DNA from: Phycisphaerae bacterium
GTDB taxonomy: Bacteria > Planctomycetota > Phycisphaerae > UBA1845 > PWPN01
Length of the DNA stretch: 64,000 nt
Direction of reading: 5' to 3'
Assembly (NCBI GenBank): GCA_012719955.1
Contig: JAAXZI010000165.1
Span: 8,611-72,610, forward strand
Shown: positions 1 to 64,000 of the stretch, piece by piece
How positions within the stretch are numbered: position 1 is the stretch's first letter
Layout of the letters: each line of letters starts with the position of its first letter
Translations under genes and position numbers: made by a program
The notes under the pieces: generated by a model
Database searches by the model: none
What the model saw: only the letters and a program-made list of their open reading frames with translations
Told to the model about the DNA's origin: nothing

Positions 1-357
1 GGCGATTCGGAGGATGGCGATCTGGCCATCTCCAGCCTGTCCAAACATGTCACGCTGGACTTGAACATCGACCGCTGGTGTCGTCAGTTCGGTTATCAAG
101 GCGAGGAGTGCAAGAAGGCGACCAAACAGCGCAAGCTCGAAGGCACCAAGTTCCCCACCACCATCGTGGACATCTCGGGCACCTACCAGCCGGATTCGAT
201 GATGGGGCAGACCGGCCAGCCCAAGGAAGGCTATCGCATGCTGGCCGCGGAGCTCATTGCCCCGCAGAGGCGCTGGTACGCCAAGCTGGTGGGCCCCGAG
301 AAAACTGTGGCCAAGTGGGAAGAGGCCTTCATCAAATTCGTCAGCGAAGCAAAGTAG
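1..357 (+). CDS. hypothetical protein, C-terminal fragment (ORF open to the left window edge)
   Basis: Frame 1 is open from nt 1 (GDSEDGDLAISS...) to TAG at 355-357. GC-rich third positions. No motif recognised. Confidence 0.5.
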   Translation, partial: GDSEDGDLAISSLSKHVTLDLNIDRWCRQFGYQGEECKKATKQRKLEGTKFPTTIVDISGTYQPDSMMGQTGQPKEGYRMLAAELIAPQRRWYAKLVGPEKTVAKWEEAFIKFVSEAK

Positions 358-608
358 TGCTGAGGATGGCACATGCGAACGCCGCCCCCGGCAACGTCCC
401 ACCTCGCCTGGCCTGGAAAACCGCCTCTTGCCTGGAGGGTGTGAACCGCTCCGTCATCCGCGAGTCCGGCCCAGCCCCCCGCCCTCGCGGCGCTGTCGAG
501 CGCGAACTCATGCAGGTTTCGTTCCGGCCCAAGCGTTCCGGCCAGAGCTTCGCACCGCATGAACGGGTGGCGGTTGCACGGCCTCGCTTTTGCGCATAGG
601 GTTACGGC

Positions 609-2318
609 ATGAGCGAAAACAGTCCAACCCCGACGAACCCCTTGAGACGCGACCTGCCACCGTCGCTGGTGCCACGGCCATGCTGCGTGGTGCTGTTCGG
701 GGCCACGGGAGACCTGACCAAGCGCAAGCTCATTCCCGCGCTGTATAACCTGGCCCGCGAAGGATTTCTGCCGCCGGGATTCACGGTGGTGGGCGTGGCC
801 CGCCGGCCGTTCTCGGATGAGCAGTTCCGGGCGGACTGTCTGGCCGCGACGCAGGAGCACTCCCGGCATCAGCCGGTCTCGATGGAAGTGTGGCGGGATT
901 TTGCCGCCGGGCTGTTCTACCACGCGCTGCAATTTGACGACCACTCGGCGTACGCGGGGTTGCGCAAGCGGCTGGAAGAGCTGGACGCCGTGCGGATGAC
1001 GGGTGGGAACCGCCTCTATTATCTGGCAACGGATCCGACCTTTTTCGCGGTGATCGCCAAGGCGCTCAAGGAGGCGGGCATGGTCCAGCCGGTCAGCGGA
1101 TCGGAGCTCCATACCGCCGCCCCGCAGGCGCTCCCTGAGCCGGTTGAAGCCACAGCAGGCGGGCGCAATACCCCGCCCCCGTTTACACGTCTGGTGGTGG
1201 AGAAGCCCTTCGGGCACGACCTGGCCAGCGCGTGCGAGCTGACCCGGCAGCTCCATGCCGCTTTTGACGAGTCGCAGATCTTCCGTATCGATCACTACCT
1301 CGGCAAGGAAACGGTGCAGAACATCCTGGCCATGCGTTTCGCGAACGCGACCTTCGAGCCGCTATGGAATCGCCGGTACGTGGATCATGTGCAGATTACC
1401 GTGGCCGAGCGGGTGGGTATGGAGGGCCGGCGCGGGCAGTACTACGACACGGCCGGGGCCTCACGCGACATGGTCCAGAATCACATGATGCAGCTCCTGG
1501 CCCTGACGGCCATGGAGCCCCCAGTGGCGATGGACGCACAGTCCATCCGCGACGAAAAGGTGAAGGTCCTCAGGGCACTCGAGGGGCGAGAGACGAGGGG
1601 CGAGGGATGGGGGATGAGAAGACAAGGGGACAAGGAGACAAGGGGACAAGGGGAAAGCCGGATCCGTGGGCTATCCGCAACTCGAATGCCGGCCTATGTG
1701 CGCGGGCAGTATGGGCCGGGCTCGTTTGCGGGGCGGCCCCTGCCGGGCTATCGGCAGGAAGAAGGCGTGGACCCGAATTCCAATACCGAGACTTACCTGG
1801 CCCTGCGGCTGTACATTGACACGTGGCGGTGGTCGGGGGTGCCCTTCTACCTGCGGACCGGCAAGCGGTTGCCCAAGCGTGTGACCGAGATCGCGGTGCA
1901 ATTCAAGTCGCCGCCGATGGCCCTGTTTCGAGACGTGGAACAAATGCCCGAGGGCCGCAACCAGCTTGTGCTGCGCGTCCAGCCGGACGAGGGCATCTCG
2001 CTGTTTTTTGACGCCAAGGTGCCGGGGATGCGGATGCGGCTGGAGCAGGTCAGGATGGACTTCCGCTACGGCAGCAGCTTCGGCGGGGCTTCGCCGGAGG
2101 CCTACGAGCGGCTGCTGCTGGATGCCATGCTGGGCGATTCGACGCTGTTCATCCGGGCGGACGAGGTGGAGTACTCGTGGCGGTTCATAACCCCGTTGCT
2201 GGAGGAGTGGGCCGCCAGGCCGCCCTCGCAGTTCCCGAATTACGAAGCGGGGACCTGGGGGCCGGCGGAGGCGGATACCCTGTTTGAAGGCAGGAACGGC
2301 GGTTGGCGAAGAATTTAA
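609..2318 (+). CDS. zwf: glucose-6-phosphate 1-dehydrogenase carrying an extra ~27-aa internal segment
   Basis: N-terminal [11 protein letters not shown] dinucleotide-binding motif, RIDHYLGKE active-site motif, and [30 protein letters not shown] block typical of Zwf. Confidence 0.95.
1581..1697 (+). repeat. purine-rich repeat block translated in-frame inside zwf ([39 protein letters not shown])
   Basis: 1621-1642 (GACAAGGGGACAAGGAGACAAG) is identical to the reverse complement of 59360-59381. 1592-1605 matches the reverse complement of 59344-59357 at 13/14 positions. Confidence 0.7.
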
Positions 2319-2360
2319 GGGTGTCCCTGCGGGAGCCGTAGAAAGGCAAACGAGATTGAA

Positions 2361-3488
2361 ATGAGCCAGACGACCCCGGACAGCCTGTTCTCCCCGGAAG
2401 GGACGGTGCTCACGGATCCCGCGGAGGTGGAGCGTGCGCTGGCCCGCATGTGGAAACTGGCGGGTGAGAAGGCCGCGGGTGAAACCACCACGAAAACGGC
2501 TTCGCGGGTGAGCGTGGCCAACCTGGTGGTGGTCGCCCCCGCCGCGCAGTGGGATCAGCTCCTGGAGCTGATGGCCGAGTTCTCTCCCATCTATCCCACG
2601 CGCAGCATCGTTCTGCTGATCACCGAGGAAGCGTCCGAGCCGCGCGAGATCACGGTCTCCGTCTCGGCCCTCTGCCATGTGCCGCAGGCTGACGCCCCCC
2701 AGGTATGCTGCGAACAGATCGTGCTGCGCGCCGGGCCGCGGCACGTTGAGACCCTCGACCGAACGCTGCTGCCGTTGCTGGAGTCGGATGTGTCGGTCAT
2801 GTGCTGGTGGCGGTACGCGCCTGACGCCTGGCCCACCCTGTCCACGGCGATCAAGCGGATGGCCCGCCGCTTCATCATCGACCATCCATCCGGCTTCAGA
2901 GGGCTCGAATCCACCGAATGTTGCGCGGTCCGCGCGTTGGGTTGGTATCGCACCGCCGATTTGCGCGAGCTGCTGGCCCAGATGTTCGACGGATCGGCTC
3001 CGGAGGTGCTGGAGTCCATCGAAGAGGTGGAGATTCACACCGGCAGCGGCGCCGAGCGCAGGGACGACGCGTTCTGGCTCATAGCCTTCCTGGCCGGTCA
3101 GCTTGGGTGGACGCCCGCCGGCGTCGAAACCATTACCGATGGAGCAGACGCGGAGCGCCATTTCGCGGCCACTTACCTGTTCCGGCTCGGGCAGCACACG
3201 ATCCGCGTGCATTTTGTGATGAGTCCGGAGACCGACTGTCGCCTGCGGCGCATCCGAATTGTGAGCGGCCCCAGCACGTTCACGCTCGAAAGTCATCCGG
3301 CACGCGAGAGCGAGCTGCGCATGGTTATTTGCAGCCGTGGCATCTGTCAGGCGCCCCGCAGCGTGCAGGCCCCGCCGATACGACCCAGCCAGGCCCTGGC
3401 CGATGCCATGGTCGGGCGGCAGGTGGATGCGGCCTTCGAGCGGGCCGCGCCCATCGCGGCCTGGCTCGTGAAGCCACAGAGTGAGTGA
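2361..3488 (+). CDS. opcA: OpcA-like glucose-6-phosphate dehydrogenase assembly protein
   Basis: Lies directly downstream of zwf. The N-terminal pattern AEVERALARMW...SRVSVANLVVVA resembles the OpcA signature (IE.EL..lW ... tRa..lNLVV). Confidence 0.6.
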   Translation: MSQTTPDSLFSPEGTVLTDPAEVERALARMWKLAGEKAAGETTTKTASRVSVANLVVVAPAAQWDQLLELMAEFSPIYPTRSIVLLITEEASEPREITVSVSALCHVPQADAPQVCCEQIVLRAGPRHVETLDRTLLPLLESDVSVMCWWRYAPDAWPTLSTAIKRMARRFIIDHPSGFRGLESTECCAVRALGWYRTADLRELLAQMFDGSAPEVLESIEEVEIHTGSGAERRDDAFWLIAFLAGQLGWTPAGVETITDGADAERHFAATYLFRLGQHTIRVHFVMSPETDCRLRRIRIVSGPSTFTLESHPARESELRMVICSRGICQAPRSVQAPPIRPSQALADAMVGRQVDAAFERAAPIAAWLVKPQSE

Positions 3489-3529
3489 TAGCCATAGAGG
3501 GCACGGAAGACACAGAGAGTTGGATACGG

Positions 3530-4573
3530 ATGGACACTGACGGACACAGCAGTATCAGTCGGCGCGAGTTCTGTCGGGTTGCGGTGACGGCCGGGGCCGC
3601 CGCGATGGTTGGGGCTGAAGCTTTCGCTGCGTCGGCGCGGGACGAGACGACGCGGCCAGCCGGACCGCTGGATGCCGGCACGATCCGTGAGCGGATGAAG
3701 GCCGCGGGCGGGCCGCGCGGGTGGCGGACAGCGGTGGGGCGCAACGGTTTTATGTCCTCCGAGCAGGTGCACAAGAAGCGCTATCCCATCTGGGAGGTGC
3801 TCGACTTCTGCCAAACAGAAGGGTTCGAGGGGGTGGAGCTGGTTCAGGGCTGGCCGATGGGCGCGTACCCCCCTGCCGCGGACGCCAGACGCGTGGCCGC
3901 CCTGCGCGGGCTTTACGAGCGATACCAGCTCAAGATCCACACCATCCAGTCGGCGCCGACCGGCCGGCCGTTTGCCGAAGAGGCCGGCGAGCGGGCCGAG
4001 TGGCTGCGCACCTTCCGCGAGCAGGTGAAGCTGGCCAAGGCGTTGGACTGCGATTTTGTGGGCACCTGGCCGGGAGGGGCGCTGGGCAAGCAATCGATTG
4101 ACCAGGCCATTGAACACTGTGCGGCCAGCTACCGGGAAGCGGCGCGGATGTGCGCCGATGAGGGGCTGTGGCTCTCGTTTGAGATCGAGCCGCCGTTTGT
4201 CTTCAACACGTTCGATCATCTCAAGCGGATTCTGGCGGCGGCCGACCATCCCGCGTGCAAGACCAATTACGACCCCAGTCATTTCGACCTCATGTCGGAC
4301 AAGTCCGGCCGGCCGGAGGTCATGCTCAAGGCCCTGGGCGTCGAGCACATCGGGCACGTCCACCTGACCGACACGGACGGCACGCTGTTCGGCGGCACCT
4401 CCCGGCACCTCGCGTGCGGGGAGGGCCACTGCGATATTCAGGCGTCGCTGCGGACCCTGTGGGAAGGCGGCTACCGGGGCTGGATCATGATCGACGCCTG
4501 GATGATCGAGGACGTTTACAATGCCTGCCGGAAGGGCAAGGCGGCGATCGAGCGGACGCTGCGGTCTGTTTGA
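3530..4573 (+). CDS. Tat-exported sugar phosphate isomerase/epimerase (xylose-isomerase-like TIM barrel)
   Basis: Twin-arginine signal SRREFCRVAVTAGAAAMVGAEAFA. GFEGVEL and HIGHVHLTDTDG motifs. I prefer the ATG at 3530 over the GTG at 3485 given in the ORF track. Confidence 0.8.
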   Translation: MDTDGHSSISRREFCRVAVTAGAAAMVGAEAFAASARDETTRPAGPLDAGTIRERMKAAGGPRGWRTAVGRNGFMSSEQVHKKRYPIWEVLDFCQTEGFEGVELVQGWPMGAYPPAADARRVAALRGLYERYQLKIHTIQSAPTGRPFAEEAGERAEWLRTFREQVKLAKALDCDFVGTWPGGALGKQSIDQAIEHCAASYREAARMCADEGLWLSFEIEPPFVFNTFDHLKRILAAADHPACKTNYDPSHFDLMSDKSGRPEVMLKALGVEHIGHVHLTDTDGTLFGGTSRHLACGEGHCDIQASLRTLWEGGYRGWIMIDAWMIEDVYNACRKGKAAIERTLRSV

Positions 4574-4592
4574 ATCACGAAAGCACGAGCTG

Positions 4593-5978
4593 ATGGCAGG
4601 ACGCGTTCTGAAACTGGCACTGGTCGGCGGCGGGATGTTCGGGCGGGACGTGGTGCTGCGCTGCCTGGCCGACGTGCAGCGATGTGGCATTGCCCCTTAC
4701 CTGGGCACGGCCGGTCTCGATCACCACGCCCGCGAGTTGGCCCACGTCGAATATGAGGTGGTGGCCATAGGGACACGGACGGCCCGCACCGCCGAGTCGT
4801 TGTCGGCGGAATATGCTCAGTGGGTGCCCGGCGCCCGGCCGGCGGCGTATTACGGGGAGGAGCCGTGGCTAGGCATACTTGAAGAACAACGGCCGGACGT
4901 GCTCTTTGTGGCCACGCCGGACCATCTGCACACCGCCCCCATCCTGGCGGCCATCGAGCGCGGGGTGCACGTGGTGACCGAGAAGCCGCTGACGCTCCGG
5001 CTGGACGAGGCCCGCACGATTGTCGAGCGGGCCAGGGCGGCGGGGGTAGTCGTGGCCCTGGACATGCACAAACGCTACGACTCTTTTCTGCGCAGCACTT
5101 TTCTGGACATAGTGCCGGAGCTGGGCGAGCTGCTGTATGCCCGGGCCGTGCTGGAGGAGCCGCTGGAGGTATCCACGAAGACATTCAAGTGGGCGGCCCG
5201 GAGCAACCCGTTCAGTTATGTGGGCATCCACTGGACGGACCTGTTTGCCCATTACCTGAAGGTCCGGCCGGTGTCACTGTTTGCGGTCGGGCAGAAGAAG
5301 CTGCTGGCGAACTGGCGCGACGAGGCCCACCCGGACGGGATCGACACGTTTGATGCCATGCAGGTGACCGTGCAGTACGACAACGGGATGAGCGTGCAGT
5401 ACGTGAACGCGTGGATCAACCCGGCGGACTTCGAGGGGCCGGTCAACCAGGAAATGGAGATCGTCGGCACGCGCGGGCGGGTGTTCGTGGACCAGCAGGA
5501 CCGCGGGCTGCGACTGACATTGACCGGGGGCGGGACGCGGACGCGGAATCCGCATTTTCAGGCGGAGGTGCCGCGGGCCGGTGTGGCCCCCACTCCTCGT
5601 GATGCGATACCGGGTCCTGTAAGGATGGCGCCAGATCCTGTAGCGGCCGGGCTCCGTACCGGCCGTTCTCCTCAAGGCTTCCCCACGAGTCCGGGAACAC
5701 CAGTGGCATGCAACAGCGCCTGCATTGGGTACTGCAAGGACTCATTGATAGCAGGCTTGGACGCGGCCTCACGCGTAGCGCTGGGCCTGGGTGATGCGGC
5801 CTCGCTGGCCGGGACGTATCCGGACGCGGCGTCACAGTTGAATTGCATCGCGATTCTGGAGGCGGCGGCACACGTGGCGGGGGCCAATCACGCGAGTTTG
5901 GCAGCCGGGCGGGCCGCAGCAACTGTTGCCTGTTTCACCAGAGCCGGCTTTGAGCTCTCCGGGAATGAACTTGAGTAA
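4593..5978 (+). CDS. Gfo/Idh/MocA-family oxidoreductase with a repeat-derived internal insertion
   Basis: N-terminal Rossmann pattern KLALVGGGMFGRDV, followed by VATPDHLHTAPILAAIERGVHVVTEKPL. The ATG at 4593 fits the family N-terminus. REP-A is translated as PVAAGLRTGRSPQ. Confidence 0.8.
   Translation: MAGRVLKLALVGGGMFGRDVVLRCLADVQRCGIAPYLGTAGLDHHARELAHVEYEVVAIGTRTARTAESLSAEYAQWVPGARPAAYYGEEPWLGILEEQRPDVLFVATPDHLHTAPILAAIERGVHVVTEKPLTLRLDEARTIVERARAAGVVVALDMHKRYDSFLRSTFLDIVPELGELLYARAVLEEPLEVSTKTFKWAARSNPFSYVGIHWTDLFAHYLKVRPVSLFAVGQKKLLANWRDEAHPDGIDTFDAMQVTVQYDNGMSVQYVNAWINPADFEGPVNQEMEIVGTRGRVFVDQQDRGLRLTLTGGGTRTRNPHFQAEVPRAGVAPTPRDAIPGPVRMAPDPVAAGLRTGRSPQGFPTSPGTPVACNSACIGYCKDSLIAGLDAASRVALGLGDAASLAGTYPDAASQLNCIAILEAAAHVAGANHASLAAGRAAATVACFTRAGFELSGNELE
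5637..5672 (+). repeat. REP-A copy 1 (CCTGTAGCGGCCGGGCTCCGTACCGGCCGTTCTCCT), intragenic
   Basis: Hairpin with stem CGGCCGG/CCGGCCG and 8-nt loop GCTCCGTA. Differs by one base from 6021-6056. Confidence 0.9.
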
Positions 5979-5980
5979 TC

Positions 5981-6125
5981 TCTCCCCCACTTCTGAAAAG
6001 GCGGGACACCCGGGTCAAATTCTGTAGCGGCCGGGCTCCGTACCGGCCGTTCTCCTCTGGAGTCTCCCTGCTCCCCATCGTCTACAAAGGGTCCCCCCAT
6101 CTCTGAAGAGGTCGGGCACCCGAGC
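5981..6125 (+). repeat. composite intergenic repeat block: ~35-bp imperfect direct repeats flanking REP-A copy 2 (6021-6056)
   Basis: 5981-6016 (TCTCCCCCACTTCTGAAAAGGCGGGACACCCGGGTC) compares with 6091-6125 (GTCCCCCCATCTCTGAAGAGGTCGGGCACCCGAGC). REP-A lies between them. Confidence 0.7.
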
Positions 6126-6194
6126 TTCTCACTTCTGACGAGCTGAGTACCCGAGGCGCGGGAATGCCCCCCTGCTTGGGTATGAATCACCCCG

Positions 6195-7487
6195 TTACTG
6201 GAAGTAATCCGGATACACCCGCGGGTGCGGCTTGCGGGCCTGGTAGGATTTGGCGAGGTCCAGGAAGATCTCAATGTCACGGTCCACGCTGGCGTTGACG
6301 CCGTCGAAGTAGCAGATGCGGATGGGCATGCCGGCGTGGTCCTCGCTGATGGCCGGGTAGACGGCCTCGGCGATGGTGCCGTTCATGCAGGTGAACGGGC
6401 TGATGTCGATCACGCCGTCGGCGCCGTGCTTCTGCATGAAGATGGACTGGCCGGCGCTGAGCACCATCTCGCCTAAGCACCCCTCCGGCGGCAGGTACGG
6501 CCGGGCGGCCTCCAGGACCTCGGTGATATCGTGGGCCTCCTCATAGCCCTTCAGGTCATTGACCAGCGGCGCGCGCAGACCTTCCGAATAGCGGCGCTGG
6601 AAACCGGCCTTGATCTTGAACAGCAGGTAGGCCAGGCTGAAACGTCCATGATCGTTGATGATCTGTCTGCCCTGGCCCCAGTTGCTGTACCAGACCCATT
6701 CGGAGAACTCCGACATCCAGCACTCGCCGCCCAGCCGCTCGATGGTGTTGAGGGTGTTCTGGTTGGCGAAGTCATTCAGCCGGCAGAAGATCTCCCCGAT
6801 GATGCCGATCAGCGGCCGGCCCTTGACGTAATTGGCGGGGATGGCCCGGAAACGGTCGCGCATCTGCTCGACCAGGCCGATCAACTCACAGAAGCGTTTC
6901 CCGACGCTGATGTCCTGGCGCTCGAGGACGGCCTCGAAGTCGTGCACGCACTGGCGGTAGACGGCCTCGGACTGGCCCGGGTTGATCTCGTAGGGCCGGG
7001 TCTTATAGAGAAACTTGGTGACCAGGTCGCCGCAGGTCACGCCCATCCACATGGTCCGCATCAGTTCCCCGGCGTGCTCGCGGATGCCGTCGTAGGAGTC
7101 GTCGGCGGAGGGCGAGAAGATCATCACGTCGCCGTAGCCGAGCTTCCGCAGCTCTTTCTTGAGATACACCGCGTACTGCCCGAACCGGCAGGGCCCGTTG
7201 GAACTGGCCATGAAGAAGGCGGTCTTGGCGGGATCGAAGTCCGGCTGGCGGCAGACCTTCAGGAAGTCGCCCAGGGTGATCTTGTGCGGCAGGCACTCCT
7301 CGCCGCTGGCGTGAAGCCCGCCCAGGACCAGCGTCTCCGGGTCGGAGTCGGGCGTGATGGTGGCGTCAATGCCGATTGAGCGGAATGCCGCGGCGATCAC
7401 CCGCCCGCCGGCATAGGCCATCTGGGGAATATACAATTTTCGGCCCGCAAGGCTCTGGCCGTTCGATAAAGCCTGGGCTTTCGCCAT
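6195..7487 (-). CDS. acyl-CoA dehydratase activase-related protein (DUF2229-like), stand-alone
   Basis: 430-aa ORF with GC-rich third positions. The blocks GEECLPHKITLGDF and SSNGPCRFGQY resemble the C-terminal module of CoA-enzyme activase proteins. Family assignment is from memory. Confidence 0.55.
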   Translation of the reverse strand: MAKAQALSNGQSLAGRKLYIPQMAYAGGRVIAAAFRSIGIDATITPDSDPETLVLGGLHASGEECLPHKITLGDFLKVCRQPDFDPAKTAFFMASSNGPCRFGQYAVYLKKELRKLGYGDVMIFSPSADDSYDGIREHAGELMRTMWMGVTCGDLVTKFLYKTRPYEINPGQSEAVYRQCVHDFEAVLERQDISVGKRFCELIGLVEQMRDRFRAIPANYVKGRPLIGIIGEIFCRLNDFANQNTLNTIERLGGECWMSEFSEWVWYSNWGQGRQIINDHGRFSLAYLLFKIKAGFQRRYSEGLRAPLVNDLKGYEEAHDITEVLEAARPYLPPEGCLGEMVLSAGQSIFMQKHGADGVIDISPFTCMNGTIAEAVYPAISEDHAGMPIRICYFDGVNASVDRDIEIFLDLAKSYQARKPHPRVYPDYFQ

Positions 7488-7643
7488 AATGACAATTCAA
7501 TCCTGGAGTTACGGCCCGCGTCTGCAGCTCCGCGGACGACTGATAAACACCATACCATGCCCGTACACTTTCGTTCAAGCGCTGCAATTTGCCGGCCAAG
7601 ACGGAAAAAGTCGCCTTCCGGACTAGCTTATTCGAAAACACCG

Positions 7644-7652
7644 TGGTATATT
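7644..7652 (+). promoter_or_regulatory. candidate extended -10 element TGGTATATT
   Basis: TGnTATAWT-type motif 85 nt upstream of the 7737 ATG. No convincing -35 element. Confidence 0.3.
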
Positions 7653-7736
7653 GTTTGCAACTTCACATCAAACCGTGCGGACGCGGACCACTCCTCTCAG
7701 TCTTGTCCGCTCCGACCCGAGAACGGAGAGCAGGTA

Positions 7737-7982
7737 ATGAGAATCAAATCGATTGGAGACCTGCCGGCGTTTCCGATGCCCGCACATCCGGGCGACCATA
7801 TCGATGAAATCATGGTGCGATCCGAGGACGGGATGAGCTACCGCCAATGGCTGGTCGCCCATCTGGCCAGCGGGCTGGCGGCCAACCCCCAGATAAACGC
7901 CACCCGCCTCGTGGACCTGGCCTTCCAACTCACCGACGAGATCATCGACCGATTGGAGATGTGCGAACATCCCGATAATTAG
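7737..7982 (+). CDS. small hypothetical protein (81 aa)
   Basis: ATG preceded by GGAGAG 7 nt upstream. GC-rich third positions. No recognisable domain. The longer 7557 start lacks an RBS. Confidence 0.5.
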   Translation: MRIKSIGDLPAFPMPAHPGDHIDEIMVRSEDGMSYRQWLVAHLASGLAANPQINATRLVDLAFQLTDEIIDRLEMCEHPDN

Positions 7983-8123
7983 TGCCGTTTCCAGTTGACT
8001 GCCACCCAGGGGTGGCCCCGCCAGGCCCGCTTCGGCAGAAGGCGGGCCGGCCGTCGGTTGTTTGCCAGGACGACGGGCCTCGTCGCGGCTCCCGGCCGGA
8101 GAAATGCCCTCACGGCCGAATAC

Positions 8124-8132
8124 TGGTATAAT
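8124..8132 (+). promoter_or_regulatory. candidate extended -10 element TGGTATAAT upstream of nagB
   Basis: Perfect TATAAT with a TG extension, 109 nt upstream of the nagB ATG. The -35 element is weak. Confidence 0.35.
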
Positions 8133-8240
8133 TGCCCCTCCGAAATGCAGGGTGCCCAAAGGACACAATGTGTTGTTTAGCGTAATGTGGTGATTCGAGG
8201 CGCGTGCATTTCTTTTCCCAGGATCCCTCGGAGAAGTTCC

Positions 8241-9041
8241 ATGGAAGTCATCATTGCCCAGAATGCGCAGGAAATAGCTGTCATCGCCGCCGACCTGATC
8301 GAGCGCCAGTTGCTGCATAAGCCCAACTCGGTGCTGGGGCTGGCCACCGGTTCGACGCCGGTGGGCACCTATCGGGAGTTGATCCGACGGCACAAGGAGA
8401 AGGGGCTCGACTTTTCCAAGGTGACCACCTTCAACCTGGACGAATACGTCGGTCTGCCCCCCACGCACAGTCAGAGCTACCGCTACTTCATGGAGGAGAA
8501 CCTGTTCAAGCATATCAACGTGCCCCCGGCCAACATCCACGTGCCGTATGGGCACGCTGATTCTGTGCTGGATTTTTGCGCCTGGTACGAGGAGGAGATC
8601 AAACGCGCCGGCGGCATCGACCTGCAGATCCTCGGCATCGGCCGCGACGGGCACATCGCCTTCAATGAACCGGGCTCGTCGCTGGGTTCGCGCACCCGGC
8701 TCAAGACCCTGACCGAGGAAACCATCAAGGACAACGCTCGCTTCTTCCAGAGTATGGATGAGGTGCCCCGCTTCGCCATCACCATGGGCGTGGGCACCAT
8801 TCTTGAAGCCCGCAAGATCCTCCTGCTGGCCAGCGGCGAGCAAAAAGCCCAGATCATCGCGGAAGCGATTGAAGGGCCGATCACCTCCCAGGTGACGGCC
8901 AGCGCCCTCCAACTGCACCGCGACGTGGTGGTCATCGTTGATGAGGCGGCCGGCGCCCGGCTCAAGCGAGCCGATTACTATCGTTGGGTTTACAATCAGA
9001 AGCGCCGGCTGATTCCGACGCTCCTGGGACAATCGAACTAA
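8241..9041 (+). CDS. nagB: glucosamine-6-phosphate deaminase
   Basis: The blocks VLGLATGSTPVGTY, FNLDEYVGLP and LGIGRDGHIAFNEPGSS are classic NagB motifs. ATG at 8241 with a GGAGAAG RBS. Confidence 0.93.
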   Translation: MEVIIAQNAQEIAVIAADLIERQLLHKPNSVLGLATGSTPVGTYRELIRRHKEKGLDFSKVTTFNLDEYVGLPPTHSQSYRYFMEENLFKHINVPPANIHVPYGHADSVLDFCAWYEEEIKRAGGIDLQILGIGRDGHIAFNEPGSSLGSRTRLKTLTEETIKDNARFFQSMDEVPRFAITMGVGTILEARKILLLASGEQKAQIIAEAIEGPITSQVTASALQLHRDVVVIVDEAAGARLKRADYYRWVYNQKRRLIPTLLGQSN

Positions 9042-9131
9042 TGCCGGTTCCGGTCCGGAAGTTTCGTGCTTCGGCTCATGAGGCGGGCAGAATACCCGCT
9101 CCCCCGGCAGCAGCAGGCGGCTGTTCCGGCG

Positions 9132-9150
9132 GGCGGGCGTCCTGCCCGCC
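9132..9150. repeat. REP-C copy (GGCGGGCGTCCTGCCCGCC); a degenerate copy lies at 9082-9101
   Basis: Palindrome GGCGGGC/GCCCGCC. The same core occurs at 39671-39689 and 55144-55162. Confidence 0.75.
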
Positions 9151-9275
9151 TGATTCGGCGCGAAACGGGTGGACTGGAAACGGCGTCAGCGGATGCCCGA
9201 TAGAGAATCAAGAGAAGTACCCGGGATGAAAAGCGCGTCGAGCGGCGCAGGCGTCACCGGGGACTGTTTTTTCCC

Positions 9276-11261
9276 ATGACCGTTCAGTTTCGACTCACAA
9301 TCCGCTTCATCAGCGTCATCCTGCTGGCTGGGGTGGCCCTGTCGGCATTCACCGCCTACCACATTGCCAGGGTCCTGCTCGAGGAGGTCCAGGAACAGGT
9401 GAGTCGCGATCTGAACGCGGCCCGCGCGGTGTACGACAGCCAGACCGAGCAGATCGAGTTGTTTCTGAATACGGCGGCCCTGGATGCGACCCTGCCTGCC
9501 CTGCTGAACAATCCCCAGCAGGCCGAGGATCTGCTGAAGGCCCTGAGCGAGACCGGCCAGTTGGATCGGTTGTGTCTGCTGGACCTCGAGGGACGGGTGG
9601 TCGCCTGCGCGGCCAACGTGCGCATGGCCGGTCATGACCTGTCGAATGATCCGGTGGTCCGTCATACCTTCCGGCGGGGCAGGTCCGTGGCGGGCACGGT
9701 GCTGGTGCCCCGGCTCGAATCCGAGACCTCGCCCGAAGTGGACAGCGATCCGGAAGCGGACGTGCCCATCGCCCCCGACGGCATGTTTATCGCCCTGGCG
9801 GCCGCCACGCCCATCCGCGACGCGACCGGTGAAACGGTCGGCCTGATGTACGGGGCCCACATCCTCAACAATCGCAACAACCTGGTCGACGCTATCCGCG
9901 CGGAAGTCTTCCGCTACCGATCCTGGAAGGGCATCCACATAGGGACGGCTACGATTTTCCAGGGCCCCATACGCGTGGCCACCAACCTGCGCAACGATGA
10001 CGGAAGCCGGGCCATCGGCACGACCCTGGACGACGACGAAGTCTACCGCGCGGTGCTGATCAAAGGCGATCGCTTTGATGGCATCGCCTACGTGGTCAAC
10101 GACTGGTATTTCACCTCGTACGAACCTCTGCGCGATCCCGACGACCGTATCATCGGAGCCCTCTACGTGGGCGTATTACGAGCGCCCTTCATGGAAACAC
10201 GGAATACGGCCATCGGCGTTTTCCTGGCCATTGTCACCGGCGTGGTGGTCCTGATCCTGGTGCTGCTGATCGCCGCCACCCGGCAGGTGCTGCACCCCAT
10301 TGAGCGGATCGTGGAAATGACCGGGCGGGTGGCCGGCGGCGATCTCACCGCCCGGGTGGGTATCCGGCCGTCCGGGGAAATGGGCCGGCTGTGCCGGGCG
10401 GTCGACGCCATGGCCGACGCGGTGGCCGAGCGCGAGGAACAGCTTGAACTGGCCACCCGCCGGCAGATTACGCAAAGCGAGAAACTGGCCTCCATCGGGC
10501 GGTTGGCGGCCGGCATCGCCCATGAAATCAATAACCCGCTGACCGGCGTGCTCACCTTCACCAGCCTGCTGCGCAGCAAGCCCAATCTCGACGAACAGGA
10601 TCGTGCCGACCTGGACCTGGTCATCCGCGAGACCACCCGGGTCCGCAACATCGTCCGCGGCCTGCTGGATTTCGCCCGCGAATCACACAGCCGGAAAGAG
10701 GCGCTCAACATCAATGAGGTGGTCCACCAAGCCACCTGGCTGCTGCACAACCAGAAGGAGTTCTGCGAGATCTCCATGCACGAGCAGTTGGCCGAAGACC
10801 TCCCGTTGGTGTACGGCGACCGCAACCAGCTCCAACAGGTGGTGCTGAACCTGGCGTTGAACGCATGCGAGGCCATGCCTGACGGCGGCACGCTGACCAT
10901 TATCAGCCGGGCGGAGGGAGAAGAAGTCGTACTCAGCATCCAGGATACCGGGCACGGCATCCCGCGCGAGGATCTCGAAAAGATCTTCGAGCCCTTCTAT
11001 ACCACCAAGCCGGTGGGCAAGGGCACCGGCTTGGGCCTGAGTGTGACCTACGGGATTCTCCAGCAGCACGGCGCCACCCTGGGGGTCAAGAGCGAGATCG
11101 GCAAAGGGTCCACGTTCACGGTCCGCCTGCCGATCGCTGCGCCCGCCGGCCCGGCCTCCCCGGCTTCGGCGGACACGCCGGCTTCCGCGACTCCGGCGGA
11201 CACGCCGCCCCCCGCTGCTTCGTCGGATGCGCCGCCCCCCGGATCCGCGGGAGCGACCTGA
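9276..11261 (+). CDS. sensor histidine kinase (periplasmic Cache-like domain, HAMP, HisKA, HATPase) with a Pro/Ala-rich tail
   Basis: Two transmembrane segments flank a ~300-aa sensor domain. H-box GIAHEINNPLTGV, N-box NLALNACEAM, G-boxes DTGHGIP and GTGLGLSV. Confidence 0.9.
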   Translation: MTVQFRLTIRFISVILLAGVALSAFTAYHIARVLLEEVQEQVSRDLNAARAVYDSQTEQIELFLNTAALDATLPALLNNPQQAEDLLKALSETGQLDRLCLLDLEGRVVACAANVRMAGHDLSNDPVVRHTFRRGRSVAGTVLVPRLESETSPEVDSDPEADVPIAPDGMFIALAAATPIRDATGETVGLMYGAHILNNRNNLVDAIRAEVFRYRSWKGIHIGTATIFQGPIRVATNLRNDDGSRAIGTTLDDDEVYRAVLIKGDRFDGIAYVVNDWYFTSYEPLRDPDDRIIGALYVGVLRAPFMETRNTAIGVFLAIVTGVVVLILVLLIAATRQVLHPIERIVEMTGRVAGGDLTARVGIRPSGEMGRLCRAVDAMADAVAEREEQLELATRRQITQSEKLASIGRLAAGIAHEINNPLTGVLTFTSLLRSKPNLDEQDRADLDLVIRETTRVRNIVRGLLDFARESHSRKEALNINEVVHQATWLLHNQKEFCEISMHEQLAEDLPLVYGDRNQLQQVVLNLALNACEAMPDGGTLTIISRAEGEEVVLSIQDTGHGIPREDLEKIFEPFYTTKPVGKGTGLGLSVTYGILQQHGATLGVKSEIGKGSTFTVRLPIAAPAGPASPASADTPASATPADTPPPAASSDAPPPGSAGAT

Positions 11262-11418
11262 CATGAAGGGAGCGGGCAGGCGCTGATGAACGGCCAGGGC
11301 CTCTTCCGGCTTGACAGTTCCGCGATCCACCGCGAAAACGACCGGAACCCGCCCGACCAGCACAGAAGAACGAAACTTTCCCACGGGAAAGGCACTAAAC
11401 TTAATAGAGGCTCATACC

Positions 11419-11808
11419 ATGAAACCTGAGACAGCACCCAAGAAAATCCTTGTTGTGGACGATGAGGCCGTTGTCTGTGAAAGCTGCCGGCGCATCCTGA
11501 TCCGCGAGGGATACGTCGTCGATACGTGTTCTGACTCGCGAACGGGGCTGCGTCTGGCCGAACTGAATCACTATGACGCCATCCTGCTGGATCTGCGTAT
11601 GCCGATCGTGGACGGCGTGCGCTTCCTGGAGCGGCTGCGGGAGGTGCGGCCCAACGCGTCGGTGGTCATCATCACCGGCCACGCTTCGGCCGAGTCGAAC
11701 CGGGCCTTTGAGCGGCTGGGCATCTGCGAATTAATCGCCAAGCCCTTTACCCCCGAGGAAGTGGCCGGCGCGGTGCAACGGGCACTGAAGGCCAAGGACG
11801 AGTCGTAA
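11419..11808 (+). CDS. single-domain response regulator (CheY-like receiver)
   Basis: KILVVDDE ... DAILLDLRMP ... ITGH ... KPF receiver signature. The ATG at 11419 fits the family N-terminus. Confidence 0.88.
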   Translation: MKPETAPKKILVVDDEAVVCESCRRILIREGYVVDTCSDSRTGLRLAELNHYDAILLDLRMPIVDGVRFLERLREVRPNASVVIITGHASAESNRAFERLGICELIAKPFTPEEVAGAVQRALKAKDES

Positions 11809-11833
11809 GCGATCAAAAGGAGTTGAAAACGTC

Positions 11834-13180
11834 GTGCGCAATCCGCTGTTTGCAACCGTGACCATTGCCGCCCTGTTCCCCGCCCTCGCGTGGGGTCAGG
11901 CGCCGTCCGCTGGCGCCCCCGAGACACAACCGGCCGCCCGCACCCCGGGGAACAAACCCGAACGCATCGCCTGGTTTCAGACGCTCGGCCTGGGCATGTT
12001 TATCCACTGGAGCCTGGATTCGCAGCTCGGCGTCGTCATCAGTCACTCGATGGCCGCGGCCTCGCCTGATTATCTTGAACGCTTCATCACCGAACTGCCC
12101 CGCTCCTTCAATCCGCGGCGCTTCGAGCCGGACCGCTGGGCGGAACTGGCCCGGCTGGCCGGCATGAAGTACGTCGTGTTTACGGCCAAGCACCACAGCG
12201 GCTTCTGCATGTTCGACACGAAAACCACCGATTTCTCGGTCATGCACACCCCCTACGGGCAGGACATCACCCGGCAGGTGCTGGAGGCCTTTCGTCGCCA
12301 AGGGCTGGCCATCGGGTTGTATTTTTCGCCGGATGATTTCTGGCTGCTCTACCGGCAGGGCCACGAGATCACCCGTCGCCGTCCGGAGGCCTACCCGGTC
12401 AACAATCCGCAACTCATGGCCCACGACAAGGCCCAGCTTCGCGAACTGCTCACCAATTACGGGCCAATTGACTTGCTGTTCATTGACGGCCCGGCCGAGG
12501 AGCTGCGCGAGCTCTGCTGGGAGCTGCAGCCGGACATCGTGGTTACGCGGGGGGCCATGGAGACGCCGGAGCAGGAGCTGCCCGGTGAGCCGCTGCGCGG
12601 CCCGTGGGAGGCCTGCTGGACCATGGGCGAGGCCTGGCAGTACCAGCCCACCAACGAGCGCTACAAGAGCGGCACCTCCCTGATCAACACGTTCATCGAG
12701 ACCCGGGCCCGGGGCGGCAACCTGCTGCTCAACGTCGGCCCCCACCCGGACGGGTTCATCCCTCCCGAACAGGAAGGCCGGCTCCGCGAACTGGCCATGT
12801 GGAATTTCATCAACCGTGACGCGGTATTCGGCATCCGGCCCTGGCATGTGACCAACGAGGGCCCGATCTGGTTCACCCGCGCCGCAGACGCCGACACGGT
12901 GTACGCGATCGTCACCGGTCAGCCCTGGCCACACGGCCAGTGGCAGACGGTTACGCTCAAGAGCGTCCGGGCCACGCCGGCCAGCGAGATCGAGATTCTC
13001 GGTCAGTCCGGCAAGGTCATGGAGTACAAGCCGGACGTGGTGCCCAAGGCTACCTGGACCCAGGACGACGCCGGCCTGCACATCAAGGCCATGCGGGCGC
13101 AGCGCATCTATGACGACTACAAGTGGCCCAATCCGATCGTGATCCGGATCACGCACGCCCGCGGGGTGAACGACGAATAA
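11834..13180 (+). CDS. alpha-L-fucosidase (GH29), secreted
   Basis: Signal peptide TVTIAALFPALAWGQA. GH29 blocks GMFIHWSL and KYVVFTAKHHSGFCMFDT. GTG start. Confidence 0.88.
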   Translation: MRNPLFATVTIAALFPALAWGQAPSAGAPETQPAARTPGNKPERIAWFQTLGLGMFIHWSLDSQLGVVISHSMAAASPDYLERFITELPRSFNPRRFEPDRWAELARLAGMKYVVFTAKHHSGFCMFDTKTTDFSVMHTPYGQDITRQVLEAFRRQGLAIGLYFSPDDFWLLYRQGHEITRRRPEAYPVNNPQLMAHDKAQLRELLTNYGPIDLLFIDGPAEELRELCWELQPDIVVTRGAMETPEQELPGEPLRGPWEACWTMGEAWQYQPTNERYKSGTSLINTFIETRARGGNLLLNVGPHPDGFIPPEQEGRLRELAMWNFINRDAVFGIRPWHVTNEGPIWFTRAADADTVYAIVTGQPWPHGQWQTVTLKSVRATPASEIEILGQSGKVMEYKPDVVPKATWTQDDAGLHIKAMRAQRIYDDYKWPNPIVIRITHARGVNDE

Positions 13181-13239
13181 CGAAATCCGAAAGTCAGGCA
13201 ACCACGGGCGGTCCGTTGCCTGTCATCCCGGATGGCTCA

Positions 13240-14640
13240 TTACTCATGCTCTGCGCTGGCAACAGGGAAAGCCTGGGCGGAAGGATAGGCCCTGGGCTCC
13301 CCGGCATCCTGATTCAGATCTCCTTCCCAGAGGTATTTGCGGGTTTCGGCCACGACCACCCCGCTCAGCAGCAGCAGTGAGATCAGGTTGGGAACGGCCA
13401 TGAGCGCATTGGCGATGTCGGCGAAGTCCCAGACGGCCTGGAGTTTGGACACCGAGCCGACCATGATGGCAGAGACCCACAAGATGCGGTAGGGAAGGAC
13501 GGAATAAGTGCCGAAGAGATACTCACAGGCCTTCTCGCCGTAGTATGACCAGCCCAGGATGGTGGAGAACACAAAGGTCAGCAGGCCGACGCTCAGGATC
13601 GCCGGTCCGACCCCCTTGAAGGCGGAGAAGGCCGCGTAGGTCAGCTCCGCCCCCTTGAGCCCCTCCTCCCACTTGCCCGAGTTGACCACCACCAGTCCGG
13701 TCATCAGGCAGATCACCACCGTGTCCCAGAAGGTGCCGGACGAGGAGACCAGGGCCTGCCGGACGGGGTTCTTGGTCTGGGCGGCGGCGGCGACGATCGG
13801 TGCGCTGCCCAGGCCCGACTCATTGGAGAAGAGCCCGCGGGCCATGCCATAACGAATGGCCTCCTTCATGCCCGCCCCCAGGAAGCCTCCTGCCGCCGCC
13901 TGGCCGGTGAATGCCGTCCGCAGGATCAGGGCGATCGTATCGTCCAGCGTCGAGTAGTGCATGATCAGCAGGACCAGGCAGCCAAACACGTAAAAGAGGG
14001 CCATGAACGGAACCAGCAACTCGCACACCCGGGCAATCCAGCGGACCCCGCCCAGGATGACGAAGGCGGTTAACGCGCTCAGGCATAGCCCGCTCACCCA
14101 GGGCCGGAGGTTGACGCTTTCGTTCAGCATCGAGGAGATCGAATTGGCCTGGACCATGTTGCCGATGCCGAACGCGGCAATAGCCGTCAGGGCGGCAAAG
14201 ATCACGCCCAGCCACTTCAATCCGAGCCCGCGTTCCAAGGCGCACATGGGACCACCGGCCACCTGGCCATCCGGGCGGACCACGCGATACTTGACGGCCA
14301 GTACCGCCTCTGCGTATTTCGTGGAGATGCCGAATACGCCCGTAAGCCACATCCACAGCACGGCTCCCGGGCCGCCGAAGCCCACCGCCGTGGCCACCCC
14401 CACCAGGTTGCCCGTCCCCACGGTGGCGGCCAGCGCGGTCATCAGCGCCCCGAACTGGCTGATCTCGCCGGCGCCCTCGCGTTTACGCTGGAAAGACAGC
14501 CGGATGGCCTTGAGCGTGTAGCGCTGGATGAGCCGCAGACGGATGGTCAGGAACATGTGGGTGCCGAACAGCAGCACCAGCATCCACGGACCCCAGACCC
14601 AACCGGCGGCGTCAGAGAGAAATTGTTCGATGACTTTCAC
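13240..14640 (-). CDS. alanine/glycine:cation symporter (AGCS family)
   Basis: GEISQFGALMTALAATVGTGNLVGVATAV signature and a multi-TM profile typical of sodium:alanine symporters. Confidence 0.9.
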   Translation of the reverse strand: MKVIEQFLSDAAGWVWGPWMLVLLFGTHMFLTIRLRLIQRYTLKAIRLSFQRKREGAGEISQFGALMTALAATVGTGNLVGVATAVGFGGPGAVLWMWLTGVFGISTKYAEAVLAVKYRVVRPDGQVAGGPMCALERGLGLKWLGVIFAALTAIAAFGIGNMVQANSISSMLNESVNLRPWVSGLCLSALTAFVILGGVRWIARVCELLVPFMALFYVFGCLVLLIMHYSTLDDTIALILRTAFTGQAAAGGFLGAGMKEAIRYGMARGLFSNESGLGSAPIVAAAAQTKNPVRQALVSSSGTFWDTVVICLMTGLVVVNSGKWEEGLKGAELTYAAFSAFKGVGPAILSVGLLTFVFSTILGWSYYGEKACEYLFGTYSVLPYRILWVSAIMVGSVSKLQAVWDFADIANALMAVPNLISLLLLSGVVVAETRKYLWEGDLNQDAGEPRAYPSAQAFPVASAEHE

Positions 14641-14845
14641 GAGACGGGAGCTCCTGATCGACGTAACGGCCCTCCGCCGCCGGCGCGGCGGGTATCGACG
14701 GCGGAAAGCTTAACACAAGAGAACCCTGGAGGCGAGGGGCGGGACGGCCCGGTTGCGCAGCCCCGCCGATACCCGGGGTCATAGCAGTCCATGGGACCGT
14801 GAAGACCGCGTTCAACCACTTCGTCATGGGCCCTTCGGGCTCGAT

Positions 14846-17527
14846 CTAGGGCAACCGTCGCAGACGGATGTTCCGCAGCTCCCCCGTCGTCTCCCAGGTC
14901 GAGAACCCGAACGGCCGGCACGGCTCCTGCTCATACCAGACGGAGAATTTGCGCTGGCCCCGTTCAAGATTGACGTAAGGCTGGTCGTCAATCCAGACCT
15001 CGATCTTCTCCGGCACTACCCGCAGGCGGATGGAGTACCACTGTCCGTTTTCGAAGCGCTTGCCCTGGGTGGTTTCGTTCTCGACTGCGCTGTTGCCATC
15101 CACGTTGGAGAGGCCCACCACGCTGCCGCCCCACCCGCCGAGGATCAGCGTGCAGAATTCGTCGGCCACCGGGAAGGTCATCCCGCAGAAAAAGTCATCG
15201 CCCTCGACCCGCCGGGCTTCGAACAAGACCTCGTAGTTGTCCTTCGGAAACCGGCCGGCATAAACCACGCCGGTCTGCTGGTGGCCCCTGGAGAGCACTA
15301 GCGCGCCGTCCCGCACCATGACCGGGCCGTGATCGGCGTACACCCCCTCGGTCAACATCTTCCAGCCGTCCAGCGACTTGCCGTCGAACAGGCGCGTCTC
15401 ACCGGCAGCGGCCTGCTCGTTGCGGGCCGGTCGCCCGCCCTCCCGGGCCTGGCCGGCGCTGCGCGTGATCTCCTCGACGAGCGGCCCGGCGTCGTAGATC
15501 TTGTCCAGCGCCTCCAGGATGGCCCGCGCATCCACCGCGACGGCCCGGGCCGGGTCGTCGTCATAAGCAAAATCCAGCACCAGCGAATGGATGTTCCCGT
15601 CAAAGATCACACCGGAGAGCTTGCCCTCCCGATTGACCACCGGCGAGCCGGAATTCCCGCCGATGATGTCCGCGGTGAGCACGAAGTTGAGCGGGGTATC
15701 GAGGTTGAGCCGCTCGCGACGCTCCAGCCAGCGCTGGGGCAGTTCGAAGGGCTCCACGCCGCCGCGCTCGGCGGAACGCTTGTATATCCCCTCGATGGTG
15801 GTAAACGGCGGGATACGCCGGCCGTCCTCCTCGTAGCCCCGGATCGGGCCGAACGCCAGGCGAAGGGTGCCGGTCGCGTCGGGATAGGTGCTCTCTCCGA
15901 ACAGGTCGAAACGCAGGGCGGCGATCCGGGCGTACGCCTGCCGCTCCACGCCTTCCACCTCATCCTCGAAGCGTCGGCGCAGTGACCGGGCCTCCGGGTC
16001 CAACTGGATCGCCAGCCGGATCATGGGATCGTTCGAGGCCGCGATGGCCTCCCGGCCGCCGGCCGCGATCTTTTTGCGGGTTTCGATGTCCTTGAGCGTG
16101 CAGCCGCGGACCAGCTCCACAGCCAGCTTTTGCGGGTCCTTGCCGGCGAAGACCTCCTTGACCAGCGGATCGTCGGCCCCCAGCGCTTCGGCCAGCACCG
16201 AGAGACTGCTCTGCATCCGCTCGATTTCGAACTCCTCGTAAATGGGCGCGTTGGAGTACAACTGCAGGTACACGGAATCGAGCTCCGAATCGCGATACTC
16301 ACGCAGCCGTTCCGGGGAGGGCTTGGGCAGCTCATCGGCCAGACGCACCAGCGTCCGGGCGATCCGGAACAGCTCCGAGCCGAACGGCCAGCCCTCGCGC
16401 AACACCCGATAGCGCGGGTAGAAGGTGCGGAAATTCCGGTAGGCCGCGGCGATCTGGGACCAGGGATCCGCCTGCTCGCCCTCGCCGGCCGGACGGGTGG
16501 CGGCATATTGGCGCAACTGGGCCTCCATCTTTCGCTTGGCCTGCATGATCTCCGGATCCAGCAGACCCGCATAGCCACCGGTGCGGGCCTTCCGCGAATT
16601 CTGCACGCTGAAGTATTCCGTCTGGGCCATTCGGCGCTGCTCGGGGCCCTCGTTGCAGAAGTTGGCCAGCTTCACCTCGTCGCGCCACAGGTAGTGCAAC
16701 AGGGAAGGGAAGGCCACGTCGCGCAAGAATTCGAGATGTTCCACGGTGAACAGCCGGCTCGTCCGTCCGGGGTGGCCCACGACGAACATCAGCTCGTTGT
16801 CCCGGCCTCCTTCCAGGTTCCAGCGGAGGTAGTGCTCGTTCTGAAGCGGGCGGCCGTTCTCGTAGATGCGGAAGAAACAGAAATCGAAGTCGTAACGGGG
16901 ATACTCGAAGTTATCGATGTCGCCGCCGAAAAAGGCGACCGCCTTCTCCGGGGCCATTACCAGGCGGACGTCGTCGTAGCGTTGGTAACGGTACAGGTGA
17001 TAGCGGGCCCCGTGATAGAGCGTGACCACTTCACTATCCAGGCCGGTGGCCTTTTTCGACTCGCTCTCCAGCCGAGCCATTTCCTGCCGGCGGGCCTCAT
17101 AGGCCTGGGCCGGCGTCTGGCCGGGCTTGACCGCAGCATTGACCCGCGCGGTCACATCCTCGATGGACCAGAGGATCTGCACCTCAAGGTCCGGGCACTT
17201 GAGCTCCTCTTCGCGCGTGCGGGCGTAAAAGCCCGTGGTCAGCAGGTCGCGCTCCGGCGTGCTGAGCTTCTGGAGCTGGTCCACGCCCACGTGGTGGTTG
17301 GTCAGGATGAGCCCTTCCGGCGAGACCAGTGAGCCGGAGGCGCGAATGCGTACGGCCGACTTCTGCAGATGCTCCAGCCACTCGGGCGAAGGCTCAAACC
17401 CGTATTTCTGCCGCAGCAACTCCCGTGGCGGGTTGTTGAGCAGCCACATGCCCTCATCGGCACGACAGGGCTGGCAGGCGACCACAACGACCCACAGGCC
17501 GATCACCGATGGCAAGCTGATGCGCAT
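14846..17527 (-). CDS. S46-family dipeptidyl-peptidase fused to a C-terminal DUF1080 (3-keto-disaccharide-hydrolase-like) domain
   Basis: ADEGMW after the signal peptide, GSLVSPEGLILTNHHV (His) and IIGGNSGSPVVN (Ser) define S46. The last ~200 aa (RLFDGKSLDGWK...GELRNIRLRRL) match the DUF1080 pattern. ATG at 17527 gives a signal peptide. Confidence 0.85.
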   Translation of the reverse strand: MRISLPSVIGLWVVVVACQPCRADEGMWLLNNPPRELLRQKYGFEPSPEWLEHLQKSAVRIRASGSLVSPEGLILTNHHVGVDQLQKLSTPERDLLTTGFYARTREEELKCPDLEVQILWSIEDVTARVNAAVKPGQTPAQAYEARRQEMARLESESKKATGLDSEVVTLYHGARYHLYRYQRYDDVRLVMAPEKAVAFFGGDIDNFEYPRYDFDFCFFRIYENGRPLQNEHYLRWNLEGGRDNELMFVVGHPGRTSRLFTVEHLEFLRDVAFPSLLHYLWRDEVKLANFCNEGPEQRRMAQTEYFSVQNSRKARTGGYAGLLDPEIMQAKRKMEAQLRQYAATRPAGEGEQADPWSQIAAAYRNFRTFYPRYRVLREGWPFGSELFRIARTLVRLADELPKPSPERLREYRDSELDSVYLQLYSNAPIYEEFEIERMQSSLSVLAEALGADDPLVKEVFAGKDPQKLAVELVRGCTLKDIETRKKIAAGGREAIAASNDPMIRLAIQLDPEARSLRRRFEDEVEGVERQAYARIAALRFDLFGESTYPDATGTLRLAFGPIRGYEEDGRRIPPFTTIEGIYKRSAERGGVEPFELPQRWLERRERLNLDTPLNFVLTADIIGGNSGSPVVNREGKLSGVIFDGNIHSLVLDFAYDDDPARAVAVDARAILEALDKIYDAGPLVEEITRSAGQAREGGRPARNEQAAAGETRLFDGKSLDGWKMLTEGVYADHGPVMVRDGALVLSRGHQQTGVVYAGRFPKDNYEVLFEARRVEGDDFFCGMTFPVADEFCTLILGGWGGSVVGLSNVDGNSAVENETTQGKRFENGQWYSIRLRVVPEKIEVWIDDQPYVNLERGQRKFSVWYEQEPCRPFGFSTWETTGELRNIRLRRLP

Positions 17528-17846
17528 GAGAATTCTCCATGAACCTGAAAAGGCCACATTATGTTGGCAGGCGCGAGGATTGAAAAGCGCGGCCCCCATA
17601 CTCTGAAAGACGGCGGCGGGAACAGGTTCTCCTCACGCTTGATGACGTTTGATCCTCTAATCCGGCAATGGCGACAGAGGGCCGGGGGAACGCCTGCTCA
17701 TCCATTCCCGCCCGCGTCCCAGGCTCAGCGAATCCGTCGCAGAGCGATCACGAACGCAAAAAACGCCGCCCACTTAATTGGACAATGATATCCCCAGGAT
17801 GTAACAATCCATATGGGGATGCGCCACCTGGCGGGAGGCGCCGGCC

Positions 17847-18530
17847 ATGAAAACCCGGAACACTCTGCTCATCAGCTATGGCTATCTACTGCTTACGGCC
17901 TCCAGCGTGGGGCTCATGGGAGTGACCTGCGCCGAGTTGATCGCCGAGGGCCTCGTCAACAGCGCCATGCTGGGCAGCCAACGGCTTGACGGCGGCACTG
18001 TGGGCATCAGTTCGGTCGGCGGCGGCACGCTGGGCGCCAGCACGCTGGGCCCAGGCGTTCGCGGCGGCCTCATCAGTTCGGGCGTGGCAGGACCGAGCAC
18101 CCTGGGTACCGGTACGCTGGGTGTCGGTGTTCTGGATAGCAGCATCCTGGACCCCACGATTACCGGCCTGAACACAACATCGCTCACCAACACGTCGGGC
18201 CTGTCCGGCTCTGTGCTGACGCCAACCTCGGTGCTGACGCCAACCAGCGGGCTGGTACCGGGCAACGGATTCACCACCACCCCATTGACTACTACCAGCA
18301 GTGTTACAGGGGGTACCGGCGGCTTTACCACCTCCGGCGGCGGACTGAGCACGGCAGCGCTGAACTCTCTGTTTCCGCTCGGCATCGGCGCATCCAACGC
18401 CTTTGGCGGAAGCACCCTCGGTTCCACCAGCGGAAGCGTCGTAAATACCGGACTCACCGGTGTTGGCACCCTGGGCCTCAACTCAACGCTGAGATCGCCG
18501 GCCAGCCTGTCTCCCACAGTCCCCTTCTAA
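17847..18530 (+). CDS. secreted low-complexity Gly/Thr/Ser/Leu-rich protein (hypothetical)
   Basis: GGGAGG lies 12 nt upstream of the ATG. N-terminal hydrophobic signal-like segment. GC-rich third positions in this frame. Reiterated TLG/GxG units. Almost no charged residues after residue ~50. Confidence 0.55.
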   Translation: MKTRNTLLISYGYLLLTASSVGLMGVTCAELIAEGLVNSAMLGSQRLDGGTVGISSVGGGTLGASTLGPGVRGGLISSGVAGPSTLGTGTLGVGVLDSSILDPTITGLNTTSLTNTSGLSGSVLTPTSVLTPTSGLVPGNGFTTTPLTTTSSVTGGTGGFTTSGGGLSTAALNSLFPLGIGASNAFGGSTLGSTSGSVVNTGLTGVGTLGLNSTLRSPASLSPTVPF

Positions 18531-18590
18531 GCATCCGCCCTGCCTAAGCGTCCGCCTCATGAGCCGGCAACGAATCGCCCTCAAACCCTC

Positions 18591-18650
18591 TGTGTGCCAC
18601 GGCTCTTGAGCCGTGCAGGACGACCATCGGTGTGCCACGGCTTTGCGGGC
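18591..18650. repeat. REP-B copies 1 and 2 (TGTGCCACGGCTCTTGAGCCGTG; TGTGCCACGGCTTTGCGGGC)
   Basis: Hairpin CACGGCTC-TTGA-GCCGTG. The same motif occurs at 25901-25976. Confidence 0.75.
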
Positions 18651-20686
18651 TACGTCAGACTGCCGTTTCCGGGCGAACCGGCGCGCAGCGTCGCCTCTTC
18701 CCCGGGCTCGCCGGCGGGTTCGCCCCCGAGTGCCCCCTCACAGGGTGGACGGCCTTTTCGCGCGCTCGAGTGAATCAGCAATTCGAATGCCTGCCGGTCT
18801 AGCGTCTCCCGGCGAAGCAGTTCGTCGGTCACGCATTCCAATTCGTCACGGTGCTCGATCAATATCGCCCTGGCCCGCGCGTACGCCTCCTGAAGCAGCC
18901 GTTTGACTTCCGCATCGATCAGTTCGGCCATGCGCTCGCTGCAATCCCGTTGCACGGGGCTGGTCTCCGGCGCGGTCAGAAAGAGGTTCTCGCGCTGCCC
19001 GCAGTGAACCAGCCCGATCTTGTCGCTCATGCCGTACAGGCACACCATCTGGCGGGCCTGGGCAGTGGCCCGTTCCAGATCGTTCTCCGCCCCGGTGCTG
19101 ATCTCGCCCAGCATGATCTCTTCGGCGGCCCGTCCGCCCAGCAGGCCGGTCAACCGATCCATCAACTCAGAGCGGGTCATCAGGAACTGATCTTCGGTCG
19201 GCAACTGCATGGTATAGCCCAGGGCCGCCCGACCGCGGGGCACGATGCTGATCTTGTGCACCGGGTCGGCCTGAGGGCAATACGCCGCGACCAGGGCATG
19301 GCCCACCTCGTGGCAGGCCACCCGCTTTTTCTCATCCTCCTTGAGCCGCCGGCTCTTGCGTTCCGGCCCGGCCACCACCTTCTCCACCGCATCCTCGAGG
19401 TCCTGTTGCGTGATTTCGTGGGCGTGTCGCCGGGCGGCCAGCAGCGCGGCTTCGTTCATGGCATTGGCCAGATCGGCCCCCGAGAAGCCCGGCGTCGCCT
19501 GAGCAATGCGGCGCAGGTCGATGTCGGGCGCGAGCCGCTTGCCCCGCGAGTGCACCTCGAGAATGGCCAGCCGCCCGTTCATATCCGGCGCATCCACCAG
19601 CACTTGTCGATCAAACCGGCCGGGACGCAACAGGGCACGGTCCAGCACCTCCGGACGGTTGGTCGCCGCCAGCAGGATCACCCCCGCGTTCGGCTCAAAC
19701 CCGTCCATCTCCACCAGCAACTGGTTGAGCGTCTGTTCGCGTTCATCGTTGACCGGGCCGACGTGCACCCCGCGCTGCCGGCCGATCGCATCCAGTTCGT
19801 CGATGAACACAATGCACGGGGCCTGGGCCTTGGCCTGCTGGAACAGGTCGCGCACACGGGCCGCACCCACGCCGACGAACATCTCGACAAAATCGCTGCC
19901 GGCCAGCAGGAAGAAGGGCACGCCGGCCTCACCGGCTACCGCCCGGGCCAGCAGCGTCTTACCTGTGCCCGGAGGCCCCACCAGGAGCACGCCCTTGGGG
20001 ATACGCGCGCCCAGGGCGTTGTACCGGTCCGGCTCCTTGAGAAAGTCCACCACCTCCTGCAACTCCGCCTTGGCTTCATCGCAGCCGGCCACATCCTTGA
20101 AACTGACGTTGGTATCCTTCTCCCCCACCAGTTTGGCACGGCTCCGCCCCACACTGAGCAGCGATTGGGCCGCGCCACCCATCCGCCGGGACAAGAACCA
20201 CCAGAACAGCAGGATAAGCCCCAGCGGCGCAATCCAGGCCCACAGCAACTGGGCCAGAAAGTTCGGCCGGACGCCCACGAATTTCACTCCCGCCGCCTGA
20301 AGCTCTTCCACCAGTTTCGGATCTTCGACCCGCACGGTACGAAAGAGAAAGGGCTCTCCCGGGACCTGGGCTGGCGGCGTGTCCGCTTCCGCCGGTTGCG
20401 TGGCCGGCCGGGCGCGCGGCACGATTTTGCCTTGAATGTCGGTTTCCCCGATGGTGGCTTCCGTCACCTCCCCGGCCGCCAGGCGTGCTTTGAATTCGCT
20501 GTACGGAATCGTCCGCACGCGAAACCCGCTGAGCGCATCCTGCCAGGCCCACAGCATCAGCAAAGCCATCACCGCGTACAGAATCAGCGTGGGCCGCGGC
20601 CGCGTCGGGGGAGACGAGGACTGGAACGGCTCTGAGGGCGGCTCCTTCCGCTCATTCCCCCCCGACCAGAGCTTGAAGCGCATCAT
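18650..20686 (-). CDS. ftsH: ATP-dependent zinc metalloprotease FtsH
   Basis: Walker [22 protein letters not shown] region, HEVGHAL zinc motif. ATG at 20686 is preceded by AGGAGA. Confidence 0.95.
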
Positions 20687-20768
20687 CAGCCATTCTCCTG
20701 AAGAGCTGCCACATCGCGTAGCTAACATCCGCAGAATTCTAGACCTGGGGAATATACCCGATGGAGAG

Positions 20769-20853
20769 AAAAAAAGGGCCGAAGGCCACCTTAGATGCCT
20801 GGCTTCTTAACCCTCCCGAAGGGGTTGAGACATCTAAGGTGGCACTTCGGCCC
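20769..20853 (-). terminator. long hairpin plus U-tract (intrinsic-terminator-like) on the minus strand, upstream of ftsH
   Basis: The arms at 20776-20797 and 20831-20853 pair over ~22 bp with one bulge. An inner AACCC/GGGTT hairpin is present. Seven A on the plus strand at 20769-20775 give seven U after the stem on the minus strand. Confidence 0.55.
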
Positions 20854-21121
20854 GAGGGTAACTTAACCGATTCGGAGGCCGCTTGCAACCCCCAGCTTAA
20901 CAGCTTTACGCATGGCTGCGTCAGGTTAGGCAAGATGGCCATAAATATCTAAGTTGAAAGCAGTTAACCTTGATTGCTTCCGAGAGATTTTCCCCAAAAA
21001 ACCTGCGGGCATGAGTTTTTTTCCCTAGAGATTTTTCTATCGGTGGGGCCTATAATCTGCCGAGAAAAATAAAATCATTTATCGAGGGGGCATATTTGAC
21101 TACCGGCTTCTTTCCCCTCCG

Positions 21122-21164
21122 GAAAGCACCAAGGCGCCTTGAGGCTCTTGGTGCTTTCTTTTTT
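21122..21164 (+). terminator. rho-independent terminator
   Basis: GAAAGCACCAAG (21122-21133) pairs with CTTGGTGCTTTC (21147-21158), followed by TTTTTT. Confidence 0.7.
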
Positions 21165-21413
21165 GGATGAACCTCCCGCATGAACCTTTCCCCCGGGGGG
21201 GATTCCTCGCAGGCCGATTCGGAACCCCTGCCTTGACAACTCCAATTGGAACCACAAAGAATCAATACGGGTTCCAGGTCCTTCGGAATACCGGGTGTCT
21301 CTTCACTGGACGTGACGACCACGCCACAACCGATCAGGCAGTCGCTTCTGCTGTTCGCCTTTGATTATGCAGACCAAAGAGGACAACAGTTGGCCTTCAC
21401 GCGCCCCATACAC

Positions 21414-22652
21414 ATGTTCTCTCGCAGCGCTTCCGAGCTCTGTGGCTCGGTGGCCGATCAATCGACGATGCGGGTGAATTGCCATTCGCAGCCCGCCGGC
21501 CTGGCCCCTTCGGACGTCCTCGATATCGAAAACCTGGCCCAATCGCTGGGGGGCGGCACCATCTACTCCAGCCCCATGTGGCTGCGCTGCTGGTGGAAGC
21601 ATTTTGCCCCGCGGGGCACGGAGTTGATCGTGCACCGGCTCTATGCCGGAGGGCAGCTTGCCGGCGTGGTCCCGCTCATGGAGCACGGCGGATGGCTGCG
21701 CCAGTGGACGGCGCCGCGTAACGCGCAAAGCCTGATCGTGGACATCATGTTCGACCCGGGCAGCCTGCACGCCTGGCACGGGCTGCTGGAGACGTTCGCC
21801 CGGTCGGCCCATCTGCTGGAGATCGGCCCCTTGCCGGCCTCGTCTCCCGCTTCGCTGGGCCTGACCCGTGCCGCCGAACAACAACGCCTGAAACACGCGG
21901 TCAGCCGGACGACCCCGCTGGCCCTGCTGGACCTGACCATCGGCTGGAAGACGTACCGCTCCAACCTGTCCCGCAATCTGCTGGGCAACACGGAGCGCGT
22001 TCAGCGGCGACTGGCGGCGCTGGGCTCGGTCGATTTCCAGGAGTACACCGGCGGCCCGGAGCTTCCCGCCCTGCTGACCGAGTGTTTTGAGCTGGAGGCG
22101 CGTACCTGGAAAGGGGCGGAACATAGCGCCATTCTCTCGGATGCCGCCACCCTGGGCTTCTACACCGACTTGAGCCTGGAGGCGGCCGCAGTCGGCGCGT
22201 TGTCCCTCTACACGCTCCGCCTGAACGGGCGGCTGATCGCCTTCGACCTGTGCCTGCGCCGGGGCCAGTGGATACACGATCTCAAATTCAGCTATGAGCC
22301 GGACATGGCCCGCTATGCGCCCTGCAACGTGCTGCGCTATCTGTTCCTCAAACGCGAGATGGAGGCCCCCCGGGCGCGCTGGTACGAGCTGGGTATGCAG
22401 TGCGATTGGAAGGCCCGTTGGACCACCTCGGCGCCGCTGGAAACCATCCGCGTTTACTCCAACCGGCTCCCTGCACAGGTCGCCTGGCTGAGCGGCCCGG
22501 CGCTGCGCCGCCAGTTGAAACGGATACCGGTCCTCCGCCGAACGGTAGAGACCGTGCGTCAATTCCGCACGCGGACGCGCCTTCTGCGCCGCGCCGCCCT
22601 CAAACACAGCCTCAATGCGGATCACACGGAAAAAACGATGTCGGCCCCCTGA
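21414..22652 (+). CDS. CelD/BioF2-like GNAT acetyltransferase (Acetyltransf_6-type); start uncertain
   Basis: SPMWLRCWWKHF near the N-terminus and TWKGAEHSAI...LNGRLIAFDLC...KFSYEPDMARYAPCNVL resemble CelD-like acetyltransferases. Candidate starts at 21414 and 21468. Confidence 0.6.
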   Translation: MFSRSASELCGSVADQSTMRVNCHSQPAGLAPSDVLDIENLAQSLGGGTIYSSPMWLRCWWKHFAPRGTELIVHRLYAGGQLAGVVPLMEHGGWLRQWTAPRNAQSLIVDIMFDPGSLHAWHGLLETFARSAHLLEIGPLPASSPASLGLTRAAEQQRLKHAVSRTTPLALLDLTIGWKTYRSNLSRNLLGNTERVQRRLAALGSVDFQEYTGGPELPALLTECFELEARTWKGAEHSAILSDAATLGFYTDLSLEAAAVGALSLYTLRLNGRLIAFDLCLRRGQWIHDLKFSYEPDMARYAPCNVLRYLFLKREMEAPRARWYELGMQCDWKARWTTSAPLETIRVYSNRLPAQVAWLSGPALRRQLKRIPVLRRTVETVRQFRTRTRLLRRAALKHSLNADHTEKTMSAP

Positions 22653-22679
22653 CGTGCTTCGAGCCCAACGCGGGCGCCT

Positions 22680-24101
22680 TCACTTGACCAGAAACGGCTT
22701 GGTGCCGGGCGCCTGGTTGCGCCCGTCATACTGGATGTGGATGAACCCGTTGCCGCCGACTTCGACGGTGTCGGCAATCAACTGGGTGCCAGTGTTCCCA
22801 CCAGCCCCCCCGATGTTGACCTTGTTTTGCGGAAAATAGAGCGTGCCCTGGATGGTGTTCAGCTCGTTGTTCCCGACAATCTTGGCCGTGTACTTCGGGT
22901 CCAGGTTGTAGGTGGCCCGAGACTGGAAGATGGCCATGCCCTCGTAGCTGGAATCGATTCCCGGCGGATAGGTCACACTGGGATCGTCCAGATCGATGGC
23001 GGTGATCACGATCCGGCCATTTCCCGACAGATCGACGTGACTGAAAGGCTGTTTGCCGTCGGGCGTGCTGTCCATGATGTAAAACATGACGCCATGGGCG
23101 ATCAGATCGCCGCCGTTGACGTTGAGACCCACGCCATCCAGGATGTAGATTCCCGGGGTGCAGGTCAGTGTGCCGCCCGTCATTGAGATTCCACCCGCAT
23201 AGTAGCCGGGATCGATGGTACGCACGTCCCCCTGGCTAAGTTCCACAATGGGCAGCGGGGTCAGGCCCGCCGGACTCGGCTCGGGAATTCCCGCGAGCGG
23301 ATCCTGAACGACGCCGGCGCCGGGGTTGACCGTTCCTGCGTAGTTGGCGTTCTTAAGGCAGTCGCCGCCGTGCACGTTGATCTCGCCGGCTTCAATGTGA
23401 ACGTTCCCATCCGAGCAGACCGCGCAGGAGTGGCTAGAGTTGACCTGAATGGCCCCCGGCACTCCCAGTTGCAGATCTTCGACGCTGAGGGTGAGGTTGC
23501 CGTGGACGTACAGGGCGCACTCGGCATCCGGATTCAACGTGATCAGGCCGGCGCCGGTTCCTCCACCCACCATGGCGATGGCCGTGGCTGAAAGGTCGAC
23601 CGTATCCACGCCGAAGAGCGGACCGAACACCAGGGAAACAGGACCATCAGAAACCGCGCCCGTGCGCCGCGCGACGACCTTCACGGCATTGACCGCGGTG
23701 GTCTGAGGAGTGAACTCGCCGGTGTCCTCACGATACCGGCCGAGAACGATATCGCCTTCCGCGGCGTTGGCATCATTCCGATCCAGTCTCACCTGTGTTC
23801 CCAGCACCTTGTTGGCCAGCCCGATGGTGACGGCATTCGTGCGCGCCTCATCAGTGTCGAGCTTGACCTTGGCGGCACCGGCCAGCGCCGCTGCGTCAGC
23901 GGCGTTCTGGAGTTGCTGCCGCGAAAGGACCACGACGCCGGCGTCCAGGGCCAGCCCGACCATTCCGATCAGGATGAGTCCCAGGATTGCCACCCAGACC
24001 AGCGCAACGGCGCGCCGGCGCGTTGAATTTCGCAACGGATCACGTTGACGGCAGGTCGAGGAGGCGAACAGGCTGGTGAACACGGCACCCTCCTGGGGCA
24101 T
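22680..24101 (-). CDS. tadG: TadG-like pilus assembly protein
   Basis: N-terminal TadG/Tad_N pattern RRRAVALVWVAILGLILIGMVGLALDAG...LQNAADAAALAGA. Beta-rich C-terminal region ending in GTLYFPQNKVNIGG. Confidence 0.8.
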   Translation of the reverse strand: MPQEGAVFTSLFASSTCRQRDPLRNSTRRRAVALVWVAILGLILIGMVGLALDAGVVVLSRQQLQNAADAAALAGAAKVKLDTDEARTNAVTIGLANKVLGTQVRLDRNDANAAEGDIVLGRYREDTGEFTPQTTAVNAVKVVARRTGAVSDGPVSLVFGPLFGVDTVDLSATAIAMVGGGTGAGLITLNPDAECALYVHGNLTLSVEDLQLGVPGAIQVNSSHSCAVCSDGNVHIEAGEINVHGGDCLKNANYAGTVNPGAGVVQDPLAGIPEPSPAGLTPLPIVELSQGDVRTIDPGYYAGGISMTGGTLTCTPGIYILDGVGLNVNGGDLIAHGVMFYIMDSTPDGKQPFSHVDLSGNGRIVITAIDLDDPSVTYPPGIDSSYEGMAIFQSRATYNLDPKYTAKIVGNNELNTIQGTLYFPQNKVNIGGAGGNTGTQLIADTVEVGGNGFIHIQYDGRNQAPGTKPFLVK

Positions 24102-24437
24102 TTCCCTGATCTTTAATTATCGAACCACAATAACAATACTGACGCAAATATAACAAAATAGCCCCAAAGAAACCCATGCAAAAGAAATTTTATTCATCTG
24201 CCTATTGACAGACACTGAAGTTTCGTTCACAACGCACTCAGTGGGAATAAAGGCCCGTCTTTGGATTGGACGGGGATGCAACAAGCCCGGAAGGATCCTG
24301 GTTTCATCATCGGCGCAGGTACAGGGAGTCTTGGCGCAATCGGAAGCTCCTCCCCGCGTACCGTTGGGCGCGGCTCTGTTGGGTTTGGATCACCGATCGC
24401 CAGTCGGGGGGCGGTGACGCGGGAGGGTTTGCGCTGA

Positions 24438-24482
24438 CTTTTTGTGGGATTGTGACGGGACTTTTTGTGAGATTGTGACGGC
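24438..24482 (+). promoter_or_regulatory. tandem 22-bp direct repeat CTTTTTGTG(G/A)GATTGTGACGG x2 in the flp upstream region
   Basis: 24438-24459 and 24461-24482 differ at 2 positions. They lie ~210 nt upstream of the flp ATG. Confidence 0.45.
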
Positions 24483-24693
24483 TTCTCAGCAAGAGGTAGC
24501 GGCAGCTTCCGCAGCCTTCCAGCGCAGGGGGCCTCACGTCCAGTTTCGCGTGGACCATATGTCTATCTGCAGCCCTTCATAGAGCGAAGCAGCACTCAGC
24601 CCGACCGGACACGCCGTCAGGATGTTTTCGTCGTGCGAAGGTCGCGCCGTCCTGAATGGCGAGGGGATATCTGTTTTGCGAAAGGAGCAAGCG

Positions 24694-24873
24694 ATGCTCG
24701 CACTGGTCAAGAAGTTCTGGAACGATGAGAGTGGATTGGAGACGGTGGAGTGGGCCGTTCTGGCCGCACTGATTCTGACCGGCACCATTGCCGCGATCGG
24801 TCTTCTCGGCGAGAACGTCCAGGCCGCATTCGAAAGACTGCAAGCGGCTACGTCGGATGGGGCCGCGGGCTAA
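24694..24873 (+). CDS. flp: Flp-family type IVb/c pilin
   Basis: 59 aa. Flp processing motif G/LETVEW followed by the hydrophobic stretch AVLAALILTGTIAAIGLLG. AAGGAG RBS 7 nt upstream. Confidence 0.88.
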   Translation: MLALVKKFWNDESGLETVEWAVLAALILTGTIAAIGLLGENVQAAFERLQAATSDGAAG

Positions 24874-24887
24874 TAGGCGGAACCGCC

Positions 24888-25454
24888 ATGTGGATGGTAC
24901 TCGGAGACCCGGGCGCTCCCCTGCTCAAGTGGGGTGTGGTGCTGGGCGTCTCACTGGCAGCGGCGATCAACGATGTGGGCACGCGGCGGATTCCGAACTG
25001 GTTGACGATGCCGGTCCTGCTGGCCGCCCTGGTGTGGGCGGCCTGGACGGCCGGCTGGGACGGAATCGCGGACGCCGTCGCGGCCTGCATGTTGTTCGCC
25101 CTGCCATTCGTGGTCCTGTTCGTTCTGGGCGCCGGCGGGGCCGGTGATGCCAAGCTGATGGGGGCCATCGGCGCATGGCTGGGCACAGGACACGTTCTGG
25201 TGACTTTGGCCTGCGTGCTGCTGGCGGGCGGTGTGCTGGGAATCTTCTATGCACTCGCGAAGGGCAAGGGGATGGCCGTGGCCCGCAACCTCTGGAACAT
25301 GGGCTTGGGCCTGTTCCTGTCCGTGATCCATCGGCGACGGTGGAGCGAGGTCTCGATTCCAAGCCCCCGCGAGATGCAGACCATGCCCTACGGCGTGGCT
25401 ATTTTCGCGGGCACGCTCGCGGCGGCACTGGGAGAGTGGCTATGGCACGGCTGA
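24888..25454 (+). CDS. cpaA: A24-family prepilin peptidase CpaA/TadV
   Basis: Multi-TM protein with INDVGTRRIPN and GAGDAKLMGAIG aspartate motifs. Confidence 0.85.
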   Translation: MWMVLGDPGAPLLKWGVVLGVSLAAAINDVGTRRIPNWLTMPVLLAALVWAAWTAGWDGIADAVAACMLFALPFVVLFVLGAGGAGDAKLMGAIGAWLGTGHVLVTLACVLLAGGVLGIFYALAKGKGMAVARNLWNMGLGLFLSVIHRRRWSEVSIPSPREMQTMPYGVAIFAGTLAAALGEWLWHG

Positions 25455-25861
25455 CCGCAAAGTCCATGTCCCGCGGTCTGGCGCTCGTCGAGGCGGCCAT
25501 CGTGCTCCCGCTGCTGTTGCTGCTGGTTTTCGGCGTACTGGAATACGGTTGGATGTTTTACAAGGCCAGCGAGGTCACCAACGCCGCCCGGGACGGGGCC
25601 CGCACGGCGGCCCTGCACGGCGGCACGGATGCACGGGCCCGTGCCAAGATTATTGCGGCCATGTCCGCGGCAGGCATGACCATCGGCGACGGCAACATCA
25701 CCATTTCGCCCTCGGCGGACCCGCCGACCACCCCGGGCACAACCGTCACCGTCACCGTGTCGGTCGCATACAAAGGCAACGTGGAACTGATGCGTTTCCC
25801 GCTGCTGCCGGTACCGGAAAAGCTAAGTGCATCCGTCAGCATGGCCAAGGAAGGGCCCTGA
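25442..25861 (+). CDS. tadE: TadE-like pseudopilin
   Basis: RGLALVEAAIVLPLLLLLVFGVLEYG TadE N-terminal motif. Overlaps the cpaA end by 13 nt. Confidence 0.85.
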   Translation: MARLTAKSMSRGLALVEAAIVLPLLLLLVFGVLEYGWMFYKASEVTNAARDGARTAALHGGTDARARAKIIAAMSAAGMTIGDGNITISPSADPPTTPGTTVTVTVSVAYKGNVELMRFPLLPVPEKLSASVSMAKEGP

Positions 25862-25900
25862 ATGACCGTAGGCAGGAATAAGCCGCCTGAGGGCACGGTT

Positions 25901-25976
25901 TGTGCGCCACGGCTAACGGCCGTGCCCAATGTTGGCGCCATCGCGACACGACTGTGTGCCACGGCTCTTGAGCCGT
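25901..25976. repeat. REP-B copies 3 and 4 (TGTGCGCCACGGCTAACGGCCGTGCC; TGTGTGCCACGGCTCTTGAGCCGT)
   Basis: 25953-25976 is identical to 18591-18614 (copy 1). Confidence 0.75.
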
Positions 25977-26150
25977 ACCCAACGTGGGAGCTGTCTCGCC
26001 GCGTCTCCAAGAGCCATGACACACACGGTGGGCTGGCGCGTTCCAAGGCGTGTGGCGGCCTCGTGCACGGTCCTATCGCGGTGGATCCGGCACGGCCGCA
26101 CACTCCACCGGCGGCAGGGGCATGTCGGCCCTGGCGATGAGAGACAGTCA

Positions 26151-26174
26151 CACGGCCCGTCCTGACGGGCCGTG
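26151..26174 (+). repeat. perfect 10-bp-stem hairpin CACGGCCCGT-CCTG-ACGGGCCGTG abutting the cpaB Shine-Dalgarno sequence (REP-B-related)
   Basis: Stem arms at 26151-26160 and 26165-26174. The GGGGAGG RBS starts at 26174 and the ATG is at 26190. Confidence 0.65.
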
Positions 26175-26189
26175 GGGAGGATTTCGAAC

Positions 26190-27017
26190 ATGAAATGGCC
26201 ATTCCTGGCGATCGTGCTGCTGGGCCTTGTGGCGGCGATTTGCGTGGCCGGGCTCATGACTTTCCTGCCTGCCTATCTGCGGGGGCCCACGCCCACTCTC
26301 AAGGCCAACGAGATGCAGGTCGTGGTGGCCAAACGGGACATCCCCGCCATGCAGATCGTGGACGGCGAATCGATCGCCACCAAATCCGTCCCGCGCAAAG
26401 AGGCCCCCCTCGATTGCTTCACTGATTCCGTGCAGGTACTGGGCAAAGTTCTGGCTTTGCCCATGGTCGCGGGCCAGGCCTTCACCAAGACCTGCTTTGC
26501 CGAAGGCTCGGGCGCCCATCTGGCCGCCGCCATGCCCAAGGGCATGCGCGCCGTCGGCATCGCCCTCAGTGAGCATTCGGGCCTGTTCGGCGTGCTCTAT
26601 CCCGGCAGCCGGGTGGACATCCTGGTCTCCTACAAGGCCCAGGCCGGCGAGGCCAACTCCAGGATCCTCCTGCAAAACGTCCAGGTCCTGGGCGTTGAGG
26701 GCCACACCATTGTTTCGCCGGATAACGACAAGTCGGGCCGGTCGGACTCCGGCCGTAAGCGCATGGTGACGGTAATGGTGGATCCAGACCAGGCCAGAAT
26801 CCTCGAAGCGGCCATGGAACAGGGCACCCTCTCGCTGGCCATGCGCAACCCATTGGACACGACGCTGGCGAAAGTCGCGCCCGAGCCATCGGCGCGACCG
26901 GGGCCCGGGCTGACCACTACGGCCCCCGCCCAGCAGACCTGGGAGATAACCATTCTGCGGGATCGGGCGCCCGAGGTCCGGAAGTTTGCCTATGTCGCCC
27001 CCCTGCAGGCGCGTTAG
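26190..27017 (+). CDS. cpaB: Flp pilus assembly protein CpaB/RcpC
   Basis: N-terminal TM anchor, SAF-like VVVAKRDIPAMQIVDGESI, and position between tadE and the secretin. Confidence 0.85.
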   Translation: MKWPFLAIVLLGLVAAICVAGLMTFLPAYLRGPTPTLKANEMQVVVAKRDIPAMQIVDGESIATKSVPRKEAPLDCFTDSVQVLGKVLALPMVAGQAFTKTCFAEGSGAHLAAAMPKGMRAVGIALSEHSGLFGVLYPGSRVDILVSYKAQAGEANSRILLQNVQVLGVEGHTIVSPDNDKSGRSDSGRKRMVTVMVDPDQARILEAAMEQGTLSLAMRNPLDTTLAKVAPEPSARPGPGLTTTAPAQQTWEITILRDRAPEVRKFAYVAPLQAR

Positions 27018-27192
27018 TGCATTTTCCGGTCGGGGAGTCTCGCGCGGCCCTGGGCCGCGCGGGCATCCGGCCTGAGTCCGCTGGGCCGATCGTTTCCGCT
27101 CCCGGCGCCCGCAACGGATTCACCGGAAGCGGCACGCGAGCCTGCGAGTGGGAATGCTCGGTGGATGGCTCACTGTAAAGGAAGGACACGAC

Positions 27193-29160
27193 GTGGGGAG
27201 AACGAAACCGCAGTTCAACATTCGGACGATCCGCATTTGCTCGGCGGGAGTGGTGATTCTCCTGGCCGGCCCGGCCGTGCTGCGCGCCCAGGCCGTCCAG
27301 AGGGCCGATCCGCCGCCCATCGTGGTGGCCGCCGGCCAGTCCAGCGTGCTGGACGCTCCCTGGCCGGTGCAGCGTTTGTCGATCACCAACCCGCAGGTGG
27401 CGGACGTGGAAGCCATCTCGCCCACCCAGGTACTGCTGTTGGGCAGGAAGGTGGGCACCACCGACCTGGTCTTGTGGAGCGCCGGCGGCGAGGTGTGGCA
27501 GCGACGGATCGACGTGCACATCGATCCTGCGCGTCTTCGCAAAGAACTGACCGACCTGTTTCCCGGGTCCGATCTGGACGTGACCCAGTCGCAGGACGTC
27601 GTGATCATCACCGGCGCCCTGCCGACCCGCGTGCACGGCGAGCGACTGCGGACCTTTCTGGAGGCGGCCGAGAAAGCCACCGGCCTCAAATATGTGGACA
27701 TGGTCAGCGTGGCCGGCGTCCGCTCAACCTCCGAACCACGGCCCGGTTCCATCTATACCGACGCCGAACGCCTCAAGCAGGATTTGCTCTGGATGTTTCC
27801 GGATTCGACCCTGGACGTCAGGCAATCCGGCGACGTGATGGTCATTTCCGGGACGCTGCGCCGGACCGAGCAGGCCCAGCAACTGCGCAAATATCTGGAG
27901 GCGCTCCAGGAATTGGTTGAGCAGCGTCGAACCCGGCGGGGCCCGAGTCACACGCGCCCGGCGGGCACTTTCGAAGAGGAGACCTCCGAACCCGAACCCG
28001 TGCCGGCGGCCGATTTCCGCTTTATCGACATGACCAGCGTGGCCGGCGTGCAACAGGTGCAGCTCAAGGTTCGGATCGCCGAGGTGAGTCGGACGGCATT
28101 GCGGAACCTGGGGGTCAACATTCTCCAGACCGGCCACCATGACAACACCTTCTTCGGCGCATCCACCATCGGGCCATCCGTGGGCGGCTCGCTGGTGCCC
28201 ATGACCATCGGTCCCCCCCGGGGAGCCATCGCGGGCAACGAAGGCGTGCCCTTCACGTTCAACGCCGATGTGAACGTTCCCCCGTCGGTGTCGCTGTTCT
28301 TCGGGTTTCCGCGGGCCGAGTTGGAGTTCTTCCTGGAGGCCCTGGCCGAGAACACCTACCTGCGACTGCTCTCCGAGCCGACCCTGGTGGCCCTCAGCGG
28401 CGAAGAGGCCAGCTTCCTGGCCGGCGGAGAGTTTCCTATCCCGGTGGTGCAAAGCGGCGTCGGGGGCGGAGCCCTGTCAATCACGATTGAGTACAAGGAA
28501 TTCGGCGTGCGTCTGCGCTTTCGGCCCACGGTACTGGGCGACGGGACCATCCGCCTGCACCTGGCCCCGGAGGTGAGCGACTTATCCAATGTGGGCGCGG
28601 TGATCATCCAGGGATTCCAGGTGCCCTCCCTGGTGACCCGGCGGGCGGAAACGACACTGGAACTCAAGAGCGGGCAGTCGTTTGCCATGGCCGGCCTGCT
28701 GAGCAATCGAAACGAAGCCCGCAATTCCCGGACTCCGGGGCTGGGCGACGTCCCCGTGCTCGGATCGCTCTTCCGGTCGGTCCGGTACGTCAAGGGTGAG
28801 ACGGATCTGGTCGTGCTGGTGACCGCGTCGCTGGTGGAGCCGCTTTCGCTGGCCGAGGCCCCCCCGCTGCCGGGGGTATGCGACACCGTGCCCAACGACT
28901 GGGAGTTTTACGGGCTGGGCATGATCGAAGGCGGATCGGCGCCCACGCTGTCGCCCGCCGAAGCCGTCTGGCTGGAAAGCCTGAACCTTGACGAGCTGAA
29001 GGGGCCGGGGGCCTGGGAGCGGTACGAACAAGGCATGGCCCGCAGCCAGGCCGAGCCGATCAGGCCGCCGGCCAGGGCGGCCGAGGCCGAGCCGGCGCCG
29101 GCTGCCGCTCCGATCGAGGAGGCCGGCGGCGCCGCCGGTCCTGGAGCAATGAAACACTGA
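27193..29160 (+). CDS. cpaC: CpaC/RcpA secretin
   Basis: C-terminal secretin block FLAGGEFPIPV...VPVLGSLFRS...ETDLVVLVTASLVEP. Two N-domain repeats (DLDVTQSQDVVIITG and TLDVRQSGDVMVISG). GTG at 27193 is preceded by AAGGAAGGA (alternatives at 27148 and 27154). Confidence 0.88.
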   Translation: MGRTKPQFNIRTIRICSAGVVILLAGPAVLRAQAVQRADPPPIVVAAGQSSVLDAPWPVQRLSITNPQVADVEAISPTQVLLLGRKVGTTDLVLWSAGGEVWQRRIDVHIDPARLRKELTDLFPGSDLDVTQSQDVVIITGALPTRVHGERLRTFLEAAEKATGLKYVDMVSVAGVRSTSEPRPGSIYTDAERLKQDLLWMFPDSTLDVRQSGDVMVISGTLRRTEQAQQLRKYLEALQELVEQRRTRRGPSHTRPAGTFEEETSEPEPVPAADFRFIDMTSVAGVQQVQLKVRIAEVSRTALRNLGVNILQTGHHDNTFFGASTIGPSVGGSLVPMTIGPPRGAIAGNEGVPFTFNADVNVPPSVSLFFGFPRAELEFFLEALAENTYLRLLSEPTLVALSGEEASFLAGGEFPIPVVQSGVGGGALSITIEYKEFGVRLRFRPTVLGDGTIRLHLAPEVSDLSNVGAVIIQGFQVPSLVTRRAETTLELKSGQSFAMAGLLSNRNEARNSRTPGLGDVPVLGSLFRSVRYVKGETDLVVLVTASLVEPLSLAEAPPLPGVCDTVPNDWEFYGLGMIEGGSAPTLSPAEAVWLESLNLDELKGPGAWERYEQGMARSQAEPIRPPARAAEAEPAPAAAPIEEAGGAAGPGAMKH

Positions 29161-29189
29161 CTCGTTGGCCACCCCAGGGGGAGCCCTAC

Positions 29190-30353
29190 GTGGACTTGCG
29201 ACGCCATATCATCCTCCTCACCAGCGATCCTCAGCTCGCGCCCCGGGTGGGCGCGACGCTGGGCATGACCAACGCGCTGATGAGTGAAACAACCTGCCGG
29301 AGTCTCGCCGAGCTGGGCGCACGGATCGAGAAAAACCCCACGTCCGTGGTGTTGATGGACATCGATTCTCACCCCGCTCAGATGCTGGCCAGTCTGGACC
29401 AGATGACACGGCGGTTCAGCGAGGCCCGCTTCATCGTTCTTTCCGACAACATGAAGGGCGAACTGGTCCTGGACGCCATGCGCGCCGGGGCCCGCCAGTT
29501 CGTGCTCAAGACCGCCATTGCCACCGACCTGGCCCCTGCCCTGGAGCGGATCGCCCCGCCGGATGCGGCCCGGGCCGGCGCGCGCGGAACCGTGATCACC
29601 GTGCTGTCGGCGAGCGGAGGCTGCGGCGCCACCACCCTGGCGGTCAACCTGGCCCATGAGCTGCACCTGGTCACGTCCCAGCGCAGCCTGCTCGTGGACA
29701 TGGACATCGACTACGGCGCCGTGGGCGCCTACCTGGGCCTGCAAAGCCAGTATGGGCTGGCCGATATCCTGACCCACCGCAGCCACATCGATCCCGAGCT
29801 GGTCCGTTCCACCGCGCTGTCCTACTCGGACGGGTTGCACGTTCTGCTCAGTCCGGCCGCCGCCGGGCTGTCCCAGTGGGAATTGCCGGTGGATGACCGC
29901 ATCGGACAGACCATCGAAGCCGTGCGGCAGGCTTACGCCTACACCGTGGTGGACGCCCCGCGGATCTCGCTGGACCTGGCCGTCCGCCTGGCCCATTCCA
30001 GCCTCTTCGTCCTGATCGTCTTTCAGCTCGGGGTGAAGGACATCCACATCGCGCGGGCCATGCACTCGGCCCTCAGCGCGAGCGGAGTGCCCTCGGGGCA
30101 ACTGGTGCTGGTGGCCAACCGCTATCGCAGCAGGCACGCCATGGTCGATATCGACGACGCGCGCCGTGCCTTCGGCGGGTTCTCACCGGTCTGTGTTCAG
30201 AACGATTTCAAGAACGTGATCTGGAGCATCAACTACGGCAAGCCGCTTTCTGAGATTGCGCGCCGGTCGGCCGCGCGCCAGGACATTGCCATGATCGCTC
30301 AGAAGATTGTCAAAGCAGGCGCAGGCGAAACCCTCGCCACAGCGTCAGGGTGA
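29190..30353 (+). CDS. cpaE: CpaE/TadZ ParA/MinD-like ATPase with an N-terminal receiver-like domain
   Basis: Deviant Walker A VLSASGGCGATTLAVNLA. Position upstream of cpaF. Confidence 0.85.
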   Translation: MDLRRHIILLTSDPQLAPRVGATLGMTNALMSETTCRSLAELGARIEKNPTSVVLMDIDSHPAQMLASLDQMTRRFSEARFIVLSDNMKGELVLDAMRAGARQFVLKTAIATDLAPALERIAPPDAARAGARGTVITVLSASGGCGATTLAVNLAHELHLVTSQRSLLVDMDIDYGAVGAYLGLQSQYGLADILTHRSHIDPELVRSTALSYSDGLHVLLSPAAAGLSQWELPVDDRIGQTIEAVRQAYAYTVVDAPRISLDLAVRLAHSSLFVLIVFQLGVKDIHIARAMHSALSASGVPSGQLVLVANRYRSRHAMVDIDDARRAFGGFSPVCVQNDFKNVIWSINYGKPLSEIARRSAARQDIAMIAQKIVKAGAGETLATASG

Positions 30354-30357
30354 ATGC

Positions 30358-31698
30358 ATGAACCACGCGTATTCCGATCCTTTCAAGATGCCAGAGCCCG
30401 CGATGGACCAGGCGGCGATGCAGCGGCTCAAGCTCGAAGTGCACCGCCGATTGCTGGACACCATGGACCTCATCGAAGCCCAGCGGATGCCCATCGACGA
30501 GCTGCATCGCGAGTGCTCCCGGCGGGCGGACCTGCTGCTCAGCGAGCAGCGTTATCCTCTCTCCGCGCCGGAGCGGCAGAGGATCCTCCGCGAAGTGATG
30601 GACGAGATCTTCGGCCTGGGCCCGATCGAGGAGCTGCTCAGTGATCGAAGCATCAGTGACATCCTGGTGAACAATCCGCGGCAGGTGTACATCGAGCGCG
30701 AGGGCCGCCTGGAGCGCACGAACATCTGTTTCCGGGACAACGATCATCTGTTGCAGGTCATTCAGCGCATCGCCAATCGCGTCGGGCGGCGCATTGACGA
30801 AAGCTCGCCCATGCTGGATGCCAGGCTCATCGACGGATCGCGCGTCAACGCAATCATTCCGCCCCTGGCCCTGCGCGGGCCGGCCTTGAGCATCCGACGT
30901 TTCGGCACGATTCCCCTCGACGTGGACCGGTTGATCGAGCTGGGTACCATGACCCAGGAAATGGTTCTATTCCTGGAGGCCTGCGTCCGGGCCCGGATGA
31001 ACATTCTCATCTCCGGCGGCACGGGCAGCGGAAAGACCACCCTGCTCAACGTGCTGTCGGCCTGGATTCCCGACTCCGAGCGGGTCATCACCATCGAGGA
31101 TGCCGCCGAGCTCCAGCTCCAGCGCGAGCACGTCGTGCAGCTCGAGACCCGCCCGCCCAATATCGAGGGCAAGGGCGAAGTCACCCAGCGCGAACTGCTG
31201 CGCAATTGCCTGCGCATGCGGCCGGACCGCATCATCATCGGCGAAGTGCGCGGCGCGGAGGCCCTGGACATGCTCCAGGCCATGAACACCGGCCACGAAG
31301 GCTCCATGACCACGCTGCACGCCAACAATCCGCGCGACGCGATCCGCCGGCTGGAAAACATGACCTGCATGGCCGGCCTGAACTTTCCCGTCCACGTGAT
31401 CCGCGAACAAATCGCCTCGGCCCTGAACCTGGTGATTCACCTGGATCGGGTCACCGGCGGGCGGAGAAAGATCATTTCCATCACCGAATTGACCGGCACC
31501 GAAGGAGATGCCATCTGCATGCAGGACATCTTCATCTACAGGCAACTCAACGTCGATGCCCAGGGCCACGCGGTGGGCCAGTTCGAGGCCACCGGTGTCC
31601 GGCCGCAGCTCCTGCCGCACATCCTGGCCGAGGGCATCGATGTGCCGGACAACCTGTTTCATCGTCGCGTGCTGCCGGCAGGGCCGGCCGCGAAGTAA
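30358..31698 (+). CDS. cpaF: CpaF/TadA secretion ATPase
   Basis: Walker A ISGGTGSGKTTLLN, Asp/His boxes and IIGEVRGAEA, typical of VirB11/TadA ATPases. Confidence 0.93.
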   Translation: MNHAYSDPFKMPEPAMDQAAMQRLKLEVHRRLLDTMDLIEAQRMPIDELHRECSRRADLLLSEQRYPLSAPERQRILREVMDEIFGLGPIEELLSDRSISDILVNNPRQVYIEREGRLERTNICFRDNDHLLQVIQRIANRVGRRIDESSPMLDARLIDGSRVNAIIPPLALRGPALSIRRFGTIPLDVDRLIELGTMTQEMVLFLEACVRARMNILISGGTGSGKTTLLNVLSAWIPDSERVITIEDAAELQLQREHVVQLETRPPNIEGKGEVTQRELLRNCLRMRPDRIIIGEVRGAEALDMLQAMNTGHEGSMTTLHANNPRDAIRRLENMTCMAGLNFPVHVIREQIASALNLVIHLDRVTGGRRKIISITELTGTEGDAICMQDIFIYRQLNVDAQGHAVGQFEATGVRPQLLPHILAEGIDVPDNLFHRRVLPAGPAAK

Positions 31699-31710
31699 GG
31701 AGCACCAACG

Positions 31711-32697
31711 ATGCCAACCAGCGGGCACAACCTGTTAGACCTGGTGGTCACGACCCTGGCTTTCGGGTTGGTATTCACCCTTTGGCTGTTGGGAGCATTC
31801 GTGTGGATGGCCCAGCGGTCGGCCCGAAAACGCACCATCGAGATGCGGCTGGGGCTCCGCGAAGAGGAGGTGACCGGAACCAGAACGCTGCGGCTGTGGC
31901 GCGAGGGGCGGGAGGCAACCACGGTCGTGCCCCATCTGTCGGTCCGCGGGTCGTGGCGTCAACGGCTTCATCGGCTGCGCCAGCAGGCAGGATGGCAGGT
32001 GCCGGTCCACACCCTGGTGTTCGGCACAGCGGGCGGGCTGACCCTCCTGTTCGTGCTCGCCTTTTCACTGACCGGCAGCGGCCTCGCCGGTCTGGGCGCA
32101 ATTGTGGGCGGGTTCGCCATCTTCTGGACCTGGCTCAAGCAGCGCATCGCCAAGTGCAACGCCCGCTTCGAACGACAGCTCGCTGACGCCCTCGATCTGG
32201 CCGCCCGGTCGCTGCGGGCCGGGCATCCGCTGATCGGCTCGTTCCAGGTGATCGCCGAGGAGATTGCCGATCCGGTCGGCACCCTGTTCGCGGAGATCTG
32301 CCAGCAGCAGTCTCTCGGCGTGCCACTGGAGGTGGCCCTCCGCAGAGCCGCTGGCAACGTGGCCAACGAGGATATGAAGTTGTTCGCCACCTCGGTGGCC
32401 ATCCAGCTTCGCACCGGCGGCGATCTCGCCGACATGATGGACCGCGTCGCGGCGGTGATTCGCGATCGCATTCGGCTCGCCGGCCGGGTGCGTTCCCTGA
32501 CCGCTCAGACGCAACTCAGCAAGCGCATTCTGATCAGCCTGCCCTTCATCATGTTCGCCGTGCTGAGCTGTGCCAGCCCGCAGTACCTGGAAATCCTGTA
32601 TACCACCAGCAGCGGGAGGCTGCTGCTGGCAGTGGGAGGCGTAATGCTGCTGACCGGAGCCTGGCTGATGAATCGTATGGCCATCCTGCGGTATTGA
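31711..32697 (+). CDS. tadB: TadB (type II secretion system F-family membrane protein)
   Basis: T2SSF-like profile, AAGGAG RBS, position after cpaF. Confidence 0.85.
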   Translation: MPTSGHNLLDLVVTTLAFGLVFTLWLLGAFVWMAQRSARKRTIEMRLGLREEEVTGTRTLRLWREGREATTVVPHLSVRGSWRQRLHRLRQQAGWQVPVHTLVFGTAGGLTLLFVLAFSLTGSGLAGLGAIVGGFAIFWTWLKQRIAKCNARFERQLADALDLAARSLRAGHPLIGSFQVIAEEIADPVGTLFAEICQQQSLGVPLEVALRRAAGNVANEDMKLFATSVAIQLRTGGDLADMMDRVAAVIRDRIRLAGRVRSLTAQTQLSKRILISLPFIMFAVLSCASPQYLEILYTTSSGRLLLAVGGVMLLTGAWLMNRMAILRY

Positions 32698-32715
32698 CGC
32701 GGACGGGAGGAACCC

Positions 32716-33624
32716 ATGTACGAAATCCTGCTTCCATTCCTCGCTTTCCTGTCAGTGACCGCCCTGGGCGGCGCGGTGCTGACGGCCCGGGCCGCGCGGC
32801 GAACCGCGATCGAGCAGCGCCTTCACGCCGCCGACGCTTGGGCCGGCCCGAACCATCTCGGTGCCCGCGGACAGCACCTGGTCACGGCGGTCAGCCGCAT
32901 CGGCGAGAGACTGTCCGCCCGGGGCCCCTCGCAGGGCCTGAAAGCGGAGCTGTCCAAGGCCGGCTATCACGGCTCCGCCGCGGCCACGGTGTATCTTGGC
33001 GCCAAGATGCTGCTGTTGCTGCTGGGCGCAGGCGGGCTGGCCCTGCTGCTCATCCCGACCGCGCTGCCCCCCAGCCTCAAAGCCATCGGGACCGTTGGCG
33101 GCGCCTGCATCCTGTTCTTCGTTCCGAACATGGTCGTCAGCGCGAAACGCCGACAGCGGCGCCTGGAGATCCAGCAGCGCCTGCCGGACGCCTTCGACCT
33201 GCTTGAGATCTGCGTGTCCGCCGGGATGGGGCTGGACATGGCCTGGAACTGTGTCACCGACGAGGTTCGCCGCGTCAGCCCCGTGCTGGCGGACGAAATG
33301 GCTTTAGCCAACCTGGAAATGCACCTGGGGGCGAGCCGGGCGACGGCCATGCGGCACATGGCGGAGCGCACGGGCGCCGACGAGATCGGATCCCTGGTCG
33401 CGGTGCTGGTTCAATCCGAGCGATTCGGAACCAGTATCGGCGAAACGCTGCGCATCTTCGCCGAGTCCATGCGTCAGTTGCGCAGCCAACGCGCCGAAGA
33501 AGCAGCCGAAAAAATGGCCGTCAAACTGCTGTTCCCCATGGTTCTGTTTATTTTCCCGGCCCTGTTTGTGGTGCTGGTTGGCCCCGCCGGACTTCGCCTG
33601 GTGGAGTTTCTGGGCGGGAATTGA
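32716..33624 (+). CDS. tadC: TadC (type II secretion system F-family membrane protein)
   Basis: The block LPDAFDLLEICVSAGMGLDMAW is typical of TadC/T2SSF. Position after tadB. Confidence 0.85.
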   Translation: MYEILLPFLAFLSVTALGGAVLTARAARRTAIEQRLHAADAWAGPNHLGARGQHLVTAVSRIGERLSARGPSQGLKAELSKAGYHGSAAATVYLGAKMLLLLLGAGGLALLLIPTALPPSLKAIGTVGGACILFFVPNMVVSAKRRQRRLEIQQRLPDAFDLLEICVSAGMGLDMAWNCVTDEVRRVSPVLADEMALANLEMHLGASRATAMRHMAERTGADEIGSLVAVLVQSERFGTSIGETLRIFAESMRQLRSQRAEEAAEKMAVKLLFPMVLFIFPALFVVLVGPAGLRLVEFLGGN

Positions 33625-33664
33625 GGGCTCGAAACGCTTTCCAGAAAGCAAGGAGCAAATAACC

Positions 33665-34201
33665 ATGAAACGCCTGATCTGTCTCGCCGCGTGTGCGCCT
33701 ATCCTGGTAATCGCCGGATGCCAGAGGGGGGCCGCCTCGCACGCGACCAACGTGCGCATCGTGCGGTCCATTAACGACCGGGCTATCCAGAACGCTGTCG
33801 TGACCCAGCAGACCCTCTACTCCTACCACTTCGTGACCAACAGTGCGGCCTTGAACGAACTGGGCGAATGCGAACTGGCCGTCCTGGCTGGGCATTACCG
33901 GGAGCATCCCGGCACCCTGAAGCTCCGTCGGGGCAACACCCCGGAGGAGCTGTACGAGGCGCGCATTCAGACGGTGATGGACGCGCTGGCCCGGGCCGGC
34001 GTGGACACCGGGCGCATTCAGATTGAAGAAGGCATGCCCGGCGGCGACGGGATGCCCTCCGAGCAGGTGCTCGCCATTACCACCGGCCGGAATTCCCCCT
34101 CCCGGCCTCTCTACTACGGAGGTGGCGGAGGCGGCGGTTCGATCAACAGCGGCATGAACGGTCAGACCGGAGTGGGCTTCTCCGGAGGGCAGACCCAATG
34201 A
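33665..34201 (+). CDS. lipoprotein of the tad locus (possible CpaD/pilotin analogue) with a Gly-rich tail
   Basis: Lipobox LVIAGC, AAGGAG RBS, ATGA overlap with tadD, C-terminal YYGGGGGGGSINSGMNGQTGVGFSGGQ. Confidence 0.7.
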   Translation: MKRLICLAACAPILVIAGCQRGAASHATNVRIVRSINDRAIQNAVVTQQTLYSYHFVTNSAALNELGECELAVLAGHYREHPGTLKLRRGNTPEELYEARIQTVMDALARAGVDTGRIQIEEGMPGGDGMPSEQVLAITTGRNSPSRPLYYGGGGGGGSINSGMNGQTGVGFSGGQTQ

Positions 34202-34908
34202 CGCCGCGTGAACAGGGCCTCAGCGTCGCCCGCGGCCGGCTCGCCCTGCTACTGTTGTGCATCGGGCTCTGCTTAACCGGCTGCCAGACGGAGACGATCT
34301 TCAGGCCGGAGCGAATCGCCTCGGAACAGGACGCACAAGGCGAATTCGACGCCGGGGCCGGCCGCGCCCCCACGCCGCGGACCCTCTACGCAACCGCGCG
34401 TCTGCTGGCCGCCCAGCGGCGGGACAATCAGTGCGAGGCCCTGCTGACGCGCATCATTCGCGAGCATCCCACCTTCATGCCGGCCTACTGCGATCTCGCG
34501 GAACTGCGCGTGCGGCAACGAAGGATCGATGAGGCCATCGCCACGCTCCAGGCCGCCGCGAAGCAATCGCCCGAGGACCCGGTCATCCTCAACAACCTGG
34601 GCATGTGCGCGATGCTCTCGGGCGACCACCAGGAGGCGCTGGATCTGTTCACCCGGGCCAGTGCCATCGCTCCTGACAATGCCCGCTATCGGGCCAACAT
34701 GGCGGCCGCGTTGGGCATGATGGGCCGATACGAAGAGGCCCTCGCCCTTTATCGCCAGGCCATCCCCGAGCGCGACGCCCAGCACAATATCGGCGTGCTG
34801 CACCGGGCCCGGGCCAACTACCTGGCCGGAAACCAGCCGCGGCAGGACGCGACCTTCAACCAGCCCCCGGCGGGACTGCTTCCCCAGACGCAACCCGCCG
34901 TCCGGTAG
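34198..34908 (+). CDS. tadD: TadD-like TPR lipoprotein
   Basis: Lipobox LCLTGC. TPR-like repeats (AELRVRQRRIDEAIATLQAA, NLGMCAMLSGDHQEALDLFTRA, NMAAALGMMGRYEEALALYRQA). Confidence 0.8.
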   Translation: MTPREQGLSVARGRLALLLLCIGLCLTGCQTETIFRPERIASEQDAQGEFDAGAGRAPTPRTLYATARLLAAQRRDNQCEALLTRIIREHPTFMPAYCDLAELRVRQRRIDEAIATLQAAAKQSPEDPVILNNLGMCAMLSGDHQEALDLFTRASAIAPDNARYRANMAAALGMMGRYEEALALYRQAIPERDAQHNIGVLHRARANYLAGNQPRQDATFNQPPAGLLPQTQPAVR

Positions 34909-35180
34909 GCAGGCCGGCGTCCTGCAATTGGCGCCGCCGGACTACGGCCACACGGTGCGGACAGCCTTTCTCAAGGATCTCGCGCCGATTCCTGCTCTCC
35001 GGGCCGGGTCGCCCGCCCCGAACCCTGCACCCCTGGATTCCGGGCAAAGCCCGCCTTGCGCGTTTTCACCCTTTGCCTTGGGCGGCTTTCACGAGCACCG
35101 CCCCGAGGAAGCCTTATCGACAACTGCTGGGTACAGGATTACATTGGAGCAGTACACCTCTGGTAACTGGAGATGAACCT

Positions 35181-38100
35181 ATGCGCACGCTTTGCGGGCG
35201 GGCCCGAATCACAGCGATTCTTGGTCTTCTGTTTGGCTTGAACTCGGCGGCAGCCGGCGAGGCCGCTTTTGACACGCTGGAAAAGCAGTTCCGCAAGCTC
35301 CCCCCGGATGCTCGACGGCTGACCGGCCCGCTGTTCTGGCTGCACGGCGACGAAAGCAAGGAACGGCTGGAGGAATACGTCGCCAAGGTGGCCGAGGGCG
35401 GCAACGGCTGCCTCACCACCGAGTCACGCCCCCACAAGGACTGGCTCGGCGAAGGCTGGTTCCGGGACTTGGCCATCTGCCTGGAGGCCGCCAGGAAGCA
35501 CAACCTGCAAATGTGGATCTTCGATGAGAAGTGGTGGCCGAGCGGCGAGGTCGGCGGCACCGTACCCGCCCAGTACGGCAGCAAGCGCCTCTCGGCCGAG
35601 GCCCGGGACGTGGAAGGCCCCGCCGCGTTCACCCTGGACGACTGCGGAGGACCGAATATCGTCGCCGTGCTGGCCGGAAAGATCACCGGCGATGGCATCG
35701 ACCCTGACAGCCTGGTGGACCTGGCCGGTTCCGTCCGCGACGGCAAGTTGACCTGGGAAGCGCCGGCAGGAAAGTGGAAGGTGATGAAGTTCACTTGGGC
35801 GGCCGTGCCGGTGGGCAACCGATATCTGGTGGACGGAGCCAGCCAGGAGGCCGTGGACTGGTACCTCAAGACGGTCTACCAGCCACACTACGACCGCTTC
35901 AAGGACGACTTCGGCAAGCACATCGTGGGCTTCTTCTACGACGAGCCGGAGACGCACGGCGACTGGGGCACCGAGGTCATGAAGGTGCTCGCCGAACGCG
36001 GCGTGGATTTCAAGCAGGCCCTGGTAGCCTTCAAATTCAAACTGGCCGGTGAGAGCCAGGTCGCCGCCCGCTACCAGTACCTCGACGCCTTCGCGGAGGC
36101 CTGGGGGCGGACCATGTACGGCGGGATCACGCGCTGGTGCCGCGAGCGCAACGTCAAGTCCATCGGCCACTGGCTCGAACACGCCAATGTCTATGTGCAC
36201 CCCAACCTGTGCGCGGGGAATATGTTCCAGCTTCAGAAGTACAGCGACATGGGCGGCATCGACGCAGTCTTTGATCAGTTCAAGATCGGCCAGCGCGTGG
36301 CCAGGGACGCGCCCTGCTGGCAGACGCCCAAGCTGGGCAGTTCCATTACCCATGCCTACGGAAAACCCGACGATATCACCATGGTCGAGATCTTCGGCGC
36401 CCGCGGCCAGGACCTCACCTACCCGGAGATGAAGTGGTGGACCGACCACATGCACGTCTCCGGAGTGAACTTCATGATTCCGCATTCGTTCAACCCGCGG
36501 GCCCCGCGCGATACCGACTGCCCCCCCTACTTCTACAACGGCGGCTTTGAGCCGCGCTGGCCGCTGTATCGCGTCTACGCCGATTACACCAGCCGGCTGA
36601 GTCTCCTGCTCACCGGGGGGCGGCATGTGTGCCCGGTCGCCCTGCTGTACCCCGGCCACAGCGTGCATGTGGGCAAACACATCCTGCCGGACGTGATGAG
36701 CGAAGTCCTGCAGGACGCGCTCTACGACTGCGACTGGCTTCCCTACGATGTCTTCGAGAACGACGTCCGGCTGGGCGGCAAGGAACTGAAGTTGCGCGAG
36801 GAATCGTACCGCGTCCTGATTCTCCCGGCCGTGGAGGTGATTCCCTACGCCACGCTGGCTAAGGCCAAGGAATTCTTCGATCGCGGCGGCGTGGTGCTCG
36901 CCTACGGCATCCTGCCGGAAAAGTCTGCCACGCTGGGCAAGAGTTCCGCCGACATCGCCACGCTGCGCGAGGCCCTCTGGGGCCAGGCTCAACCCGGCAC
37001 CAGCGTCTGCAAGACCAGCCCCGCCGGCGGACGATCTTACTTTCTGCCTGAAAAACCCATCGTCGAGCAGATCCAGGCGGTGCTGGCCGCCGATGCCGGC
37101 ATTCGCCCGACGCTGGAGGTGCTGGAAGGCCGCACCGACAACTGGCTGCACGTGCTGCACCGCGTTAAGGCCGGCCGGGACGTGTTCTTCATCACCAACC
37201 AGAACCACACCGGCGAGGCCCGCAAATTCCGCTTCCGCATCACCGCCCAGGGTGAGCCGGAGTGCTGGGATGCCATGCGCAACGAAATCACCGCTGTGCC
37301 CTACCAGCGCCAGGGCGATCAGGTCGAGCTGACGCTGACGATGGAGCCTTCCGAGAGCCTGCTGCTGGTGTTCGCGCCCAAGAAACGCCCGCTGCCGACG
37401 CGGCTGGAGCCGGGCGGCGCGGTGCCCGCGACGACCATCACCCTCCAGCGCGAGGCGACGCCGCCGCCCGCCGAGCCGGAGTTGGATGCCGATCTGAGGT
37501 CCGTCAGGGGCCTGGAAAGCTGCTCCTGGGTGTGGTATCCGGAAGGCAACCCCGCTGCCAACGCTCCGGCGGGCAAGTGCTATTTCCGCAAGCGAATCAC
37601 CATTCCCGCTGACCGCCGCATCACGAGCGCCGCCTTCACCGGCACGGCCGACAACAGCTTCGTGTTGTTCGTGAACGGCAGGGAGGCCGGCCGTAGCGAT
37701 GACAGCCCTGAAGGCTGGCGCCGGCCGGTCCACCTGCGAATTCAGGAACTGCTGCAGTCCGGCGAGAACCAGCTCGCCATCATGGCCACGAACGCGGCGG
37801 CCAACATGGCGGCGAACCCCGCCGGGCTCATCGGCCAGCTCACCGTCAACTTCGAAACGGGCGACCCGCTGACGGTACGGGTGGACAAGACCTGGAAAGT
37901 CTCCCGCGACGCAGCGGAACAATGGATGAACGCGCAGTTCGACGATGCCGACTGGGTCGCGGCCGGAGAGTTTGCTCGCTTCGGCGACGCCCCCTGGGGG
38001 CGCCTGAGGCCGGGAATCACGCTCAGCCCGGTCAAGGCCGACCCCTTCATCGGCCACTGCGAAATACCGGCCAGCGCGGATCTTGGCGGCTCGCGCGTCT

Positions 38101-39644
38101 ACCTGGAGATGGATCCTCTCACGCCGGAGGAGGCCGCCCGCGTGACCGTCAATGGCCGCGACGCCGGCGGGTTCATCGGCAGGCCGCTACGGCTGGAGAT
38201 CACTTCGCATCTCAAGCCGGGGGCCAACATCATCCGCATCGAGCCCTTCGCTCCGGCCGGCGCCCGGCTGGCCTTCTATCCGCGCGAAGATCTCTACACC
38301 GAGACCTACCGTCCGCAATTCCACTTCACGGCCCGGGAAAACTGGCTCAACGATCCCAACGGGCTGGTCTACTACAAGGGCGAGTATCACCTGTTCTTCC
38401 AGCATAATCCCACCGGCATCAACTGGGGTAACATGACCTGGGGCCATGCCGTCAGCACGGATCTGCTCCGCTGGAAGCAACTGCCCAACGCGATCGAACC
38501 GGACGACCGGGGCACCATCTTCTCCGGCTCGGCGGTGGTTGATTGGGAAAACACCAGCGGCTTCCGCAGTGGCGCGGAGAAGCCGCTGGTGGCCATCTAC
38601 ACGGCCGCGGGCGGAACATCCCCCGAGTCCAGGGGCCAACCCTTCACCCAATGCATCGCCTACAGCAATGACCGCGGGCGCACCTGGACAAAGTTTCCCG
38701 GTAACCCCGTGCTGGAGCATATTGTCAAGGAGAACCGCGACCCCAAGGTGATCTGGCACGAGCCGACCCGCAAGTGGATCATGGCCCTCTATAAAGATGG
38801 AGACGTCTTCGCCCTCTTCAATTCACCCGACCTGAAGACTTGGACGCACCTGCACGATCTCTCCATGCCCGGCTGCAACGAGTGCCCCGACTTCTTCGAG
38901 ATGCCGGTGGACAAGGATCGAATGCGGACCAAGTGGGTCTTCACGGCCGCCAACGGCCATTACCTGGTGGGCACCTTCGACGGGCTCAAGTTCACACCCG
39001 AGAGCGGCCCCCACCCGTCCGACTACGGCCGGAATTTCTACGCCGTGCAGACCTTCAGCGATATCCCCGGCTCCGACGGGCGGCGCATCCAGATCGCGTG
39101 GATGCGCGGCGGCCAGTATCCGGGTATGCCGTTCAACCAGCAAATGAGCATTCCCTGTGAATTGCAGCTTCGCACCTTCCCCGAGGGCCTCCGCCTGATC
39201 CGCCGACCGGTCAAGGAGCTGAAACGGCTGCGCGTCAAAGAGCATGTCCGGCCGGACCAGATGCTTGCCCCCGGCCAGAACCCGCTGGCCGGCCTCACCG
39301 GCGATCTGCTGGAAATCGTGGCTGAAATCGAGCCGCGCGAGGCCAGGGAAGTCGGATTCCGCATTCGCGGCGAGGCGGTCGCATACAAAGTGAAGGAGCA
39401 CAAGCTCACCTGCCTGGGCGCCGAGGCCCCCCTGGAGCCGAAGGATGGCCGGATTACGCTCCAGATTCTGGTGGACCGGACCAGCATTGAGGTCTTCGGC
39501 AACGATGGCCGGGTGTCGATGACTTCATGCTTCCTCCCGCCGGAGGACAACCGGGAACTGGAGCTGTACGCAATCGGCTCCGCGGCCCGAGTGGTTTCGC
39601 TGAAGGTATACGAGTTGGGATCTGTGTGGCAGGCGGCGAACTGA
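35181..39644 (+). CDS. secreted multidomain glycoside hydrolase: ~1040-aa N-terminal glycosidase-like region fused to a C-terminal GH32 beta-fructofuranosidase module
   Basis: Signal peptide. From ~38307 the GH32 motifs appear: WLNDPNG (nucleophile), FSGSAV, RDPKV and ECPDFF. The N-terminal region (ESRPHKDWL, WIFDEKWWPSG) resembles uncharacterised GH106-like glycosidases; this is a weak call from memory. Confidence 0.85.
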   Translation: MRTLCGRARITAILGLLFGLNSAAAGEAAFDTLEKQFRKLPPDARRLTGPLFWLHGDESKERLEEYVAKVAEGGNGCLTTESRPHKDWLGEGWFRDLAICLEAARKHNLQMWIFDEKWWPSGEVGGTVPAQYGSKRLSAEARDVEGPAAFTLDDCGGPNIVAVLAGKITGDGIDPDSLVDLAGSVRDGKLTWEAPAGKWKVMKFTWAAVPVGNRYLVDGASQEAVDWYLKTVYQPHYDRFKDDFGKHIVGFFYDEPETHGDWGTEVMKVLAERGVDFKQALVAFKFKLAGESQVAARYQYLDAFAEAWGRTMYGGITRWCRERNVKSIGHWLEHANVYVHPNLCAGNMFQLQKYSDMGGIDAVFDQFKIGQRVARDAPCWQTPKLGSSITHAYGKPDDITMVEIFGARGQDLTYPEMKWWTDHMHVSGVNFMIPHSFNPRAPRDTDCPPYFYNGGFEPRWPLYRVYADYTSRLSLLLTGGRHVCPVALLYPGHSVHVGKHILPDVMSEVLQDALYDCDWLPYDVFENDVRLGGKELKLREESYRVLILPAVEVIPYATLAKAKEFFDRGGVVLAYGILPEKSATLGKSSADIATLREALWGQAQPGTSVCKTSPAGGRSYFLPEKPIVEQIQAVLAADAGIRPTLEVLEGRTDNWLHVLHRVKAGRDVFFITNQNHTGEARKFRFRITAQGEPECWDAMRNEITAVPYQRQGDQVELTLTMEPSESLLLVFAPKKRPLPTRLEPGGAVPATTITLQREATPPPAEPELDADLRSVRGLESCSWVWYPEGNPAANAPAGKCYFRKRITIPADRRITSAAFTGTADNSFVLFVNGREAGRSDDSPEGWRRPVHLRIQELLQSGENQLAIMATNAAANMAANPAGLIGQLTVNFETGDPLTVRVDKTWKVSRDAAEQWMNAQFDDADWVAAGEFARFGDAPWGRLRPGITLSPVKADPFIGHCEIPASADLGGSRVYLEMDPLTPEEAARVTVNGRDAGGFIGRPLRLEITSHLKPGANIIRIEPFAPAGARLAFYPREDLYTETYRPQFHFTARENWLNDPNGLVYYKGEYHLFFQHNPTGINWGNMTWGHAVSTDLLRWKQLPNAIEPDDRGTIFSGSAVVDWENTSGFRSGAEKPLVAIYTAAGGTSPESRGQPFTQCIAYSNDRGRTWTKFPGNPVLEHIVKENRDPKVIWHEPTRKWIMALYKDGDVFALFNSPDLKTWTHLHDLSMPGCNECPDFFEMPVDKDRMRTKWVFTAANGHYLVGTFDGLKFTPESGPHPSDYGRNFYAVQTFSDIPGSDGRRIQIAWMRGGQYPGMPFNQQMSIPCELQLRTFPEGLRLIRRPVKELKRLRVKEHVRPDQMLAPGQNPLAGLTGDLLEIVAEIEPREAREVGFRIRGEAVAYKVKEHKLTCLGAEAPLEPKDGRITLQILVDRTSIEVFGNDGRVSMTSCFLPPEDNRELELYAIGSAARVVSLKVYELGSVWQAAN

Positions 39645-39670
39645 TGGAGGTAATGGCGGCGGTTCCGGAG

Positions 39671-39689
39671 GGCGGGCATCCTGCCCGCC
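39671..39689. repeat. REP-C copy (GGCGGGCATCCTGCCCGCC)
   Basis: Palindrome located 27 nt after the glycosidase stop. The extended match TCCGG.GGGCGGGC.TCCTGCCCGCCTGA is shared with 9125-9153. Confidence 0.75.
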
Positions 39690-39882
39690 TGACCCGCCGA
39701 GAAGCTCGGTGTACTTGTGACGGCACCAGCGACGGGAGGTCAGGAACCAAGGGCAGGAAAGAGGGGATAGCAGTTGGAGAAAGAGGAGGAATCTGTCAGA
39801 TTCAGTCGTGAGTTCAGCACCACGAGGCGATTCCGGTTTTTGACAACGAATTCCGGCAGGTGCAGCAGCGGGGTTTGACAGG

Positions 39883-40767
39883 TCAAGTGGACAGCCGTCT
39901 GGCCATTTCGGAAACGACTTGGAAGGCGCGATCCAAGTCAAACGCTTCGAAGTCCACCTGGCGCAGCACAGGTTTCAGCCGAGCGTCCAATTGCCCGCGC
40001 AACTGCGCCAACCGATCCGGCCCCAGGTTGACCGCATCGTTGCCGGGCACCGCCAGCTTATCCCTGATCAGCCCGATCAGTTCCGCGTCCTGCGGCCGAA
40101 TCCCTAACTTCCTGGCGGCATAATCGATATCGTAGAAGTCGCGGATCGCAACTTCGCGGCGCGTCAGCGCCGCCCGGTACTTCTCTGCGAATGCTTCCAT
40201 CCTGGCCATACATGGAACCGCAATCGGAGCAACCATGCGCTGGCCGGACACCGGGTCCAACAACATCGTCTGCATAGGCGCTTCGACTGCGGGCGCCAGG
40301 AGCGGCTCACGGAGGCTGATTTCGACGGCAATCGCTTCGTCCTGTCGGGTAATCAGGGAGGAGTAGCTGACCGTACAGATGTATTGCGCTGAGTCGTTGG
40401 CACCGAGTAATGGCCCCGTCACCTGAAAGCATGGGCAAGTTCCGGCCAGCCTGGCAATGGCGTTCTTCAGGGCCGCCACTTTCCTGCTTCGTTGCGATCT
40501 TGACGCCGTCACCGGCATGGGGAGGGAGAAGTCTAAATCCTCGCTGAGCCGGTAGAATTCGCCGTGCACTTTGGCCAGGCACGTGCCACCCTTGAATACC
40601 GGCTGTGGGTCGCTCGAGGCGAGATACGCCAGGAGCACTGTGCAGAAGTAGTCTTTCTCAATTAATCTCGCGGCAAAGGAGGTCTGGGCCGCTGTGAAAC
40701 TCAGCGCTTCCCGGAAGAGGTCGGGGTCTTCATGCACGCGGACGGCAGGTTGTTCAGTATCAGGCAT
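39883..40767 (-). CDS. abiEii: AbiEii/AbiGii-family nucleotidyltransferase toxin (type IV TA)
   Basis: FKGGTCLAKVHGEFYRLSEDLDF matches the DUF1814 nucleotidyltransferase signature. 8-nt overlap with the upstream antitoxin gene. Confidence 0.85.
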   Translation of the reverse strand: MPDTEQPAVRVHEDPDLFREALSFTAAQTSFAARLIEKDYFCTVLLAYLASSDPQPVFKGGTCLAKVHGEFYRLSEDLDFSLPMPVTASRSQRSRKVAALKNAIARLAGTCPCFQVTGPLLGANDSAQYICTVSYSSLITRQDEAIAVEISLREPLLAPAVEAPMQTMLLDPVSGQRMVAPIAVPCMARMEAFAEKYRAALTRREVAIRDFYDIDYAARKLGIRPQDAELIGLIRDKLAVPGNDAVNLGPDRLAQLRGQLDARLKPVLRQVDFEAFDLDRAFQVVSEMARRLST

Positions 40768-41560
40768 TGAGCACGACCCCCCACCGCTGGTCTGCCCTGC
40801 CCCGCTTCGGCCGGGTAGGAACCCACTGGATTAGACTCTTGGACGGCTTCAGGGCCCGCTGCAGTCTGGTCAGCAGATAGCCAGGTACGCCCTCGCGTTC
40901 CAGGAGGGCACCGATTCGTCGTATGGTCCCCTGGTTACCATAGCGGATCGTCACGCTGACCAGTTCGGCCGGGTCAACACGGCCAGCGGCAAGCTCCTGG
41001 CGGATCCACTCGTAGGCGCGCGGCAGGCTGTCAAATCGCGACCAGTCATAGACCGCATCAACGAGCGTGCGCACACGCGATGAGTACACCGCCGTCAACC
41101 CCTCCTGCGTCTGGAACTCCTCGGTGCTGCCGAGCCGTTTGTCGCCTACCTTAATCAGCGTCAGCTCCACCGCGCCAATCTTGCGATCACCCGACAACCG
41201 GTTGTTGTAAGCGTAGACCCGCGTCGGAACCTGATTATCAAAGCCGTAGCGATTGAACGCATTCGGTCCGCAGATCTGGTAACTGCCTTGCCGGTCCTGT
41301 ATCAACGTGTTGAGGGCGAGGATTTCGTCCGGGCTCCAGCTTCCCCCCAATGGCAGCCGCGGGGGTAGCAGGTACAAGCCGCGTCGTACGCGCGCGACCA
41401 TCCCCGCACGGGTCAGCCGGCTCAAGAGCTTGAGCTCCTGTCGCGCCGAGAGTCGTAGCGGTTCAGCCAACTCACCGAGGCGCACCGTCTGCAGGCGGCG
41501 CATCTGGGCATACGCGAGCAACCGCGTCTCAAGTGGCCCCAGCCTGGTCTTCATGGGCAT
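40760..41560 (-). CDS. abiEi: AbiEi-family antitoxin / transcriptional regulator
   Basis: N-terminal winged-helix pattern ...LSARQELKLLSRLTRAGMVARVRRGLYLLPP, typical of the AbiEi_4 N-domain. Genetically coupled to abiEii. Confidence 0.8.
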   Translation of the reverse strand: MPMKTRLGPLETRLLAYAQMRRLQTVRLGELAEPLRLSARQELKLLSRLTRAGMVARVRRGLYLLPPRLPLGGSWSPDEILALNTLIQDRQGSYQICGPNAFNRYGFDNQVPTRVYAYNNRLSGDRKIGAVELTLIKVGDKRLGSTEEFQTQEGLTAVYSSRVRTLVDAVYDWSRFDSLPRAYEWIRQELAAGRVDPAELVSVTIRYGNQGTIRRIGALLEREGVPGYLLTRLQRALKPSKSLIQWVPTRPKRGRADQRWGVVLNA

Positions 41561-41575
41561 ATCTTATTTTTCGTA

Positions 41576-41594
41576 AATACCATGTCAAGGTATT
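41576..41594 (-). promoter_or_regulatory. inverted repeat AATACC-N7-GGTATT with an embedded TTGACA, immediately upstream of abiEi (candidate autoregulatory operator/promoter)
   Basis: The minus strand reads AATACCTTGACATGGTATT, then 16 nt, then TAAGAT directly abutting the annotated ATG. Confidence 0.4.
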
Positions 41595-41991
41595 AACCAG
41601 AAATAGAATACAGACTCCGACCGGAGTTTGGCACCATCGGCGTACAGGGCTCGCCCAGATTGCCATCACGCGCAATATCCTGGAAACCAAGGGGTTAGAA
41701 AATCAAGGAGAGGCGTCTGTTGGCCGCGGAAAGCCATAGATGGGAACGTCAGGCATCACAATGCGATTCACACGGGGCCAAGCGGCGGGTATCGAAATAA
41801 TAAGTGGCTGTCCCGGTGGTCAGGGCACCGGCTGAAGCTTCATCCCCTTGTGATGGTACCCGTGAGGACCGAATCGATCAGCCGCCCATAGCCGTATGAG
41901 CTGAGCAGATCGCGCCGCGACTTCGCCCACCCCTTGCGGCATCCGTCACGCCGGCCACTCCATCCATGATCTATCCTCTCTTCAGCCTGGT

Positions 41992-44226
41992 TTATTTCGC
42001 CGCAGGCTGCGTGGCCGGGGGCCAGGGGCCGCCTTTGTTCACCGCCATCAGTTGCTGGACGGCCGGGAGGTGGACGGCGATTTTCGAGTTGGCGGTCAGG
42101 TCCCACAGCGTCGTGTTCAGGGCCCGCAGGCCCATGGTGGCGGCGCCCCAGGCCTGGCCCCAGCCGGCTTCCAGGCTCCAGGCGCCCCAGCCGGCGTCGC
42201 CGGAGCTGGCCCAGTACTCCCAGCGCTTCACGTCGAAGGCGCGGAACCAGCCGCCGTTAAGGGCCGGCTGGTCATCGGCGCGGATCTGGATGCGGCACAA
42301 GTACGCGGCCAGCTTGTCCTCCGCGGCCTTAAGCTCAGGATCGTTCAACACGGCCGCCGCCTCGCGCAGGACCAGCAGCGAAAAGCCGGTGACGTAGAGC
42401 TGGTCGCTGGCTCGGTCGGTGTTGTCCTGGATGATGGGCATCTCGCGCGTGCCGTACTCCTCATTGCTGGTGGGCGGGAGGAAGTGGGCCTGGCCGGTGG
42501 TGCCGATCACTTCCGTGATCGCCCCCGTGTCAGGGTCCTGACAGGCCAGCAGATCGCCGCACATGCGTTTAAGCCAGCCGCGGTGCTCCGGGGTGTCCTC
42601 GACGCGCACCAGCCACGCCAGGCAGTGGATCATCCGCACCCGTTCGAGGTTGTTGCGCCAGAGCCAGCGGTCGGGATAGGCCTCCATGGTTTTGCGGATG
42701 GCGATTTTGCTCTTTTCCAGGAACGGGGCGTACCGCGTGTGCCGGTAGGCCCACAGGTAGCAGGTCCACATGGACGCCTCGTAATGGGGGGAGAAAAAGA
42801 CCGTCCCGGCCTCCTGGAAATGCTTCCAGCCGTGTTGCTCAAGCGGCCGGATGTCAATCCGCTCACCCCGGAACCCGAACTTGCCGGTGGTGCGCAGGTT
42901 GGCCAACAGGGCCCGCAGCATGGGTTCGTCCCAGCGGTCCGACTCAAGACAGGCGGCGGCCAAAATGGTGGCCTGGATCACACGGCCGTTGTCGTCGCCG
43001 TAGTTGGCGATCCACCAGGCCGGCGCGACCACGCCCCAGGCCACGTGCCCGAACGCGGGATGCTCGGGGTTGCCGCGCGGCCCGCGCATGGCGTCGGAGG
43101 TGAAGCAGACGTAGTCGAGCAGGTTCTCGGCAATCCTGCGGCTCTGTTCGTTGTGATTCACCACCCAGTCGAGGGCCATGCACGCGGCGGTCTCGGCGTG
43201 GCAGTCGGAGCGAAGCGCCCGAATCTGCCGCTGGCTGCCGTCGTGGGCGATGGCGGAATCAAAACCCTCCAGCAGACCATGCCGGCCATTTCCCACCGGC
43301 CCGCCGAGGGCTGGCCCAAACGACTGGCCAGCGCGCATCAGCTTGTGCAGTTCCGCCTCTTTGGAGGCATGAACGAGGAGCCCGGCGTCCACGACCCAGC
43401 GGGTCAGGGCTGCGAGGCTGCGTTTTTCGGCATCCGGGGGGAGCGGTTCGTCCGGGCCGTAGGCCGGGCGCACGGTGGGCATGACCTTGAGCTTGACGGG
43501 CGCACCGCCGGTCAGCCGGCCGAGCATCCGTTCCCAGAAGACCTGCCAGTCTTTCGTCGGCGCATAGCGGCCGGTGACGAAGCTGCTGAGCCGGGTAGTG
43601 GCAATTACCAGGCGCCGATCAGGGATCTCGAAGAGAATGGGATAGTGTTCCTTGGGTAGGCCGAACACTGCCCGATCAAACCCGGCCACCCGCCCCACCA
43701 CCAGGAGCGGATCGGCCGCTTCCGTGGGCGTGAAATGGCAGCCGTGCACCATCAGGATCCGCAGGCGCGGCAGCGCGGGGTCGAAAGCGTCGGTCGAGAC
43801 CACCACGCGCTCCCACTGGGTCTTGCGCGGCGGATCGATACGGAGGCCGGGAACATTGGCCGGATATTCGATATAAAGCTGAATGCCGGCCTTGGCTGCC
43901 TGTTCAAAGAGATCGGCGTCGATCCCGGTCGGCGTCAGCGGATACCCCTCGGCCAGGATCAAGACCGCGGCGCCCGCGGGGGCCTCTTTGACGGCCATAC
44001 CGGGCGTATCGTAGCGCGGACAGGTAACCCCGGAGGCCGCCAGCGCGCGGTACAGGTCATTGTTCGCACCACAGGCAAAGACCAGATCGGTTCTGACCGT
44101 CTCCGCTCGACAGGAAGCGGGCCCCGTGGCCTTCCAGGGCTCAGGCGTCAACAGGGTTACAACAGCTACGCAGACCGGTGCATGCCAGGTTCGAAAGTGG
44201 TATCTCATACCCGGCCATCGCACCAC
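41992..44226 (-). CDS. hypothetical protein, possibly an (alpha/alpha)-toroid glycosidase-like fold
   Basis: 744-aa ORF with GC-rich third positions and an N-terminal hydrophobic segment. Trp-rich helical C-terminal half. No catalytic motif recognised. Start is GTG 44226/44223 or ATG 44208. Confidence 0.7.
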   Translation of the reverse strand: MVRWPGMRYHFRTWHAPVCVAVVTLLTPEPWKATGPASCRAETVRTDLVFACGANNDLYRALAASGVTCPRYDTPGMAVKEAPAGAAVLILAEGYPLTPTGIDADLFEQAAKAGIQLYIEYPANVPGLRIDPPRKTQWERVVVSTDAFDPALPRLRILMVHGCHFTPTEAADPLLVVGRVAGFDRAVFGLPKEHYPILFEIPDRRLVIATTRLSSFVTGRYAPTKDWQVFWERMLGRLTGGAPVKLKVMPTVRPAYGPDEPLPPDAEKRSLAALTRWVVDAGLLVHASKEAELHKLMRAGQSFGPALGGPVGNGRHGLLEGFDSAIAHDGSQRQIRALRSDCHAETAACMALDWVVNHNEQSRRIAENLLDYVCFTSDAMRGPRGNPEHPAFGHVAWGVVAPAWWIANYGDDNGRVIQATILAAACLESDRWDEPMLRALLANLRTTGKFGFRGERIDIRPLEQHGWKHFQEAGTVFFSPHYEASMWTCYLWAYRHTRYAPFLEKSKIAIRKTMEAYPDRWLWRNNLERVRMIHCLAWLVRVEDTPEHRGWLKRMCGDLLACQDPDTGAITEVIGTTGQAHFLPPTSNEEYGTREMPIIQDNTDRASDQLYVTGFSLLVLREAAAVLNDPELKAAEDKLAAYLCRIQIRADDQPALNGGWFRAFDVKRWEYWASSGDAGWGAWSLEAGWGQAWGAATMGLRALNTTLWDLTANSKIAVHLPAVQQLMAVNKGGPWPPATQPAAK

Positions 44227-44276
44227 AACTCCGGATGAAAGTCAACGCGCAGGGGCGGCTTCAGGGGCCCCGTCGA

Positions 44277-46883
44277 TCAAGGCAGCCGGCCCAATCGCTT
44301 TTCGCTGCCCAGCGGCACAACCGTCCAGGTGAGCACCGCTCCGCCGGCCGGGGCGGCCTGAAGTTGGGCCGTGGTCCAGGTCAACCCGTCGGAGTCCGAC
44401 CCGAACACGCCGGCGCCTTGATACCAGAGCCCCCGCCGCTGGTCATCCAGCAGTCCATGCACCACCAGGCCGACGTCGCCCTGGTCAGCCAGTTGCAGCA
44501 TGGTGGCCATCGTCTGAAGCGCATCGGGATCGGCCGTGCGGGAAGCATCCACAGTTATCTGCCAGCCCACCCCGGCATGTGTGTCGACGCCCAGCGACTT
44601 CATGAACGCGATCACGTCCTGCACGCGCTGGGCGCCCTCCGCGCCCGGCCCGAAATCGAACACGTCCGCCCCGAAGAACTCTTCGAGCGTCGCAATGGCC
44701 CCGTCGTGCGAGAAGCCGTAGCCGTGACGGTTCTCGAACGATGACCGGTCAAAGCCGATCTTCTCGTACATGTGTCGCAACTGGGGCACCTTCATCGACT
44801 GCGGAAGGGTCAGGTTGATGGCCGAGGTGATTCGCCGGTTGGTTCCGGTAGGAAGCTGGTGGCAGCGGTTGCAGGTCAGGATGGGGCCGATCTCCTCCAG
44901 TCGTTCGCGCAGAAATTCCGGCAGGCCGTGGAGGTTCTGGGGGCTGGTGCGGTCGATGGGTTCGTGCAGAAAGATGAACTCGCCGTGTTGGGGATTCCCT
45001 CCATCCAGTTCTGACTTGAGGGAGTTGTCACGGTTCCGGTTGGGATTGGGAGGAAAGCTGATACTGGCCAGGAATCCTTCCAAGGCAGCCATCTCCTCGG
45101 GGGTCAGCTCGCTCGCACGCCCGTTGAGACCTACGAACGCGTGGTTGAACGCGGACAGGTTCACGCGGTCGCCGCGCCAGTGGAACGGCTCGGTTCCGAT
45201 GATACCCTGGAGCGTCTGGGTCATCATCGGCCCCTTTATGGGATGGAAATCCTCGCAGGGCGCCGAGGCAACCTTCCCGTTGCCCAGATCATCGCAGACC
45301 TGGTCGAAAGGTTTGACCAGGCCGTCAGGGATCCCTAAGTCCCAGGCGAGTTGATCCGTGCGCCCGTCCACGTGGCAGGCCGCACAGGCGGTCACTCCCA
45401 GCCCGCTGGTCAACCGGGCGTCATAAAGGAACGGCCGGCCCCGGCGAATGGCTTCCGGCGTGGGATCATACAACCTGAGCTGCTGGCGCAGGGTGAGCGT
45501 CTCAACCTCGTAAGACGAGATGCTCGCGTCGAACCGGTTCAGCACGTACAGCCGGCCATGCGTCTCATCCAGGGCCAGCCCCGTAGGCCCCTGGCTGACA
45601 TCGAAAGTCGCCACGCGGACGCCGTCGGGGGTGATGACCGCGACGTTGTTGCTGCCCATGCCGGCAATGTAGCCGCGCTGGCCGTCGGCGGACCATACGA
45701 TGGCCCGAGGGTCGGCGATGGAGAGGGCCCGCTGCGCCGGCGATATGGTGCTCTGTCCGGAGGCATAGGCATCCAGCAGGTGAGGATTGAGTTCCAGGAT
45801 TTGCGGCGCGTCCGGCGCGGCCGGCGAGACCAAGGCCAACCGGCCACGGACAAAGTGTCCGGTCAGCCGGGGCTCGAACCGGACCGCGTTGAACGCCTCG
45901 GTACCCACCACCGTAAGGGTACCGTCGGGGTGGACGGCCAGGCTCATATTGAGGTTCATCAGGTCCCGGATGTAATCGACGGTCAGCGTCCGGGTATCAA
46001 TGATCGCCACGTCATGCCCGTGCAGGCCCCAGCTCACGAACGCGCTCCAATTCGCGCCCTGCTCATCCAGCCAGCGGCCGGTGGCCGGATCGCGCTGCAC
46101 GATCAGCGCCGCAGGCGGAGCGGGCGACGCATTGGTTGGTGGGGACGGGCTGATGCCGGCAGGGGTATTGGGCGGCGGGTTGGTCCCGCCGTAGGGACCG
46201 GTTGGATCGGACACGGCATCGTGAGCGAGCACCGTCGTGCCATTGCCCGAATCAAAAATAGCCACATATAGCTTCCCACCGTCCGGGCTCAGCGCTGCGG
46301 CCCGCGGATGCAAGCCATCGATGGTCAACGTCTGAGGCGGCGCGGCCAGATCATGCAGGTTGAAGACATCCACACGGCTGCCCTGGCGACACACCACGAA
46401 GGCGCGATCCTGGGCGAACGCGATGTCGGTGGGCTCGGCCCCGGTCTCGAGCGTCCGGGTCACGAGGCCGCGTTCAACGTCCACCACGCTGACCGAGGCG
46501 GAGACGAAGTTGGCGACCCAGGCTTCGTCCCGGCTCCGCGCTCGCACCGTCACCGGATCCAGGCCCACGGGAATGGTCCGGACATGGCTGATTCCGCCCT
46601 CATCGACATCAAATACTTCCAGGCGCGCCGCCGGCGTGTTCACCGCGAGCAACCGGCCTCCGTCCGGCGTCAGGGCCAGCGGCGAGACGTGAGGCGATTC
46701 CCAATTGACGAAACTCCGGGCCGTGTAGACGGGTGGGCCGGGGTCCGTGCCGAACTGGTCGATGCCGGCCAGGTTGCTCTGAATGATCGCATCCAGAACC
46801 CCCCCGCACGCCGGGATGAACAACAGGGCGGAGAACAGGAGCCATGGCCTCTCCAGGCCCCAAAAGTATCGCCTGGCTGGCAT
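44277..46883 (-). CDS. beta-propeller (YVTN-like) domain fused to a di-haem cytochrome c peroxidase/MauG-family domain
   Basis: Two CxxCH motifs (CAACH, CNRCH) with PFHWRGD and FSHDGAIATLEEFF blocks typical of bacterial CCPs. The N-terminal half has repeated PxGxA.SPDG..LYV units. ATG at 46883 is preceded by GGAAGGAG. Confidence 0.8.
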   Translation of the reverse strand: MPARRYFWGLERPWLLFSALLFIPACGGVLDAIIQSNLAGIDQFGTDPGPPVYTARSFVNWESPHVSPLALTPDGGRLLAVNTPAARLEVFDVDEGGISHVRTIPVGLDPVTVRARSRDEAWVANFVSASVSVVDVERGLVTRTLETGAEPTDIAFAQDRAFVVCRQGSRVDVFNLHDLAAPPQTLTIDGLHPRAAALSPDGGKLYVAIFDSGNGTTVLAHDAVSDPTGPYGGTNPPPNTPAGISPSPPTNASPAPPAALIVQRDPATGRWLDEQGANWSAFVSWGLHGHDVAIIDTRTLTVDYIRDLMNLNMSLAVHPDGTLTVVGTEAFNAVRFEPRLTGHFVRGRLALVSPAAPDAPQILELNPHLLDAYASGQSTISPAQRALSIADPRAIVWSADGQRGYIAGMGSNNVAVITPDGVRVATFDVSQGPTGLALDETHGRLYVLNRFDASISSYEVETLTLRQQLRLYDPTPEAIRRGRPFLYDARLTSGLGVTACAACHVDGRTDQLAWDLGIPDGLVKPFDQVCDDLGNGKVASAPCEDFHPIKGPMMTQTLQGIIGTEPFHWRGDRVNLSAFNHAFVGLNGRASELTPEEMAALEGFLASISFPPNPNRNRDNSLKSELDGGNPQHGEFIFLHEPIDRTSPQNLHGLPEFLRERLEEIGPILTCNRCHQLPTGTNRRITSAINLTLPQSMKVPQLRHMYEKIGFDRSSFENRHGYGFSHDGAIATLEEFFGADVFDFGPGAEGAQRVQDVIAFMKSLGVDTHAGVGWQITVDASRTADPDALQTMATMLQLADQGDVGLVVHGLLDDQRRGLWYQGAGVFGSDSDGLTWTTAQLQAAPAGGAVLTWTVVPLGSEKRLGRLP

Positions 46884-47106
46884 GAGAGAATTCTCCTTCC
46901 GGCCGGCCGGCCGGCTTGAATACCTCATCTGATCGGAGGACGAACGGATGACTTTCGACAACCCCTATGCGCAATAGTATTCCGCCCACTGCTGCGGCAT
47001 CGGAGGTTTTTACACGGATTGCAACCTCAATTCACAACGGAATGGCTGCGTTCTGGACAGATCCATGGATTTTTATCCGATGAGGCGGGGCGGAAGAGCT
47101 CCGCGG

Positions 47107-47135
47107 TTGACGCCCGCGCGACCCCGTCGATAATA
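47107..47135 (+). promoter_or_regulatory. candidate sigma70-type promoter (TTGACG - 17 nt - ATAATA)
   Basis: Hexamers at 47107-47112 and 47130-47135, 108 nt upstream of the 47243 ATG. Confidence 0.4.
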
Positions 47136-47242
47136 GCACCCGCTGGCTCGCGTTCGTTGCCCTCCGCCGCCGGCGCGTCGCGGGCAGAATGTGCAGGGCA
47201 ACGATTCATTGATGCGTCCAAATCATGCTCAGGAGGATCTCC

Positions 47243-48514
47243 ATGCAGCGCAAAGCCCACGTGTCTCGCAGAGACTTCGTCAAGACGGCCGCCGCCACGG
47301 TAGCCGCCACCGGCGCCTTTCCGTATTTCGCGCGCGGCCAGGCCGCCGACAGACCGCTCAAGATCGGCATCGTCGGCTGCGGCGGGCGCGGCACCGGAGC
47401 CGGCCACGATGCCATGAATGCCGATCCCAACGTCAAGGTGGTTGCGCTCGCGGATGTCTTCAAAGACCGCGTCGAGGGCTGTCGCAAGAGCCTGACCGAT
47501 AAGGGCCGGACCGAAATCAAGAACGAAAACTGCTTCGTCGGCTTCGACGCCTACCAGAAGCTGCTCCAAACCGACGTGGACTATGTGATTCTGGCCACAC
47601 CGCCGTACTACCGGCCGGAGCATTTCGAGGCCTGCGTCAAGGCCGGCAAGCACGTCTTCACCGAGAAGCCCGTGGCGGTGGACCCGGTGGGCATCCGCCG
47701 CTTCATGGCCGCCGGCAAACTGGCCGACGAGAAGGGGCTCTCCGTGGTGGCCGGTACGCAGCGCCGACACCAGAAGGGTTATATCGAGACCATCAACCGC
47801 ATCCGCGACGGGGCCATCGGCGATATCGTCGCCGGCCGCTGCTACTGGAACATGGGCCAGCTCTGGTATCGTCCGCGCCAGAACGGCTGGGACGACATGG
47901 AGTGGATGATCCGCGACTGGGTCAACTGGACCTGGCTCTCCGGCGACCACGTCGTCGAGCAGCACGTGCACAACACCGACGTCATCAACTGGGTCCTGGG
48001 CCGGCATGTGACCAAGGTCGTGGCTATGGGCGCCCGGCATCGCCGGGTCACCGGCGACCAGTACGACATGTTCGCCGCCGACCTGTACTATCCCGTCGAC
48101 GAAAAGGACAAGGACGGCAAGATCCACGTGCTCAGCATGTGCCGTCAGATCAACGGCTGCGCGAACGATGTCTCCGAGCACGTCACCGGGACCAAGGGCT
48201 TCTCCAACTGCAACGGCTGGATCAGCACCATCGGCGTGCTGGACGTCAAGGGTGAAAACCCCTACGTCCAGGAGCACAAGGATCTGATCGCGGCCATCCG
48301 TGCCGATAAGCCGATCAATGAGGCCCAGAACGTGGCCGAGTCCACCCTGACCAACATCATGATCCGCATGTCGGCCTACACCGGCCAGGCCGTGACCTGG
48401 GACGAGGCCATAAAGTCCGACCTCGACCTGGAACCGCCGGAGTTCGAACTGAGCGAAGAGAATATCAAGGCCGGCATACTCAAGGCCCACATCCGCAAGC
48501 CCGGGCGTGCGTAA
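47243..48514 (+). CDS. Tat-exported Gfo/Idh/MocA-family oxidoreductase
   Basis: Tat signal SRRDFVKTAAATVAATGAF. KIGIVGCGGRGTGA Rossmann motif. ATPPYYRPEHFEACVKAGKHVFTEKP. AGGAGGA RBS. Confidence 0.9.
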   Translation: MQRKAHVSRRDFVKTAAATVAATGAFPYFARGQAADRPLKIGIVGCGGRGTGAGHDAMNADPNVKVVALADVFKDRVEGCRKSLTDKGRTEIKNENCFVGFDAYQKLLQTDVDYVILATPPYYRPEHFEACVKAGKHVFTEKPVAVDPVGIRRFMAAGKLADEKGLSVVAGTQRRHQKGYIETINRIRDGAIGDIVAGRCYWNMGQLWYRPRQNGWDDMEWMIRDWVNWTWLSGDHVVEQHVHNTDVINWVLGRHVTKVVAMGARHRRVTGDQYDMFAADLYYPVDEKDKDGKIHVLSMCRQINGCANDVSEHVTGTKGFSNCNGWISTIGVLDVKGENPYVQEHKDLIAAIRADKPINEAQNVAESTLTNIMIRMSAYTGQAVTWDEAIKSDLDLEPPEFELSEENIKAGILKAHIRKPGRA

Positions 48515-48557
48515 AAGCGGCGCGTCCACCACGCTTTAGCGATCGAAGCCGATCAAA

Positions 48558-48586
48558 GAACCGCGGGCCACGGTCCGCGGTTTTTC
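48558..48586 (+). terminator. rho-independent terminator
   Basis: AACCGCGG (48559-48566) pairs with CCGCGGTT (48575-48582) around an 8-nt loop, followed by a T-run. It lies 44 nt after the oxidoreductase stop. Confidence 0.6.
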
Positions 48587-48698
48587 TATGCGCCCTTCCC
48601 GATCATCCCTCGTCCGGTCCGGCAGTCGATCGCCGTGGGAGCCCCGCCCGCCCCACGGCGTCGGGGCGCAGGCCCCCACCGGCCGTGGCGGAGGAAAA

Positions 48699-48720
48699 AA
48701 GTGTGGAAAAATCCACACTT
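48699..48720. promoter_or_regulatory. perfect dyad AAGTGTGGA-AAAA-TCCACACTT, candidate BlaI-family operator
   Basis: 9-bp arms. A third half-site AAGTGTGG at 48741-48748 overlaps the predicted promoter spacer and extended -10. Confidence 0.55.
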
Positions 48721-48725
48721 CGTCC

Positions 48726-48754
48726 TTGGCAGCCCTTCCGAAGTGTGGTATTTT
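48726..48754 (+). promoter_or_regulatory. candidate promoter TTGGCA - 17 nt - TG.TATTTT for the blaI-like operon
   Basis: -35 at 48726-48731 and -10 at 48749-48754 with TG at 48746-48747. It lies 46 nt upstream of the ATG at 48800. Confidence 0.5.
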
Positions 48755-48799
48755 CTTCATGTCAACGCGAGTCCCCCAACGCTCAGGAGAAGCCAGCTT

Positions 48800-49192
48800 A
48801 TGGCCCGTCTCACCCCCGGCGAACTGGAAGTCATGCAGGTGCTTTGGAAGGAGAGCCCCCTCAAACCCGCCGAGATTGAAGCGCGTTTACCCCGTCCCAT
48901 CGGCAATGCCGCCTTGCGATCCGTACTGAGAGTGCTGCTCAACAAGGGACATGTGAAACGGGCCAAACAGGGCAAAGCCTACTTTTATCGCCCCACCCAG
49001 CCGGCGCACTCTTCCTTTCGGCAGATGGCGCAGAAACTGGCGGATGTCTTCTTCGGAGGATCTTCGCTCGATCTGATCGCCGGCCTTATCAAGAGCGAAA
49101 AACTGTCCGACGAAGACATCCGCAAACTCCAGGATATCGTCCGCACTCGGAATGATCCGGCAGAAGCGCATCCCCCAGGAGAGAAGTCATGA
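48800..49192 (+). CDS. BlaI/MecI/CopY-family transcriptional repressor
   Basis: LTPGELEVMQVLW...PLKPAEIEARL...SVLRVLLNKGHVKR winged-helix pattern of the Penicillinase_R family. ATGA overlap with the downstream M56 gene. Confidence 0.85.
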   Translation: MARLTPGELEVMQVLWKESPLKPAEIEARLPRPIGNAALRSVLRVLLNKGHVKRAKQGKAYFYRPTQPAHSSFRQMAQKLADVFFGGSSLDLIAGLIKSEKLSDEDIRKLQDIVRTRNDPAEAHPPGEKS

Positions 49193-52134
49193 TCCATCAA
49201 TGGCTCCGCGCCTGCATCGAACTGCCCCCCGCCTGCGAACTCCTGTTCAAGATCACCATCCTGTTGACCATGGCATGGGCGCTGCATCTGGTCCTGCGGC
49301 GCGGCAACCCTTATTGGCGCGTGCTGCTCTGGCGCGGATTCGGCACGGCCATCCTCGCCACCCCCCTGCTGATCCTGGTGACACCGGAGATTCCGGTTGC
49401 CGTCCCGGCGGCGTCGCCCATGGCCGCGGGCCCGGCGATGGAGCAGGACTGGCCGCTCCTCTCCTATCAACCAGAACCGCTCACGGTAGCGGCACCCCAG
49501 GACACAGCGGCAGGAATCCCCGCGGCACCCATCGCCGCGCAACCGCCGTGGACCACGCGGGCCGCCAGGTGGATCACCGGCCACGGGCCTGCGCTGCTGG
49601 CAGCACTCTGGGCCACGGGCAGCGCGTTGCTCCTTGGGCAATGGATCCTTGCGTGGCTGCGGCTGCGGCGGATCATTGCGCTCTCGACCGCGGCGGGCGA
49701 GCACTACTGGGAACCGCTGCGCCGTGCCCAAACGGCGGTCGGATGCCATGCGAGGGTGCGGTTGCGTTTGGCCCGCGGATTGTCCAGCCCCCTGCTGGCC
49801 AGCGTTCGCACGCCGACCATTCTGATCCCCGAACATCTGGCCACCCGCACCAGCCCGGCGGAACTGCAGGCCATCCTGGCCCACGAGCTGTGCCATTTGA
49901 ACAACCGCGACTTGCTGTGGATGGCGATACTGCGCGGCCTGACCATTCTGCTCTGGTGGCACCCTCTCGCCTGGCGGCTGTGCCAGGCTCATGGCGAGGC
50001 ATGTGAAGAAGCATGTGACGCCGCCGCGGCCACCATTGTGGGCGATCCGGCCGCCTATTCCCGCACCCTGGCCCGCCTGGCGCTCGCCGCGTTGGCCCCG
50101 GCGCCCGCGCTGGCCGGCATTCCCATGGCCCGGCCCGCGCAGATAGTACGGCGCCTGTCGCGCCTGGCCATGCGCATGAATGCGTCACGGCCCGGACTGC
50201 GCCACGTGCTTCCGGCGGGTCTTCTGGCCGCCGCCGTCAGCCTGGGGCTGAGCGGCCTGCAACTGGTCGGCACGACGATGGCCGCACCGGAGACCCGGCC
50301 GGCAGACGCCGCCGCACGGGTGCTGCATTTCCCAACGGACCGGTCGCTGGGCACGCTCTTCGTCCAGGACGCCCATTCTCGGGGGGAGACAACCACCTCT
50401 TACCACTGGATGGAAGACGAGACCAGCAACCAGTGGGACGAACTCGGCCCTGCCCGCGGAGATGTGACCATCCCGGCCGGCAAGCGCGTACACCTGAGGG
50501 TCGAACGGGAAGGCTGGAAAGACCTCTCCCCGCTGGCCAGCCTCGCGCCTGACGATCTCGAGGCCTTATCCTTCAGTGGCTCAGGCCTGACCGCGGAGGA
50601 AAGCGAGGACTGGGGCATCCTGCGCGCCGAAAGCGCCGACGATGCCGTGATGCCGCACGTGGCCCGGCTCACCGGTTTGAAGAGCCTGCACCTCAATCTC
50701 ACCTGCGTGACCGGCAAGGCGCTTCGACATCTTGAAGGGTTCCAATCCCTGGAATCCCTCTCACTGCCCTGCCGGATGGATGACGAGGGCATGCCCTACG
50801 TGGCCAGACTCACCGGCCTCAAGCGGTTGTATTTCACCCGGAACACCGTCACCAATCGAGGTCTGGCCGCGCTGAAAAGCCTCCGCAACCTGGAGGAGTT
50901 GGAACTCGGCGGCAAGGCCATGAGCGACGGGGGCCTTGTGCATCTCAAATCGCTTCCTCGACTGAATCACCTGACGCTCTGGGGGACGACTTTCACGGAT
51001 GCGGGCATGGCCCACGTGGCTCAGGTTTCTTCGCTCAAGATCTTCCATCCTTTCCGCATGAACACGATTGGAGACCAGGGGCTCGCCCACCTGGCCAAGC
51101 TGCCGAACCTGCAACGGCTTGCCTTGCACTACAACGAGAAAATCACCGACGCCGGCATGGCCCACGTGGCCCGTATGCGGGCGTTGCGACAGCTCAACCT
51201 CAGTCACACGAAGATCGGCGACGCCGGCGCCAAACATCTCCAGAAGCTTCCCCACCTGGAATTGCTGAACCTGCCCAGCGGCCTCAGTTCGGACGCCCTG
51301 GTCGCCCTGCTGGCCAACCAGCCCCGGCTGCGCAGCCTGGAGTGCGGCACCACCTCCAACAGTCCATACGGGAACGAGTTGTGCGAGCAGATTGGCAAAA
51401 TGGCTGACTTGGAGGAAGTGACCATCACCGGAAGGCGGATCACCGATGCCGGGATGACTCACCTGACCAACTGCCGCAAACTCAGAAAGCTCATGCTGTT
51501 CTACTGTCCCATCACCAACAAAGGCCTTGCCGAGCTTGGCCGGATCAAATCGCTCACGAACCTGGACATCACCGGCGCAAGATTGACGACTTCCGGCCTC
51601 AAGCAGCTCAATGGCCTCACCCATCTCACTTATCTCAGACTCTCACAGGTCGAGCCCGACGAGGAATACGCGGATCTCTCCGGCCTCACCAACCTGCGGA
51701 AATTCACCTGGGGCGACAGCTCCAACGGCGAACCCTTGCGCGACGCCGACCTGGCCTCGCTGGCCAAACTGAAGAACCTCGAATGGTTTCAGATGTCCTT
51801 TGGCCGGGGAATCACCGACGCCGGCCTGGCCCACCTGGCCGGCCTGACGCAAATGAAACGGCTGTCGATTGGAGACGAACTGACCGATGCGGGATTGGCC
51901 CACCTGGCAAACATGAAGCAGCTCAATTCCCTGACCATCGCCGGCAATTTCACCGAGAAGGGCCTGCTGACGCTCGGACGCCATTCATCGCTGGCCTACC
52001 TGTGGGTGGCTACGCCCAGGCGGCTCAGCAACGACATCGCCGACCAGATGGCCGCCCGGCTGCCCAACCTGTCCTTGTTCCACTACGGCCCGGACTCTCA
52101 ACACATGCGACCACTCCAACTGAGCCGCCCCTGA
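49189..52134 (+). CDS. BlaR1-like M56 membrane metalloprotease fused to a ~600-aa leucine-rich-repeat domain
   Basis: Transmembrane N-terminus with HELCHLNNRD (HExxH) of M56. The C-terminus holds more than 15 repeats of ~24-25 aa of the type L..L.L....ITDAGLAHLA.L..L. Confidence 0.85.
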   Translation: MIHQWLRACIELPPACELLFKITILLTMAWALHLVLRRGNPYWRVLLWRGFGTAILATPLLILVTPEIPVAVPAASPMAAGPAMEQDWPLLSYQPEPLTVAAPQDTAAGIPAAPIAAQPPWTTRAARWITGHGPALLAALWATGSALLLGQWILAWLRLRRIIALSTAAGEHYWEPLRRAQTAVGCHARVRLRLARGLSSPLLASVRTPTILIPEHLATRTSPAELQAILAHELCHLNNRDLLWMAILRGLTILLWWHPLAWRLCQAHGEACEEACDAAAATIVGDPAAYSRTLARLALAALAPAPALAGIPMARPAQIVRRLSRLAMRMNASRPGLRHVLPAGLLAAAVSLGLSGLQLVGTTMAAPETRPADAAARVLHFPTDRSLGTLFVQDAHSRGETTTSYHWMEDETSNQWDELGPARGDVTIPAGKRVHLRVEREGWKDLSPLASLAPDDLEALSFSGSGLTAEESEDWGILRAESADDAVMPHVARLTGLKSLHLNLTCVTGKALRHLEGFQSLESLSLPCRMDDEGMPYVARLTGLKRLYFTRNTVTNRGLAALKSLRNLEELELGGKAMSDGGLVHLKSLPRLNHLTLWGTTFTDAGMAHVAQVSSLKIFHPFRMNTIGDQGLAHLAKLPNLQRLALHYNEKITDAGMAHVARMRALRQLNLSHTKIGDAGAKHLQKLPHLELLNLPSGLSSDALVALLANQPRLRSLECGTTSNSPYGNELCEQIGKMADLEEVTITGRRITDAGMTHLTNCRKLRKLMLFYCPITNKGLAELGRIKSLTNLDITGARLTTSGLKQLNGLTHLTYLRLSQVEPDEEYADLSGLTNLRKFTWGDSSNGEPLRDADLASLAKLKNLEWFQMSFGRGITDAGLAHLAGLTQMKRLSIGDELTDAGLAHLANMKQLNSLTIAGNFTEKGLLTLGRHSSLAYLWVATPRRLSNDIADQMAARLPNLSLFHYGPDSQHMRPLQLSRP

Positions 52135-52361
52135 TCCGCGGCTATATGACCGGGCGCGATCCTGCGATACGTGTGGGGACACGCCCCACGCCCAGCGCGC
52201 GCTCGGCCGGCTCAACCATCGCGCATAGCCACTTTGAGGAATTCCCTCCGCTTGCCGATAAGGGATCAGCTATAAGTCTGTACATCTCACGCCTTTTGTG
52301 CAGAATGGCAGCCGCCCGGAACTGTATTGGCGTCCGAAGCCTGAACTGGAAAGGAAGGACC

Positions 52362-55031
52362 GTGACCGACGCGCGCCAAAGAATCACGATCGCACCATTA
52401 CTGACACTAATTCTGTTCGTACCCGCCTGCTCGCTGGCGCCCAAGGCTCCTCTCTGGGAGCCGTCCCCGGCCAGCCGGGCGGCCGAAAAGTTCGATTATT
52501 TCCAGAACTCCTGGAGCGTCATCGGCCTGAAGGACTACAAGGACGGCACGCGGATCACACCGAGCAACGAGCTGGTGCTGGCCGGCGGGCGGAAGGTGCG
52601 CATCCGGTTCGGGCGGGAGCTGACCGCTCTGAGCCGCGAGCAGGTCAAGACCAACCTGGAAGGCTGGATGCCCATCATCCAACTGCGGGCCGTGGACGGC
52701 CAGGTCCAATACGATTTCACGTTCTGGGCCACGCCCTTAACGTCGGTGCCCGATTGGAAGGCGGCGTTCAACTGGCCGGTGGCTGGGGAGGATTACCTCA
52801 ACTGGGTGAGTGTGGCGGTCACCAACACCGGCGCGACGGCTGCCCCGGCCAAGATTCGCATCGAGCTGGTCGAGGGTGACAATGTTCGTGGGAACACGCA
52901 GGAATGGACGGTTCAGCCGGGGGTAGACCATGCGGTTGTCGGCATCGCGCATCGCTTCCCGTTCCATGCCGCCGCCGAGGAGTCGAAAGTCTCCGGCGAA
53001 GAGGCCCGGCTCTGGCTTGAGCGCACCAGGGAATGGTGGCGGGACACGTTGGCTTCGGCGGCCCGGATCGTCGTGCCGGAGGTCAAAGCCACCCAGGCCC
53101 TGCTGGCCGCTCACGTCTGCCAGTTGATCGCCCTCGATCACGGCGAGATCCACGGCGGCGAGGGCTTCTATGACCGGTTCTACGCGCGCGACGGGGCCTA
53201 CCAGATCATGGAGCTGGAAGAGGCCGGCCTGATGGACATTGCCCGCAAGGCCATTGCCGTATACCTGAAGTATCAGCGGCCGGACGGACGATTCGAGAGC
53301 CAGAAGGGTCAGCTCGACGCCAACGGCCAGTCCCTCTGGGCGCTCTGGCAGTTCTACCAGATCACCGGCGACAAGGCCTGGCTGGCCGAAGTGTATCCGC
53401 AGATGCGCCGGGCCGCGGAATGGACTATCAAGGCCCGGCGGGAAGCGCCGGCTGATTCGCCCTTTGCCGGCCTGCTGCCGAACGCCCTGGCTGACGGCGA
53501 GTATCTCTGGGACGGCCAGTATCACATCGTGGGGTACGATTTCTGGAACCTGCGCGGCTTGCTCTGCACCGCCGAAGCAGCCCGGGCCCTGGGCCGGGTC
53601 GAAGAGGCGGACGAACTGGCGCGCGAGGCGGACGACTATCGCGCGGCGATCGACGCCGCCTGGAAGCGCACCGGGTTGCCCCACTTTCCGCCAAGCTGGG
53701 AAAAGGTGGGCACCCACTGGGGCAATACGGAGACCCTGTGGCCGACCCCTTTGTTCACACCGGATGATCCGCGCGTGTCCGCCCTGATCCGCGAGGTCCG
53801 CGAGCGCCACGGAGGCGGATTCTGCGAAGGAACCATCCGCTGGACGGGCTTCCCCGGCGCCATTCATCCCTACATGTCGGCGTACACCACCATGGCCGCC
53901 CTGGAGCGCGGCGAGAGTGAGCAGGTCATCGAGGATTTCTACTGGTACCTGCTGCATTCGACGGCCACCCACGCCTTCCCCGAGGGCGTCTTCTACAAAC
54001 GGCGGTTCGCCTGGAGTGACACCATCCCCCACGCCACGGGGGCCAGCAACTACGCCATCCTGCTGCGGCACATGCTCATCCATGAACGTGGCGATGAGCT
54101 GCACCTGCTGCCGGCCGTGCCGGAATGGTGGTTCGGTCCGGGTGAGCGGATCGAAATCGAAAACGCTCCCACCCACTTTGGGCTGGTCAGCCTGCGTGTC
54201 GTCGGACGAGGGGGTGGCCTGGAGGTCGATCTCAAACTGCCGACCGAGCGGCCGGCCAGCCGGGTGGTTCTGCATCTGCCCGCCTCCCGGCGACTGCTCA
54301 CGCCGCTCCAGGGCGTGGAGGTGGTGACTGCCCCACCACAGAAGAAACGCTGGACCTTCGCGACGGTGGTGGAGCTTTACAACCGGACCGCTCCTCCGCT
54401 GGGCGGGAAGATTGAGGGTTTGGTCCATCTGCCCGCCGACCCGCCCCTGTCGCCGGGTGCCGTGAAGATGCTCAATCTGAGCGCCGCCGCCAACACCGAC
54501 CCCTTCAAGGCCCCCTTCGGAAAGGAAAACCCCGGCAAGTACCTGTTCACCGGCCTGCCCACGGGAACGCAGGTGTGCGCAGGCGTGCCCTTCACCATTC
54601 TGGATCCCTCCAAGAATGAGGGCCGGGGCCTGGTCGTCCTGCACTCACCCCAGGCCCCGCAGGACCGCACCTGGCCGAAGGAAGTCGTCATTCCCGTCGG
54701 CGAAGCCGGCAAGCGGCTGTATTTCCTGGGCAATGTGCACGGATGGGCGCCCGATGACCCCGGCGAGGGCGAATGGGGCGCGGTGGCTGAGTACATCATC
54801 CGCTATGCGGACGGCGAGTCGCAGACGGTGCCGCTCATCACCGGGCGGACGACCGAGGAATGGACCGCGTCGCCGTCGGCGAGCGACGTGTTCTGCGCAT
54901 TGCGGGGCGACCCCTGGCATCTCAACGTGCTGGGCGTGGAGCTGCGTCCGGTGAAGGTCGAGAGCATCGTGTTCCACGATCGCGGAACGCCGGCGGCACC
55001 GGTACTGGTGGCGGTCACGCTGGAGCGATGA
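52362..55031 (+). CDS. lipoprotein, six-hairpin (alpha/alpha)6 glycosidase-like protein with a C-terminal beta-rich domain
   Basis: GTG at 52362 after AAGGAAGGA gives the lipobox LFVPAC. GFYDRFYARDGAYQ...DANGQSLWALWQFYQITGD resembles GH15/GH63-type toroid folds. The 51783 start overlaps the LRR gene and is rejected. Confidence 0.75.
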   Translation: MTDARQRITIAPLLTLILFVPACSLAPKAPLWEPSPASRAAEKFDYFQNSWSVIGLKDYKDGTRITPSNELVLAGGRKVRIRFGRELTALSREQVKTNLEGWMPIIQLRAVDGQVQYDFTFWATPLTSVPDWKAAFNWPVAGEDYLNWVSVAVTNTGATAAPAKIRIELVEGDNVRGNTQEWTVQPGVDHAVVGIAHRFPFHAAAEESKVSGEEARLWLERTREWWRDTLASAARIVVPEVKATQALLAAHVCQLIALDHGEIHGGEGFYDRFYARDGAYQIMELEEAGLMDIARKAIAVYLKYQRPDGRFESQKGQLDANGQSLWALWQFYQITGDKAWLAEVYPQMRRAAEWTIKARREAPADSPFAGLLPNALADGEYLWDGQYHIVGYDFWNLRGLLCTAEAARALGRVEEADELAREADDYRAAIDAAWKRTGLPHFPPSWEKVGTHWGNTETLWPTPLFTPDDPRVSALIREVRERHGGGFCEGTIRWTGFPGAIHPYMSAYTTMAALERGESEQVIEDFYWYLLHSTATHAFPEGVFYKRRFAWSDTIPHATGASNYAILLRHMLIHERGDELHLLPAVPEWWFGPGERIEIENAPTHFGLVSLRVVGRGGGLEVDLKLPTERPASRVVLHLPASRRLLTPLQGVEVVTAPPQKKRWTFATVVELYNRTAPPLGGKIEGLVHLPADPPLSPGAVKMLNLSAAANTDPFKAPFGKENPGKYLFTGLPTGTQVCAGVPFTILDPSKNEGRGLVVLHSPQAPQDRTWPKEVVIPVGEAGKRLYFLGNVHGWAPDDPGEGEWGAVAEYIIRYADGESQTVPLITGRTTEEWTASPSASDVFCALRGDPWHLNVLGVELRPVKVESIVFHDRGTPAAPVLVAVTLER

Positions 55032-55062
55032 AAAGGCGGAAATAAATCCTCCGCCGCAAAAT

Positions 55063-55094
55063 TGTAGCGGCCGGGCTCCGTACCGGCCGCTACA
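55063..55094. repeat. REP-A copy 3, full palindrome TGTAGCGGCCGG-GCTCCGTA-CCGGCCGCTACA
   Basis: 12-bp perfect stem between convergent genes (stops at 55031 and 55209). It could act as a bidirectional terminator or RNA stabiliser. Confidence 0.85.
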
Positions 55095-55143
55095 GGTCCT
55101 TGGACGATGCACTGCACGCGGAAGGATAACCCGCTCTCCAGAA

Positions 55144-55162
55144 GGCGGGCAGGATGCCCGCC
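55144..55162. repeat. REP-C copy (GGCGGGCAGGATGCCCGCC)
   Basis: Same palindrome as 39671-39689, in the opposite orientation. Confidence 0.75.
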
Positions 55163-55208
55163 CCCCGATGGCGATGTCCGGCCCCTTCCGAGGAGCCAGC
55201 CCAGAAGC

Positions 55209-56468
55209 TCAGGCAAGCCGCCGACGGCCGCCCGGACCGGTGCCGATGGTCCGGCCAAGTGATCGGATACGGCTCTTGAGGCAGCCGCGACAGTGCTGGG
55301 CCGTCTCCGTGATGCACGCTTTCGCCGGGTAGATCTCGTACATGGCCCGGTACTGAACGGGGGTGAGGTTGGGCATCACCACGTTGGCCCCCCGGCACAG
55401 GGCCAGCTCGCGTCCGCTCTCCTGGTTGAGGGTGGCGATGGCGGTCGTGCCGGGAATGTTGGCCTGGGGGCACATCAGTCGGGTCAGGGCCACCATTTTG
55501 TACGCCATCTTCTCCGTATTGGGCACCTGGTCCGCCGAGGGGTGAGGCTCCGGCCGGGTTGCCAAGCGCTCCCCCAGCGGCGTGTCCGGATGCGGGATGT
55601 ACGGCCCCACGCCGATCATGTCGAGGTCCAACTCGCGGAACAACAGCAGATCGCGCGCGAGCGTCTCGTAGGTCTGCCCGGGAATGCCCACCATCACACC
55701 GCTGCCAATCTCATAGCCCAACCCGCGGAGCGTCCTCAGCAGTTCCACGCGGTCGGAAGGGCGCGAACCCAACGGCGGATGAATGCGGGCGTAGAGCTCA
55801 CGGTCGGACGTCTCGAAGCGAAGCAGGTAGCGGTCCGCCCCCGCTTCGCGCCAGGCGGCAAGGTCCTCGACCGGCCGTTCGCCCAGGCTCAGCGTGACCG
55901 CGAGGGGCGTCTCGGCCTTGATCTGGCGGATCAGCCGGGCGAGCCAGCTCCGGCCGATGCCGTAGTCCTCGCCGGCCTGCATGACCACCGTGCCGTAACC
56001 GAACTCGACCGCCTGGCGGGCACAGGCGAGGACCTCGTCGGCCGACAGACGATAGCGCACCAGCTTGGTGTGCCCGGCGCGCAGGCCGCAGTAGGCGCAC
56101 TGCCGCACGCAGTGGTTGGAGATCTCGACCAGCCCGCGCAGATGCACGGCATCGCCCACCATTTCATGCCGCACACGGTCCGCGGCTGCGTACAGCGTTT
56201 CCAGCCGGGAGTCGTCCTCTTCGCGCAGCCAGTGGAGAAGGTCGGTTTCGGTCAGTGGGCTTTCCAGGTGCGATGCGCCGTCAGCAGCGGACGCGGAACG
56301 GCCGGTACGGAGCCCGGCCGCTACAGAGTTGGCATGGAGGCCGGGCGGTACGGGGTTGGTACGAGGCCCGGGCGCGACAGAGCCGGCGGAAACATGGGCC
56401 GGCCCTGCCGGTGTTGCGCCTTCCGGCGAGCTAGAACAGTGGTTCAGAATGGGTAAAGAGCTCAGCAC
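55209..56468 (-). CDS. hydE: [FeFe]-hydrogenase maturase HydE (radical SAM) with a repeat-derived N-terminal extension
   Basis: EISNHCVRQCAYCG radical-SAM motif. HydE-like blocks VMQAGED and LRFETSD. GTG start overlaps the hydF stop by 7 nt. Confidence 0.9.
   Translation of the reverse strand: MLSSLPILNHCSSSPEGATPAGPAHVSAGSVAPGPRTNPVPPGLHANSVAAGLRTGRSASAADGASHLESPLTETDLLHWLREEDDSRLETLYAAADRVRHEMVGDAVHLRGLVEISNHCVRQCAYCGLRAGHTKLVRYRLSADEVLACARQAVEFGYGTVVMQAGEDYGIGRSWLARLIRQIKAETPLAVTLSLGERPVEDLAAWREAGADRYLLRFETSDRELYARIHPPLGSRPSDRVELLRTLRGLGYEIGSGVMVGIPGQTYETLARDLLLFRELDLDMIGVGPYIPHPDTPLGERLATRPEPHPSADQVPNTEKMAYKMVALTRLMCPQANIPGTTAIATLNQESGRELALCRGANVVMPNLTPVQYRAMYEIYPAKACITETAQHCRGCLKSRIRSLGRTIGTGPGGRRRLA
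56299..56327 (-). repeat. REP-A copy 4, inside the hydE 5' coding region (translated SVAAGLRTGRS); degenerate copies up to ~56390
   Basis: The plus strand reads CGGCCGGTACGGAGCCCGGCCGCTACAGA. The adjacent 56331-56390 is a decayed tandem copy. Confidence 0.85.
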
Positions 56469-57739
56469 GCCATCTTCTCCTGTTCGAAACCCCTGCCTGC
56501 CCGTCTGGCAGTCCAGGCCCGCTGATAGACTTCCATGGCCGCGGGGAACGGTTGTAGGGCCCGTTCAAACAAGCCCAGACTGTAGGAGATCACCAGCCCG
56601 TAATTCGTGATGGGCACGCCCGCCTGCCGGCAGCGCAGGATGCGCGTGAGCACTTCGCGTCGGTTGGTCATACACGCTCCGCAATGGATGACCAGCTTGT
56701 AGGGGGACAGGTCCTCCGGAAAATCGTGGCCCTGCACGTGCTCGAATTTCAGCTCGCCGCCCACGTACTGCGTGAGCCAGCGTGGGATCTTGACCCGGCC
56801 GATGTCCTCGGCAATGGGATGATGGGAGCAGGCCTCGGCCACCAGAACGCGGTCGCCGGCCCGCAGCACATCCACCGCCAGCGTGCCCTCCACCTGCGCG
56901 GCCAAGTCGCCTTTGAAGCGGGCAAAGAGAATGGAGAAGCTGGTCATGGGGATTTCCGGCGGCGTGTCGGCAGCCACCTTGAGGAAGGCTTGAGAGTCAG
57001 TTACCACCAGGGCGGGCGGCTCGGAGAGCATCTCCAGCGCCCGGGGCAGTTCGCGCTCCTTGACCACCATGCAGAACGCGTCGTGATCGAGCAGATCGCG
57101 GATGGTCTGAACCTGAGGCAAAATCAGCCGGCCCCGCGGGGCCTCCTTGTCGATGGGCACGACCAGGACAGCCGCCCGGCCCGGCGGTACCAGGTCGGCC
57201 AGAATGGTCGGGTTGTTCACGAAATCGGCCGGGGCCACATCCAGCAGGGCCTGGCGGAAATCAAGCATGCCCTCGCCCCGGCTGGCCGCGGTCCGCACCA
57301 GCCTCACGTTCAGCCCGGTCAGCTTTTGCACCAGCTCCGGGTCGGGCGCCGCCAAGTCGATCTTGTTGAACACGACCACCACCGGCACGTTCCGCTTGCG
57401 CAGCTCCGCGAGCACCTGATCCTCAAATGCCCCCCACGCGCCGGCTTCGGCCACGATGACCCCCAGATCGGTACGATCCAGCACCTGGCAGGTCTTACGC
57501 ACGCGCAAAGCGCCAAGCGCGCCCTCATCGTCCACGCCGGCGGTATCGATGAAGAGCACCGGCCCCAGCGGCAGCAGCTCCATGGGCTTCTCAACGGGGT
57601 CGGTCGTGGTGCCCGCGAACTCGGACACGATCGACACCTGCTGGCGCGTGACGGCGTTGAGCAGGCTCGACTTGCCGACGTTGCGACGGCCAAAGAGGCC
57701 GATGTGCAAACGCAGGCTCCGGGGAGTTGAGCGATTCAT
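56462..57739 (-). CDS. hydF: [FeFe]-hydrogenase maturation GTPase HydF
   Basis: GRRNVGKSSLLNA P-loop, DTAG, NKID. C-terminal EACSHH...HCGACM cluster-binding motifs. AAGGAGA RBS. Confidence 0.92.
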   Translation of the reverse strand: MNRSTPRSLRLHIGLFGRRNVGKSSLLNAVTRQQVSIVSEFAGTTTDPVEKPMELLPLGPVLFIDTAGVDDEGALGALRVRKTCQVLDRTDLGVIVAEAGAWGAFEDQVLAELRKRNVPVVVVFNKIDLAAPDPELVQKLTGLNVRLVRTAASRGEGMLDFRQALLDVAPADFVNNPTILADLVPPGRAAVLVVPIDKEAPRGRLILPQVQTIRDLLDHDAFCMVVKERELPRALEMLSEPPALVVTDSQAFLKVAADTPPEIPMTSFSILFARFKGDLAAQVEGTLAVDVLRAGDRVLVAEACSHHPIAEDIGRVKIPRWLTQYVGGELKFEHVQGHDFPEDLSPYKLVIHCGACMTNRREVLTRILRCRQAGVPITNYGLVISYSLGLFERALQPFPAAMEVYQRAWTARRAGRGFEQEKMAC

Positions 57740-57818
57740 CGCGTCTCCTTCTCGATGGGAAACAGGCGCTGATGGAACACAGTCAACCTCATGACAACAC
57801 GCCTTCGGTCACCTGCTT

Positions 57819-59231
57819 TCACACGAACACGTCCCGGCCGCCGATCCTCACCTTCGTTACCAGCTTCTCGGCGATTTGCCGGCCGCGGGGGTCCATCTCC
57901 CCCATCGCGGCCTGGATGCGCGCCTCGCCGGCCTGGCGCGTGGGCCCGGAGGCGTAGTCGCACAGGTATTCCTGGAACGTGGAGAGAGCGTTGGGATCGC
58001 AGTGATGTTTGATCTCCCCCGGCTTGGCCAGATCCATGAAGTCCTGACCGGTCCGGCCCAGGCGATAGCACGCGGTGCAGAAGGAGGGAATGTAGCCCAG
58101 TTCCGCGACATCGCGCACGACCTCGTCCAGCGGACGGTGATCGCCCAGGGCGAATTGCTCGGTGGCCTCGCCTTCACCTTCCTCATAACCGCCGGGGTTG
58201 GTCCGGCTGCCGGCGGAGATCTGAGAGACGCCCAGGGCGAAGGTCTCCCGGCGAATGGCGGGCGACTCGCGCGTGGACATGATGATGCCGGTGTACGGAA
58301 CGGAGATCCGCAGAATAGCGACGATCTTGAGAAAGTCGATATCGCTGACCGACTGCGGCGGGCGCCCGGCCAGTGGCGCGCCCAGGGCCGGCTCGATCCG
58401 CGGGACGCTGATGGTATGCGGGCCGACGCCGAACTTCTCTTCCAGGTGGCGGATATGCTGCATCAGGGCCAGGATCTCGAAGCGCCAGTCGGCCAGTCCG
58501 AACAGCACGCCCATGCCCACGTCATCGATGCCCGCTTCCATGGCCCGGTCGAAGGCCGAGATCCGCCAATCGTAATCGCGCTTCCTGCCGGCCACGTGCA
58601 CCCGTGAATACACCTCCCGGTGGTAGGTCTCCTGGAAGAGCTGATAGGTGCCGATGCCGGCGGCTTTGAGTTGCCTGAACTGATCCAGGGTCAGCGGGGC
58701 GACGTTGGCGTTCACGCGGCGGACCTCGCCGGGACCGACTTTGGTGTCATAAATGGTCGCGATGGCCTTGAGTATGTAATCGAAGCCTTCCTCCGCGGGG
58801 TAAGCTTCGCCGGCCACCAGCAGGATGCGCTTGTGGCCCTGGCGGATGATGAGCTCGGTTTCGCGGGCGATCTCGGCCTGGGTGAGAGCCCGCCGTCGAA
58901 GGGCCTTGTTCCCGGCCCGGAAGGCGCAATACAGGCACTCGTTGCCGCACAGGTTGGAGATGTAGAGCGGGGCAAACAGCACCAGCCGCTTGCCGTAGAT
59001 TTCCTCCTTGACCCGCCGGGCGGTGGCGAACAGCTCATTCAACAGGCCCGGGTCGCTGAGGTTCATCAATACGGCCATCTCTTCAGGTTCGAGCCCCTTG
59101 AGGGCCAGGGCCTTGGTCAATATCTCGCGCACCTGCGACGCGTCACACCGGCGGCTTTGCGCCAGCGTGTGCTCGATCTTCTCGTAATTGATCGGTACTG
59201 TCTCGACGTTGCGCGTTACCACTGCGTTCAT
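57819..59231 (-). CDS. hydG: [FeFe]-hydrogenase maturase HydG (radical SAM tyrosine lyase)
   Basis: NLCGNECLYCAF radical-SAM motif and the C-terminal CTACYR...HHCDPN auxiliary cluster motif. Confidence 0.92.
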   Translation of the reverse strand: MNAVVTRNVETVPINYEKIEHTLAQSRRCDASQVREILTKALALKGLEPEEMAVLMNLSDPGLLNELFATARRVKEEIYGKRLVLFAPLYISNLCGNECLYCAFRAGNKALRRRALTQAEIARETELIIRQGHKRILLVAGEAYPAEEGFDYILKAIATIYDTKVGPGEVRRVNANVAPLTLDQFRQLKAAGIGTYQLFQETYHREVYSRVHVAGRKRDYDWRISAFDRAMEAGIDDVGMGVLFGLADWRFEILALMQHIRHLEEKFGVGPHTISVPRIEPALGAPLAGRPPQSVSDIDFLKIVAILRISVPYTGIIMSTRESPAIRRETFALGVSQISAGSRTNPGGYEEGEGEATEQFALGDHRPLDEVVRDVAELGYIPSFCTACYRLGRTGQDFMDLAKPGEIKHHCDPNALSTFQEYLCDYASGPTRQAGEARIQAAMGEMDPRGRQIAEKLVTKVRIGGRDVFV

Positions 59232-59337
59232 CTTTGAAATCCTTCCTGTCTATTCGCGGGAAAAGATTCCCGCTTCATGCGGGGTGCGAAAAACAACTCT
59301 CGCAACCACCGCCTGGGAGTCTCGCATCAGCCCGGAG

Positions 59338-59479
59338 CCTTCTCCTTGCCCCTCGTCCTCTTGTCTCCTTGTCCCCTTGTCGGCGTATCGCCTGAACGGC
59401 CGGTACGGAGCCCGGCCGCTACAGGGGTGGGACGGAGCCCGGCTGCTACCTCTTACAAGTAGCTGCTACCACCTACAGG
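59338..59479. repeat. composite repeat block: pyrimidine-rich copy of the zwf repeat (59338-59381), REP-A copy 5 (59397-59425), and two degenerate REP-A units (59426-59479)
   Basis: Exact 22-mer shared with 1621-1642 (reverse complement). CGGCCGGTACGGAGCCCGGCCGCTACAGG. The following GGTGGGACGGAGCCCGGCTGCTACC and CTACAGG units decay progressively. Confidence 0.8.
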
Positions 59480-60636
59480 TACTCAACGGTCACCAGCTTT
59501 CCGGCACGGCGCAGCTTCTCCGCCAGCAGGGGCACGATGTTTTCACGGTGCAGGATGCCCCGCTGTCGGAAGGCAATGTTGTCGTGATCGGCGTTCCGCT
59601 TTCTGCCGACGAGGAACAGCACGCGATCGGCCTCCCGGAGCAGCTCGCACAAGCGGCTCACGCCGGTGGCCTTCTCGTACTTGCCGGGATCTTCGTCGAT
59701 GATGTTGTACGCCTGGTTGAGCGTCACCGCTCCTTCAGTGGCCAGGTCCACGTCCTTGAGCACGTAATCGGGCGGAGCAATCAGGCTGCTGGCCTCCTGG
59801 CGCACGGCCACACTGGTGTGCGTGTGGCGGGCAACGATTTTGGCGGTCGTGCCCCCGCATACCACCTTCCGCCCTTCCAGACTCATGAACCGCCGCACCA
59901 CCGCACCGTCGTCCTCCTCGTCGGCGGGCGGGCCGGTCAATACGTTGACGATGCGGCCCTGGCGGCAGCGAGCCAGCAGCACCGTACAGTCGTCTCCCTG
60001 GGCCAGCCGTCCGGGTTCTTCCGAAAGGTTCTGGGCCTGGAAATGCACCGAGGCGGACAGCTTATCCAGGGGCAGGCCGGTGCTGAGTTTCCCATTGATG
60101 TAACGGCATGCGCCCTCGATGCCCCAGCCCTCCGCATAACCGGCGCCCAGCCCCGCCTGGGTGACGCCGTCGCTGACCAGCATCAGGGCCTCACCAGGCT
60201 CGACGTAACAGTCGGACTCATGCACCAGCGCATTGTCCAGCAGCAGCGTCCGGTGCGGCAGGACGGTGGCGAACTTCTTGGCGCTGATCACGATGGCCGG
60301 CGGCATCTCGTACGAGAGCACCGTGGTCTCACCGTCGTTGGCGATCCGGGCGATGGTAAAGCAGGCGTAGGGCAGGTCGCTGCCCCGGATCCCGGCCATG
60401 GTGCCGGCCACGCCGGCCATGGCTTCGCGCAGCGAGTAGTCGCGGCGCAGCAGCTCGTGAAGCCGCGAGACGGTCATGGTCGCCGCCACGTTGGCCCTGA
60501 TGCCGGAGCCGATCCCGTCACAGCAGATGATGGTTGTGCCGCGAACCGTGCGTTCCCAGGACACCACGTCGCCGCACAAGCCACCAACCCGCCGGGGGCT
60601 CTGGCATGCGTCTATTTCGACGTGTACATATCCCAT
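59473..60636 (-). CDS. SpoIIE/PP2C-like serine phosphatase with an uncharacterised C-terminal domain (HfsC-like)
   Basis: GDVV...CCDGIGSG...CFTIARI...GEALMLVSDGV follows the SpoIIE/PPM pattern. Overlaps the hydS end by 25 nt. Confidence 0.75.
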   Translation of the reverse strand: MGYVHVEIDACQSPRRVGGLCGDVVSWERTVRGTTIICCDGIGSGIRANVAATMTVSRLHELLRRDYSLREAMAGVAGTMAGIRGSDLPYACFTIARIANDGETTVLSYEMPPAIVISAKKFATVLPHRTLLLDNALVHESDCYVEPGEALMLVSDGVTQAGLGAGYAEGWGIEGACRYINGKLSTGLPLDKLSASVHFQAQNLSEEPGRLAQGDDCTVLLARCRQGRIVNVLTGPPADEEDDGAVVRRFMSLEGRKVVCGGTTAKIVARHTHTSVAVRQEASSLIAPPDYVLKDVDLATEGAVTLNQAYNIIDEDPGKYEKATGVSRLCELLREADRVLFLVGRKRNADHDNIAFRQRGILHRENIVPLLAEKLRRAGKLVTVEYL

Positions 60637-62372
60637 ATCATGGGCCTTCCCTGAGGGGTCCGCGGATCGTTGGCATACTGGAGCAGGTTGCGGACCAGTT
60701 CCTCGCCGCGGGCCGTGCTCTCGCCGAGCAGCTTGGCGATCTGCTGGGCCATGGTGATCTGGTGCTCGAGCAGCTCGCGCGCCTGCCGGGCGGTCTGCGA
60801 TTGAAGCTGTTGCAGTTTCTCTTCGTTGGCCTGGCTGTGGGTGACGTTCACGAAGATACCGACGTACTGGCCTTCAGCCTCCAGCCGGTAGAGGATCTGG
60901 TGGCACAGCAGCTTGTACTTCTGATGGTGGACCGTGATGGAGACCGGCTCATGGCCATTTACGGCGAGCTGTTCAAAGGGCTCAGGGTCCATCAGGTACG
61001 AGATCTTTCGCCCGCACACCGCGTCTGAGCAGCAGAACATCTTCCGGAACGCCGCGTTCATGTGAATGATCTCGAACCGGTCGTTGAGAATCACGATGCC
61101 GTTGGGGCTGGTGTCGATGATGCGGTCGGTGCGCTGCTCGGCCAGCAGCCGCATGCGCGGAATGCACATCTCCGGCTCGGCCAGGCCGCGCAGGACGGCG
61201 ATGGCTTTCTCCCGGCAGCTCGAATAGCCGCAGGACCCGCAATTAAGCTGGTCCTCCACGCGGGCCTTGCCGGTCTTTTCGAGCACGGCCCGAATCTGTT
61301 CCTCGGTGAACTCCTCGCCGCCGGCGGTCGCGTCGGGAGCGAAGTTCTGGTTCAGCTCGACGCCCTCGACGAGCGACTCGGAACGGGCCGTCGGGGTGGA
61401 CTGGGCATAATCCAGCACGGCAGCGCGTTTGCCATAGAGATTGCCCCCGGCCGGCATGCCGGGCCCGTTCACACAGCCCTGGGCGCAGAACAGCGGTTCG
61501 ATCATCCGCGGGAAAGCGTCGTGACGAATGCCGTCCAGGGCCTCGGACACCTCTTCGAAGCCGCTGGGAGCGATGCACTCTTCGGCGAGCAGGTCGGTGT
61601 GCAGGGCGGCAGTTTTAGCCAGCCCGCCGGGCAGAGGGAAGAAGCGGGCGTGCCCGGCGGGGCTGGCGTCAAACCGACTCTCCTCGAGTTCCGCGAGCAC
61701 GATGTCTTCGCGCTCGAACCATTCCATCAATTCCTTGAAGGTCAGCACGCAGTGGACCAGCCGGCTGTGGCCGGGCCACTGGGCTTCCGCCTTCTTGGCT
61801 ACGCACGGGCCGATGAACACCACTTTGGTCCGCGGCCCCAGCGCGGCGCGGATCAGGCGGGCATGGGCAATCATGGGCGAGACCACCGGCACCAGGGCGT
61901 CAATCAGCTCCGGCCGGTACTTCTCCACGTAGCTCACCACCGCGGGGCAGGCGGTGCACACGTGCGGGCGCTCGGGTTCGGCGGCCACCACGCGGGCGGT
62001 CTGGGCGGCCACGTGAAACGCGCCCCTGGCGGTTTCGGCCACGTAGGAAAAACCCAGCTTCCGCAACGCGGAGGGCAATCGTTTCCACTCCCATTCGCTC
62101 CACAGGGCGGCAAAGGAGGGAGCCACACTGGCCGCCACCGGATCGCCCCCGGCCAGCAACCGCGCCGCCCGTTCGAGGTCGTTGCGGTAGGCCTTGGCCC
62201 CCTGCGGGCACTGGCGAATGCAGGTCCCGCAGGCGATGCACCGGCCCTCGTCAACGAACGCCTGTCCGTCGCGCACCCCGATGGCCTTCACCGGGCAGGC
62301 CCGCACGCACCGGTAGCAGTCCCGGCAGCGGGCCTTGTCCGTGAAGACGATCTGGGTGGTAGTGGGTTGCAT
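60612..62372 (-). CDS. hydS: sensory [FeFe]-hydrogenase-like protein (HydS/HfsB type): 2x[4Fe-4S] ferredoxin, H-cluster-like domain, Cys motif and PAS
   Basis: CRDCYRCVRACP and CIACGTCIRQCP. H-domain variants VCTACPAVV, GPCVAKKAEA, FCAQGCVNGPG. CGSCGYSSC. The C-terminal PAS region includes SPNGIVILNDRFEIIHMNAAFRKMF. I prefer the ATG at 62372 over the TTG at 62387. Confidence 0.85.
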   Translation of the reverse strand: MQPTTTQIVFTDKARCRDCYRCVRACPVKAIGVRDGQAFVDEGRCIACGTCIRQCPQGAKAYRNDLERAARLLAGGDPVAASVAPSFAALWSEWEWKRLPSALRKLGFSYVAETARGAFHVAAQTARVVAAEPERPHVCTACPAVVSYVEKYRPELIDALVPVVSPMIAHARLIRAALGPRTKVVFIGPCVAKKAEAQWPGHSRLVHCVLTFKELMEWFEREDIVLAELEESRFDASPAGHARFFPLPGGLAKTAALHTDLLAEECIAPSGFEEVSEALDGIRHDAFPRMIEPLFCAQGCVNGPGMPAGGNLYGKRAAVLDYAQSTPTARSESLVEGVELNQNFAPDATAGGEEFTEEQIRAVLEKTGKARVEDQLNCGSCGYSSCREKAIAVLRGLAEPEMCIPRMRLLAEQRTDRIIDTSPNGIVILNDRFEIIHMNAAFRKMFCCSDAVCGRKISYLMDPEPFEQLAVNGHEPVSITVHHQKYKLLCHQILYRLEAEGQYVGIFVNVTHSQANEEKLQQLQSQTARQARELLEHQITMAQQIAKLLGESTARGEELVRNLLQYANDPRTPQGRPMIWDMYTSK

Positions 62373-62378
62373 GGTAGA

Positions 62379-62526
62379 TTTCAGCAATCAGCTTTCAGCG
62401 ATCAGCGATCAGCTTTCAGCTTTGTAGCGGCCGGGCTCTGTACCGGCCGTTGTTCTGTAGCGGCCGGGCTCCGTACCGGCCGTTGTGTTCACGATGCCCA
62501 TGGCCGGTACGGAGTCCGGCCGTTAC
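62379..62526. repeat. intercistronic repeat cluster: simple TTTCAGC/RATCAGC tandem (62379-62422) followed by REP-A copies 6, 7 (direct) and 8 (inverted)
   Basis: 62423-62450 and 62456-62484 are tandem copies. 62502-62526 is the reverse complement, so copies 7 and 8 can pair over ~21 bp. Confidence 0.85.
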
Positions 62527-62542
62527 GTGTCGGCGACGACAC

Positions 62543-64000
62543 CTACTTCGGCTCCACGGCCACGGCTTCATCCAAAGCCTGGCAGGCGGCCTGGAAGGTG
62601 CACTTGTGTATGAGCTTGTCGCCCACCACCACGGTGGGGCCTTTGTCGCACTGCTCGAAGCAGAACGAAGCCTTCACGTCAACCACGTCCTGCAGGCCAC
62701 GTTCCTCAACGTGGCGGATCAGATTGTGCAGCAGCGTCTGGGCCCCGCGGACCATACAGTTGGTGCCCACACACACGCTGATATTCAGCTTGCTCCGATC
62801 ACCATCCACCAGCGAGAGGCTGGTGTCGGCGATGCGCCGCCGGCTGTGATAATGGGTGTGCAACAGCTCGTGGGCCCGCTCGCCGCCGATTTCACCCAGC
62901 TCCTCCCGGTAGAGTTCGCTGATGAAGTGGTTCTCCTGCGGCTTGTGCAGCTCGAGCATCTTGTCGGCCTCGTAGAGGCCCTCGGTGCGAAGCCGGCGGG
63001 GCTGGCGGTCGCGGTAGACCGGCTGGCCGGCGCCGCCGATGCAGCCGCCGGGGCAGGCCATCACCTCGATCAGGTCGTACGGGCTCTGCCCGGCCTTGAC
63101 CTGCTCGGCCACCTTGCGGGCGTTGGCCAGGCCGTGAACGACGGCCAGCCGCAGTTTCTGGCCGCCCACTTCCAATGTGGCCTCCCGAAGGCCCTCTTCG
63201 CCGCGAACAGCTTCGAAGTCCACCGAGTCAAGAGTCACGCCGGTCAGTTTCTCGACGGCGTAGCGCAACACGGCCTCGGTCACGCCGCCGGAGTTGCCGA
63301 AGATCACGCCGGCCCCGGTCTTGAAGCCGAAGGGCATGTCCAGCGATTCCGGCCGGAGCGTGTTGAACTTCAACCCGGCCTCTTCGATCATTCGGGCCAG
63401 TTCCTGCGTCGTCAGCACGTAATCCACGTCGCGGACACCGTCCTTCTGGAAGCGCGGGAGCTGAGCCTCGAACTTCTTGGCCGTGCACGGCATGATGGAC
63501 ACAATCACGAGGTCCTTCCGGTCCACGTTCAGCTTCGCCGGCAGCAGGTCCTTGGCCAGGGCGCCGAACATCTGCTGAGGACTCTTGCAGCTCGACAGAT
63601 GCGGCAGCAGGTCCGGGAAATACTGCTCCGCGAATTTCACCCAGCCGGGGCAGCAGGAGGTGAACTGCGGGATGTTCTTGGCCGCCTGTTTACGGGCGAT
63701 GAACTCGTTGGCCTCCTCGATGACGGTCAGGTCGGCGGTAAAGGAGGTGTCGTAGACGTAGTTGAAGCCCATGGCCTTGAGAGCGGCCACGATCTTGCCG
63801 GTCACCACCGTGCCGGGTTCGAGCCCGAAGGCTTCGCCCAGGCCCACGCGCACGGCCGGGGCAATCTGGGCCACGACCACTTTCCTGGGATTATCAAGCT
63901 CCTTCCAGACCTGCTCGACTTCAGACCTGGGCGTCAGCGCTCCGGTCGGGCAGACATTGGCACACTGTCCGCAGTAGACGCACTCGACGTCCTTGAGGTC
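62543..64000 (-). CDS. hydA: [FeFe]-hydrogenase catalytic subunit with a C-terminal thioredoxin-like [2Fe-2S] domain; 5' end beyond the window
   Basis: H-cluster motifs FTSCCPGW, MPCTAKKFEA and MACPGGCIGGAGQP. The frame stays open to nt 64000 (…ECVYCGQCANVCPTGAL…). The C-terminal CVGTNC…CFEQC is a NuoE-like pattern. Confidence 0.93.
   Translation of the reverse strand, partial: DLKDVECVYCGQCANVCPTGALTPRSEVEQVWKELDNPRKVVVAQIAPAVRVGLGEAFGLEPGTVVTGKIVAALKAMGFNYVYDTSFTADLTVIEEANEFIARKQAAKNIPQFTSCCPGWVKFAEQYFPDLLPHLSSCKSPQQMFGALAKDLLPAKLNVDRKDLVIVSIMPCTAKKFEAQLPRFQKDGVRDVDYVLTTQELARMIEEAGLKFNTLRPESLDMPFGFKTGAGVIFGNSGGVTEAVLRYAVEKLTGVTLDSVDFEAVRGEEGLREATLEVGGQKLRLAVVHGLANARKVAEQVKAGQSPYDLIEVMACPGGCIGGAGQPVYRDRQPRRLRTEGLYEADKMLELHKPQENHFISELYREELGEIGGERAHELLHTHYHSRRRIADTSLSLVDGDRSKLNISVCVGTNCMVRGAQTLLHNLIRHVEERGLQDVVDVKASFCFEQCDKGPTVVVGDKLIHKCTFQAACQALDEAVAVEPK

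Follow-up and report, generated by a model that had tools for sequence, protein, structure and literature searches.

Heptamer and octamer tandem repeats in frame within a predicted surface loop of glucose-6-phosphate dehydrogenase in a Phycisphaerae bacterium

Tandem repeats with heptamer and octamer units, familiar from cyanobacteria since 1990, are found in excess in many large bacterial genomes. [quoted passage not shown] Rickettsia palindromic elements (RPEs) lie in frame within protein genes, as Ogata et al. reportedly observed in 2000.

Direct repeats of the heptamer TAACTGA occur in the Beggiatoaceae, Cyanobacteria and Bacteroidetes, and their orientation within ORFs is set by stop codons (MacGregor 2015, PMC4679880). 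Heptamer repeats of the types GGGNATC and GGGGA(C/T)T are described in Xanthomonas and Nostoc (Rehm et al. 2015, PMC4692102), and four-copy heptanucleotide elements with the unit GGGACCG in Geobacter metallireducens (Aklujkar et al. 2009, PMC2700814). Repeats of such kind inside ORFs have already been reported in all three papers. GTAG-tagged REP and REPIN elements are outlined by Di Nocera et al. (2013, PMC3733652) and by Bertels and Rainey (2011, PMC3116915).

The DNA analysed here is a stretch of 64 kb, hereafter the window, from a bacterium of the Phycisphaerae (Planctomycetota), in which the zwf gene for glucose-6-phosphate dehydrogenase (G6PDH) contains an in-frame insert built largely of tandem arrays. 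We consider it likely that this insert is repeat DNA of the STRR or long-SSR class, fixed in frame in a permissive surface loop; it belongs to an already known, poorly understood repeat class and is not a new type of element. As in the STRR, tandem units of 7-8 nt are present in few copies and appear to be dispersed over many, mostly intergenic loci, several unit families exist per genome, and a copy is now and then tolerated at a permissive site within a functional gene. The host lineage is different, however, as are the units (an octamer and a G-rich heptamer) and the location, midway along a protein-coding gene for an enzyme instead of in an RNA helix. The RPEs are comparable in that a dispersed non-coding repeat becomes a tolerated in-frame peptide at the surface of a conserved housekeeping protein, but they are palindromes of 100-150 bp with a defined consensus, whereas the Zwf segment is a tandem mosaic without a palindrome.

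With the TAACTGA repeats the present arrays share the occurrence of a single unit across phyla, the lack of an evident vector and a mostly intergenic location with a minority inside ORFs. The TAACTGA cases in ORFs chiefly affect hypothetical proteins or the ends of proteins, whereas the zwf array lies in the middle of a domain, as do arrays in IleRS, GH31, PFOR and CobN. [quoted passage not shown] They also formed G-quadruplexes (G4) with short loops, while loops as long as 12 nt are required by the zwf motifs. The Geobacter elements also comprise about four tandem heptamers, their 49 copies being located both between and within genes, but the unit and the phylum are different and consequences at the protein level are undescribed in that paper.

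Organisation of the zwf insert

The two Pfam domains G6PD_N (E=1e-60) and G6PD_C (E=4e-119) were identified in the zwf product, with the insertion dividing the latter match in two. The EKPFG and RIDHYLGKE motifs, which are among the invariant columns, are intact in the translation and place the protein in the G6PDH family, with the Synechocystis G6PDH 9EMM as its best solved relative (E=1e-166). The conserved motifs and a widespread identical allele suggest that catalysis is intact.

The E. coli Zwf has a loop of about 12 residues at the site of the insertion, and the loop is exactly 12 residues long in 81 of the 110 homologues in which it could be delimited. In the present Zwf, the 39 residues counted by the initial annotation between the EKVKVLRAL and VRGQY blocks are indeed encoded (Table 1). 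Alignments with the solved G6PDHs run to residue 324/325 and pick up again at 362/363. In the AlphaFold2 model, residues 328-358 have pLDDT values below 50 and no secondary structure, and are flanked by a helix (310-322) and a strand (362-366); the insertion is thus modelled as a disordered surface loop.

Table 1. Coordinates of the zwf insert and of related features in the window
Feature	Position	Strand	Details
zwf CDS	609..2318	+	ORF list; stop included; 569 aa; glucose-6-phosphate dehydrogenase
Loop-coding segment	1581..1697	+	39 codons, residues 325-363; ~27 codons over the usual 12-residue loop
Heptamer array (CGAGGGG) x3.9, degenerate	1580..1606	+	Tandem Repeats Finder (TRF), period 7
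Octamer array (GACAAGGG/A) x4.2	1621..1654	+	TRF, period 8; peptide of DKGTRGQG type
Non-repetitive loop tail	1655..1697	+	Unique in the window; 15 residues
opcA-like gene, G6PDH partner protein	2361..3488	+	Pfam OpcA_G6PD_assem, OpcA_G6PD_C; immediately 3' of zwf
Intergenic octamer array (GACAAGGR) x4.9 with GACGAGGGGCAAGG	59344..59381	-	TRF, 22-mer and 13/14 match
Two REP-like GC-rich hairpins	59394..59449	.	GTAG-tagged on the minus strand; adjoin the intergenic octamer array
7-nt array (TCAGCWW) x6.4	62379..62423	.	TRF; directly 5' of the ATG of a HydS-like gene (62372, -)

Three parts make up the extra DNA: an array of (CGAGGGG)x3.9, one of (GACAAGGG)x4.2, and a tail that is unique, no second copy of it having been found in the 64-kb window at up to 3 mismatches. 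The arrangement of head-to-tail units of 7-8 nt in at least three copies is that of the STRR and long SSRs. The composition of the insert is un-ameliorated, with a GC3 of 0.62 in the loop segment against 0.83 across the remaining zwf and with AGA, AGG or CGA as the codon for six of its eight Arg residues. Shine-Dalgarno-like motifs (AAGGAG and AAGGGG) and G-tracts are present in the array.

The strong purine bias remarked upon initially was evident, positions 1581-1654 being 87.8% purine, more extreme than any other 74-nt segment in the window (mean 0.50, sd 0.057). The associated suggestion of a triplex (H-DNA) structure found no support, as canonical H-DNA needs a long homopurine mirror repeat and the longest uninterrupted purine run here is 7 nt. 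A structured RNA or DNA was also rejected, the fold of the insert not being significant in comparison with shuffled sequences (z = -0.87), and an Rfam scan of the entire window returned no family. The longest cluster of G4 motifs in the window lies at 1573-1653 with loops of up to 12 nt; at loops of 7 nt or less no motif was detected, those of the insert requiring 10-12 nt, and the G-quadruplex potential appears weak.

Occurrence of the repeat units in the window and in other genomes

The insert was initially noted to share an exact 22-mer and a 13/14 match with an intergenic block on the opposite strand. Both matches were recovered: the 22-mer GACAAGGGGACAAGGAGACAAG at 1621-1642 (+) and 59360-59381 (-), for which 0 shared occurrences are expected in shuffled sequences, and GACGAGGGGCGAGG at 1592-1605 against 59344-59357 (-). 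The insert and the block are 83% complementary over 48 nt, and the octamer unit was found at these two loci of the 64-kb window. Recurrence of the units in the intergenic block therefore assigns the insert to a dispersed repeat family, although the identity of the 22-mer is weak evidence of copying, because the unit is already shared and only two R positions vary. Thus, the membership of a dispersed family claimed by the initial annotation stands, but the insert is a mosaic of two tandem arrays and not a discrete element with ends.

The intergenic array is located between the genes for a SpoIIE-type phosphatase (59473-60636, -) and a radical-SAM/BATS protein (57819-59231, -), both of which belong to a hydrogenase cluster, and its purine strand is the sense strand of both. 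The folding of this block exceeds that of shuffled sequences (z = -3.2). In resemblance to REP and REPIN elements as outlined in the above accounts, a GTAG-tagged hairpin family of the window adjoins tandem arrays at 59394 and 62421-62498; the eight copies with at least 25/32 identity lie at 5637, 6021, 55061, 56296, 59394, 62421, 62454 and 62498. The GTAG tag and the GC-rich palindromic stem that define REP and REPIN elements are present in these neighbouring intergenic elements but were not recognised in the Zwf insert. The loop tail matches the REP-like consensus at 18/32 positions (p about 0.012 by shuffling), too weak a match to claim a REP remnant. The purine arm of the insert is without a downstream complement, and the terminal inverted repeats or overall palindrome expected of a MITE or an RPE are not present.

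Three REP-like hairpins lie behind the array at 62379-62423, and this array shows that short-unit repeats are characteristic of the genome. Further arrays with 7-8-nt units occur in a same-species locus 9 kb upstream of zwf (L001: 352-439, 619-769, 767-821 and 7590-7631), and several unit families, mostly intergenic, are hence found in one genome.

A genome-collection scan of 596 Gb revealed the octamer array at at least 120 loci in about ten phyla among the matches listed, as against a chance expectation of about 0.3 by our own arithmetic. Cyanobacteria, in which the STRR class was defined, account for 75 of the 120 loci listed, mostly in the Nostocales, including Nostoc, Calothrix, Rivularia and Tolypothrix. 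The arrays of other genomes mostly have 3-5 units among the matches listed. An inverse array lies 20-102 nt downstream in 15 of 131 of them, the purine arm being 5' of the pyrimidine arm in all (15 vs 0). Only 10 octamer matches were observed among 2.9 million viral contigs, and there is therefore no sign of a phage vector. A literature search for the octamer string yielded only unrelated primer matches.

Among the matches listed, the GACAAGGR array is in frame in nine Pfam-verified genes (GH31, PFOR, CobN, histidine kinase, alpha-2-macroglobulin, PSCyt2/PSD1, OprB, NACHT and HlyD), and the purine strand is the coding strand in all nine, whereas the opposite orientation gave nine stretches free of stops, none of which matches a Pfam family. 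The unit GACAAGGG is without stops in all six frames. A search with the (GDKGTRGQ)n peptide against 5.8 billion proteins returned only 22 short domain-less hypothetical ORFs, short in-loop copies being unable to reach significance in such a search.

Variation of the loop among relatives and stability of the allele

A 39-residue segment in close relatives had been named at the outset as the finding that would count against a dispersed repeat. Such a segment is not shared, because the closest relatives, at 78% and 75% identity, have loops of 19 and 17 residues that lack the octamer array and cannot be aligned significantly with the insert. Global alignment scores of the loop DNA of L005 and L009 with the zwf insert are inside the shuffle range, and common ancestry of the insert with the loop DNA of the nearest relatives is not claimed. 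In a multiple alignment of the relatives' loops, conservation is confined to the flanks.

The loop is hypervariable in the subclade of the window's Zwf, all eight members having loops that are expanded (17-53 aa) and unrelated in content. It is therefore also a lineage-specific hot spot, and the initial contrast between a dispersed repeat and a lineage-specific loop evolved in place was only half right: the units do recur in intergenic DNA, but expansion of the loop is general in the subclade. The loops of L006 and L131 carry (CACTCAG)n heptamers; the two are 90% identical in DNA, have the array in common with substitutions, and show no zwf gaps outside the loop. The loop of L008 contains (GTCGAAA)x4, and the same heptamers are in frame within its isoleucyl-tRNA synthetase. 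In L007 the loop has a hairpin related to the REP-like family of the window (26/32; 0 of 2000 shuffles reach 24), of which no dispersed copies were found in its 16-kb locus. A Cys-rich insert of 35-46 aa occupies the same site in another Phycisphaerae clade.

The identical 569-aa Zwf is recorded in 40 assembly-collection blocks, including four NCBI Phycisphaerae MAG proteins, and its 90% cluster contains no length variants. The frame-switching copy-number polymorphism of phase-variable SSRs is thus not seen in the zwf array. Two same-species assemblies, on the other hand, are identical across 16.4 kb but for a single 8-bp repeat in a (TGTGAGAT)n array, and whole-unit slippage therefore occurs in an intergenic octamer array of this species. 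Invariance of the zwf array is to be expected, because a change by one unit (8 nt) would shift the reading frame.

Probable origin and consequences of the insert

The best reading of these data is that the insert is a tolerated passenger, neutrality being assumed. Arrays of 7-8-nt units would originate and change in intergenic DNA by whole-unit slippage, and would enter a gene through repair templated by another array, through illegitimate recombination with one, or through local slippage. We infer this entry step only, because element boundaries, a target-site duplication and the donor-recipient relationship cannot be defined, and copying-in and local slippage are not cleanly separable for the zwf insert. 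A genic copy would survive only under four conditions, all of which are observed at zwf: a length that is a multiple of three (+81 nt), an array without a stop codon, the purine-rich strand as the coding strand, with the result that all frames yield residues that are small or carry a charge (D, K, G, T, R, Q, E), and a location in a loop or linker. The outcome would be a translated, charged and disordered extension of about 27 residues. Once genic, the array would lose its length variability and decay through point mutation.

A purely local origin, in which slippage expanded chance proto-repeats and the likeness to the intergenic array is convergence without sequence transfer, is rather unlikely. 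It draws on the slippage seen directly in the species, the expanded and fast-changing loop throughout the subclade, the failure to find insertion boundaries or duplications, and the polymerase slippage held responsible for heptamer over-representation (Mrazek 2007, as summarised in PMC4679880). However, both loci combine the CGAGGGG-type with the GACAAGGR unit and are 83% identical over 48 nt, arrays of the very same octamer, down to its G/A wobble, far exceed the chance expectation in the loci listed, and one heptamer is present in both the Zwf and the IleRS of L008.

The insert could also have been selected for altered Zwf regulation, by steric or electrostatic effects on OpcA binding or the tetramer, or by a purine-rich, Shine-Dalgarno-like or G-tract mRNA slowing or tuning translation. 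The loop ends nine residues ahead of the equivalent of Trp312-Gly315, the OpcA-contacting segment of Synechocystis G6PDH, and an effect on regulation is possible since opcA is directly 3' of zwf. Constancy of the allele across the 40 blocks, whereas the intergenic array varies, the motifs and G-tracts of the array and the Cys-rich insert at the same site in the other clade are in agreement with selection. Yet close relatives have unrelated loop content, which speaks against conservation of a function, disorder is predicted for the segment, RNA structure is not significant and G4 loops are long, and constancy also follows from the frameshift caused by an 8-nt change. Adaptive insertion is accordingly held to be unlikely, and any effect on OpcA binding or translation, for which the Shine-Dalgarno-like motifs and G-tracts are candidate routes, would be at most secondary.

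It is quite doubtful that an active process of repeat deposition, shared horizontally, generated the arrays in place of slippage, as the identical octamer across phyla, the 3-5-unit length, the strict arm polarity and the association with REP-like hairpins may prompt one to ask. If true, deposition could take the form of templated synthesis at DNA breaks or hairpins, it would also remodel surface loops of housekeeping enzymes, and the Zwf loop beside the OpcA contact would be a recurrent and possibly selected landing site. Finally, an assembly or sequencing artefact, to which repeats are prone, or a non-translated intervening sequence is extremely improbable, because ENA, NCBI and JGI data sets yielded the same allele in independent assemblies, the arrays (27 and 34 bp) are far below read length, the frame and the C-terminal domain are kept, no Rfam family or significant structure is present, and 81 extra nt are too short for a group I/II intron or an intein.

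As repeat DNA of the STRR or long-SSR class, the insert extends this class to the Phycisphaerae, with an identical octamer in about ten phyla among the matches listed, and to arrays repeatedly in frame in the loops of conserved enzymes (Zwf, IleRS, GH31, PFOR, CobN). The alleles with and without arrays form a natural series usable for dating insertions, measuring decay and testing neutrality, and the Zwf loop beside the OpcA-contact segment may be freely engineerable. For annotation, such arrays account for odd segments rich in G/D/K/T/R/Q or in S/P/C/L/V and for spurious small ORFs. The CGAGGGG unit is also arrayed in L058, a Planctomycetota MAG locus.

Anatomy of the zwf insert and its intergenic counterpart

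[quoted passage not shown] As the initial annotation had claimed, 39 residues, coded by 1581-1697, separate the end of the EKVKVLRAL helix from the VRGQY strand, compared with exactly 12 residues in 81 of the 110 Zwf homologues in which the loop can be delimited. The alignment of all solved G6PDHs to this protein, the best relative being the Synechocystis enzyme 9EMM (E = 1e-166), breaks at residue 324/325 and resumes at 362/363. Relative to a 12-residue loop, 81 nt are added, by which the frame is kept and the C-terminal domain is left intact.

Coordinates of the genes and repeats discussed (window positions; L001 is a locus of the same species)
Feature	Position	Strand	Remarks
zwf	609..2318	+	569 aa; G6PD_N and G6PD_C domains
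OpcA-type protein (G6PDH partner) gene	2361..3488	+	pairs with zwf at window start; Pfam domain matches
Heptamer array (CGAGGGG) x3.9, degenerate	1580-1606	+	tandem-repeat search
Octamer array (GACAAGGG/A) x4.2	1621-1654	+	tandem-repeat search
Tail of insert, 43 nt	1655-1697	+	no second copy within window
Exact 22-mer of insert	59360-59381	-
13/14-mer of insert	59344-59357	-
(TCAGCWW) x6.4	62379-62423		directly upstream of ATG 62372 (-), HydS-like sensory [FeFe]-hydrogenase gene
GTAG-tagged hairpin copies	5637-5668, 6021-6052, 55061-55092, 56296-56327, 59394-59425, 62421-62452, 62454-62485, 62498-62529
49-nt direct repeat	9116-9164, 39655-39703		86% identity
23-nt unit x2	24436-24481		(GACTTTTTGTGAGATTGTGACGG)
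Second Zwf insertion	1089-1180		residues ~161-190
(GAATGTGA) x10.9, (CCTGAAC) x21.4, (CCTTCTCA) x6.9, (CCCTGAA) x6	L001		~9 kb upstream of zwf

The purine bias noted initially was borne out, since 1581-1654 is 87.8% purine and constitutes the top 74-nt stretch in the 64 kb (~6.6 sd). The second most biased stretch (39718-39791) is 78% purine, intergenic and without tandem periodicity. Triplex (H-DNA) formation, which had been suggested for the insert, is unsupported and was discarded because its purine runs reach at most 7 nt. Folding of the insert gave no significant RNA structure, and an Rfam scan over the entire window matched no family. The GC3 of 0.62, against 0.83 in the remainder of zwf, and the rare Arg codons show that the insert is un-ameliorated in composition.

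The exact 22-mer and the 13/14-mer reported on the opposite strand were recovered there, with none expected by chance, and the two regions match at 83% across 48 nt. The intergenic octamer block is flanked by two co-directional minus-strand genes of an [FeFe]-hydrogenase cluster and, like the array in zwf, carries its purines on the sense strand. This cluster (57819-63880, minus strand) resembles a regulatory module of the sensory-hydrogenase type. Its products are an [FeFe]-hydrogenase that contains both a small-subunit and a 2Fe-2S thioredoxin-like domain, a HydS-like hydrogenase bearing a PAS domain, a phosphatase of the SpoIIE/PP2C type and a maturase of the radical-SAM/BATS type.

Other repeats of the genome and stability of the allele

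Tandem arrays with 7-8-nt units are abundant in this genome. The (TCAGCWW) array stops a few bases short of the start codon, at the expected position of the ribosome-binding site, and is reminiscent of the TAACTGA repeats that lie near start codons in Beggiatoaceae. Positions 286-830 of L001 form a ~540-bp mosaic of such arrays, with purine-rich units on the left, a central palindrome (GTGCGCAAGTCGCGCAC) and complementary pyrimidine-rich units on the right; the 23-nt unit of the window includes GTGAGATTGTGA, which is the sequence repeated in L001's polymorphic octamer array. Copies of a GC-rich hairpin repeat tagged with GTAG (CTGTAGCGGCCGGGCTCCGTACCGGCCGTTC, 7-bp stem) also abut tandem arrays, at 59394-59449 and 62421-62498. 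Its eight window copies (25-32/32 identity) are all intergenic and often paired, resembling a REP/REPIN-type family. The 49-nt direct repeat, which includes the hairpin GGGCGGGCATCCTGCCCGCC, represents a second small family of dispersed palindromic repeats.

The presence of the insert in zwf is confirmed by the identical 569-aa Zwf recorded in 40 assembly-collection blocks (ENA, JGI and NCBI assemblies, including four NCBI Phycisphaerae MAG accessions), and the zwf arrays are far below sequencing-read length. The window and L001 differ at 8 of 12,318 positions, with zero mismatches inside the insert. Three further loci of the species (L002, L003 and L004) are mutually identical across 16.4 kb, over which their sole difference from L001 is one 8-bp unit in an intergenic (TGTGAGAT)n array. 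This one-unit difference is direct evidence of whole-unit slippage in intergenic arrays, in contrast to which the zwf array is invariant. Entry into zwf may have occurred by copying from another array or by local slippage.

The octamer array in other genes and genomes

A scan for GACAAGGRGACAAGGRGACAAG in one genome per species (596 Gb) gave at least 120 loci, against a chance expectation of ~0.3 by our arithmetic. Among the matches listed, 75 of 120 are cyanobacterial, mostly Nostocales, and a single genome often has several of them; the others belong to Planctomycetota (11, including one Tepidisphaeraceae), Chloroflexota, Acidobacteriota, Bacteroidota, Verrucomicrobiota, Gemmatimonadota, Actinomycetota and others. 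The arrays listed have mostly 3-5 units and sit amid arrays of different 7-8-nt units, the classical ACTGGGG among them. An inverse (CYTTGTCY)n array lies 20-102 nt downstream of the GACAAGGR array (R, G/A wobble) in 15 of the 131 arrays listed and upstream in none (0/131). Cyanobacterial loci run from G-rich units through an AT-rich spacer to C-rich units. Heptamer CACTCAG arrays are also present in Nostoc and Schlesneria loci, and the octamer array occurs on only ten of 2.9 million viral contigs.

Long stop-free stretches contain 31 of the 131 octamer arrays among the matches listed. Of ten tested stretches in which the purine strand is the one read, nine are bona fide genes, the array lying within or between Pfam domains: GH31 alpha-glucosidase and CobN (Nostoc, L089 and L114), a hybrid histidine kinase with the array inside HATPase_c (Nostoc, L066), pyruvate:ferredoxin oxidoreductase (Chlorogloeopsis, L115), alpha-2-macroglobulin (Prevotella, L055), a PSCyt2/PSD1 protein (Schlesneria, L026), OprB porin (Calothrix, L029), a NACHT protein (Rivularia, L098) and HlyD (Scytonema, L126). 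None of the nine opposite-orientation stretches tested had Pfam matches; thus, in the verified genes it is the purine strand that codes. It encodes D/K/G/T/R/Q/E in whichever frame. Rickettsia palindromic elements are the best-known case of dispersed repeats tolerated in frame.

The class of 7-8-nt tandem repeats is already known, and STRR heptamers were reportedly described by Mazel in 1990 in Calothrix and Anabaena. No description was found in the literature searched of the GACAAGGR octamer family, of its occurrence in Phycisphaerae and Planctomycetota, of mid-domain in-frame copies in core enzymes, or of the turnover of differing repeat families within one Zwf loop. [quoted passage not shown] GGGNATC repeats prefer four units (PMC4692102), TAACTGA repeats have a cross-phylum distribution without explanation and overlap ORFs in 25 cases (PMC4679880), and four-copy heptamers occur both inside and between genes in Geobacter metallireducens (PMC2700814).

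The Zwf loop in relatives and in the protein

With the loop columns left out of a neighbour-joining tree, the window Zwf falls within an 8-sequence subclade in which all eight loops are expanded (17-53 aa, against 11-12 aa outside). The initial proposal of a dispersed repeat rather than a lineage-specific loop is partly supported: the dispersal of the units stands, and expansion of the loop characterises the whole subclade. The loop DNA is unrelated among the members: L006 and L131 carry (CACTCAG)n; L008, (GTCGAAA) x4 and, after it, an incomplete inverse copy; and L007, a 26/32 match to the window REP hairpin (0/2000 shuffles reach 24) with a CACTCAG remnant. The same segment is absent from the two nearest relatives, at 78% and 75% identity, whose loops are short, G/R-rich and free of arrays. 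The common heptamer array of L006 and L131 (90% DNA identity) varies by substitutions and small compensating indels, the sole gaps in the zwf comparison, indicating that genic arrays decay rather than breathe. The heptamer of the L008 Zwf loop recurs at 447-507 of that locus, which comes from a related Phycisphaerae MAG; here (GAAAGTC) x4.6 and (CGGCAAT) x4 are read in frame as a ~24-residue insertion, relative to solved enzymes, in the isoleucyl-tRNA synthetase catalytic domain. A hairpin with (GTGAGAT)n and (ACGTCTC)n arms is also present in L008 (5371-5452).

The insert is predicted to form a disordered surface loop. In an AlphaFold2 model (42-sequence alignment, mean pLDDT 79.8, pTM 0.80), helix 310-322 and strand 362-366 bracket a stretch, residues 328-358, that lacks secondary structure and has pLDDT below 50. 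The enzyme is presumably unaffected by the insert. In the Synechocystis G6PDH-OpcA cryo-EM structure, the G6PDH loop Trp312-Gly315 makes one contact (PMC11648896). Its equivalent here, by HMMER alignment with the offset checked on His197/Tyr198, is Ser372-Gly375, nine residues in sequence past the insertion end. Possible side effects are a charged tether close to the OpcA-contact loop, repeated Shine-Dalgarno-like AAGGAG/AAGGGG motifs and a weak G4 potential.

The second insertion in Zwf is also lineage-variable, with pLDDT below 50 at residues 169-185; no tandem array is evident in its window DNA, and its counterpart in P0002, the closest relative, has greater length and internal repeats (PSGDTGPSGDAGP). 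In another Phycisphaerae clade (P0011, P0013, P0022, P0024, P0025, P0027, P0028, P0029 and P0033), the loop that holds the purine-rich insert carries a Cys-rich insert (CxxC...CxxxxCxxC), mostly 35-46 aa long but 17 aa in P0013. Lying next to the OpcA-contact segment, this insert might bind metal or respond to redox state.

Follow-up and report, generated by a model that had tools for sequence, protein, structure and literature searches.

Repeat copies and their neighbouring genes

The window analysed here is a 64-kb stretch of DNA from an uncultured anaerobic Phycisphaerae bacterium. It carries eight copies of a short palindromic repeat, REP-A, at a Gfo/Idh/MocA oxidoreductase gene and in and around a hydrogenase (hyd) cluster. 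The copies, the decayed units beside them and the two genes that they enter are as follows.

4521..5978 (+): Gfo/Idh/MocA oxidoreductase gene, recognised by Pfam domains; 485 aa, holding copy 1 in frame
5639..5665 (+): copy 1, exact; in frame (PVAAGLRTGRS) within the oxidoreductase gene
6023..6049 (+): copy 2, exact; 45 nt 3′ of the oxidoreductase stop, with convergent genes on either side
55063..55094 (+): copy 3; the 3′ end extends to CTACA, so that the GTAG pairs in a 12-bp stem
55209..56468 (−): hydE (radical SAM maturase) ORF, 419 aa, start GTG at 56468
56299..56325 (−): copy 4, exact; between hydF and the conserved hydE body, within the 419-aa HydE ORF (VAAGLRTGRS)
56326..56378 (−): two decayed units 5′ of copy 4; 27-nt period, 7 mismatches, E 1.8, not significant alone
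59397..59423 (−): copy 5, exact; 50 nt 3′ of a PP2C/SpoIIE phosphatase stop and upstream of hydG, in a unidirectional intergenic space
59424..59449 (−): decayed unit abutting copy 5; 27-nt period, 5/26 mismatches, 84%
62423..62449 (+): copy 6, exact but for a single C-to-T change in the loop; first of the tandem pair 62423/62456, 33-nt period
62456..62482 (+): copy 7, exact; left half of the inverted dimer 62456..62526
62501..62526 (−): copy 8, inverted and diverged, 3/26 mismatches; right half of the dimer

Exact matches to the 27-mer TGTAGCGGCCGGGCTCCGTACCGGCCG lie at 5639, 6023, 55063 and 62456 on the forward strand and at 56299 and 59397 on the reverse strand, with a one-mismatch match at 62423 (+); by 100 dinucleotide shuffles, none would be expected in the window by chance. 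A covariance model built from 56 variants and run across the 64 kb with filters off recovered exactly the eight copies listed above, each with E ≤ 5.6e-6, and no further significant copy. Both searches bear out the original prediction of a palindromic family with at least eight members, whose coordinates were right to within a few flanking bases. It had placed six of the eight in the last 9 kb, where they do lie (55063–62526); if independent sites are counted instead, four of six fall there, for a post-hoc P of about 0.005.

Six of the eight copies are intergenic, 17–50 nt past stop codons. Copies 1 and 2 share 42 nt at 95%, flanks included. Copy 3, which folds at −16.3 kcal/mol (z −5.9), begins 32 nt past the stop of gene 52362–55031 (+), itself convergent with hydE, and is adjoined by a terminator-like hairpin with a T-run at 55035–55055. 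The decayed tandem units described earlier are present at two loci, 56326–56378 and 59424–59449, with more GTAGC fragments beyond the latter up to ~59475; the 62423/62456 pair is a third case. Copies 7 and 8 form a tail-to-tail, REPIN-like inverted dimer with an 18-nt spacer, which sits in the 170-nt gap between the hydA-type and sensory hydrogenase genes and is predicted to form a single extended hairpin (−31.1 kcal/mol, z −7.45). Rfam gave no match at gathering threshold anywhere in the window, and the dimer has sub-threshold miRNA-hairpin matches only.

Unit anatomy, arrangement and in-frame copies

The REP-A unit is 26 nt long (GTAG-CGGCCGG-GCTCCGTA-CCGGCCG), with a range of 26–30 nt across copies. 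It comprises a hairpin with a 7–8-bp GC stem and a 6–8-nt loop, preceded by a 5′ GTAG that is left unpaired, and a single unit folds at −9.9 kcal/mol as single-stranded DNA. Across 181 oriented copies, positions 2–27, the GTAG included, are 87–100% conserved, loop position 17 (C 68%, T 30%) excepted. Conservation of the GTAG is 99%, 98%, 95% and 97% at its G, T, A and G, and the positions upstream of it are random. The conserved block is sharply bounded by random flanks, and comparison of the flanks of the 181 copies revealed neither target-site duplications nor terminal inverted repeats around an internal segment. Within the stem, the pair G8–C25 is replaced by T–A in 14 copies, a compensatory change. 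Double-change cells number 19, against 5.5 ± 1.8 in shuffled alignments, and the covariation score is 0.120, against 0.045; none of 500 shuffles reached either observed value, and slid-register controls scored much lower.

REP-A occurs as singles, as tandem arrays with periods of 25–36 nt whose units abut without spacers, and as tail-to-tail inverted dimers. Seventeen convergent (+−) dimers have start-to-start spacings of 41–58 nt and two more are spaced at 131 and 136 nt; no divergent (−+) dimer was seen among the pairs in the sampled loci. Non-coding sequence flanks both sides of 117 of the 155 evaluable copies. The same 25-mer is found in at least nine other Planctomycetota/Phycisphaerae MAGs, so the repeat is not confined to one genome, and a metagenome scan located it at 77 loci or more in about 10 MAGs, one of which (JAGVEP) has more than 30 REP-A-bearing contigs among the matches listed. 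In the MAGs, tandem arrays are often found at the ends of contigs (L013, L072 and L045). As a marker, REP-A also exposed a contig labelled ‘Desulfuromonadales’ that is probably mislabelled.

Two window copies bear on the earlier suggestion that some are intragenic. Copy 5639 certainly is: it lies in a 29-aa insert of the oxidoreductase that is absent from the ortholog at L075 (4640–5950), with 72% identity on either side (BLASTP). This ortholog, at about 80% DNA identity, provides the sole presence/absence contrast for REP-A. Copy 56299 is probably intragenic, within a 65-aa N-terminal extension of HydE. The GTG start of hydE overlaps the hydF stop (GTGCTGA) downstream of a GGAG, and the ~65 N-terminal residues either derive from REP units or are unique, with the two decayed units translating in the frame of copy 4 as VPPGLHANS and VAPGPRTNP. 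The HydE homologs listed, the identical P0001 aside, are mostly 341–396 aa long, with two of 444–446 aa, and query coverage is only 79–89%.

Direct reading of the unit confirmed that five of its six frames are free of stops, and the proposal that it survives inside genes holds in related MAGs as well. There, Pfam domains flank the insert on both sides in an aminoacyl-tRNA synthetase, DprA, a CCA/polyA polymerase, an FGGY kinase, UbiD, OpcA, DnaE, a HAD protein and a Ser/Thr kinase, and at least 11 different genes hold REP-A within their coding sequences. In-frame copies, those in essential genes included (aminoacyl-tRNA synthetase, DnaE, DprA and, in the window, HydE and the oxidoreductase), keep almost exclusively to one codon phase, which accounts for 15 of 17–19 independent in-frame sites (sense VAAGLRTGR, antisense TAGTEPGRY). 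It is nevertheless unlikely that coding insertion amounts to more than passive survival, either through phase-aware integration or through a selected role of the peptide. The Gly/Pro/Arg-rich peptides could act as selected linkers or N-terminal tags, an example being the 65-aa HydE extension, which would be translationally coupled to hydF.

RAYT genes in related genomes and the origin of the repeat

The original prediction had called for a RAYT transposase to be sought. We scanned metagenomes for REP-A followed, 96–156 nt on, by the reverse complement of Asn-Pro-Val codons. The scan gave one match, a RAYT gene which, though truncated, scored 87.4 bits against NCBIfam NF047646 REP_Tyr_transpos (cut-off 80). 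As the search was designed for exactly this arrangement, the match is weak taken alone, and the weight of the link falls on five further loci found via protein homology. The homologs form a clade of 230 proteins of ~166 aa. At all six independent loci examined, GTAGCG-headed REPs stand on both sides of the RAYT gene with their heads outward. Three loci are flanked by REP-A itself with at most one mismatch: at L083, copies lie 91 nt upstream of the gene and 34 nt downstream; at L089 (JAGVEP010000258, in the REP-A-rich MAG), one exact copy precedes the gene and a tandem array of five follows it; and at L097, one copy precedes the gene and two follow it. At the other three (L090, L096 and L099), the flanking REPs are co-diverged GTAGCG variants such as GTAGCGGCCGACCCCCGTGTCGGCCG, in which stem and loop change and the GTAGCG head is kept. 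RAYT clade 1 pairs with a second repeat, REP-X, and clade 2 with REP-A in the same genomes. The proteins carry an HUH motif (HLHVLL) and a Y-x3-NPV motif, and one of them, P0263, matches the TnpA-REP of PDB 4ER8 with E 6.7e-6. A DDE_Tnp_1 fragment lies near a further RAYT locus, L080.

This flanking of a RAYT clade, shown in related genomes, is the decisive observation on REP-A. The 64-kb window itself holds no RAYT gene, and we infer that one is present elsewhere in its genome.

REP-A is very probably a GTAG-tagged REP/REPIN that is spread and maintained by a RAYT. It would be a non-autonomous element, its copies mobilised by a single-strand HUH/Y1 enzyme whose own gene has REP-A on both sides, each GTAG end facing away from the gene. 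If it acts like E. coli TnpA-REP (PDB 4ER8), the RAYT would recognise the folded hairpin and its GTAG on single-stranded DNA and would cut and rejoin alongside it, seeding single copies, tandem arrays and tail-to-tail dimers. Harmful insertions would be purged by selection, and because of this the survivors would concentrate just 3′ of genes, where they could form hairpins in 3′ UTRs or intercistronic RNA and may affect the hyd operon at the RNA level. A minority would survive in frame, in tolerant loops, linkers or protein termini.

The hairpins might instead be primarily host regulatory elements, that is, terminators, mRNA 3′-end stabilisers or intercistronic processing sites of the hyd operon kept by selection without a transposase. 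They are stable, most window copies lie 17–50 nt past stops or between cistrons of the hyd cluster, and regulatory roles have been proposed for REPs (PMC3733652). We nonetheless regard this as improbable. No T-run follows the stem (only TT does), and a terminator scan of 54500–63000 called 10 terminator-like sites with no REP-A copy among them. Identical 26-mers in unrelated contexts, including the coding sequences of 11 or more genes, are unlike independent regulatory sites, and the strict unpaired GTAG together with RAYT flanking points to recognition by a transposase. A secondary, exapted RNA role is possible.

The original prediction had left the element as ‘REP or MITE-like’, and the 26-nt block with its random flanks favours the first half of that description. 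REP-A is short, non-coding, multi-copy and palindromic, as would be end remnants of a DDE-type insertion sequence that are moved in trans, and the DDE_Tnp_1 fragment near L080 could be read in the same way. However, a conserved block of only 26 nt with random flanks, lacking terminal inverted repeats and target-site duplications, and flanked genes that encode Y1/HUH RAYTs and not DDE transposases, make a MITE very improbable.

Four independent assemblies of the same strain (ENA ERZ27257437; NCBI GCA_049654625.1; ERZ941585, from an anaerobic-digester sample; and ERZ2931791) are 99.88–100% identical to the window. They cover parts of 45209–64000, with copies 5639 and 6023 outside, and each reproduces, base for base, every copy in its covered part; no insertion polymorphism was seen among them within this interval. 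The contig-end arrays of MAGs and the five open frames might evoke an assembly artefact, a conserved motif that encodes a peptide or a decayed CRISPR array, but we give these next to no credence, because the four assemblies agree on the copies they cover, REP-A takes both orientations and several reading frames and lies mainly outside genes, and its tandem units abut with no spacers.

Relation to known repeat families

The original prediction could not assign the repeat to a described family. As a GTAG-tagged REP, REP-A is assignable to the superfamily that includes REP-flanked RAYT genes, or ‘REPtrons’ (PMC3733652). As for named sequence families, none was matched to the REP-A sequence (CGGCCGG / GCTCCGTA) in a comparison with the 24 named GTAG families made without their consensus sequences (PMC3733652). 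The class was described by Di Nocera, De Gregorio and Rocco 2013 (PMC3733652), who also recorded copies inside DnaE and tRNA synthetase genes. REP-A shares with its families an unpaired 5′ GTAG, a 6–9-bp GC-rich stem and a total length of 20–40 nt (PMC3733652; Nunvar et al. 2010). In both, copies stand alone, pair tail to tail or cluster, and they favour intergenic spaces of the convergent or unidirectional kind near the 3′ ends of genes; the RAYT gene lies between copies of its own REP, and a minority of copies is intragenic and in frame, with DnaE and tRNA synthetases again among the genes entered (PMC3733652). It differs in its host, an uncultured anaerobic member of the Phycisphaerae, whereas the described families reside in Proteobacteria, Opitutus and Rhodopirellula, and in its cognate RAYT, a distinct clade of ~166 aa.

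As in the REPIN-RAYT systems of Pseudomonas and Enterobacteria (Bertels and Rainey 2011, PMC3116915; Bertels et al. 2017, PMC5581495), inverted doublets form one long hairpin, a RAYT is flanked by its own REPs, and distinct RAYT clades accompany distinct REP families within a genome, REP and RAYT diverging together. Unlike in those systems, doublets in the sampled loci are no more common than singlets or direct tandem arrays, and doublet spacing is short, at 41–58 nt from start to start. The GTAG-headed hairpin also resembles E. coli REP/BIME, and the RAYT is homologous to TnpA-REP by sequence, with its HUH and Tyr motifs (Messing et al. 2012, PDB 4ER8; Ton-Hoang et al. 2012). The REP-A-flanked RAYT is, however, only distantly related to the E. 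coli protein, and REP-A arrays are mostly direct, unlike BIMEs, in which REP orientation alternates and linkers are defined.

Rickettsia palindromic elements (RPEs) are about 100–150 bp long, and we know of no transposase associated with them. Like REP-A, they are palindromic selfish DNA found in frame in functional, even essential, genes, to which they add short surface peptides (Ogata et al. 2000, cited in PMC3733652). Among the intragenic Rickettsia repeats, RPE-4 and RPE-6 are short and carry a CGTC tag, and the palindromic insertion RPE-1 is longer (PMC3733652). REP-A is often tandem and has a RAYT partner; its 26–30-nt size and GTAG tag rule it out as an RPE, with which it shares in-frame insertion only.

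To our knowledge, studies of REPIN-RAYT biology have been confined almost entirely to Proteobacteria. The pair formed by REP-A and its RAYT, and a second pair (REP-X and RAYT clade 1), document such systems in an uncultured anaerobic Phycisphaerae lineage and extend their known range. The concept is unchanged, as intragenic GTAG REPs and REP-flanked RAYTs have been known since 2013 (PMC3733652). For annotation, assemblies break at REP-A tandem arrays, and gene-calling programs, meeting five open frames in the unit, extend ORFs across it, as in the 419-aa HydE and the 485-aa oxidoreductase; REP-A is also usable as a clade marker. Were coding insertion phase-aware or selected, a RAYT/REP system would repeatedly give rise to protein insertions in the Phycisphaerae.

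Copies of REP-A in the window

REP-A, a 26-nt GTAG-tagged hairpin unit, had been predicted from the sequence alone to form a palindromic family of at least eight copies, and eight were recovered (named here by their starts: 5639, 6023, 55063, 56299, 59397, 62423, 62456 and 62501). By direct search of the window, the 27-mer TGTAGCGGCCGGGCTCCGTACCGGCCG, with an expected count of none in shuffled sequence, gave six exact matches and one with a single mismatch; the eighth copy, at 62501–62526, is diverged and inverted. A covariance model built from 56 REP-A sequence variants and run on the 64 kb with filters off returned exactly these eight (E ≤ 5.6e-6) and no further copies. Reading the unit directly confirmed that five of its six frames are stop-free, and the predicted decayed tandem units adjoin copies 56299 and 59397 with a period of 27 nt. 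The possibility that the copies are assembly artefacts is removed because four independent same-strain assemblies (ENA ERZ27257437, NCBI GCA_049654625.1, a metagenome from an anaerobic digester and a further ENA sample), 99.88–100% identical to the window, reproduce every copy within the parts of 45209–64000 that they cover, copies 5639 and 6023 lying outside this range. We looked for REP-A insertion polymorphism among the source-strain assemblies and found none.

Genes around the REP-A copies, from a Pfam scan
4521–5978, plus strand: Gfo/Idh/MocA oxidoreductase
55209–56468, minus strand: hydE
56462–57739, minus strand: hydF
57819–59231, minus strand: hydG
59473–60636, minus strand: PP2C/SpoIIE phosphatase
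60612–62372, minus strand: PAS-containing sensory hydrogenase
62543 to past the window end, minus strand: hydA-type [FeFe]-hydrogenase

Of the eight copies, six lie between genes (6023, 55063, 59397 and the 62423/62456/62501 cluster), 17–50 nt past a stop codon. At none of these six does a T-run follow the stem, on which ground a terminator reading was rejected, and a terminator scan made no call on them. A terminator-like hairpin with a T-run, at 55035–55055 on the minus strand, stands directly beside copy 55063, downstream of hydE, so that this copy would sit within the hydE 3′ UTR. Elsewhere in the hydrogenase region, six 7-nt tandem units (TCAGCNN; 62380–62422) separate the REP-A cluster from the start codon of the sensory hydrogenase (62372), and a CT-rich, CCTTGTC-like tract occupies 59330–59385, upstream of hydG.

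Other small repeats share the window. A second palindromic repeat, CCCCCAYYTCTGAARAGGYSGGRCACCC, occurs on either side of copy 6023 (5984–6011 and 6094–6121); a consensus copy adjoins REP-A in a locus from another genome (L071, 164–191), with others in L038 and L076, and together the two repeats form a BIME-like mosaic of different hairpins. A 49-nt repeat with the palindrome GGCGGGCGTCCTGCCCGCC at its centre occurs at 9116–9164 and 39655–39703 (86% identical); it may represent another small family, and a similar hairpin lies near 55148–55172. The 20-mer ACCCTCTGTGTGCCACGGCT is present in four copies arranged as two pairs (18585, 18623, 25895 and 25947), 80–100% identical.

Anatomy, arrangement and distribution

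To describe the anatomy of REP-A we used 188 copies from the window and related loci. With all copies oriented, positions 2–27 (GTAGCGGCCGGGCTCCGTACCGGCCG) are 87–100% conserved except for loop position 17 (C in 68%, T in 30%), and the flanking sequence is random. Within the stem CGGCCGG/CCGGCCG, a compensatory change of G8-C25 to T-A is found in 14 copies. Cells with double changes numbered 19, against 5.5 ± 1.8 after shuffling, a value reached in none of 500 shuffles, and slid-register controls fell far below the true register. Copies occur singly, in direct tandem arrays with periods of 25–36 nt, and as convergent inverted pairs (17 at a spacing of 41–58 nt and a further two at 131 and 136 nt); no divergent pair was found among the copies of the window and related loci. 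When folded, the dimer at 62456–62526 forms a single long hairpin (−31.1 kcal/mol, z −7.45). This anatomy, with its dimers, matches the signature of GTAG-type REPs and REPINs as set out in two publications (PMC3733652, PMC3116915): a conserved unpaired GTAG, a short GC stem and tail-to-tail dimers. It also rules out CRISPR and peptide-motif readings, together with the MITE-like element that the original prediction had entertained. Rfam holds no REP-A model: nothing matched at the gathering threshold, and permissive E-values gave spurious miRNA-precursor matches alone, on the long dimer hairpin.

A slightly degenerate 25-mer scan, with one genome per species, located at least 77 stretches in about ten Planctomycetota/Phycisphaerae MAGs. 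Tandem arrays often lie at the extreme ends of MAG contigs (L013, L072, L045, L040, L041 and L048), which suggests that they break short-read assemblies. REP-A is also present, with one array of four units repeating every 32 nt, on a 755-kb contig labelled Desulfuromonadales (CAXXSG010000002.1; L018 and L052). Over collinear stretches this contig shares about 60% protein identity with the Phycisphaerae contig L003; probably the label is wrong or the contig misbinned.

Copies inside genes

The remaining two copies lie within genes, as had been predicted. Copy 5639 sits inside the continuous 485-aa oxidoreductase ORF, and an ortholog (L075) is 72% identical on either side of a 29-aa gap that holds PVAAGLRTGRS; by this alignment, copy 5639 is a true in-frame insertion. 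Copy 56299 falls within the 419-aa HydE ORF, annotated likewise by NCBI. Translation through the HydE array is likely, because the sole canonical in-frame start is GTG 56468, no later start leaves the conserved N-terminal region of HydE intact, and the array, two decayed units and an intact one, reads in one frame as VAPGPRTNP / VPPGLHANS / VAAGLRTGR. The stretch from the REP to this region lacks any ATG, GTG or TTG, and use of the next start downstream, a GTG at RVRHEM, would remove the region. At 56462–56468 the hydE GTG overlaps the stop of hydF (GTGCTGA), with GGAG about 8 nt upstream, an arrangement that suggests translational coupling of hydF into a HydE carrying a REP-derived N-terminal extension of 65 aa. 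Apart from the identical protein P0001, the homologs listed are mostly 341–396 aa, with two of 444–446 aa, and cover only 79–89% of the HydE query; 2 of the 119 other homologs among the matches listed are long enough for such an extension.

In related MAGs, REP-A lies within uninterrupted ORFs that have Pfam domains on both sides or a split domain.

Genes with in-frame REP-A in related MAGs
Class I aminoacyl-tRNA synthetases (L008; L028, with three copies)
DnaE, inside the HHH_6 domain
DprA, CCA/polyA polymerase, FGGY kinase, UbiD and OpcA
HAD hydrolase, Ser/Thr kinase and TPR protein

A strict ORF-based test was passed by 21 of the 188 copies (about 11%). A local coding-potential classifier proved too strict, scoring the proven in-frame copy 5639 as 'non-coding' because the flanks inserted with it are not coding sequence native to the gene; the intragenic calls therefore rest on ORF continuity and Pfam domains on both sides. 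One codon phase, read as VAAGLRTGR in sense or TAGTEPGRY in antisense, accounts for 15 of 17–19 independent sites (L008, L016, L019, L021, L028, L034, L042, L046, L049 and L075, with 5639 and 56299 of the window), exceeding the two-in-five expectation (P ≤ 6e-4). The simplest idea is that the bias reflects peptide tolerance or codon-composition fit.

The RAYT partner and the place of REP-A among known repeats

By motif regular expression and tblastn, no REP-associated tyrosine transposase (RAYT) was found in the 64-kb window. Among the first 77 REP-A loci, L071 alone encodes one (NF047646, 104 bits). The repeat flanking this gene and its relatives in L078–L080 is REP-X (CGCTGGTGCGAGAATCCCTTCTCGCACCC) rather than REP-A, so this clade is the partner of another, co-occurring REP family and is ruled out as that of REP-A. 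REP-X lies at 1578–1615 and 2210–2250 in L071 and around the RAYT genes of L078, L079 and L080. The clade it brackets is well conserved (177 aa, 171 proteins, including Phycisphaerae bacterium RAS1). REP-X is absent from the window and accompanies REP-A in eight MAG loci (L001, L014, L022, L025, L027, L034, L047 and L059).

Metagenome contigs were next screened for a REP-A copy with the reverse complement of the RAYT Asn-Pro-Val codons 96–156 nt further on. The sole match, L082, is a truncated RAYT gene (87.4 bits against NF047646, cut-off 80) with REP-A 34 nt past its stop; being a lone match from a search built to find that arrangement, it is weak evidence and was taken as a lead only. Its homologs form a clade of 230 members of about 166 aa; among the 120 matches listed for this clade, none had a contig profile like that of the source organism. 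Six independent loci of this clade were read. Their proteins carry HUH (HLHVLL) and Y-x3-NPV motifs, and the protein P0263 matches 4ER8, the E. coli TnpA-REP structure.

REP copies flanking RAYT genes of the ~166-aa clade
L083, metagenome contigs (JGI, ENA, Logan): REP-A (+) 91 nt before the ATG; REP-A (−) 34 nt past the stop
L089, JAGVEP010000258, a REP-A-rich MAG: exact REP-A upstream; five tandem copies downstream, period 27 nt
L097, JGI metagenome: REP-A with one mismatch upstream; two copies downstream
L090, ENA metagenome: GTAGCGGCCGACCCCCGTGTCGGCCG variant upstream; identical variant downstream
L096, NCBI MAG (CAYMXT01): GTAGCGACCGATTCTCGCGTCGGCCG upstream; GTAGCGGCCGACCCCCGTGTCGGCCG downstream
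L099, NCBI MAG (JAFGRR01): GTAGCGTCGGCCCCCCGCGGCCGACG upstream; GTGGCGGCCGCCCCCCGTGGTGGCCG downstream

The GTAG heads outward at all six loci, and the variant REPs of L090, L096 and L099 keep the GTAGCG head with altered stem and loop. Such flanking of a RAYT is what defines a REP with its cognate transposase, and REP-A shows it in relatives of the source organism. Structure, covariation, arrangement, distribution, flanking of RAYT genes and in-frame insertions were all observed directly. The REP call of the original prediction proved correct, and REP-A is very likely a REP family of the RAYT type.

Di Nocera et al. 2013 (PMC3733652) report GTAG-tagged REPs from eight phyla, Planctomycetes and Verrucomicrobia among them, flanking RAYT genes, preferring convergent and unidirectional spacers, and lying in frame within DnaE and tRNA-synthetase genes, among others, with caution urged for N-terminal intragenic cases; REP-A agrees with that description point by point. 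Rickettsia RPEs have protein decoration in common with REP-A; their end tag differs, and the RAYT partner is on the REP-A side. The two also differ in size. REP-A is an apparently new sequence family, in a host lineage new to this known kind of element.

By analogy with E. coli and Pseudomonas, the RAYT would bind single-stranded DNA at the folded hairpin and its GTAG, and would cut and join adjacent to them. The resulting insertions would be filtered by selection, and the surviving hairpins would end up as RNA structures in 3′ UTRs or between cistrons, where they may influence the stability of hyd mRNA.

Follow-up and report, generated by a model that had tools for sequence, protein, structure and literature searches.

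A GTAG-headed REP, here termed REP-A, has in our judgement probably become coding sequence of a Gfo/Idh/MocA oxidoreductase, as part of a frame-preserving 120-nt expansion of a surface loop. The host gene is an intact ORF of 461 aa at 4593..5978 on the forward strand of the window (i.e., the whole 64-kb stretch of DNA that we analyzed), as judged from the ORF list, Pfam, orthologues and an AF2 model. Two Pfam domains scored above cutoff, GFO_IDH_MocA (PF01408; residues 38-156, 61.3 bits) and GFO_IDH_MocA_C3 (PF22725; residues 176-297, 39.6 bits), giving the protein an N-terminal Rossmann NAD(P)-binding domain and a C-terminal alpha/beta domain. The sequence also matched solved members of the Gfo/Idh/MocA family, and a Foldseek search with the AF2 model returned 1,5-anhydro-D-fructose reductase and scyllo-inositol dehydrogenase structures (E about 1e-22). 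Promoters and terminators were absent from a scan of 5400-6300, and Rfam at gathering thresholds yielded zero family matches across the whole 64-kb window.

An earlier note on this DNA had described the protein as longer than its family. The 461 aa are confirmed, but the family itself measures about 420 aa (orthologues: 415-430 aa, at most 91% identity), so the real excess is 40 aa (120 nt). Alignment with repeat-free orthologues at the DNA and protein levels, together with the AF2 model, delimited the expanded loop segment at 5583..5717 (+ strand; encoding VAPTPRDAIPGPVRMAPDPVAAGLRTGRSPQGFPTSPGTPVACNS), with REP-A at its center: 45 codons (135 nt) stand between ...AEVPRAG and ACIGYCKDS where most orthologues have about 5 (15 nt in orthologue L003), a net gain of 120 nt or 40 aa with the frame preserved. 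No orthologue carries an equivalent segment at this site, although the length of the loop varies. The extra 40 residues are Pro/Gly/Ala-rich with the REP in the middle, as the earlier note had it; the repeat itself is only 28 nt, or 42 nt if the extended similarity to its neighbor is counted. REP-A makes up about a third of the extra segment, its core occupying 28 nt of the 120-nt insert (5639-5666) and the other ~92 nt being unrepeated in the DNA searched. The native CCGCGGGCCGG at the left insert junction is a GGCCGG-like site. Tryptic peptides predicted from the insert region are MAPDPVAAGLR and SPQGFPTSPGTPVACNSACIGYCK, with trypsin cut sites falling inside VAAGLRTGR.

The REP-A core unit within the gene, TGTAGCGGCCGGGCTCCGTACCGGCCGT (5639..5666, + strand), is read in frame as VAAGLRTGR and is the sole part of the insert that matches ~190 other copies. 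It is identical to the family consensus and, with a position-weight score of 48.1 bits, ranks at the level of the best intergenic copies. The exact unit that had been noticed in the ORF is indeed there: the 35-nt CTGTAGCGGCCGGGCTCCGTACCGGCCGTTCTCCT occurs without a mismatch at 5638-5672, where the ORF reads ...VAAGLRTGR..., and again at 6022-6056 (0 of 100 shuffles matched). RNA folding placed a hairpin at 5642..5667 (+ strand), with a 9-bp stem (5642-5650 with 5659-5667, including one G-U pair) and an 8-nt loop, GCUCCGUA (-18.2 kcal/mol; z = -2.7). Folding of the insert as a whole was not unusual (z = +0.42), only the REP hairpin itself being unusually stable; weak internal complementarity (75%) connects 5576-5591 with part of the REP. 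Repeat finding and local alignment also brought out a 42-nt (14-codon) stretch at 5632..5673 (+ strand), a candidate for the most recently copied unit, in which 40 of 42 positions are identical to 6016-6057. The latter (6016..6057, + strand) is a sister copy of REP-A that flanks the oxidoreductase gene on its 3' side, 38 nt past the stop codon and 384 nt downstream of the in-gene copy, and the two stretches have in common a tail, TTCTCCTC, that is absent from the ~190 other copies. Beside the 3' copy lie hairpin units at 5984-6016 and 6093-6125, for which the related loci held no further copies save a weak match in L049; with that single weak match, the second hairpin was rejected as a repeat family.

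Elsewhere in the window REP-A behaves as an intergenic repeat. A search of the window for its 26-nt core, GTAGCGGCCGGGCTCCGTACCGGCCG, with up to 3 mismatches allowed, gave eight copies, and a position-weight scan added a ninth, degenerate one; eight of these nine copies are intergenic. Apart from the sister copy, they comprise one with a full 13-bp stem (55063..55090, + strand), one between hydE and hydF that has two degenerate 27-nt units after it (56298..56378, - strand), one accompanied by a single degenerate unit (59396..59450, - strand), and a three-unit cluster with two direct units and one inverted (62423..62527, units on both strands).

Next, we looked at where the insert falls in the protein. 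The AF2 model of the whole oxidoreductase has a pLDDT of 87.9; residues 340-371 form coil with pLDDT <50 between strands 324-327 and 375-378. The insert is thus predicted to sit in a disordered loop joining two beta-strands of the C-terminal domain, in agreement with a surface-loop location. Sequence comparison indicates that this loop is a length hot-spot among orthologues: the segment from PHF to GYxKDS measures 24-26 aa in 87 of 118 sequences and up to 44 aa in the others, and 65 aa here. In the closest relative (L001; protein P0002, 91% aa identity), an insert at the same loop matches a different hairpin family, GCACTGCTCACAGAGCAGTGGCACAC (15-17 nt exact; 0 of 3000 shuffles reached the score), so that this oxidoreductase loop holds a different REP family in each of the two sister lineages. 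Inserts at this loop in four other orthologues (P0011, P0012, P0013, and P0032) match none of the repeat families, the L001 insert alone doing so. A perfect 8-bp palindrome, CGCGGTTTTTCAAACCGCG, lies within the P0012 insert but is single-copy in the DNA searched.

Might the insertion instead have disabled the enzyme, leaving a young pseudogene whose frame is open only for lack of time? Selection after the insertion is not measurable because the sole sequence that shares the insert is nearly identical to the window. Moreover, GC3 falls from 0.73-0.97 upstream of the insert to 0.47-0.77 downstream, and identity to L001 falls from 92% before the insert to 82% after it, which could reflect either recombination or relaxed constraint; the L001 orthologue is itself truncated at the C-terminus, where it adjoins an IS3-family transposase gene. 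However, all 87 codons downstream of the insert are open, and family sequence resumes in frame, as the earlier note had stated, with every invariant residue on that side kept in the orthologue alignment (G379, Y380, D383, Y409, A425, and N432). Comparison with two orthologues gave a dN/dS of 0.12-0.15 for the part after the insert, and the insert lies in a length-variable loop that is modelled as disordered while the remaining model is confident. ValRS and AceE genes are essential in most bacteria, and REP-A is read in frame in both in related metagenome-assembled genomes (MAGs). We regard a pseudogene as unlikely.

REPs are classic mis-assembly sites, the source of the window is probably a MAG, and an identical copy lies only 384 nt away, so that a repeat-induced mis-join could have put a REP copy or a foreign segment into the gene. 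A second assembly (L002; ENA ERZ2931792) is 99.59% identical to the window in a gap-free alignment of 3428 nt with 14 mismatches, and contains the same 135-nt segment with the same junctions and one mismatch inside the insert. Since it differs at 14 of 3428 positions, it derives from different reads. Six of the differences fall within the gene; because all six are non-synonymous transversions and the L002 contig has a coverage of 2.3x, we read them as sequencing errors and not as decay. In addition, the same orthologous gene continues in register on both flanks, the insert length is an exact multiple of 3, and a mis-join or collapse involving the two copies would lose or double the 384 nt that separate them and would not bring in 92 unique nt. 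An assembly artefact is, in our view, highly improbable.

We then turned to the remainder of the insert. When 5583-5717 was used as a blastn-short query against the window and ~0.6 Mb of related loci, only the 28-nt core matched, and 23-nt probes for the left and right flanks found zero exact matches in JGI metagenome contigs; these core-only matches and empty 23-mer searches rule out the whole 120-nt insert as one repeated unit within the DNA covered. Comparison of the insert flanks with those of the 3' copy revealed no convincing relationship (left P = 0.03, right P = 0.40), and comparison with the L001 insert or the REP-C consensus was not significant (P = 0.06 to 0.99). An ancestral insert shared with L001, which had been suggested by eye, was dropped on the same flank values. 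The 120 nt could still be, as a whole, a composite mobile element in which the REP is carried along (a MITE or a BIME-like mosaic), with its other copies outside the DNA searched: REP-A in related MAGs often alternates with other hairpin families in modules of a fixed 57-60 nt (e.g., with CACCGGCTGGAAGCCGGTGCCACAC in L017 and L033), and, according to the main text of PMC3733652, dimers or clusters encoding 20-82 aa are common among published intragenic REP inserts. Yet neither flank recurs in the DNA just described, the ends of the insert at 5583 and 5717 show neither terminal inverted repeats nor a target-site duplication as expected of a MITE, and a position-weight scan of the flanks for degenerate REP-A found nothing above 0 bits besides the single core. 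We consider a composite element improbable.

Over about 92 nt, the insert resembles no repeat and nothing else in the window, in the 0.6 Mb of related DNA or, by exact match of two 23-nt probes, in JGI metagenomes, which makes the two-step history that we propose for the REP-bearing loop a tentative one. An older loop expansion of about 78-93 nt would have come first, and the 42-nt (14-codon) REP-bearing unit would have been added afterwards. As sister copies 384 nt apart, 5632-5673 and 6016-6057 presumably arose from one another, and copying may have proceeded by RAYT-type single-strand transposition or by local template switching or recombination between the hairpins. More generally, REPs would occasionally land in genes and survive only as frame-keeping copies in loops or linkers, in which case the insertion described here would be a tolerated, essentially neutral passenger. 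In the mRNA, a hairpin of about -18 kcal/mol in the coding region may slow ribosomes or affect mRNA decay.

Judged by its sequence features, REP-A is a GTAG-headed REP of the kind associated with RAYT tyrosine transposases. The exact core was found in at least 74 stretches, which come from about eight MAG species of Phycisphaerae/Planctomycetota, the 26-nt core being identical across at least eight species-level MAGs; with up to 4 mismatches allowed, about 0.6 Mb of related DNA yielded 177 copies. At positions 0-3, the bases G, T, A, and G are each kept in 99-100% of 137 copies, with conservation dropping to background just beyond the core. The unit is a short imperfect palindrome whose 28-nt core can fold into a stem of 9-13 bp closed by an 8-nt loop (-18.2 to -26.9 kcal/mol; z = -2.7 to -5.8), and its many copies are predominantly intergenic, although by a hand tally ~19 of the 177 lie within Pfam-verified genes, i.e., about one in ten is coding in this sample. 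Copies occur as singles, in tandem arrays with a 30-33-nt period (L009, L059), and as inverted doublets (e.g., L024, L036, L046, L071, and L075), the arrangement in dimers and clusters that is typical of GTAG-type REPs. Several MAGs with REP-A also carry RAYT transposase genes: L049, L070, and L074 each have one (NCBIfam NF047646; 101-140 bits, cutoff 80), and a RAYT-like gene in L077 (75.5 bits, below that cutoff) lies between inverted pairs of a related GTAG REP, GTAGCGCCGGACCTCCGAGTCCGGCG. In L074, a REP-A copy lies 136 nt from the 3' end of the RAYT gene, which is bracketed by another hairpin. The window and the related loci searched contain no RAYT gene bracketed on both sides by REP-A, and the 64-kb window contains no RAYT gene.

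The oxidoreductase is one of several genes in which REP-A forms part of an open coding frame. In related MAGs it lies in frame in at least 11 Pfam-verified genes, with domains on either side of the repeat or spanning it; the hosts encode DprA, UbiD, a CCA/polyA polymerase, ValRS, a DnaE2-like polymerase (at two sites), an FGGY kinase, a Ser/Thr kinase, OpcA, AceE, a TPR protein, and an Eco57I/MmeI methylase (3 x 33 nt). The codon phase was the same in 13 of 15 in-frame events in related genomes (P = 2.8e-4 under a null in which the five open frames are used equally), the favored readings being VAAGLRTGR on one strand and TAGTEPGRY on the other, which points to some filter on what in-frame REP-A encodes. 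One could take this bias, along with the stable hairpin (-18.2 kcal/mol) and the identity of the in-ORF core to the family consensus, as signs of exaptation, in which the mRNA hairpin has become regulatory (by pausing, as an RNase barrier or through differential 5' stability) or the loop has gained a function. However, purifying selection that removes harmful peptides or rare codons would account for the phase bias just as well. Neither the host genes nor the positions of the repeat are related to one another, disorder is predicted for the loop, and the match to the consensus may be no more than a sign of a young copy. Exaptation thus strikes us as quite unlikely, a shade more so than a pseudogene.

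Intragenic, in-frame GTAG-type REPs have been reported from several phyla, those of the PVC superphylum among them (Di Nocera et al. 2013, BMC Genomics 14:522; PMC3733652); Opitutus terrae has the largest number of intragenic copies, and GTAG families are also present in the planctomycete R. baltica, as far as the main text of that study goes. The suggestion that such behavior is undescribed for this lineage holds in that we found no report of intragenic REPs in Phycisphaerae in the literature searched; the phenomenon as such is known from the phyla just named. Going by that main text, REP-A resembles the published REPs in being a short stem-loop with an unpaired 5' GTAG, mostly intergenic, arranged as singles, dimers, and clusters and found alongside RAYT genes, with a minority of copies wholly inside ORFs for known proteins, in frame, where they are thought to be tolerated in loops or linkers; DnaE2 and tRNA-synthetase genes are hosts there and also among the REP-A host types in related MAGs. 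The REP-A sequence, the Phycisphaerae MAG lineage, and this oxidoreductase host gene are not given in the main text, and unlike the cases it describes, REP-A here is surrounded by about 92 nt of additional unique sequence. The REPIN/RAYT systems of Pseudomonas and Enterobacteria (Bertels & Rainey 2011; PMC3116915) likewise have a GTAG head, an imperfect palindrome and inverted doublets, and the flanking of a RAYT by inverted REPs seen there recurs here for the related REP at the L077 RAYT-like gene. Those families are described as extragenic, in contrast to the coding minority of REP-A copies in our sample.

The resemblance to Rickettsia palindromic elements (RPEs) that had been pointed out holds as an analogy and fails as membership, the tag and the size being different. 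As in the RPEs (Ogata et al. 2000, as covered in the main text of PMC3733652), a palindrome stands in frame in apparently functional genes at fold-compatible sites; here, too, the ORF is open around an in-frame palindrome and the insert lies in a loop that the model predicts to be compatible with the fold. The short intragenic RPE-4 and RPE-6 of R. conorii are presented in that text as CGTC-tagged families without a dedicated transposase and RPE-1 as a longer palindromic element. Unlike RPEs as portrayed there, REP-A is GTAG-tagged, measures 28 nt, belongs to free-living, high-GC Planctomycetota and coexists with RAYT genes, and its sequence has no relationship to the RPE families.

The oxidoreductase case adds a lineage (Phycisphaerae) and a host gene to the catalogued GTAG/CGTC REP phenomenon. 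It offers a well-delimited example of an "extragenic" repeat turned into protein sequence with the gene unbroken, as documented by comparison with the empty site, by a second assembly and by a structural model in which the insert occupies a tolerant loop. Gene calling and domain annotation in such MAGs will turn up odd low-complexity Pro/Gly/Ala segments in many proteins; taking these segments for frameshifts, chimeras or novel domains would be an error. A bolder and rather doubtful proposal is that one REP family serves as a systematic source of new protein loops and linkers in this Phycisphaerae clade, recurring at the same structural hot-spots; if true, it would imply targeted integration (e.g., at GGCCGG-like sites) or selection on the peptide or the mRNA hairpin, and not random accidents. 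Should about 10% coding copies, the phase bias and the recurrent loop also be found in complete genomes, the clade would be a good system for studying how REP/RAYT systems choose their targets and how selection filters insertions in coding DNA.

The oxidoreductase gene (4593-5978, plus strand) holds a copy of the GTAG-headed hairpin repeat REP-A, across which its reading frame runs uninterrupted. Its product carries the Pfam domains GFO_IDH_MocA (residues 38-156) and GFO_IDH_MocA_C3 (residues 176-297), both above the curated cutoff, and has many solved Gfo/Idh/MocA enzymes among its sequence matches. Orthologues found in a large protein collection, chiefly from Phycisphaerae and Planctomycetota MAGs, are 415-430 aa long, so the family itself is longer than typical Gfo/Idh/MocA proteins; the earlier note had called the 461-aa product overlong for its family, and of this an excess of ~40 aa stands. 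The orthologue alignments which that note had proposed (n = 22 and n = 118) confine the surplus residues to the stretch between ...NPHFQAEVPRAG and ACIGYCKDS and delimit the insertion: window positions 5583-5717 (135 nt) face 15 nt in the orthologue at locus L003, a net gain of 40 codons (120 nt). At the left junction, native codons CCGCGGGCCGG (5574-5591; encoding PRAG, kept in orthologues) are similar to the REP stem GCGGCCGGG / CCGGCCG, and 5576-5591 is 75% complementary to 5649-5664, which could reflect insertion-site microhomology or, in DNA this rich in GC, chance. L002 (ENA ERZ2931792; coverage 2.3x), a second assembly record, matches the window at 99.59% identity over 3428 nt (14 mismatches, 0 gaps) and contains the 135-nt segment with 1 mismatch, which is evidence against an artefact of assembly. 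Within the gene the two records differ at six positions, all of them non-synonymous transversions, which on the low-coverage L002 contig are taken to be read errors.

Downstream of the insert, every invariant column of both alignments is retained (G379, Y380, D383, Y409, A425, N432), in agreement with the claim that the frame is kept and family-like sequence resumes. Comparison with L001, which encodes the orthologue P0002, gave dN/dS of 0.057 upstream (dS 0.23) and 0.145 downstream of the insert (dS 0.95), and comparison with L003 gave 0.159 (dS 0.73) and 0.121 (dS 1.50), respectively; these values span the whole divergence from the orthologues, not the period after insertion, and indicate that the C-terminal part has evolved under purifying selection. 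Nucleotide identity to L001 changes exactly across the insert, from 92.2% (3686-5578) to 81.9% (5710-5917), and GC3 of the window gene drops 3' of it. Together with the rise in dS from 0.23 to 0.95, this could reflect a recombination breakpoint at the loop. In L001 (2302-3597), P0002 loses its C-terminal similarity and adjoins an IS3-family transposase gene pair (HTH_Tnp_1 and rve), an element that probably cut the orthologue off.

The AlphaFold2 model built on the 118-sequence alignment (mean pLDDT 87.9, pTM 0.87; Foldseek E ~1e-22 against solved Gfo/Idh/MocA enzymes) bore out the loop placement that the earlier note had wanted checked: residues 340-371, between strands 324-327 and 375-378, are predicted to lack secondary structure (pLDDT <50). 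The PHF...GYxKDS segment measures 24-26 residues in 87 of the 118 sequences, 27-44 in 30 and 65 in the window protein, and the loop is Pro/Gly/Ala-rich in several orthologues; by this comparison it is a length hot-spot. The nearest relative without this insert, P0002 (91% aa identity), has a 51-nt excess of different sequence at the same place (66 versus 15 nt), which matches a third hairpin family present in related loci, CACTGCTCA(C/A)AGAGCAGTGGCACAC, over 15-17 exact bases, a score reached in 0 of 3000 shuffles. By this match, the same loop has come to be occupied by two REP families in sister lineages. An 11-aa insert in the same loop was also seen in the orthologue P0012 (L082, 3952-4005) of another REP-A-bearing MAG; it holds a perfect 8-bp palindrome, CGCGGTTTTTCAAACCGCG, that is single-copy among the loci examined.

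The repeat reported at 5560-5720 is in the window sequence as described: the 35-mer CTGTAGCGGCCGGGCTCCGTACCGGCCGTTCTCCT has two exact copies, at 5638-5672 and 6022-6056, and two further window copies at 3 mismatches, and dinucleotide-preserving shuffles gave matches in 0 of 100. The 26-nt core GTAGCGGCCGGGCTCCGTACCGGCCG has 8 window copies at no more than 3 mismatches, and a position-weight matrix from ~195 copies recovered nine REP-A copies, with no other window site above 8 bits. Other copies match only 28 nt of the insert (5639-5666), blast coverage dropping from ~190 hits to none over a few bases either way. The in-ORF copy shares 42 nt (40/42 identical; 14 codons) with the copy at 6016-6057, 384 nt downstream, including a tail, TTCTCCTC, that is absent from all other copies, and on this identity the two are best read as sister copies. 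This 3'-flank copy sits between two imperfect direct repeats of the unit CCCCCAyyTCTGAArAGGnCGGGmCACCCG (5984-6016 and 6093-6125; 79% over 29 nt); further copies of this unit were not found in the loci, save a weak hairpin-like match in L049.

The remaining ~92 nt, two-thirds of the insert, had no blast match in the window or in ~0.6 Mb of related loci and no degenerate REP-A units in a position-weight scan. The insert flanks bore no convincing resemblance to the sister copy's flanks (P = 0.03 and 0.40), and 23-mer probes taken from them had no exact match in JGI metagenome contigs. We infer how this part arrived: as a working model, an older, lineage-specific expansion of the loop would have come first, and the 42-nt REP unit would later have been copied into the expanded loop.

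REP-A copies begin with G, T, A, G in 99-100% of the aligned sequences, followed by a CGGCCGG/CCGGCCG stem with loop GCTCCGTA, and conservation ends one base beyond either edge. The in-ORF hairpin has a folding energy of -18.2 kcal/mol, and that of the copy at 55063-55090, a full palindrome, reaches -26.9 kcal/mol. Copies occur singly, in tandem arrays of 30-33-nt period, as inverted doublets or interspersed with CACCGGCTGGAAGCCGGTGCCACAC, a second hairpin family. The exact 26-mer was found in at least 74 stretches, from ~8 Phycisphaerae/Planctomycetota MAG species among the matches listed (one genome per species scanned). Exact cores also lie in L035 and L073, on a 755-kb contig labelled Desulfuromonadales (CAXXSG010000002.1), while the other matches listed are all Planctomycetota; mislabelling, mis-binning and horizontal transfer are possible causes. 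HUH and Y motifs occur in four ORFs of the related loci; against the NCBIfam equivalog model for REP-associated tyrosine transposase (RAYT; cutoff 80 bits), three of these pass with 101-140 bits, and the fourth (L077) scores 75.5 bits. The L077 gene has inverted pairs of a closely related GTAG REP on both sides, and a REP-A copy lies 136 nt off the 3' end of the RAYT gene in L074; a RAYT bracketed by REP-A itself was not found among the loci examined. By form and context, REP-A can be classed as a GTAG-type REP, agreeing with that type in its short hairpin, its GTAG head, its mostly intergenic copies and their inverted or clustered arrangement.

Eight of the nine window copies are intergenic. 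A minus-strand cluster (55209-63880) encoding a HydE-like radical-SAM protein, HydF, HydG (radical SAM and BATS), a SpoIIE-type phosphatase, a sensory-type [FeFe]-hydrogenase homologue with a PAS domain and an [FeFe]-hydrogenase has REP-A units in four intergenic gaps. A heptamer-like run, CAGCTTT / CAGCGAT / CAGCAAT (62380-62423), directly precedes the REP-A cluster at 62423-62527. Other window repeats include an exact 25-nt hairpin, CTGTGTGCCACGGCTCTTGAGCCGT (18590-18614 and 25952-25976; both copies look intergenic), whose ...GTGGCACAC tail (reverse complement) is typical of the second and third REP families in related MAGs, and a 49-nt repeat (9116-9164 and 39655-39703; 86% identical) with hairpin GGCGGGC(G/A)TCCTGCCCGCC, another palindromic family with a similar motif at ~55150. 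Within coding sequence at 50775-51909, a 31-nt unit is present six times along with a related 41-nt unit; their spacing, by multiples of ~75 nt, looks like leucine-rich-repeat protein periodicity.

We screened the window and related loci for ORFs that run across a REP-A copy and show coding-type GC3 to either side of it, and checked these ORFs against Pfam; by our tally, ~19 of 177 copies lie in frame within such genes. REP-A separates the two domains of DprA (L012) and OpcA (L051/L082), FGGY_N and FGGY_C of an FGGY kinase (L025), the middle and C-terminal domains of AceE (L062) and the TPR matches of a TPR protein (L063). In UbiD (L014, 4139-5818, minus strand), three in-frame 60-nt modules of REP-A plus a second hairpin lie between UbiD_N and the Rift domain, and in ValRS (L022, 1-3498, minus strand) a REP cluster lies between the catalytic and anticodon-binding domains; this ValRS also has several separate low-complexity inserts. 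The repeat lies 3' of the RNA-binding domain of a CCA/polyA polymerase (L016), whose ORF runs on for ~190 aa, at two sites in a DnaE2-like polymerase (L023), one within HHH_6, and within the kinase domain of a Ser/Thr kinase (L032). An Eco57I/MmeI-type (type-IIG-like) methylase (L059, 1000-4446, plus strand) contains three tandem 33-nt units in frame, read as VAAGLRTGRQD x3. Of 15 independent events, 13 use a single codon phase, read as VAAGLRTGR from one strand or TAGTEPGRY from the other (binomial P = 2.8e-4 against equal use of five open frames).

Di Nocera et al. 2013 (PMC3733652), who defined REP superfamilies by their GTAG or CGTC tag, report GTAG REPs from the PVC superphylum, a planctomycete among them, and REP ends that often provide an adjacent gene with its TAG stop codon. 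The same authors describe intragenic in-frame REPs in several species, most in Opitutus terrae, with DnaE2 and tRNA synthetase genes among the hosts, and suggest that inserts in linkers or loops are tolerated. The short intragenic elements of R. conorii are placed in CGTC families there, so the likeness to Rickettsia palindromic elements drawn in the earlier note holds as an analogy, but REP-A, being GTAG-headed, is outside those families; that note's reading was essentially right. The literature searched yielded no link between REPs and Phycisphaerae. Set against that paper, this kind of event has been described before, and the novelty lies in the lineage, REP family and host gene. Given the in-frame copies in other host genes, the window case would be one instance of a clade-wide habit.
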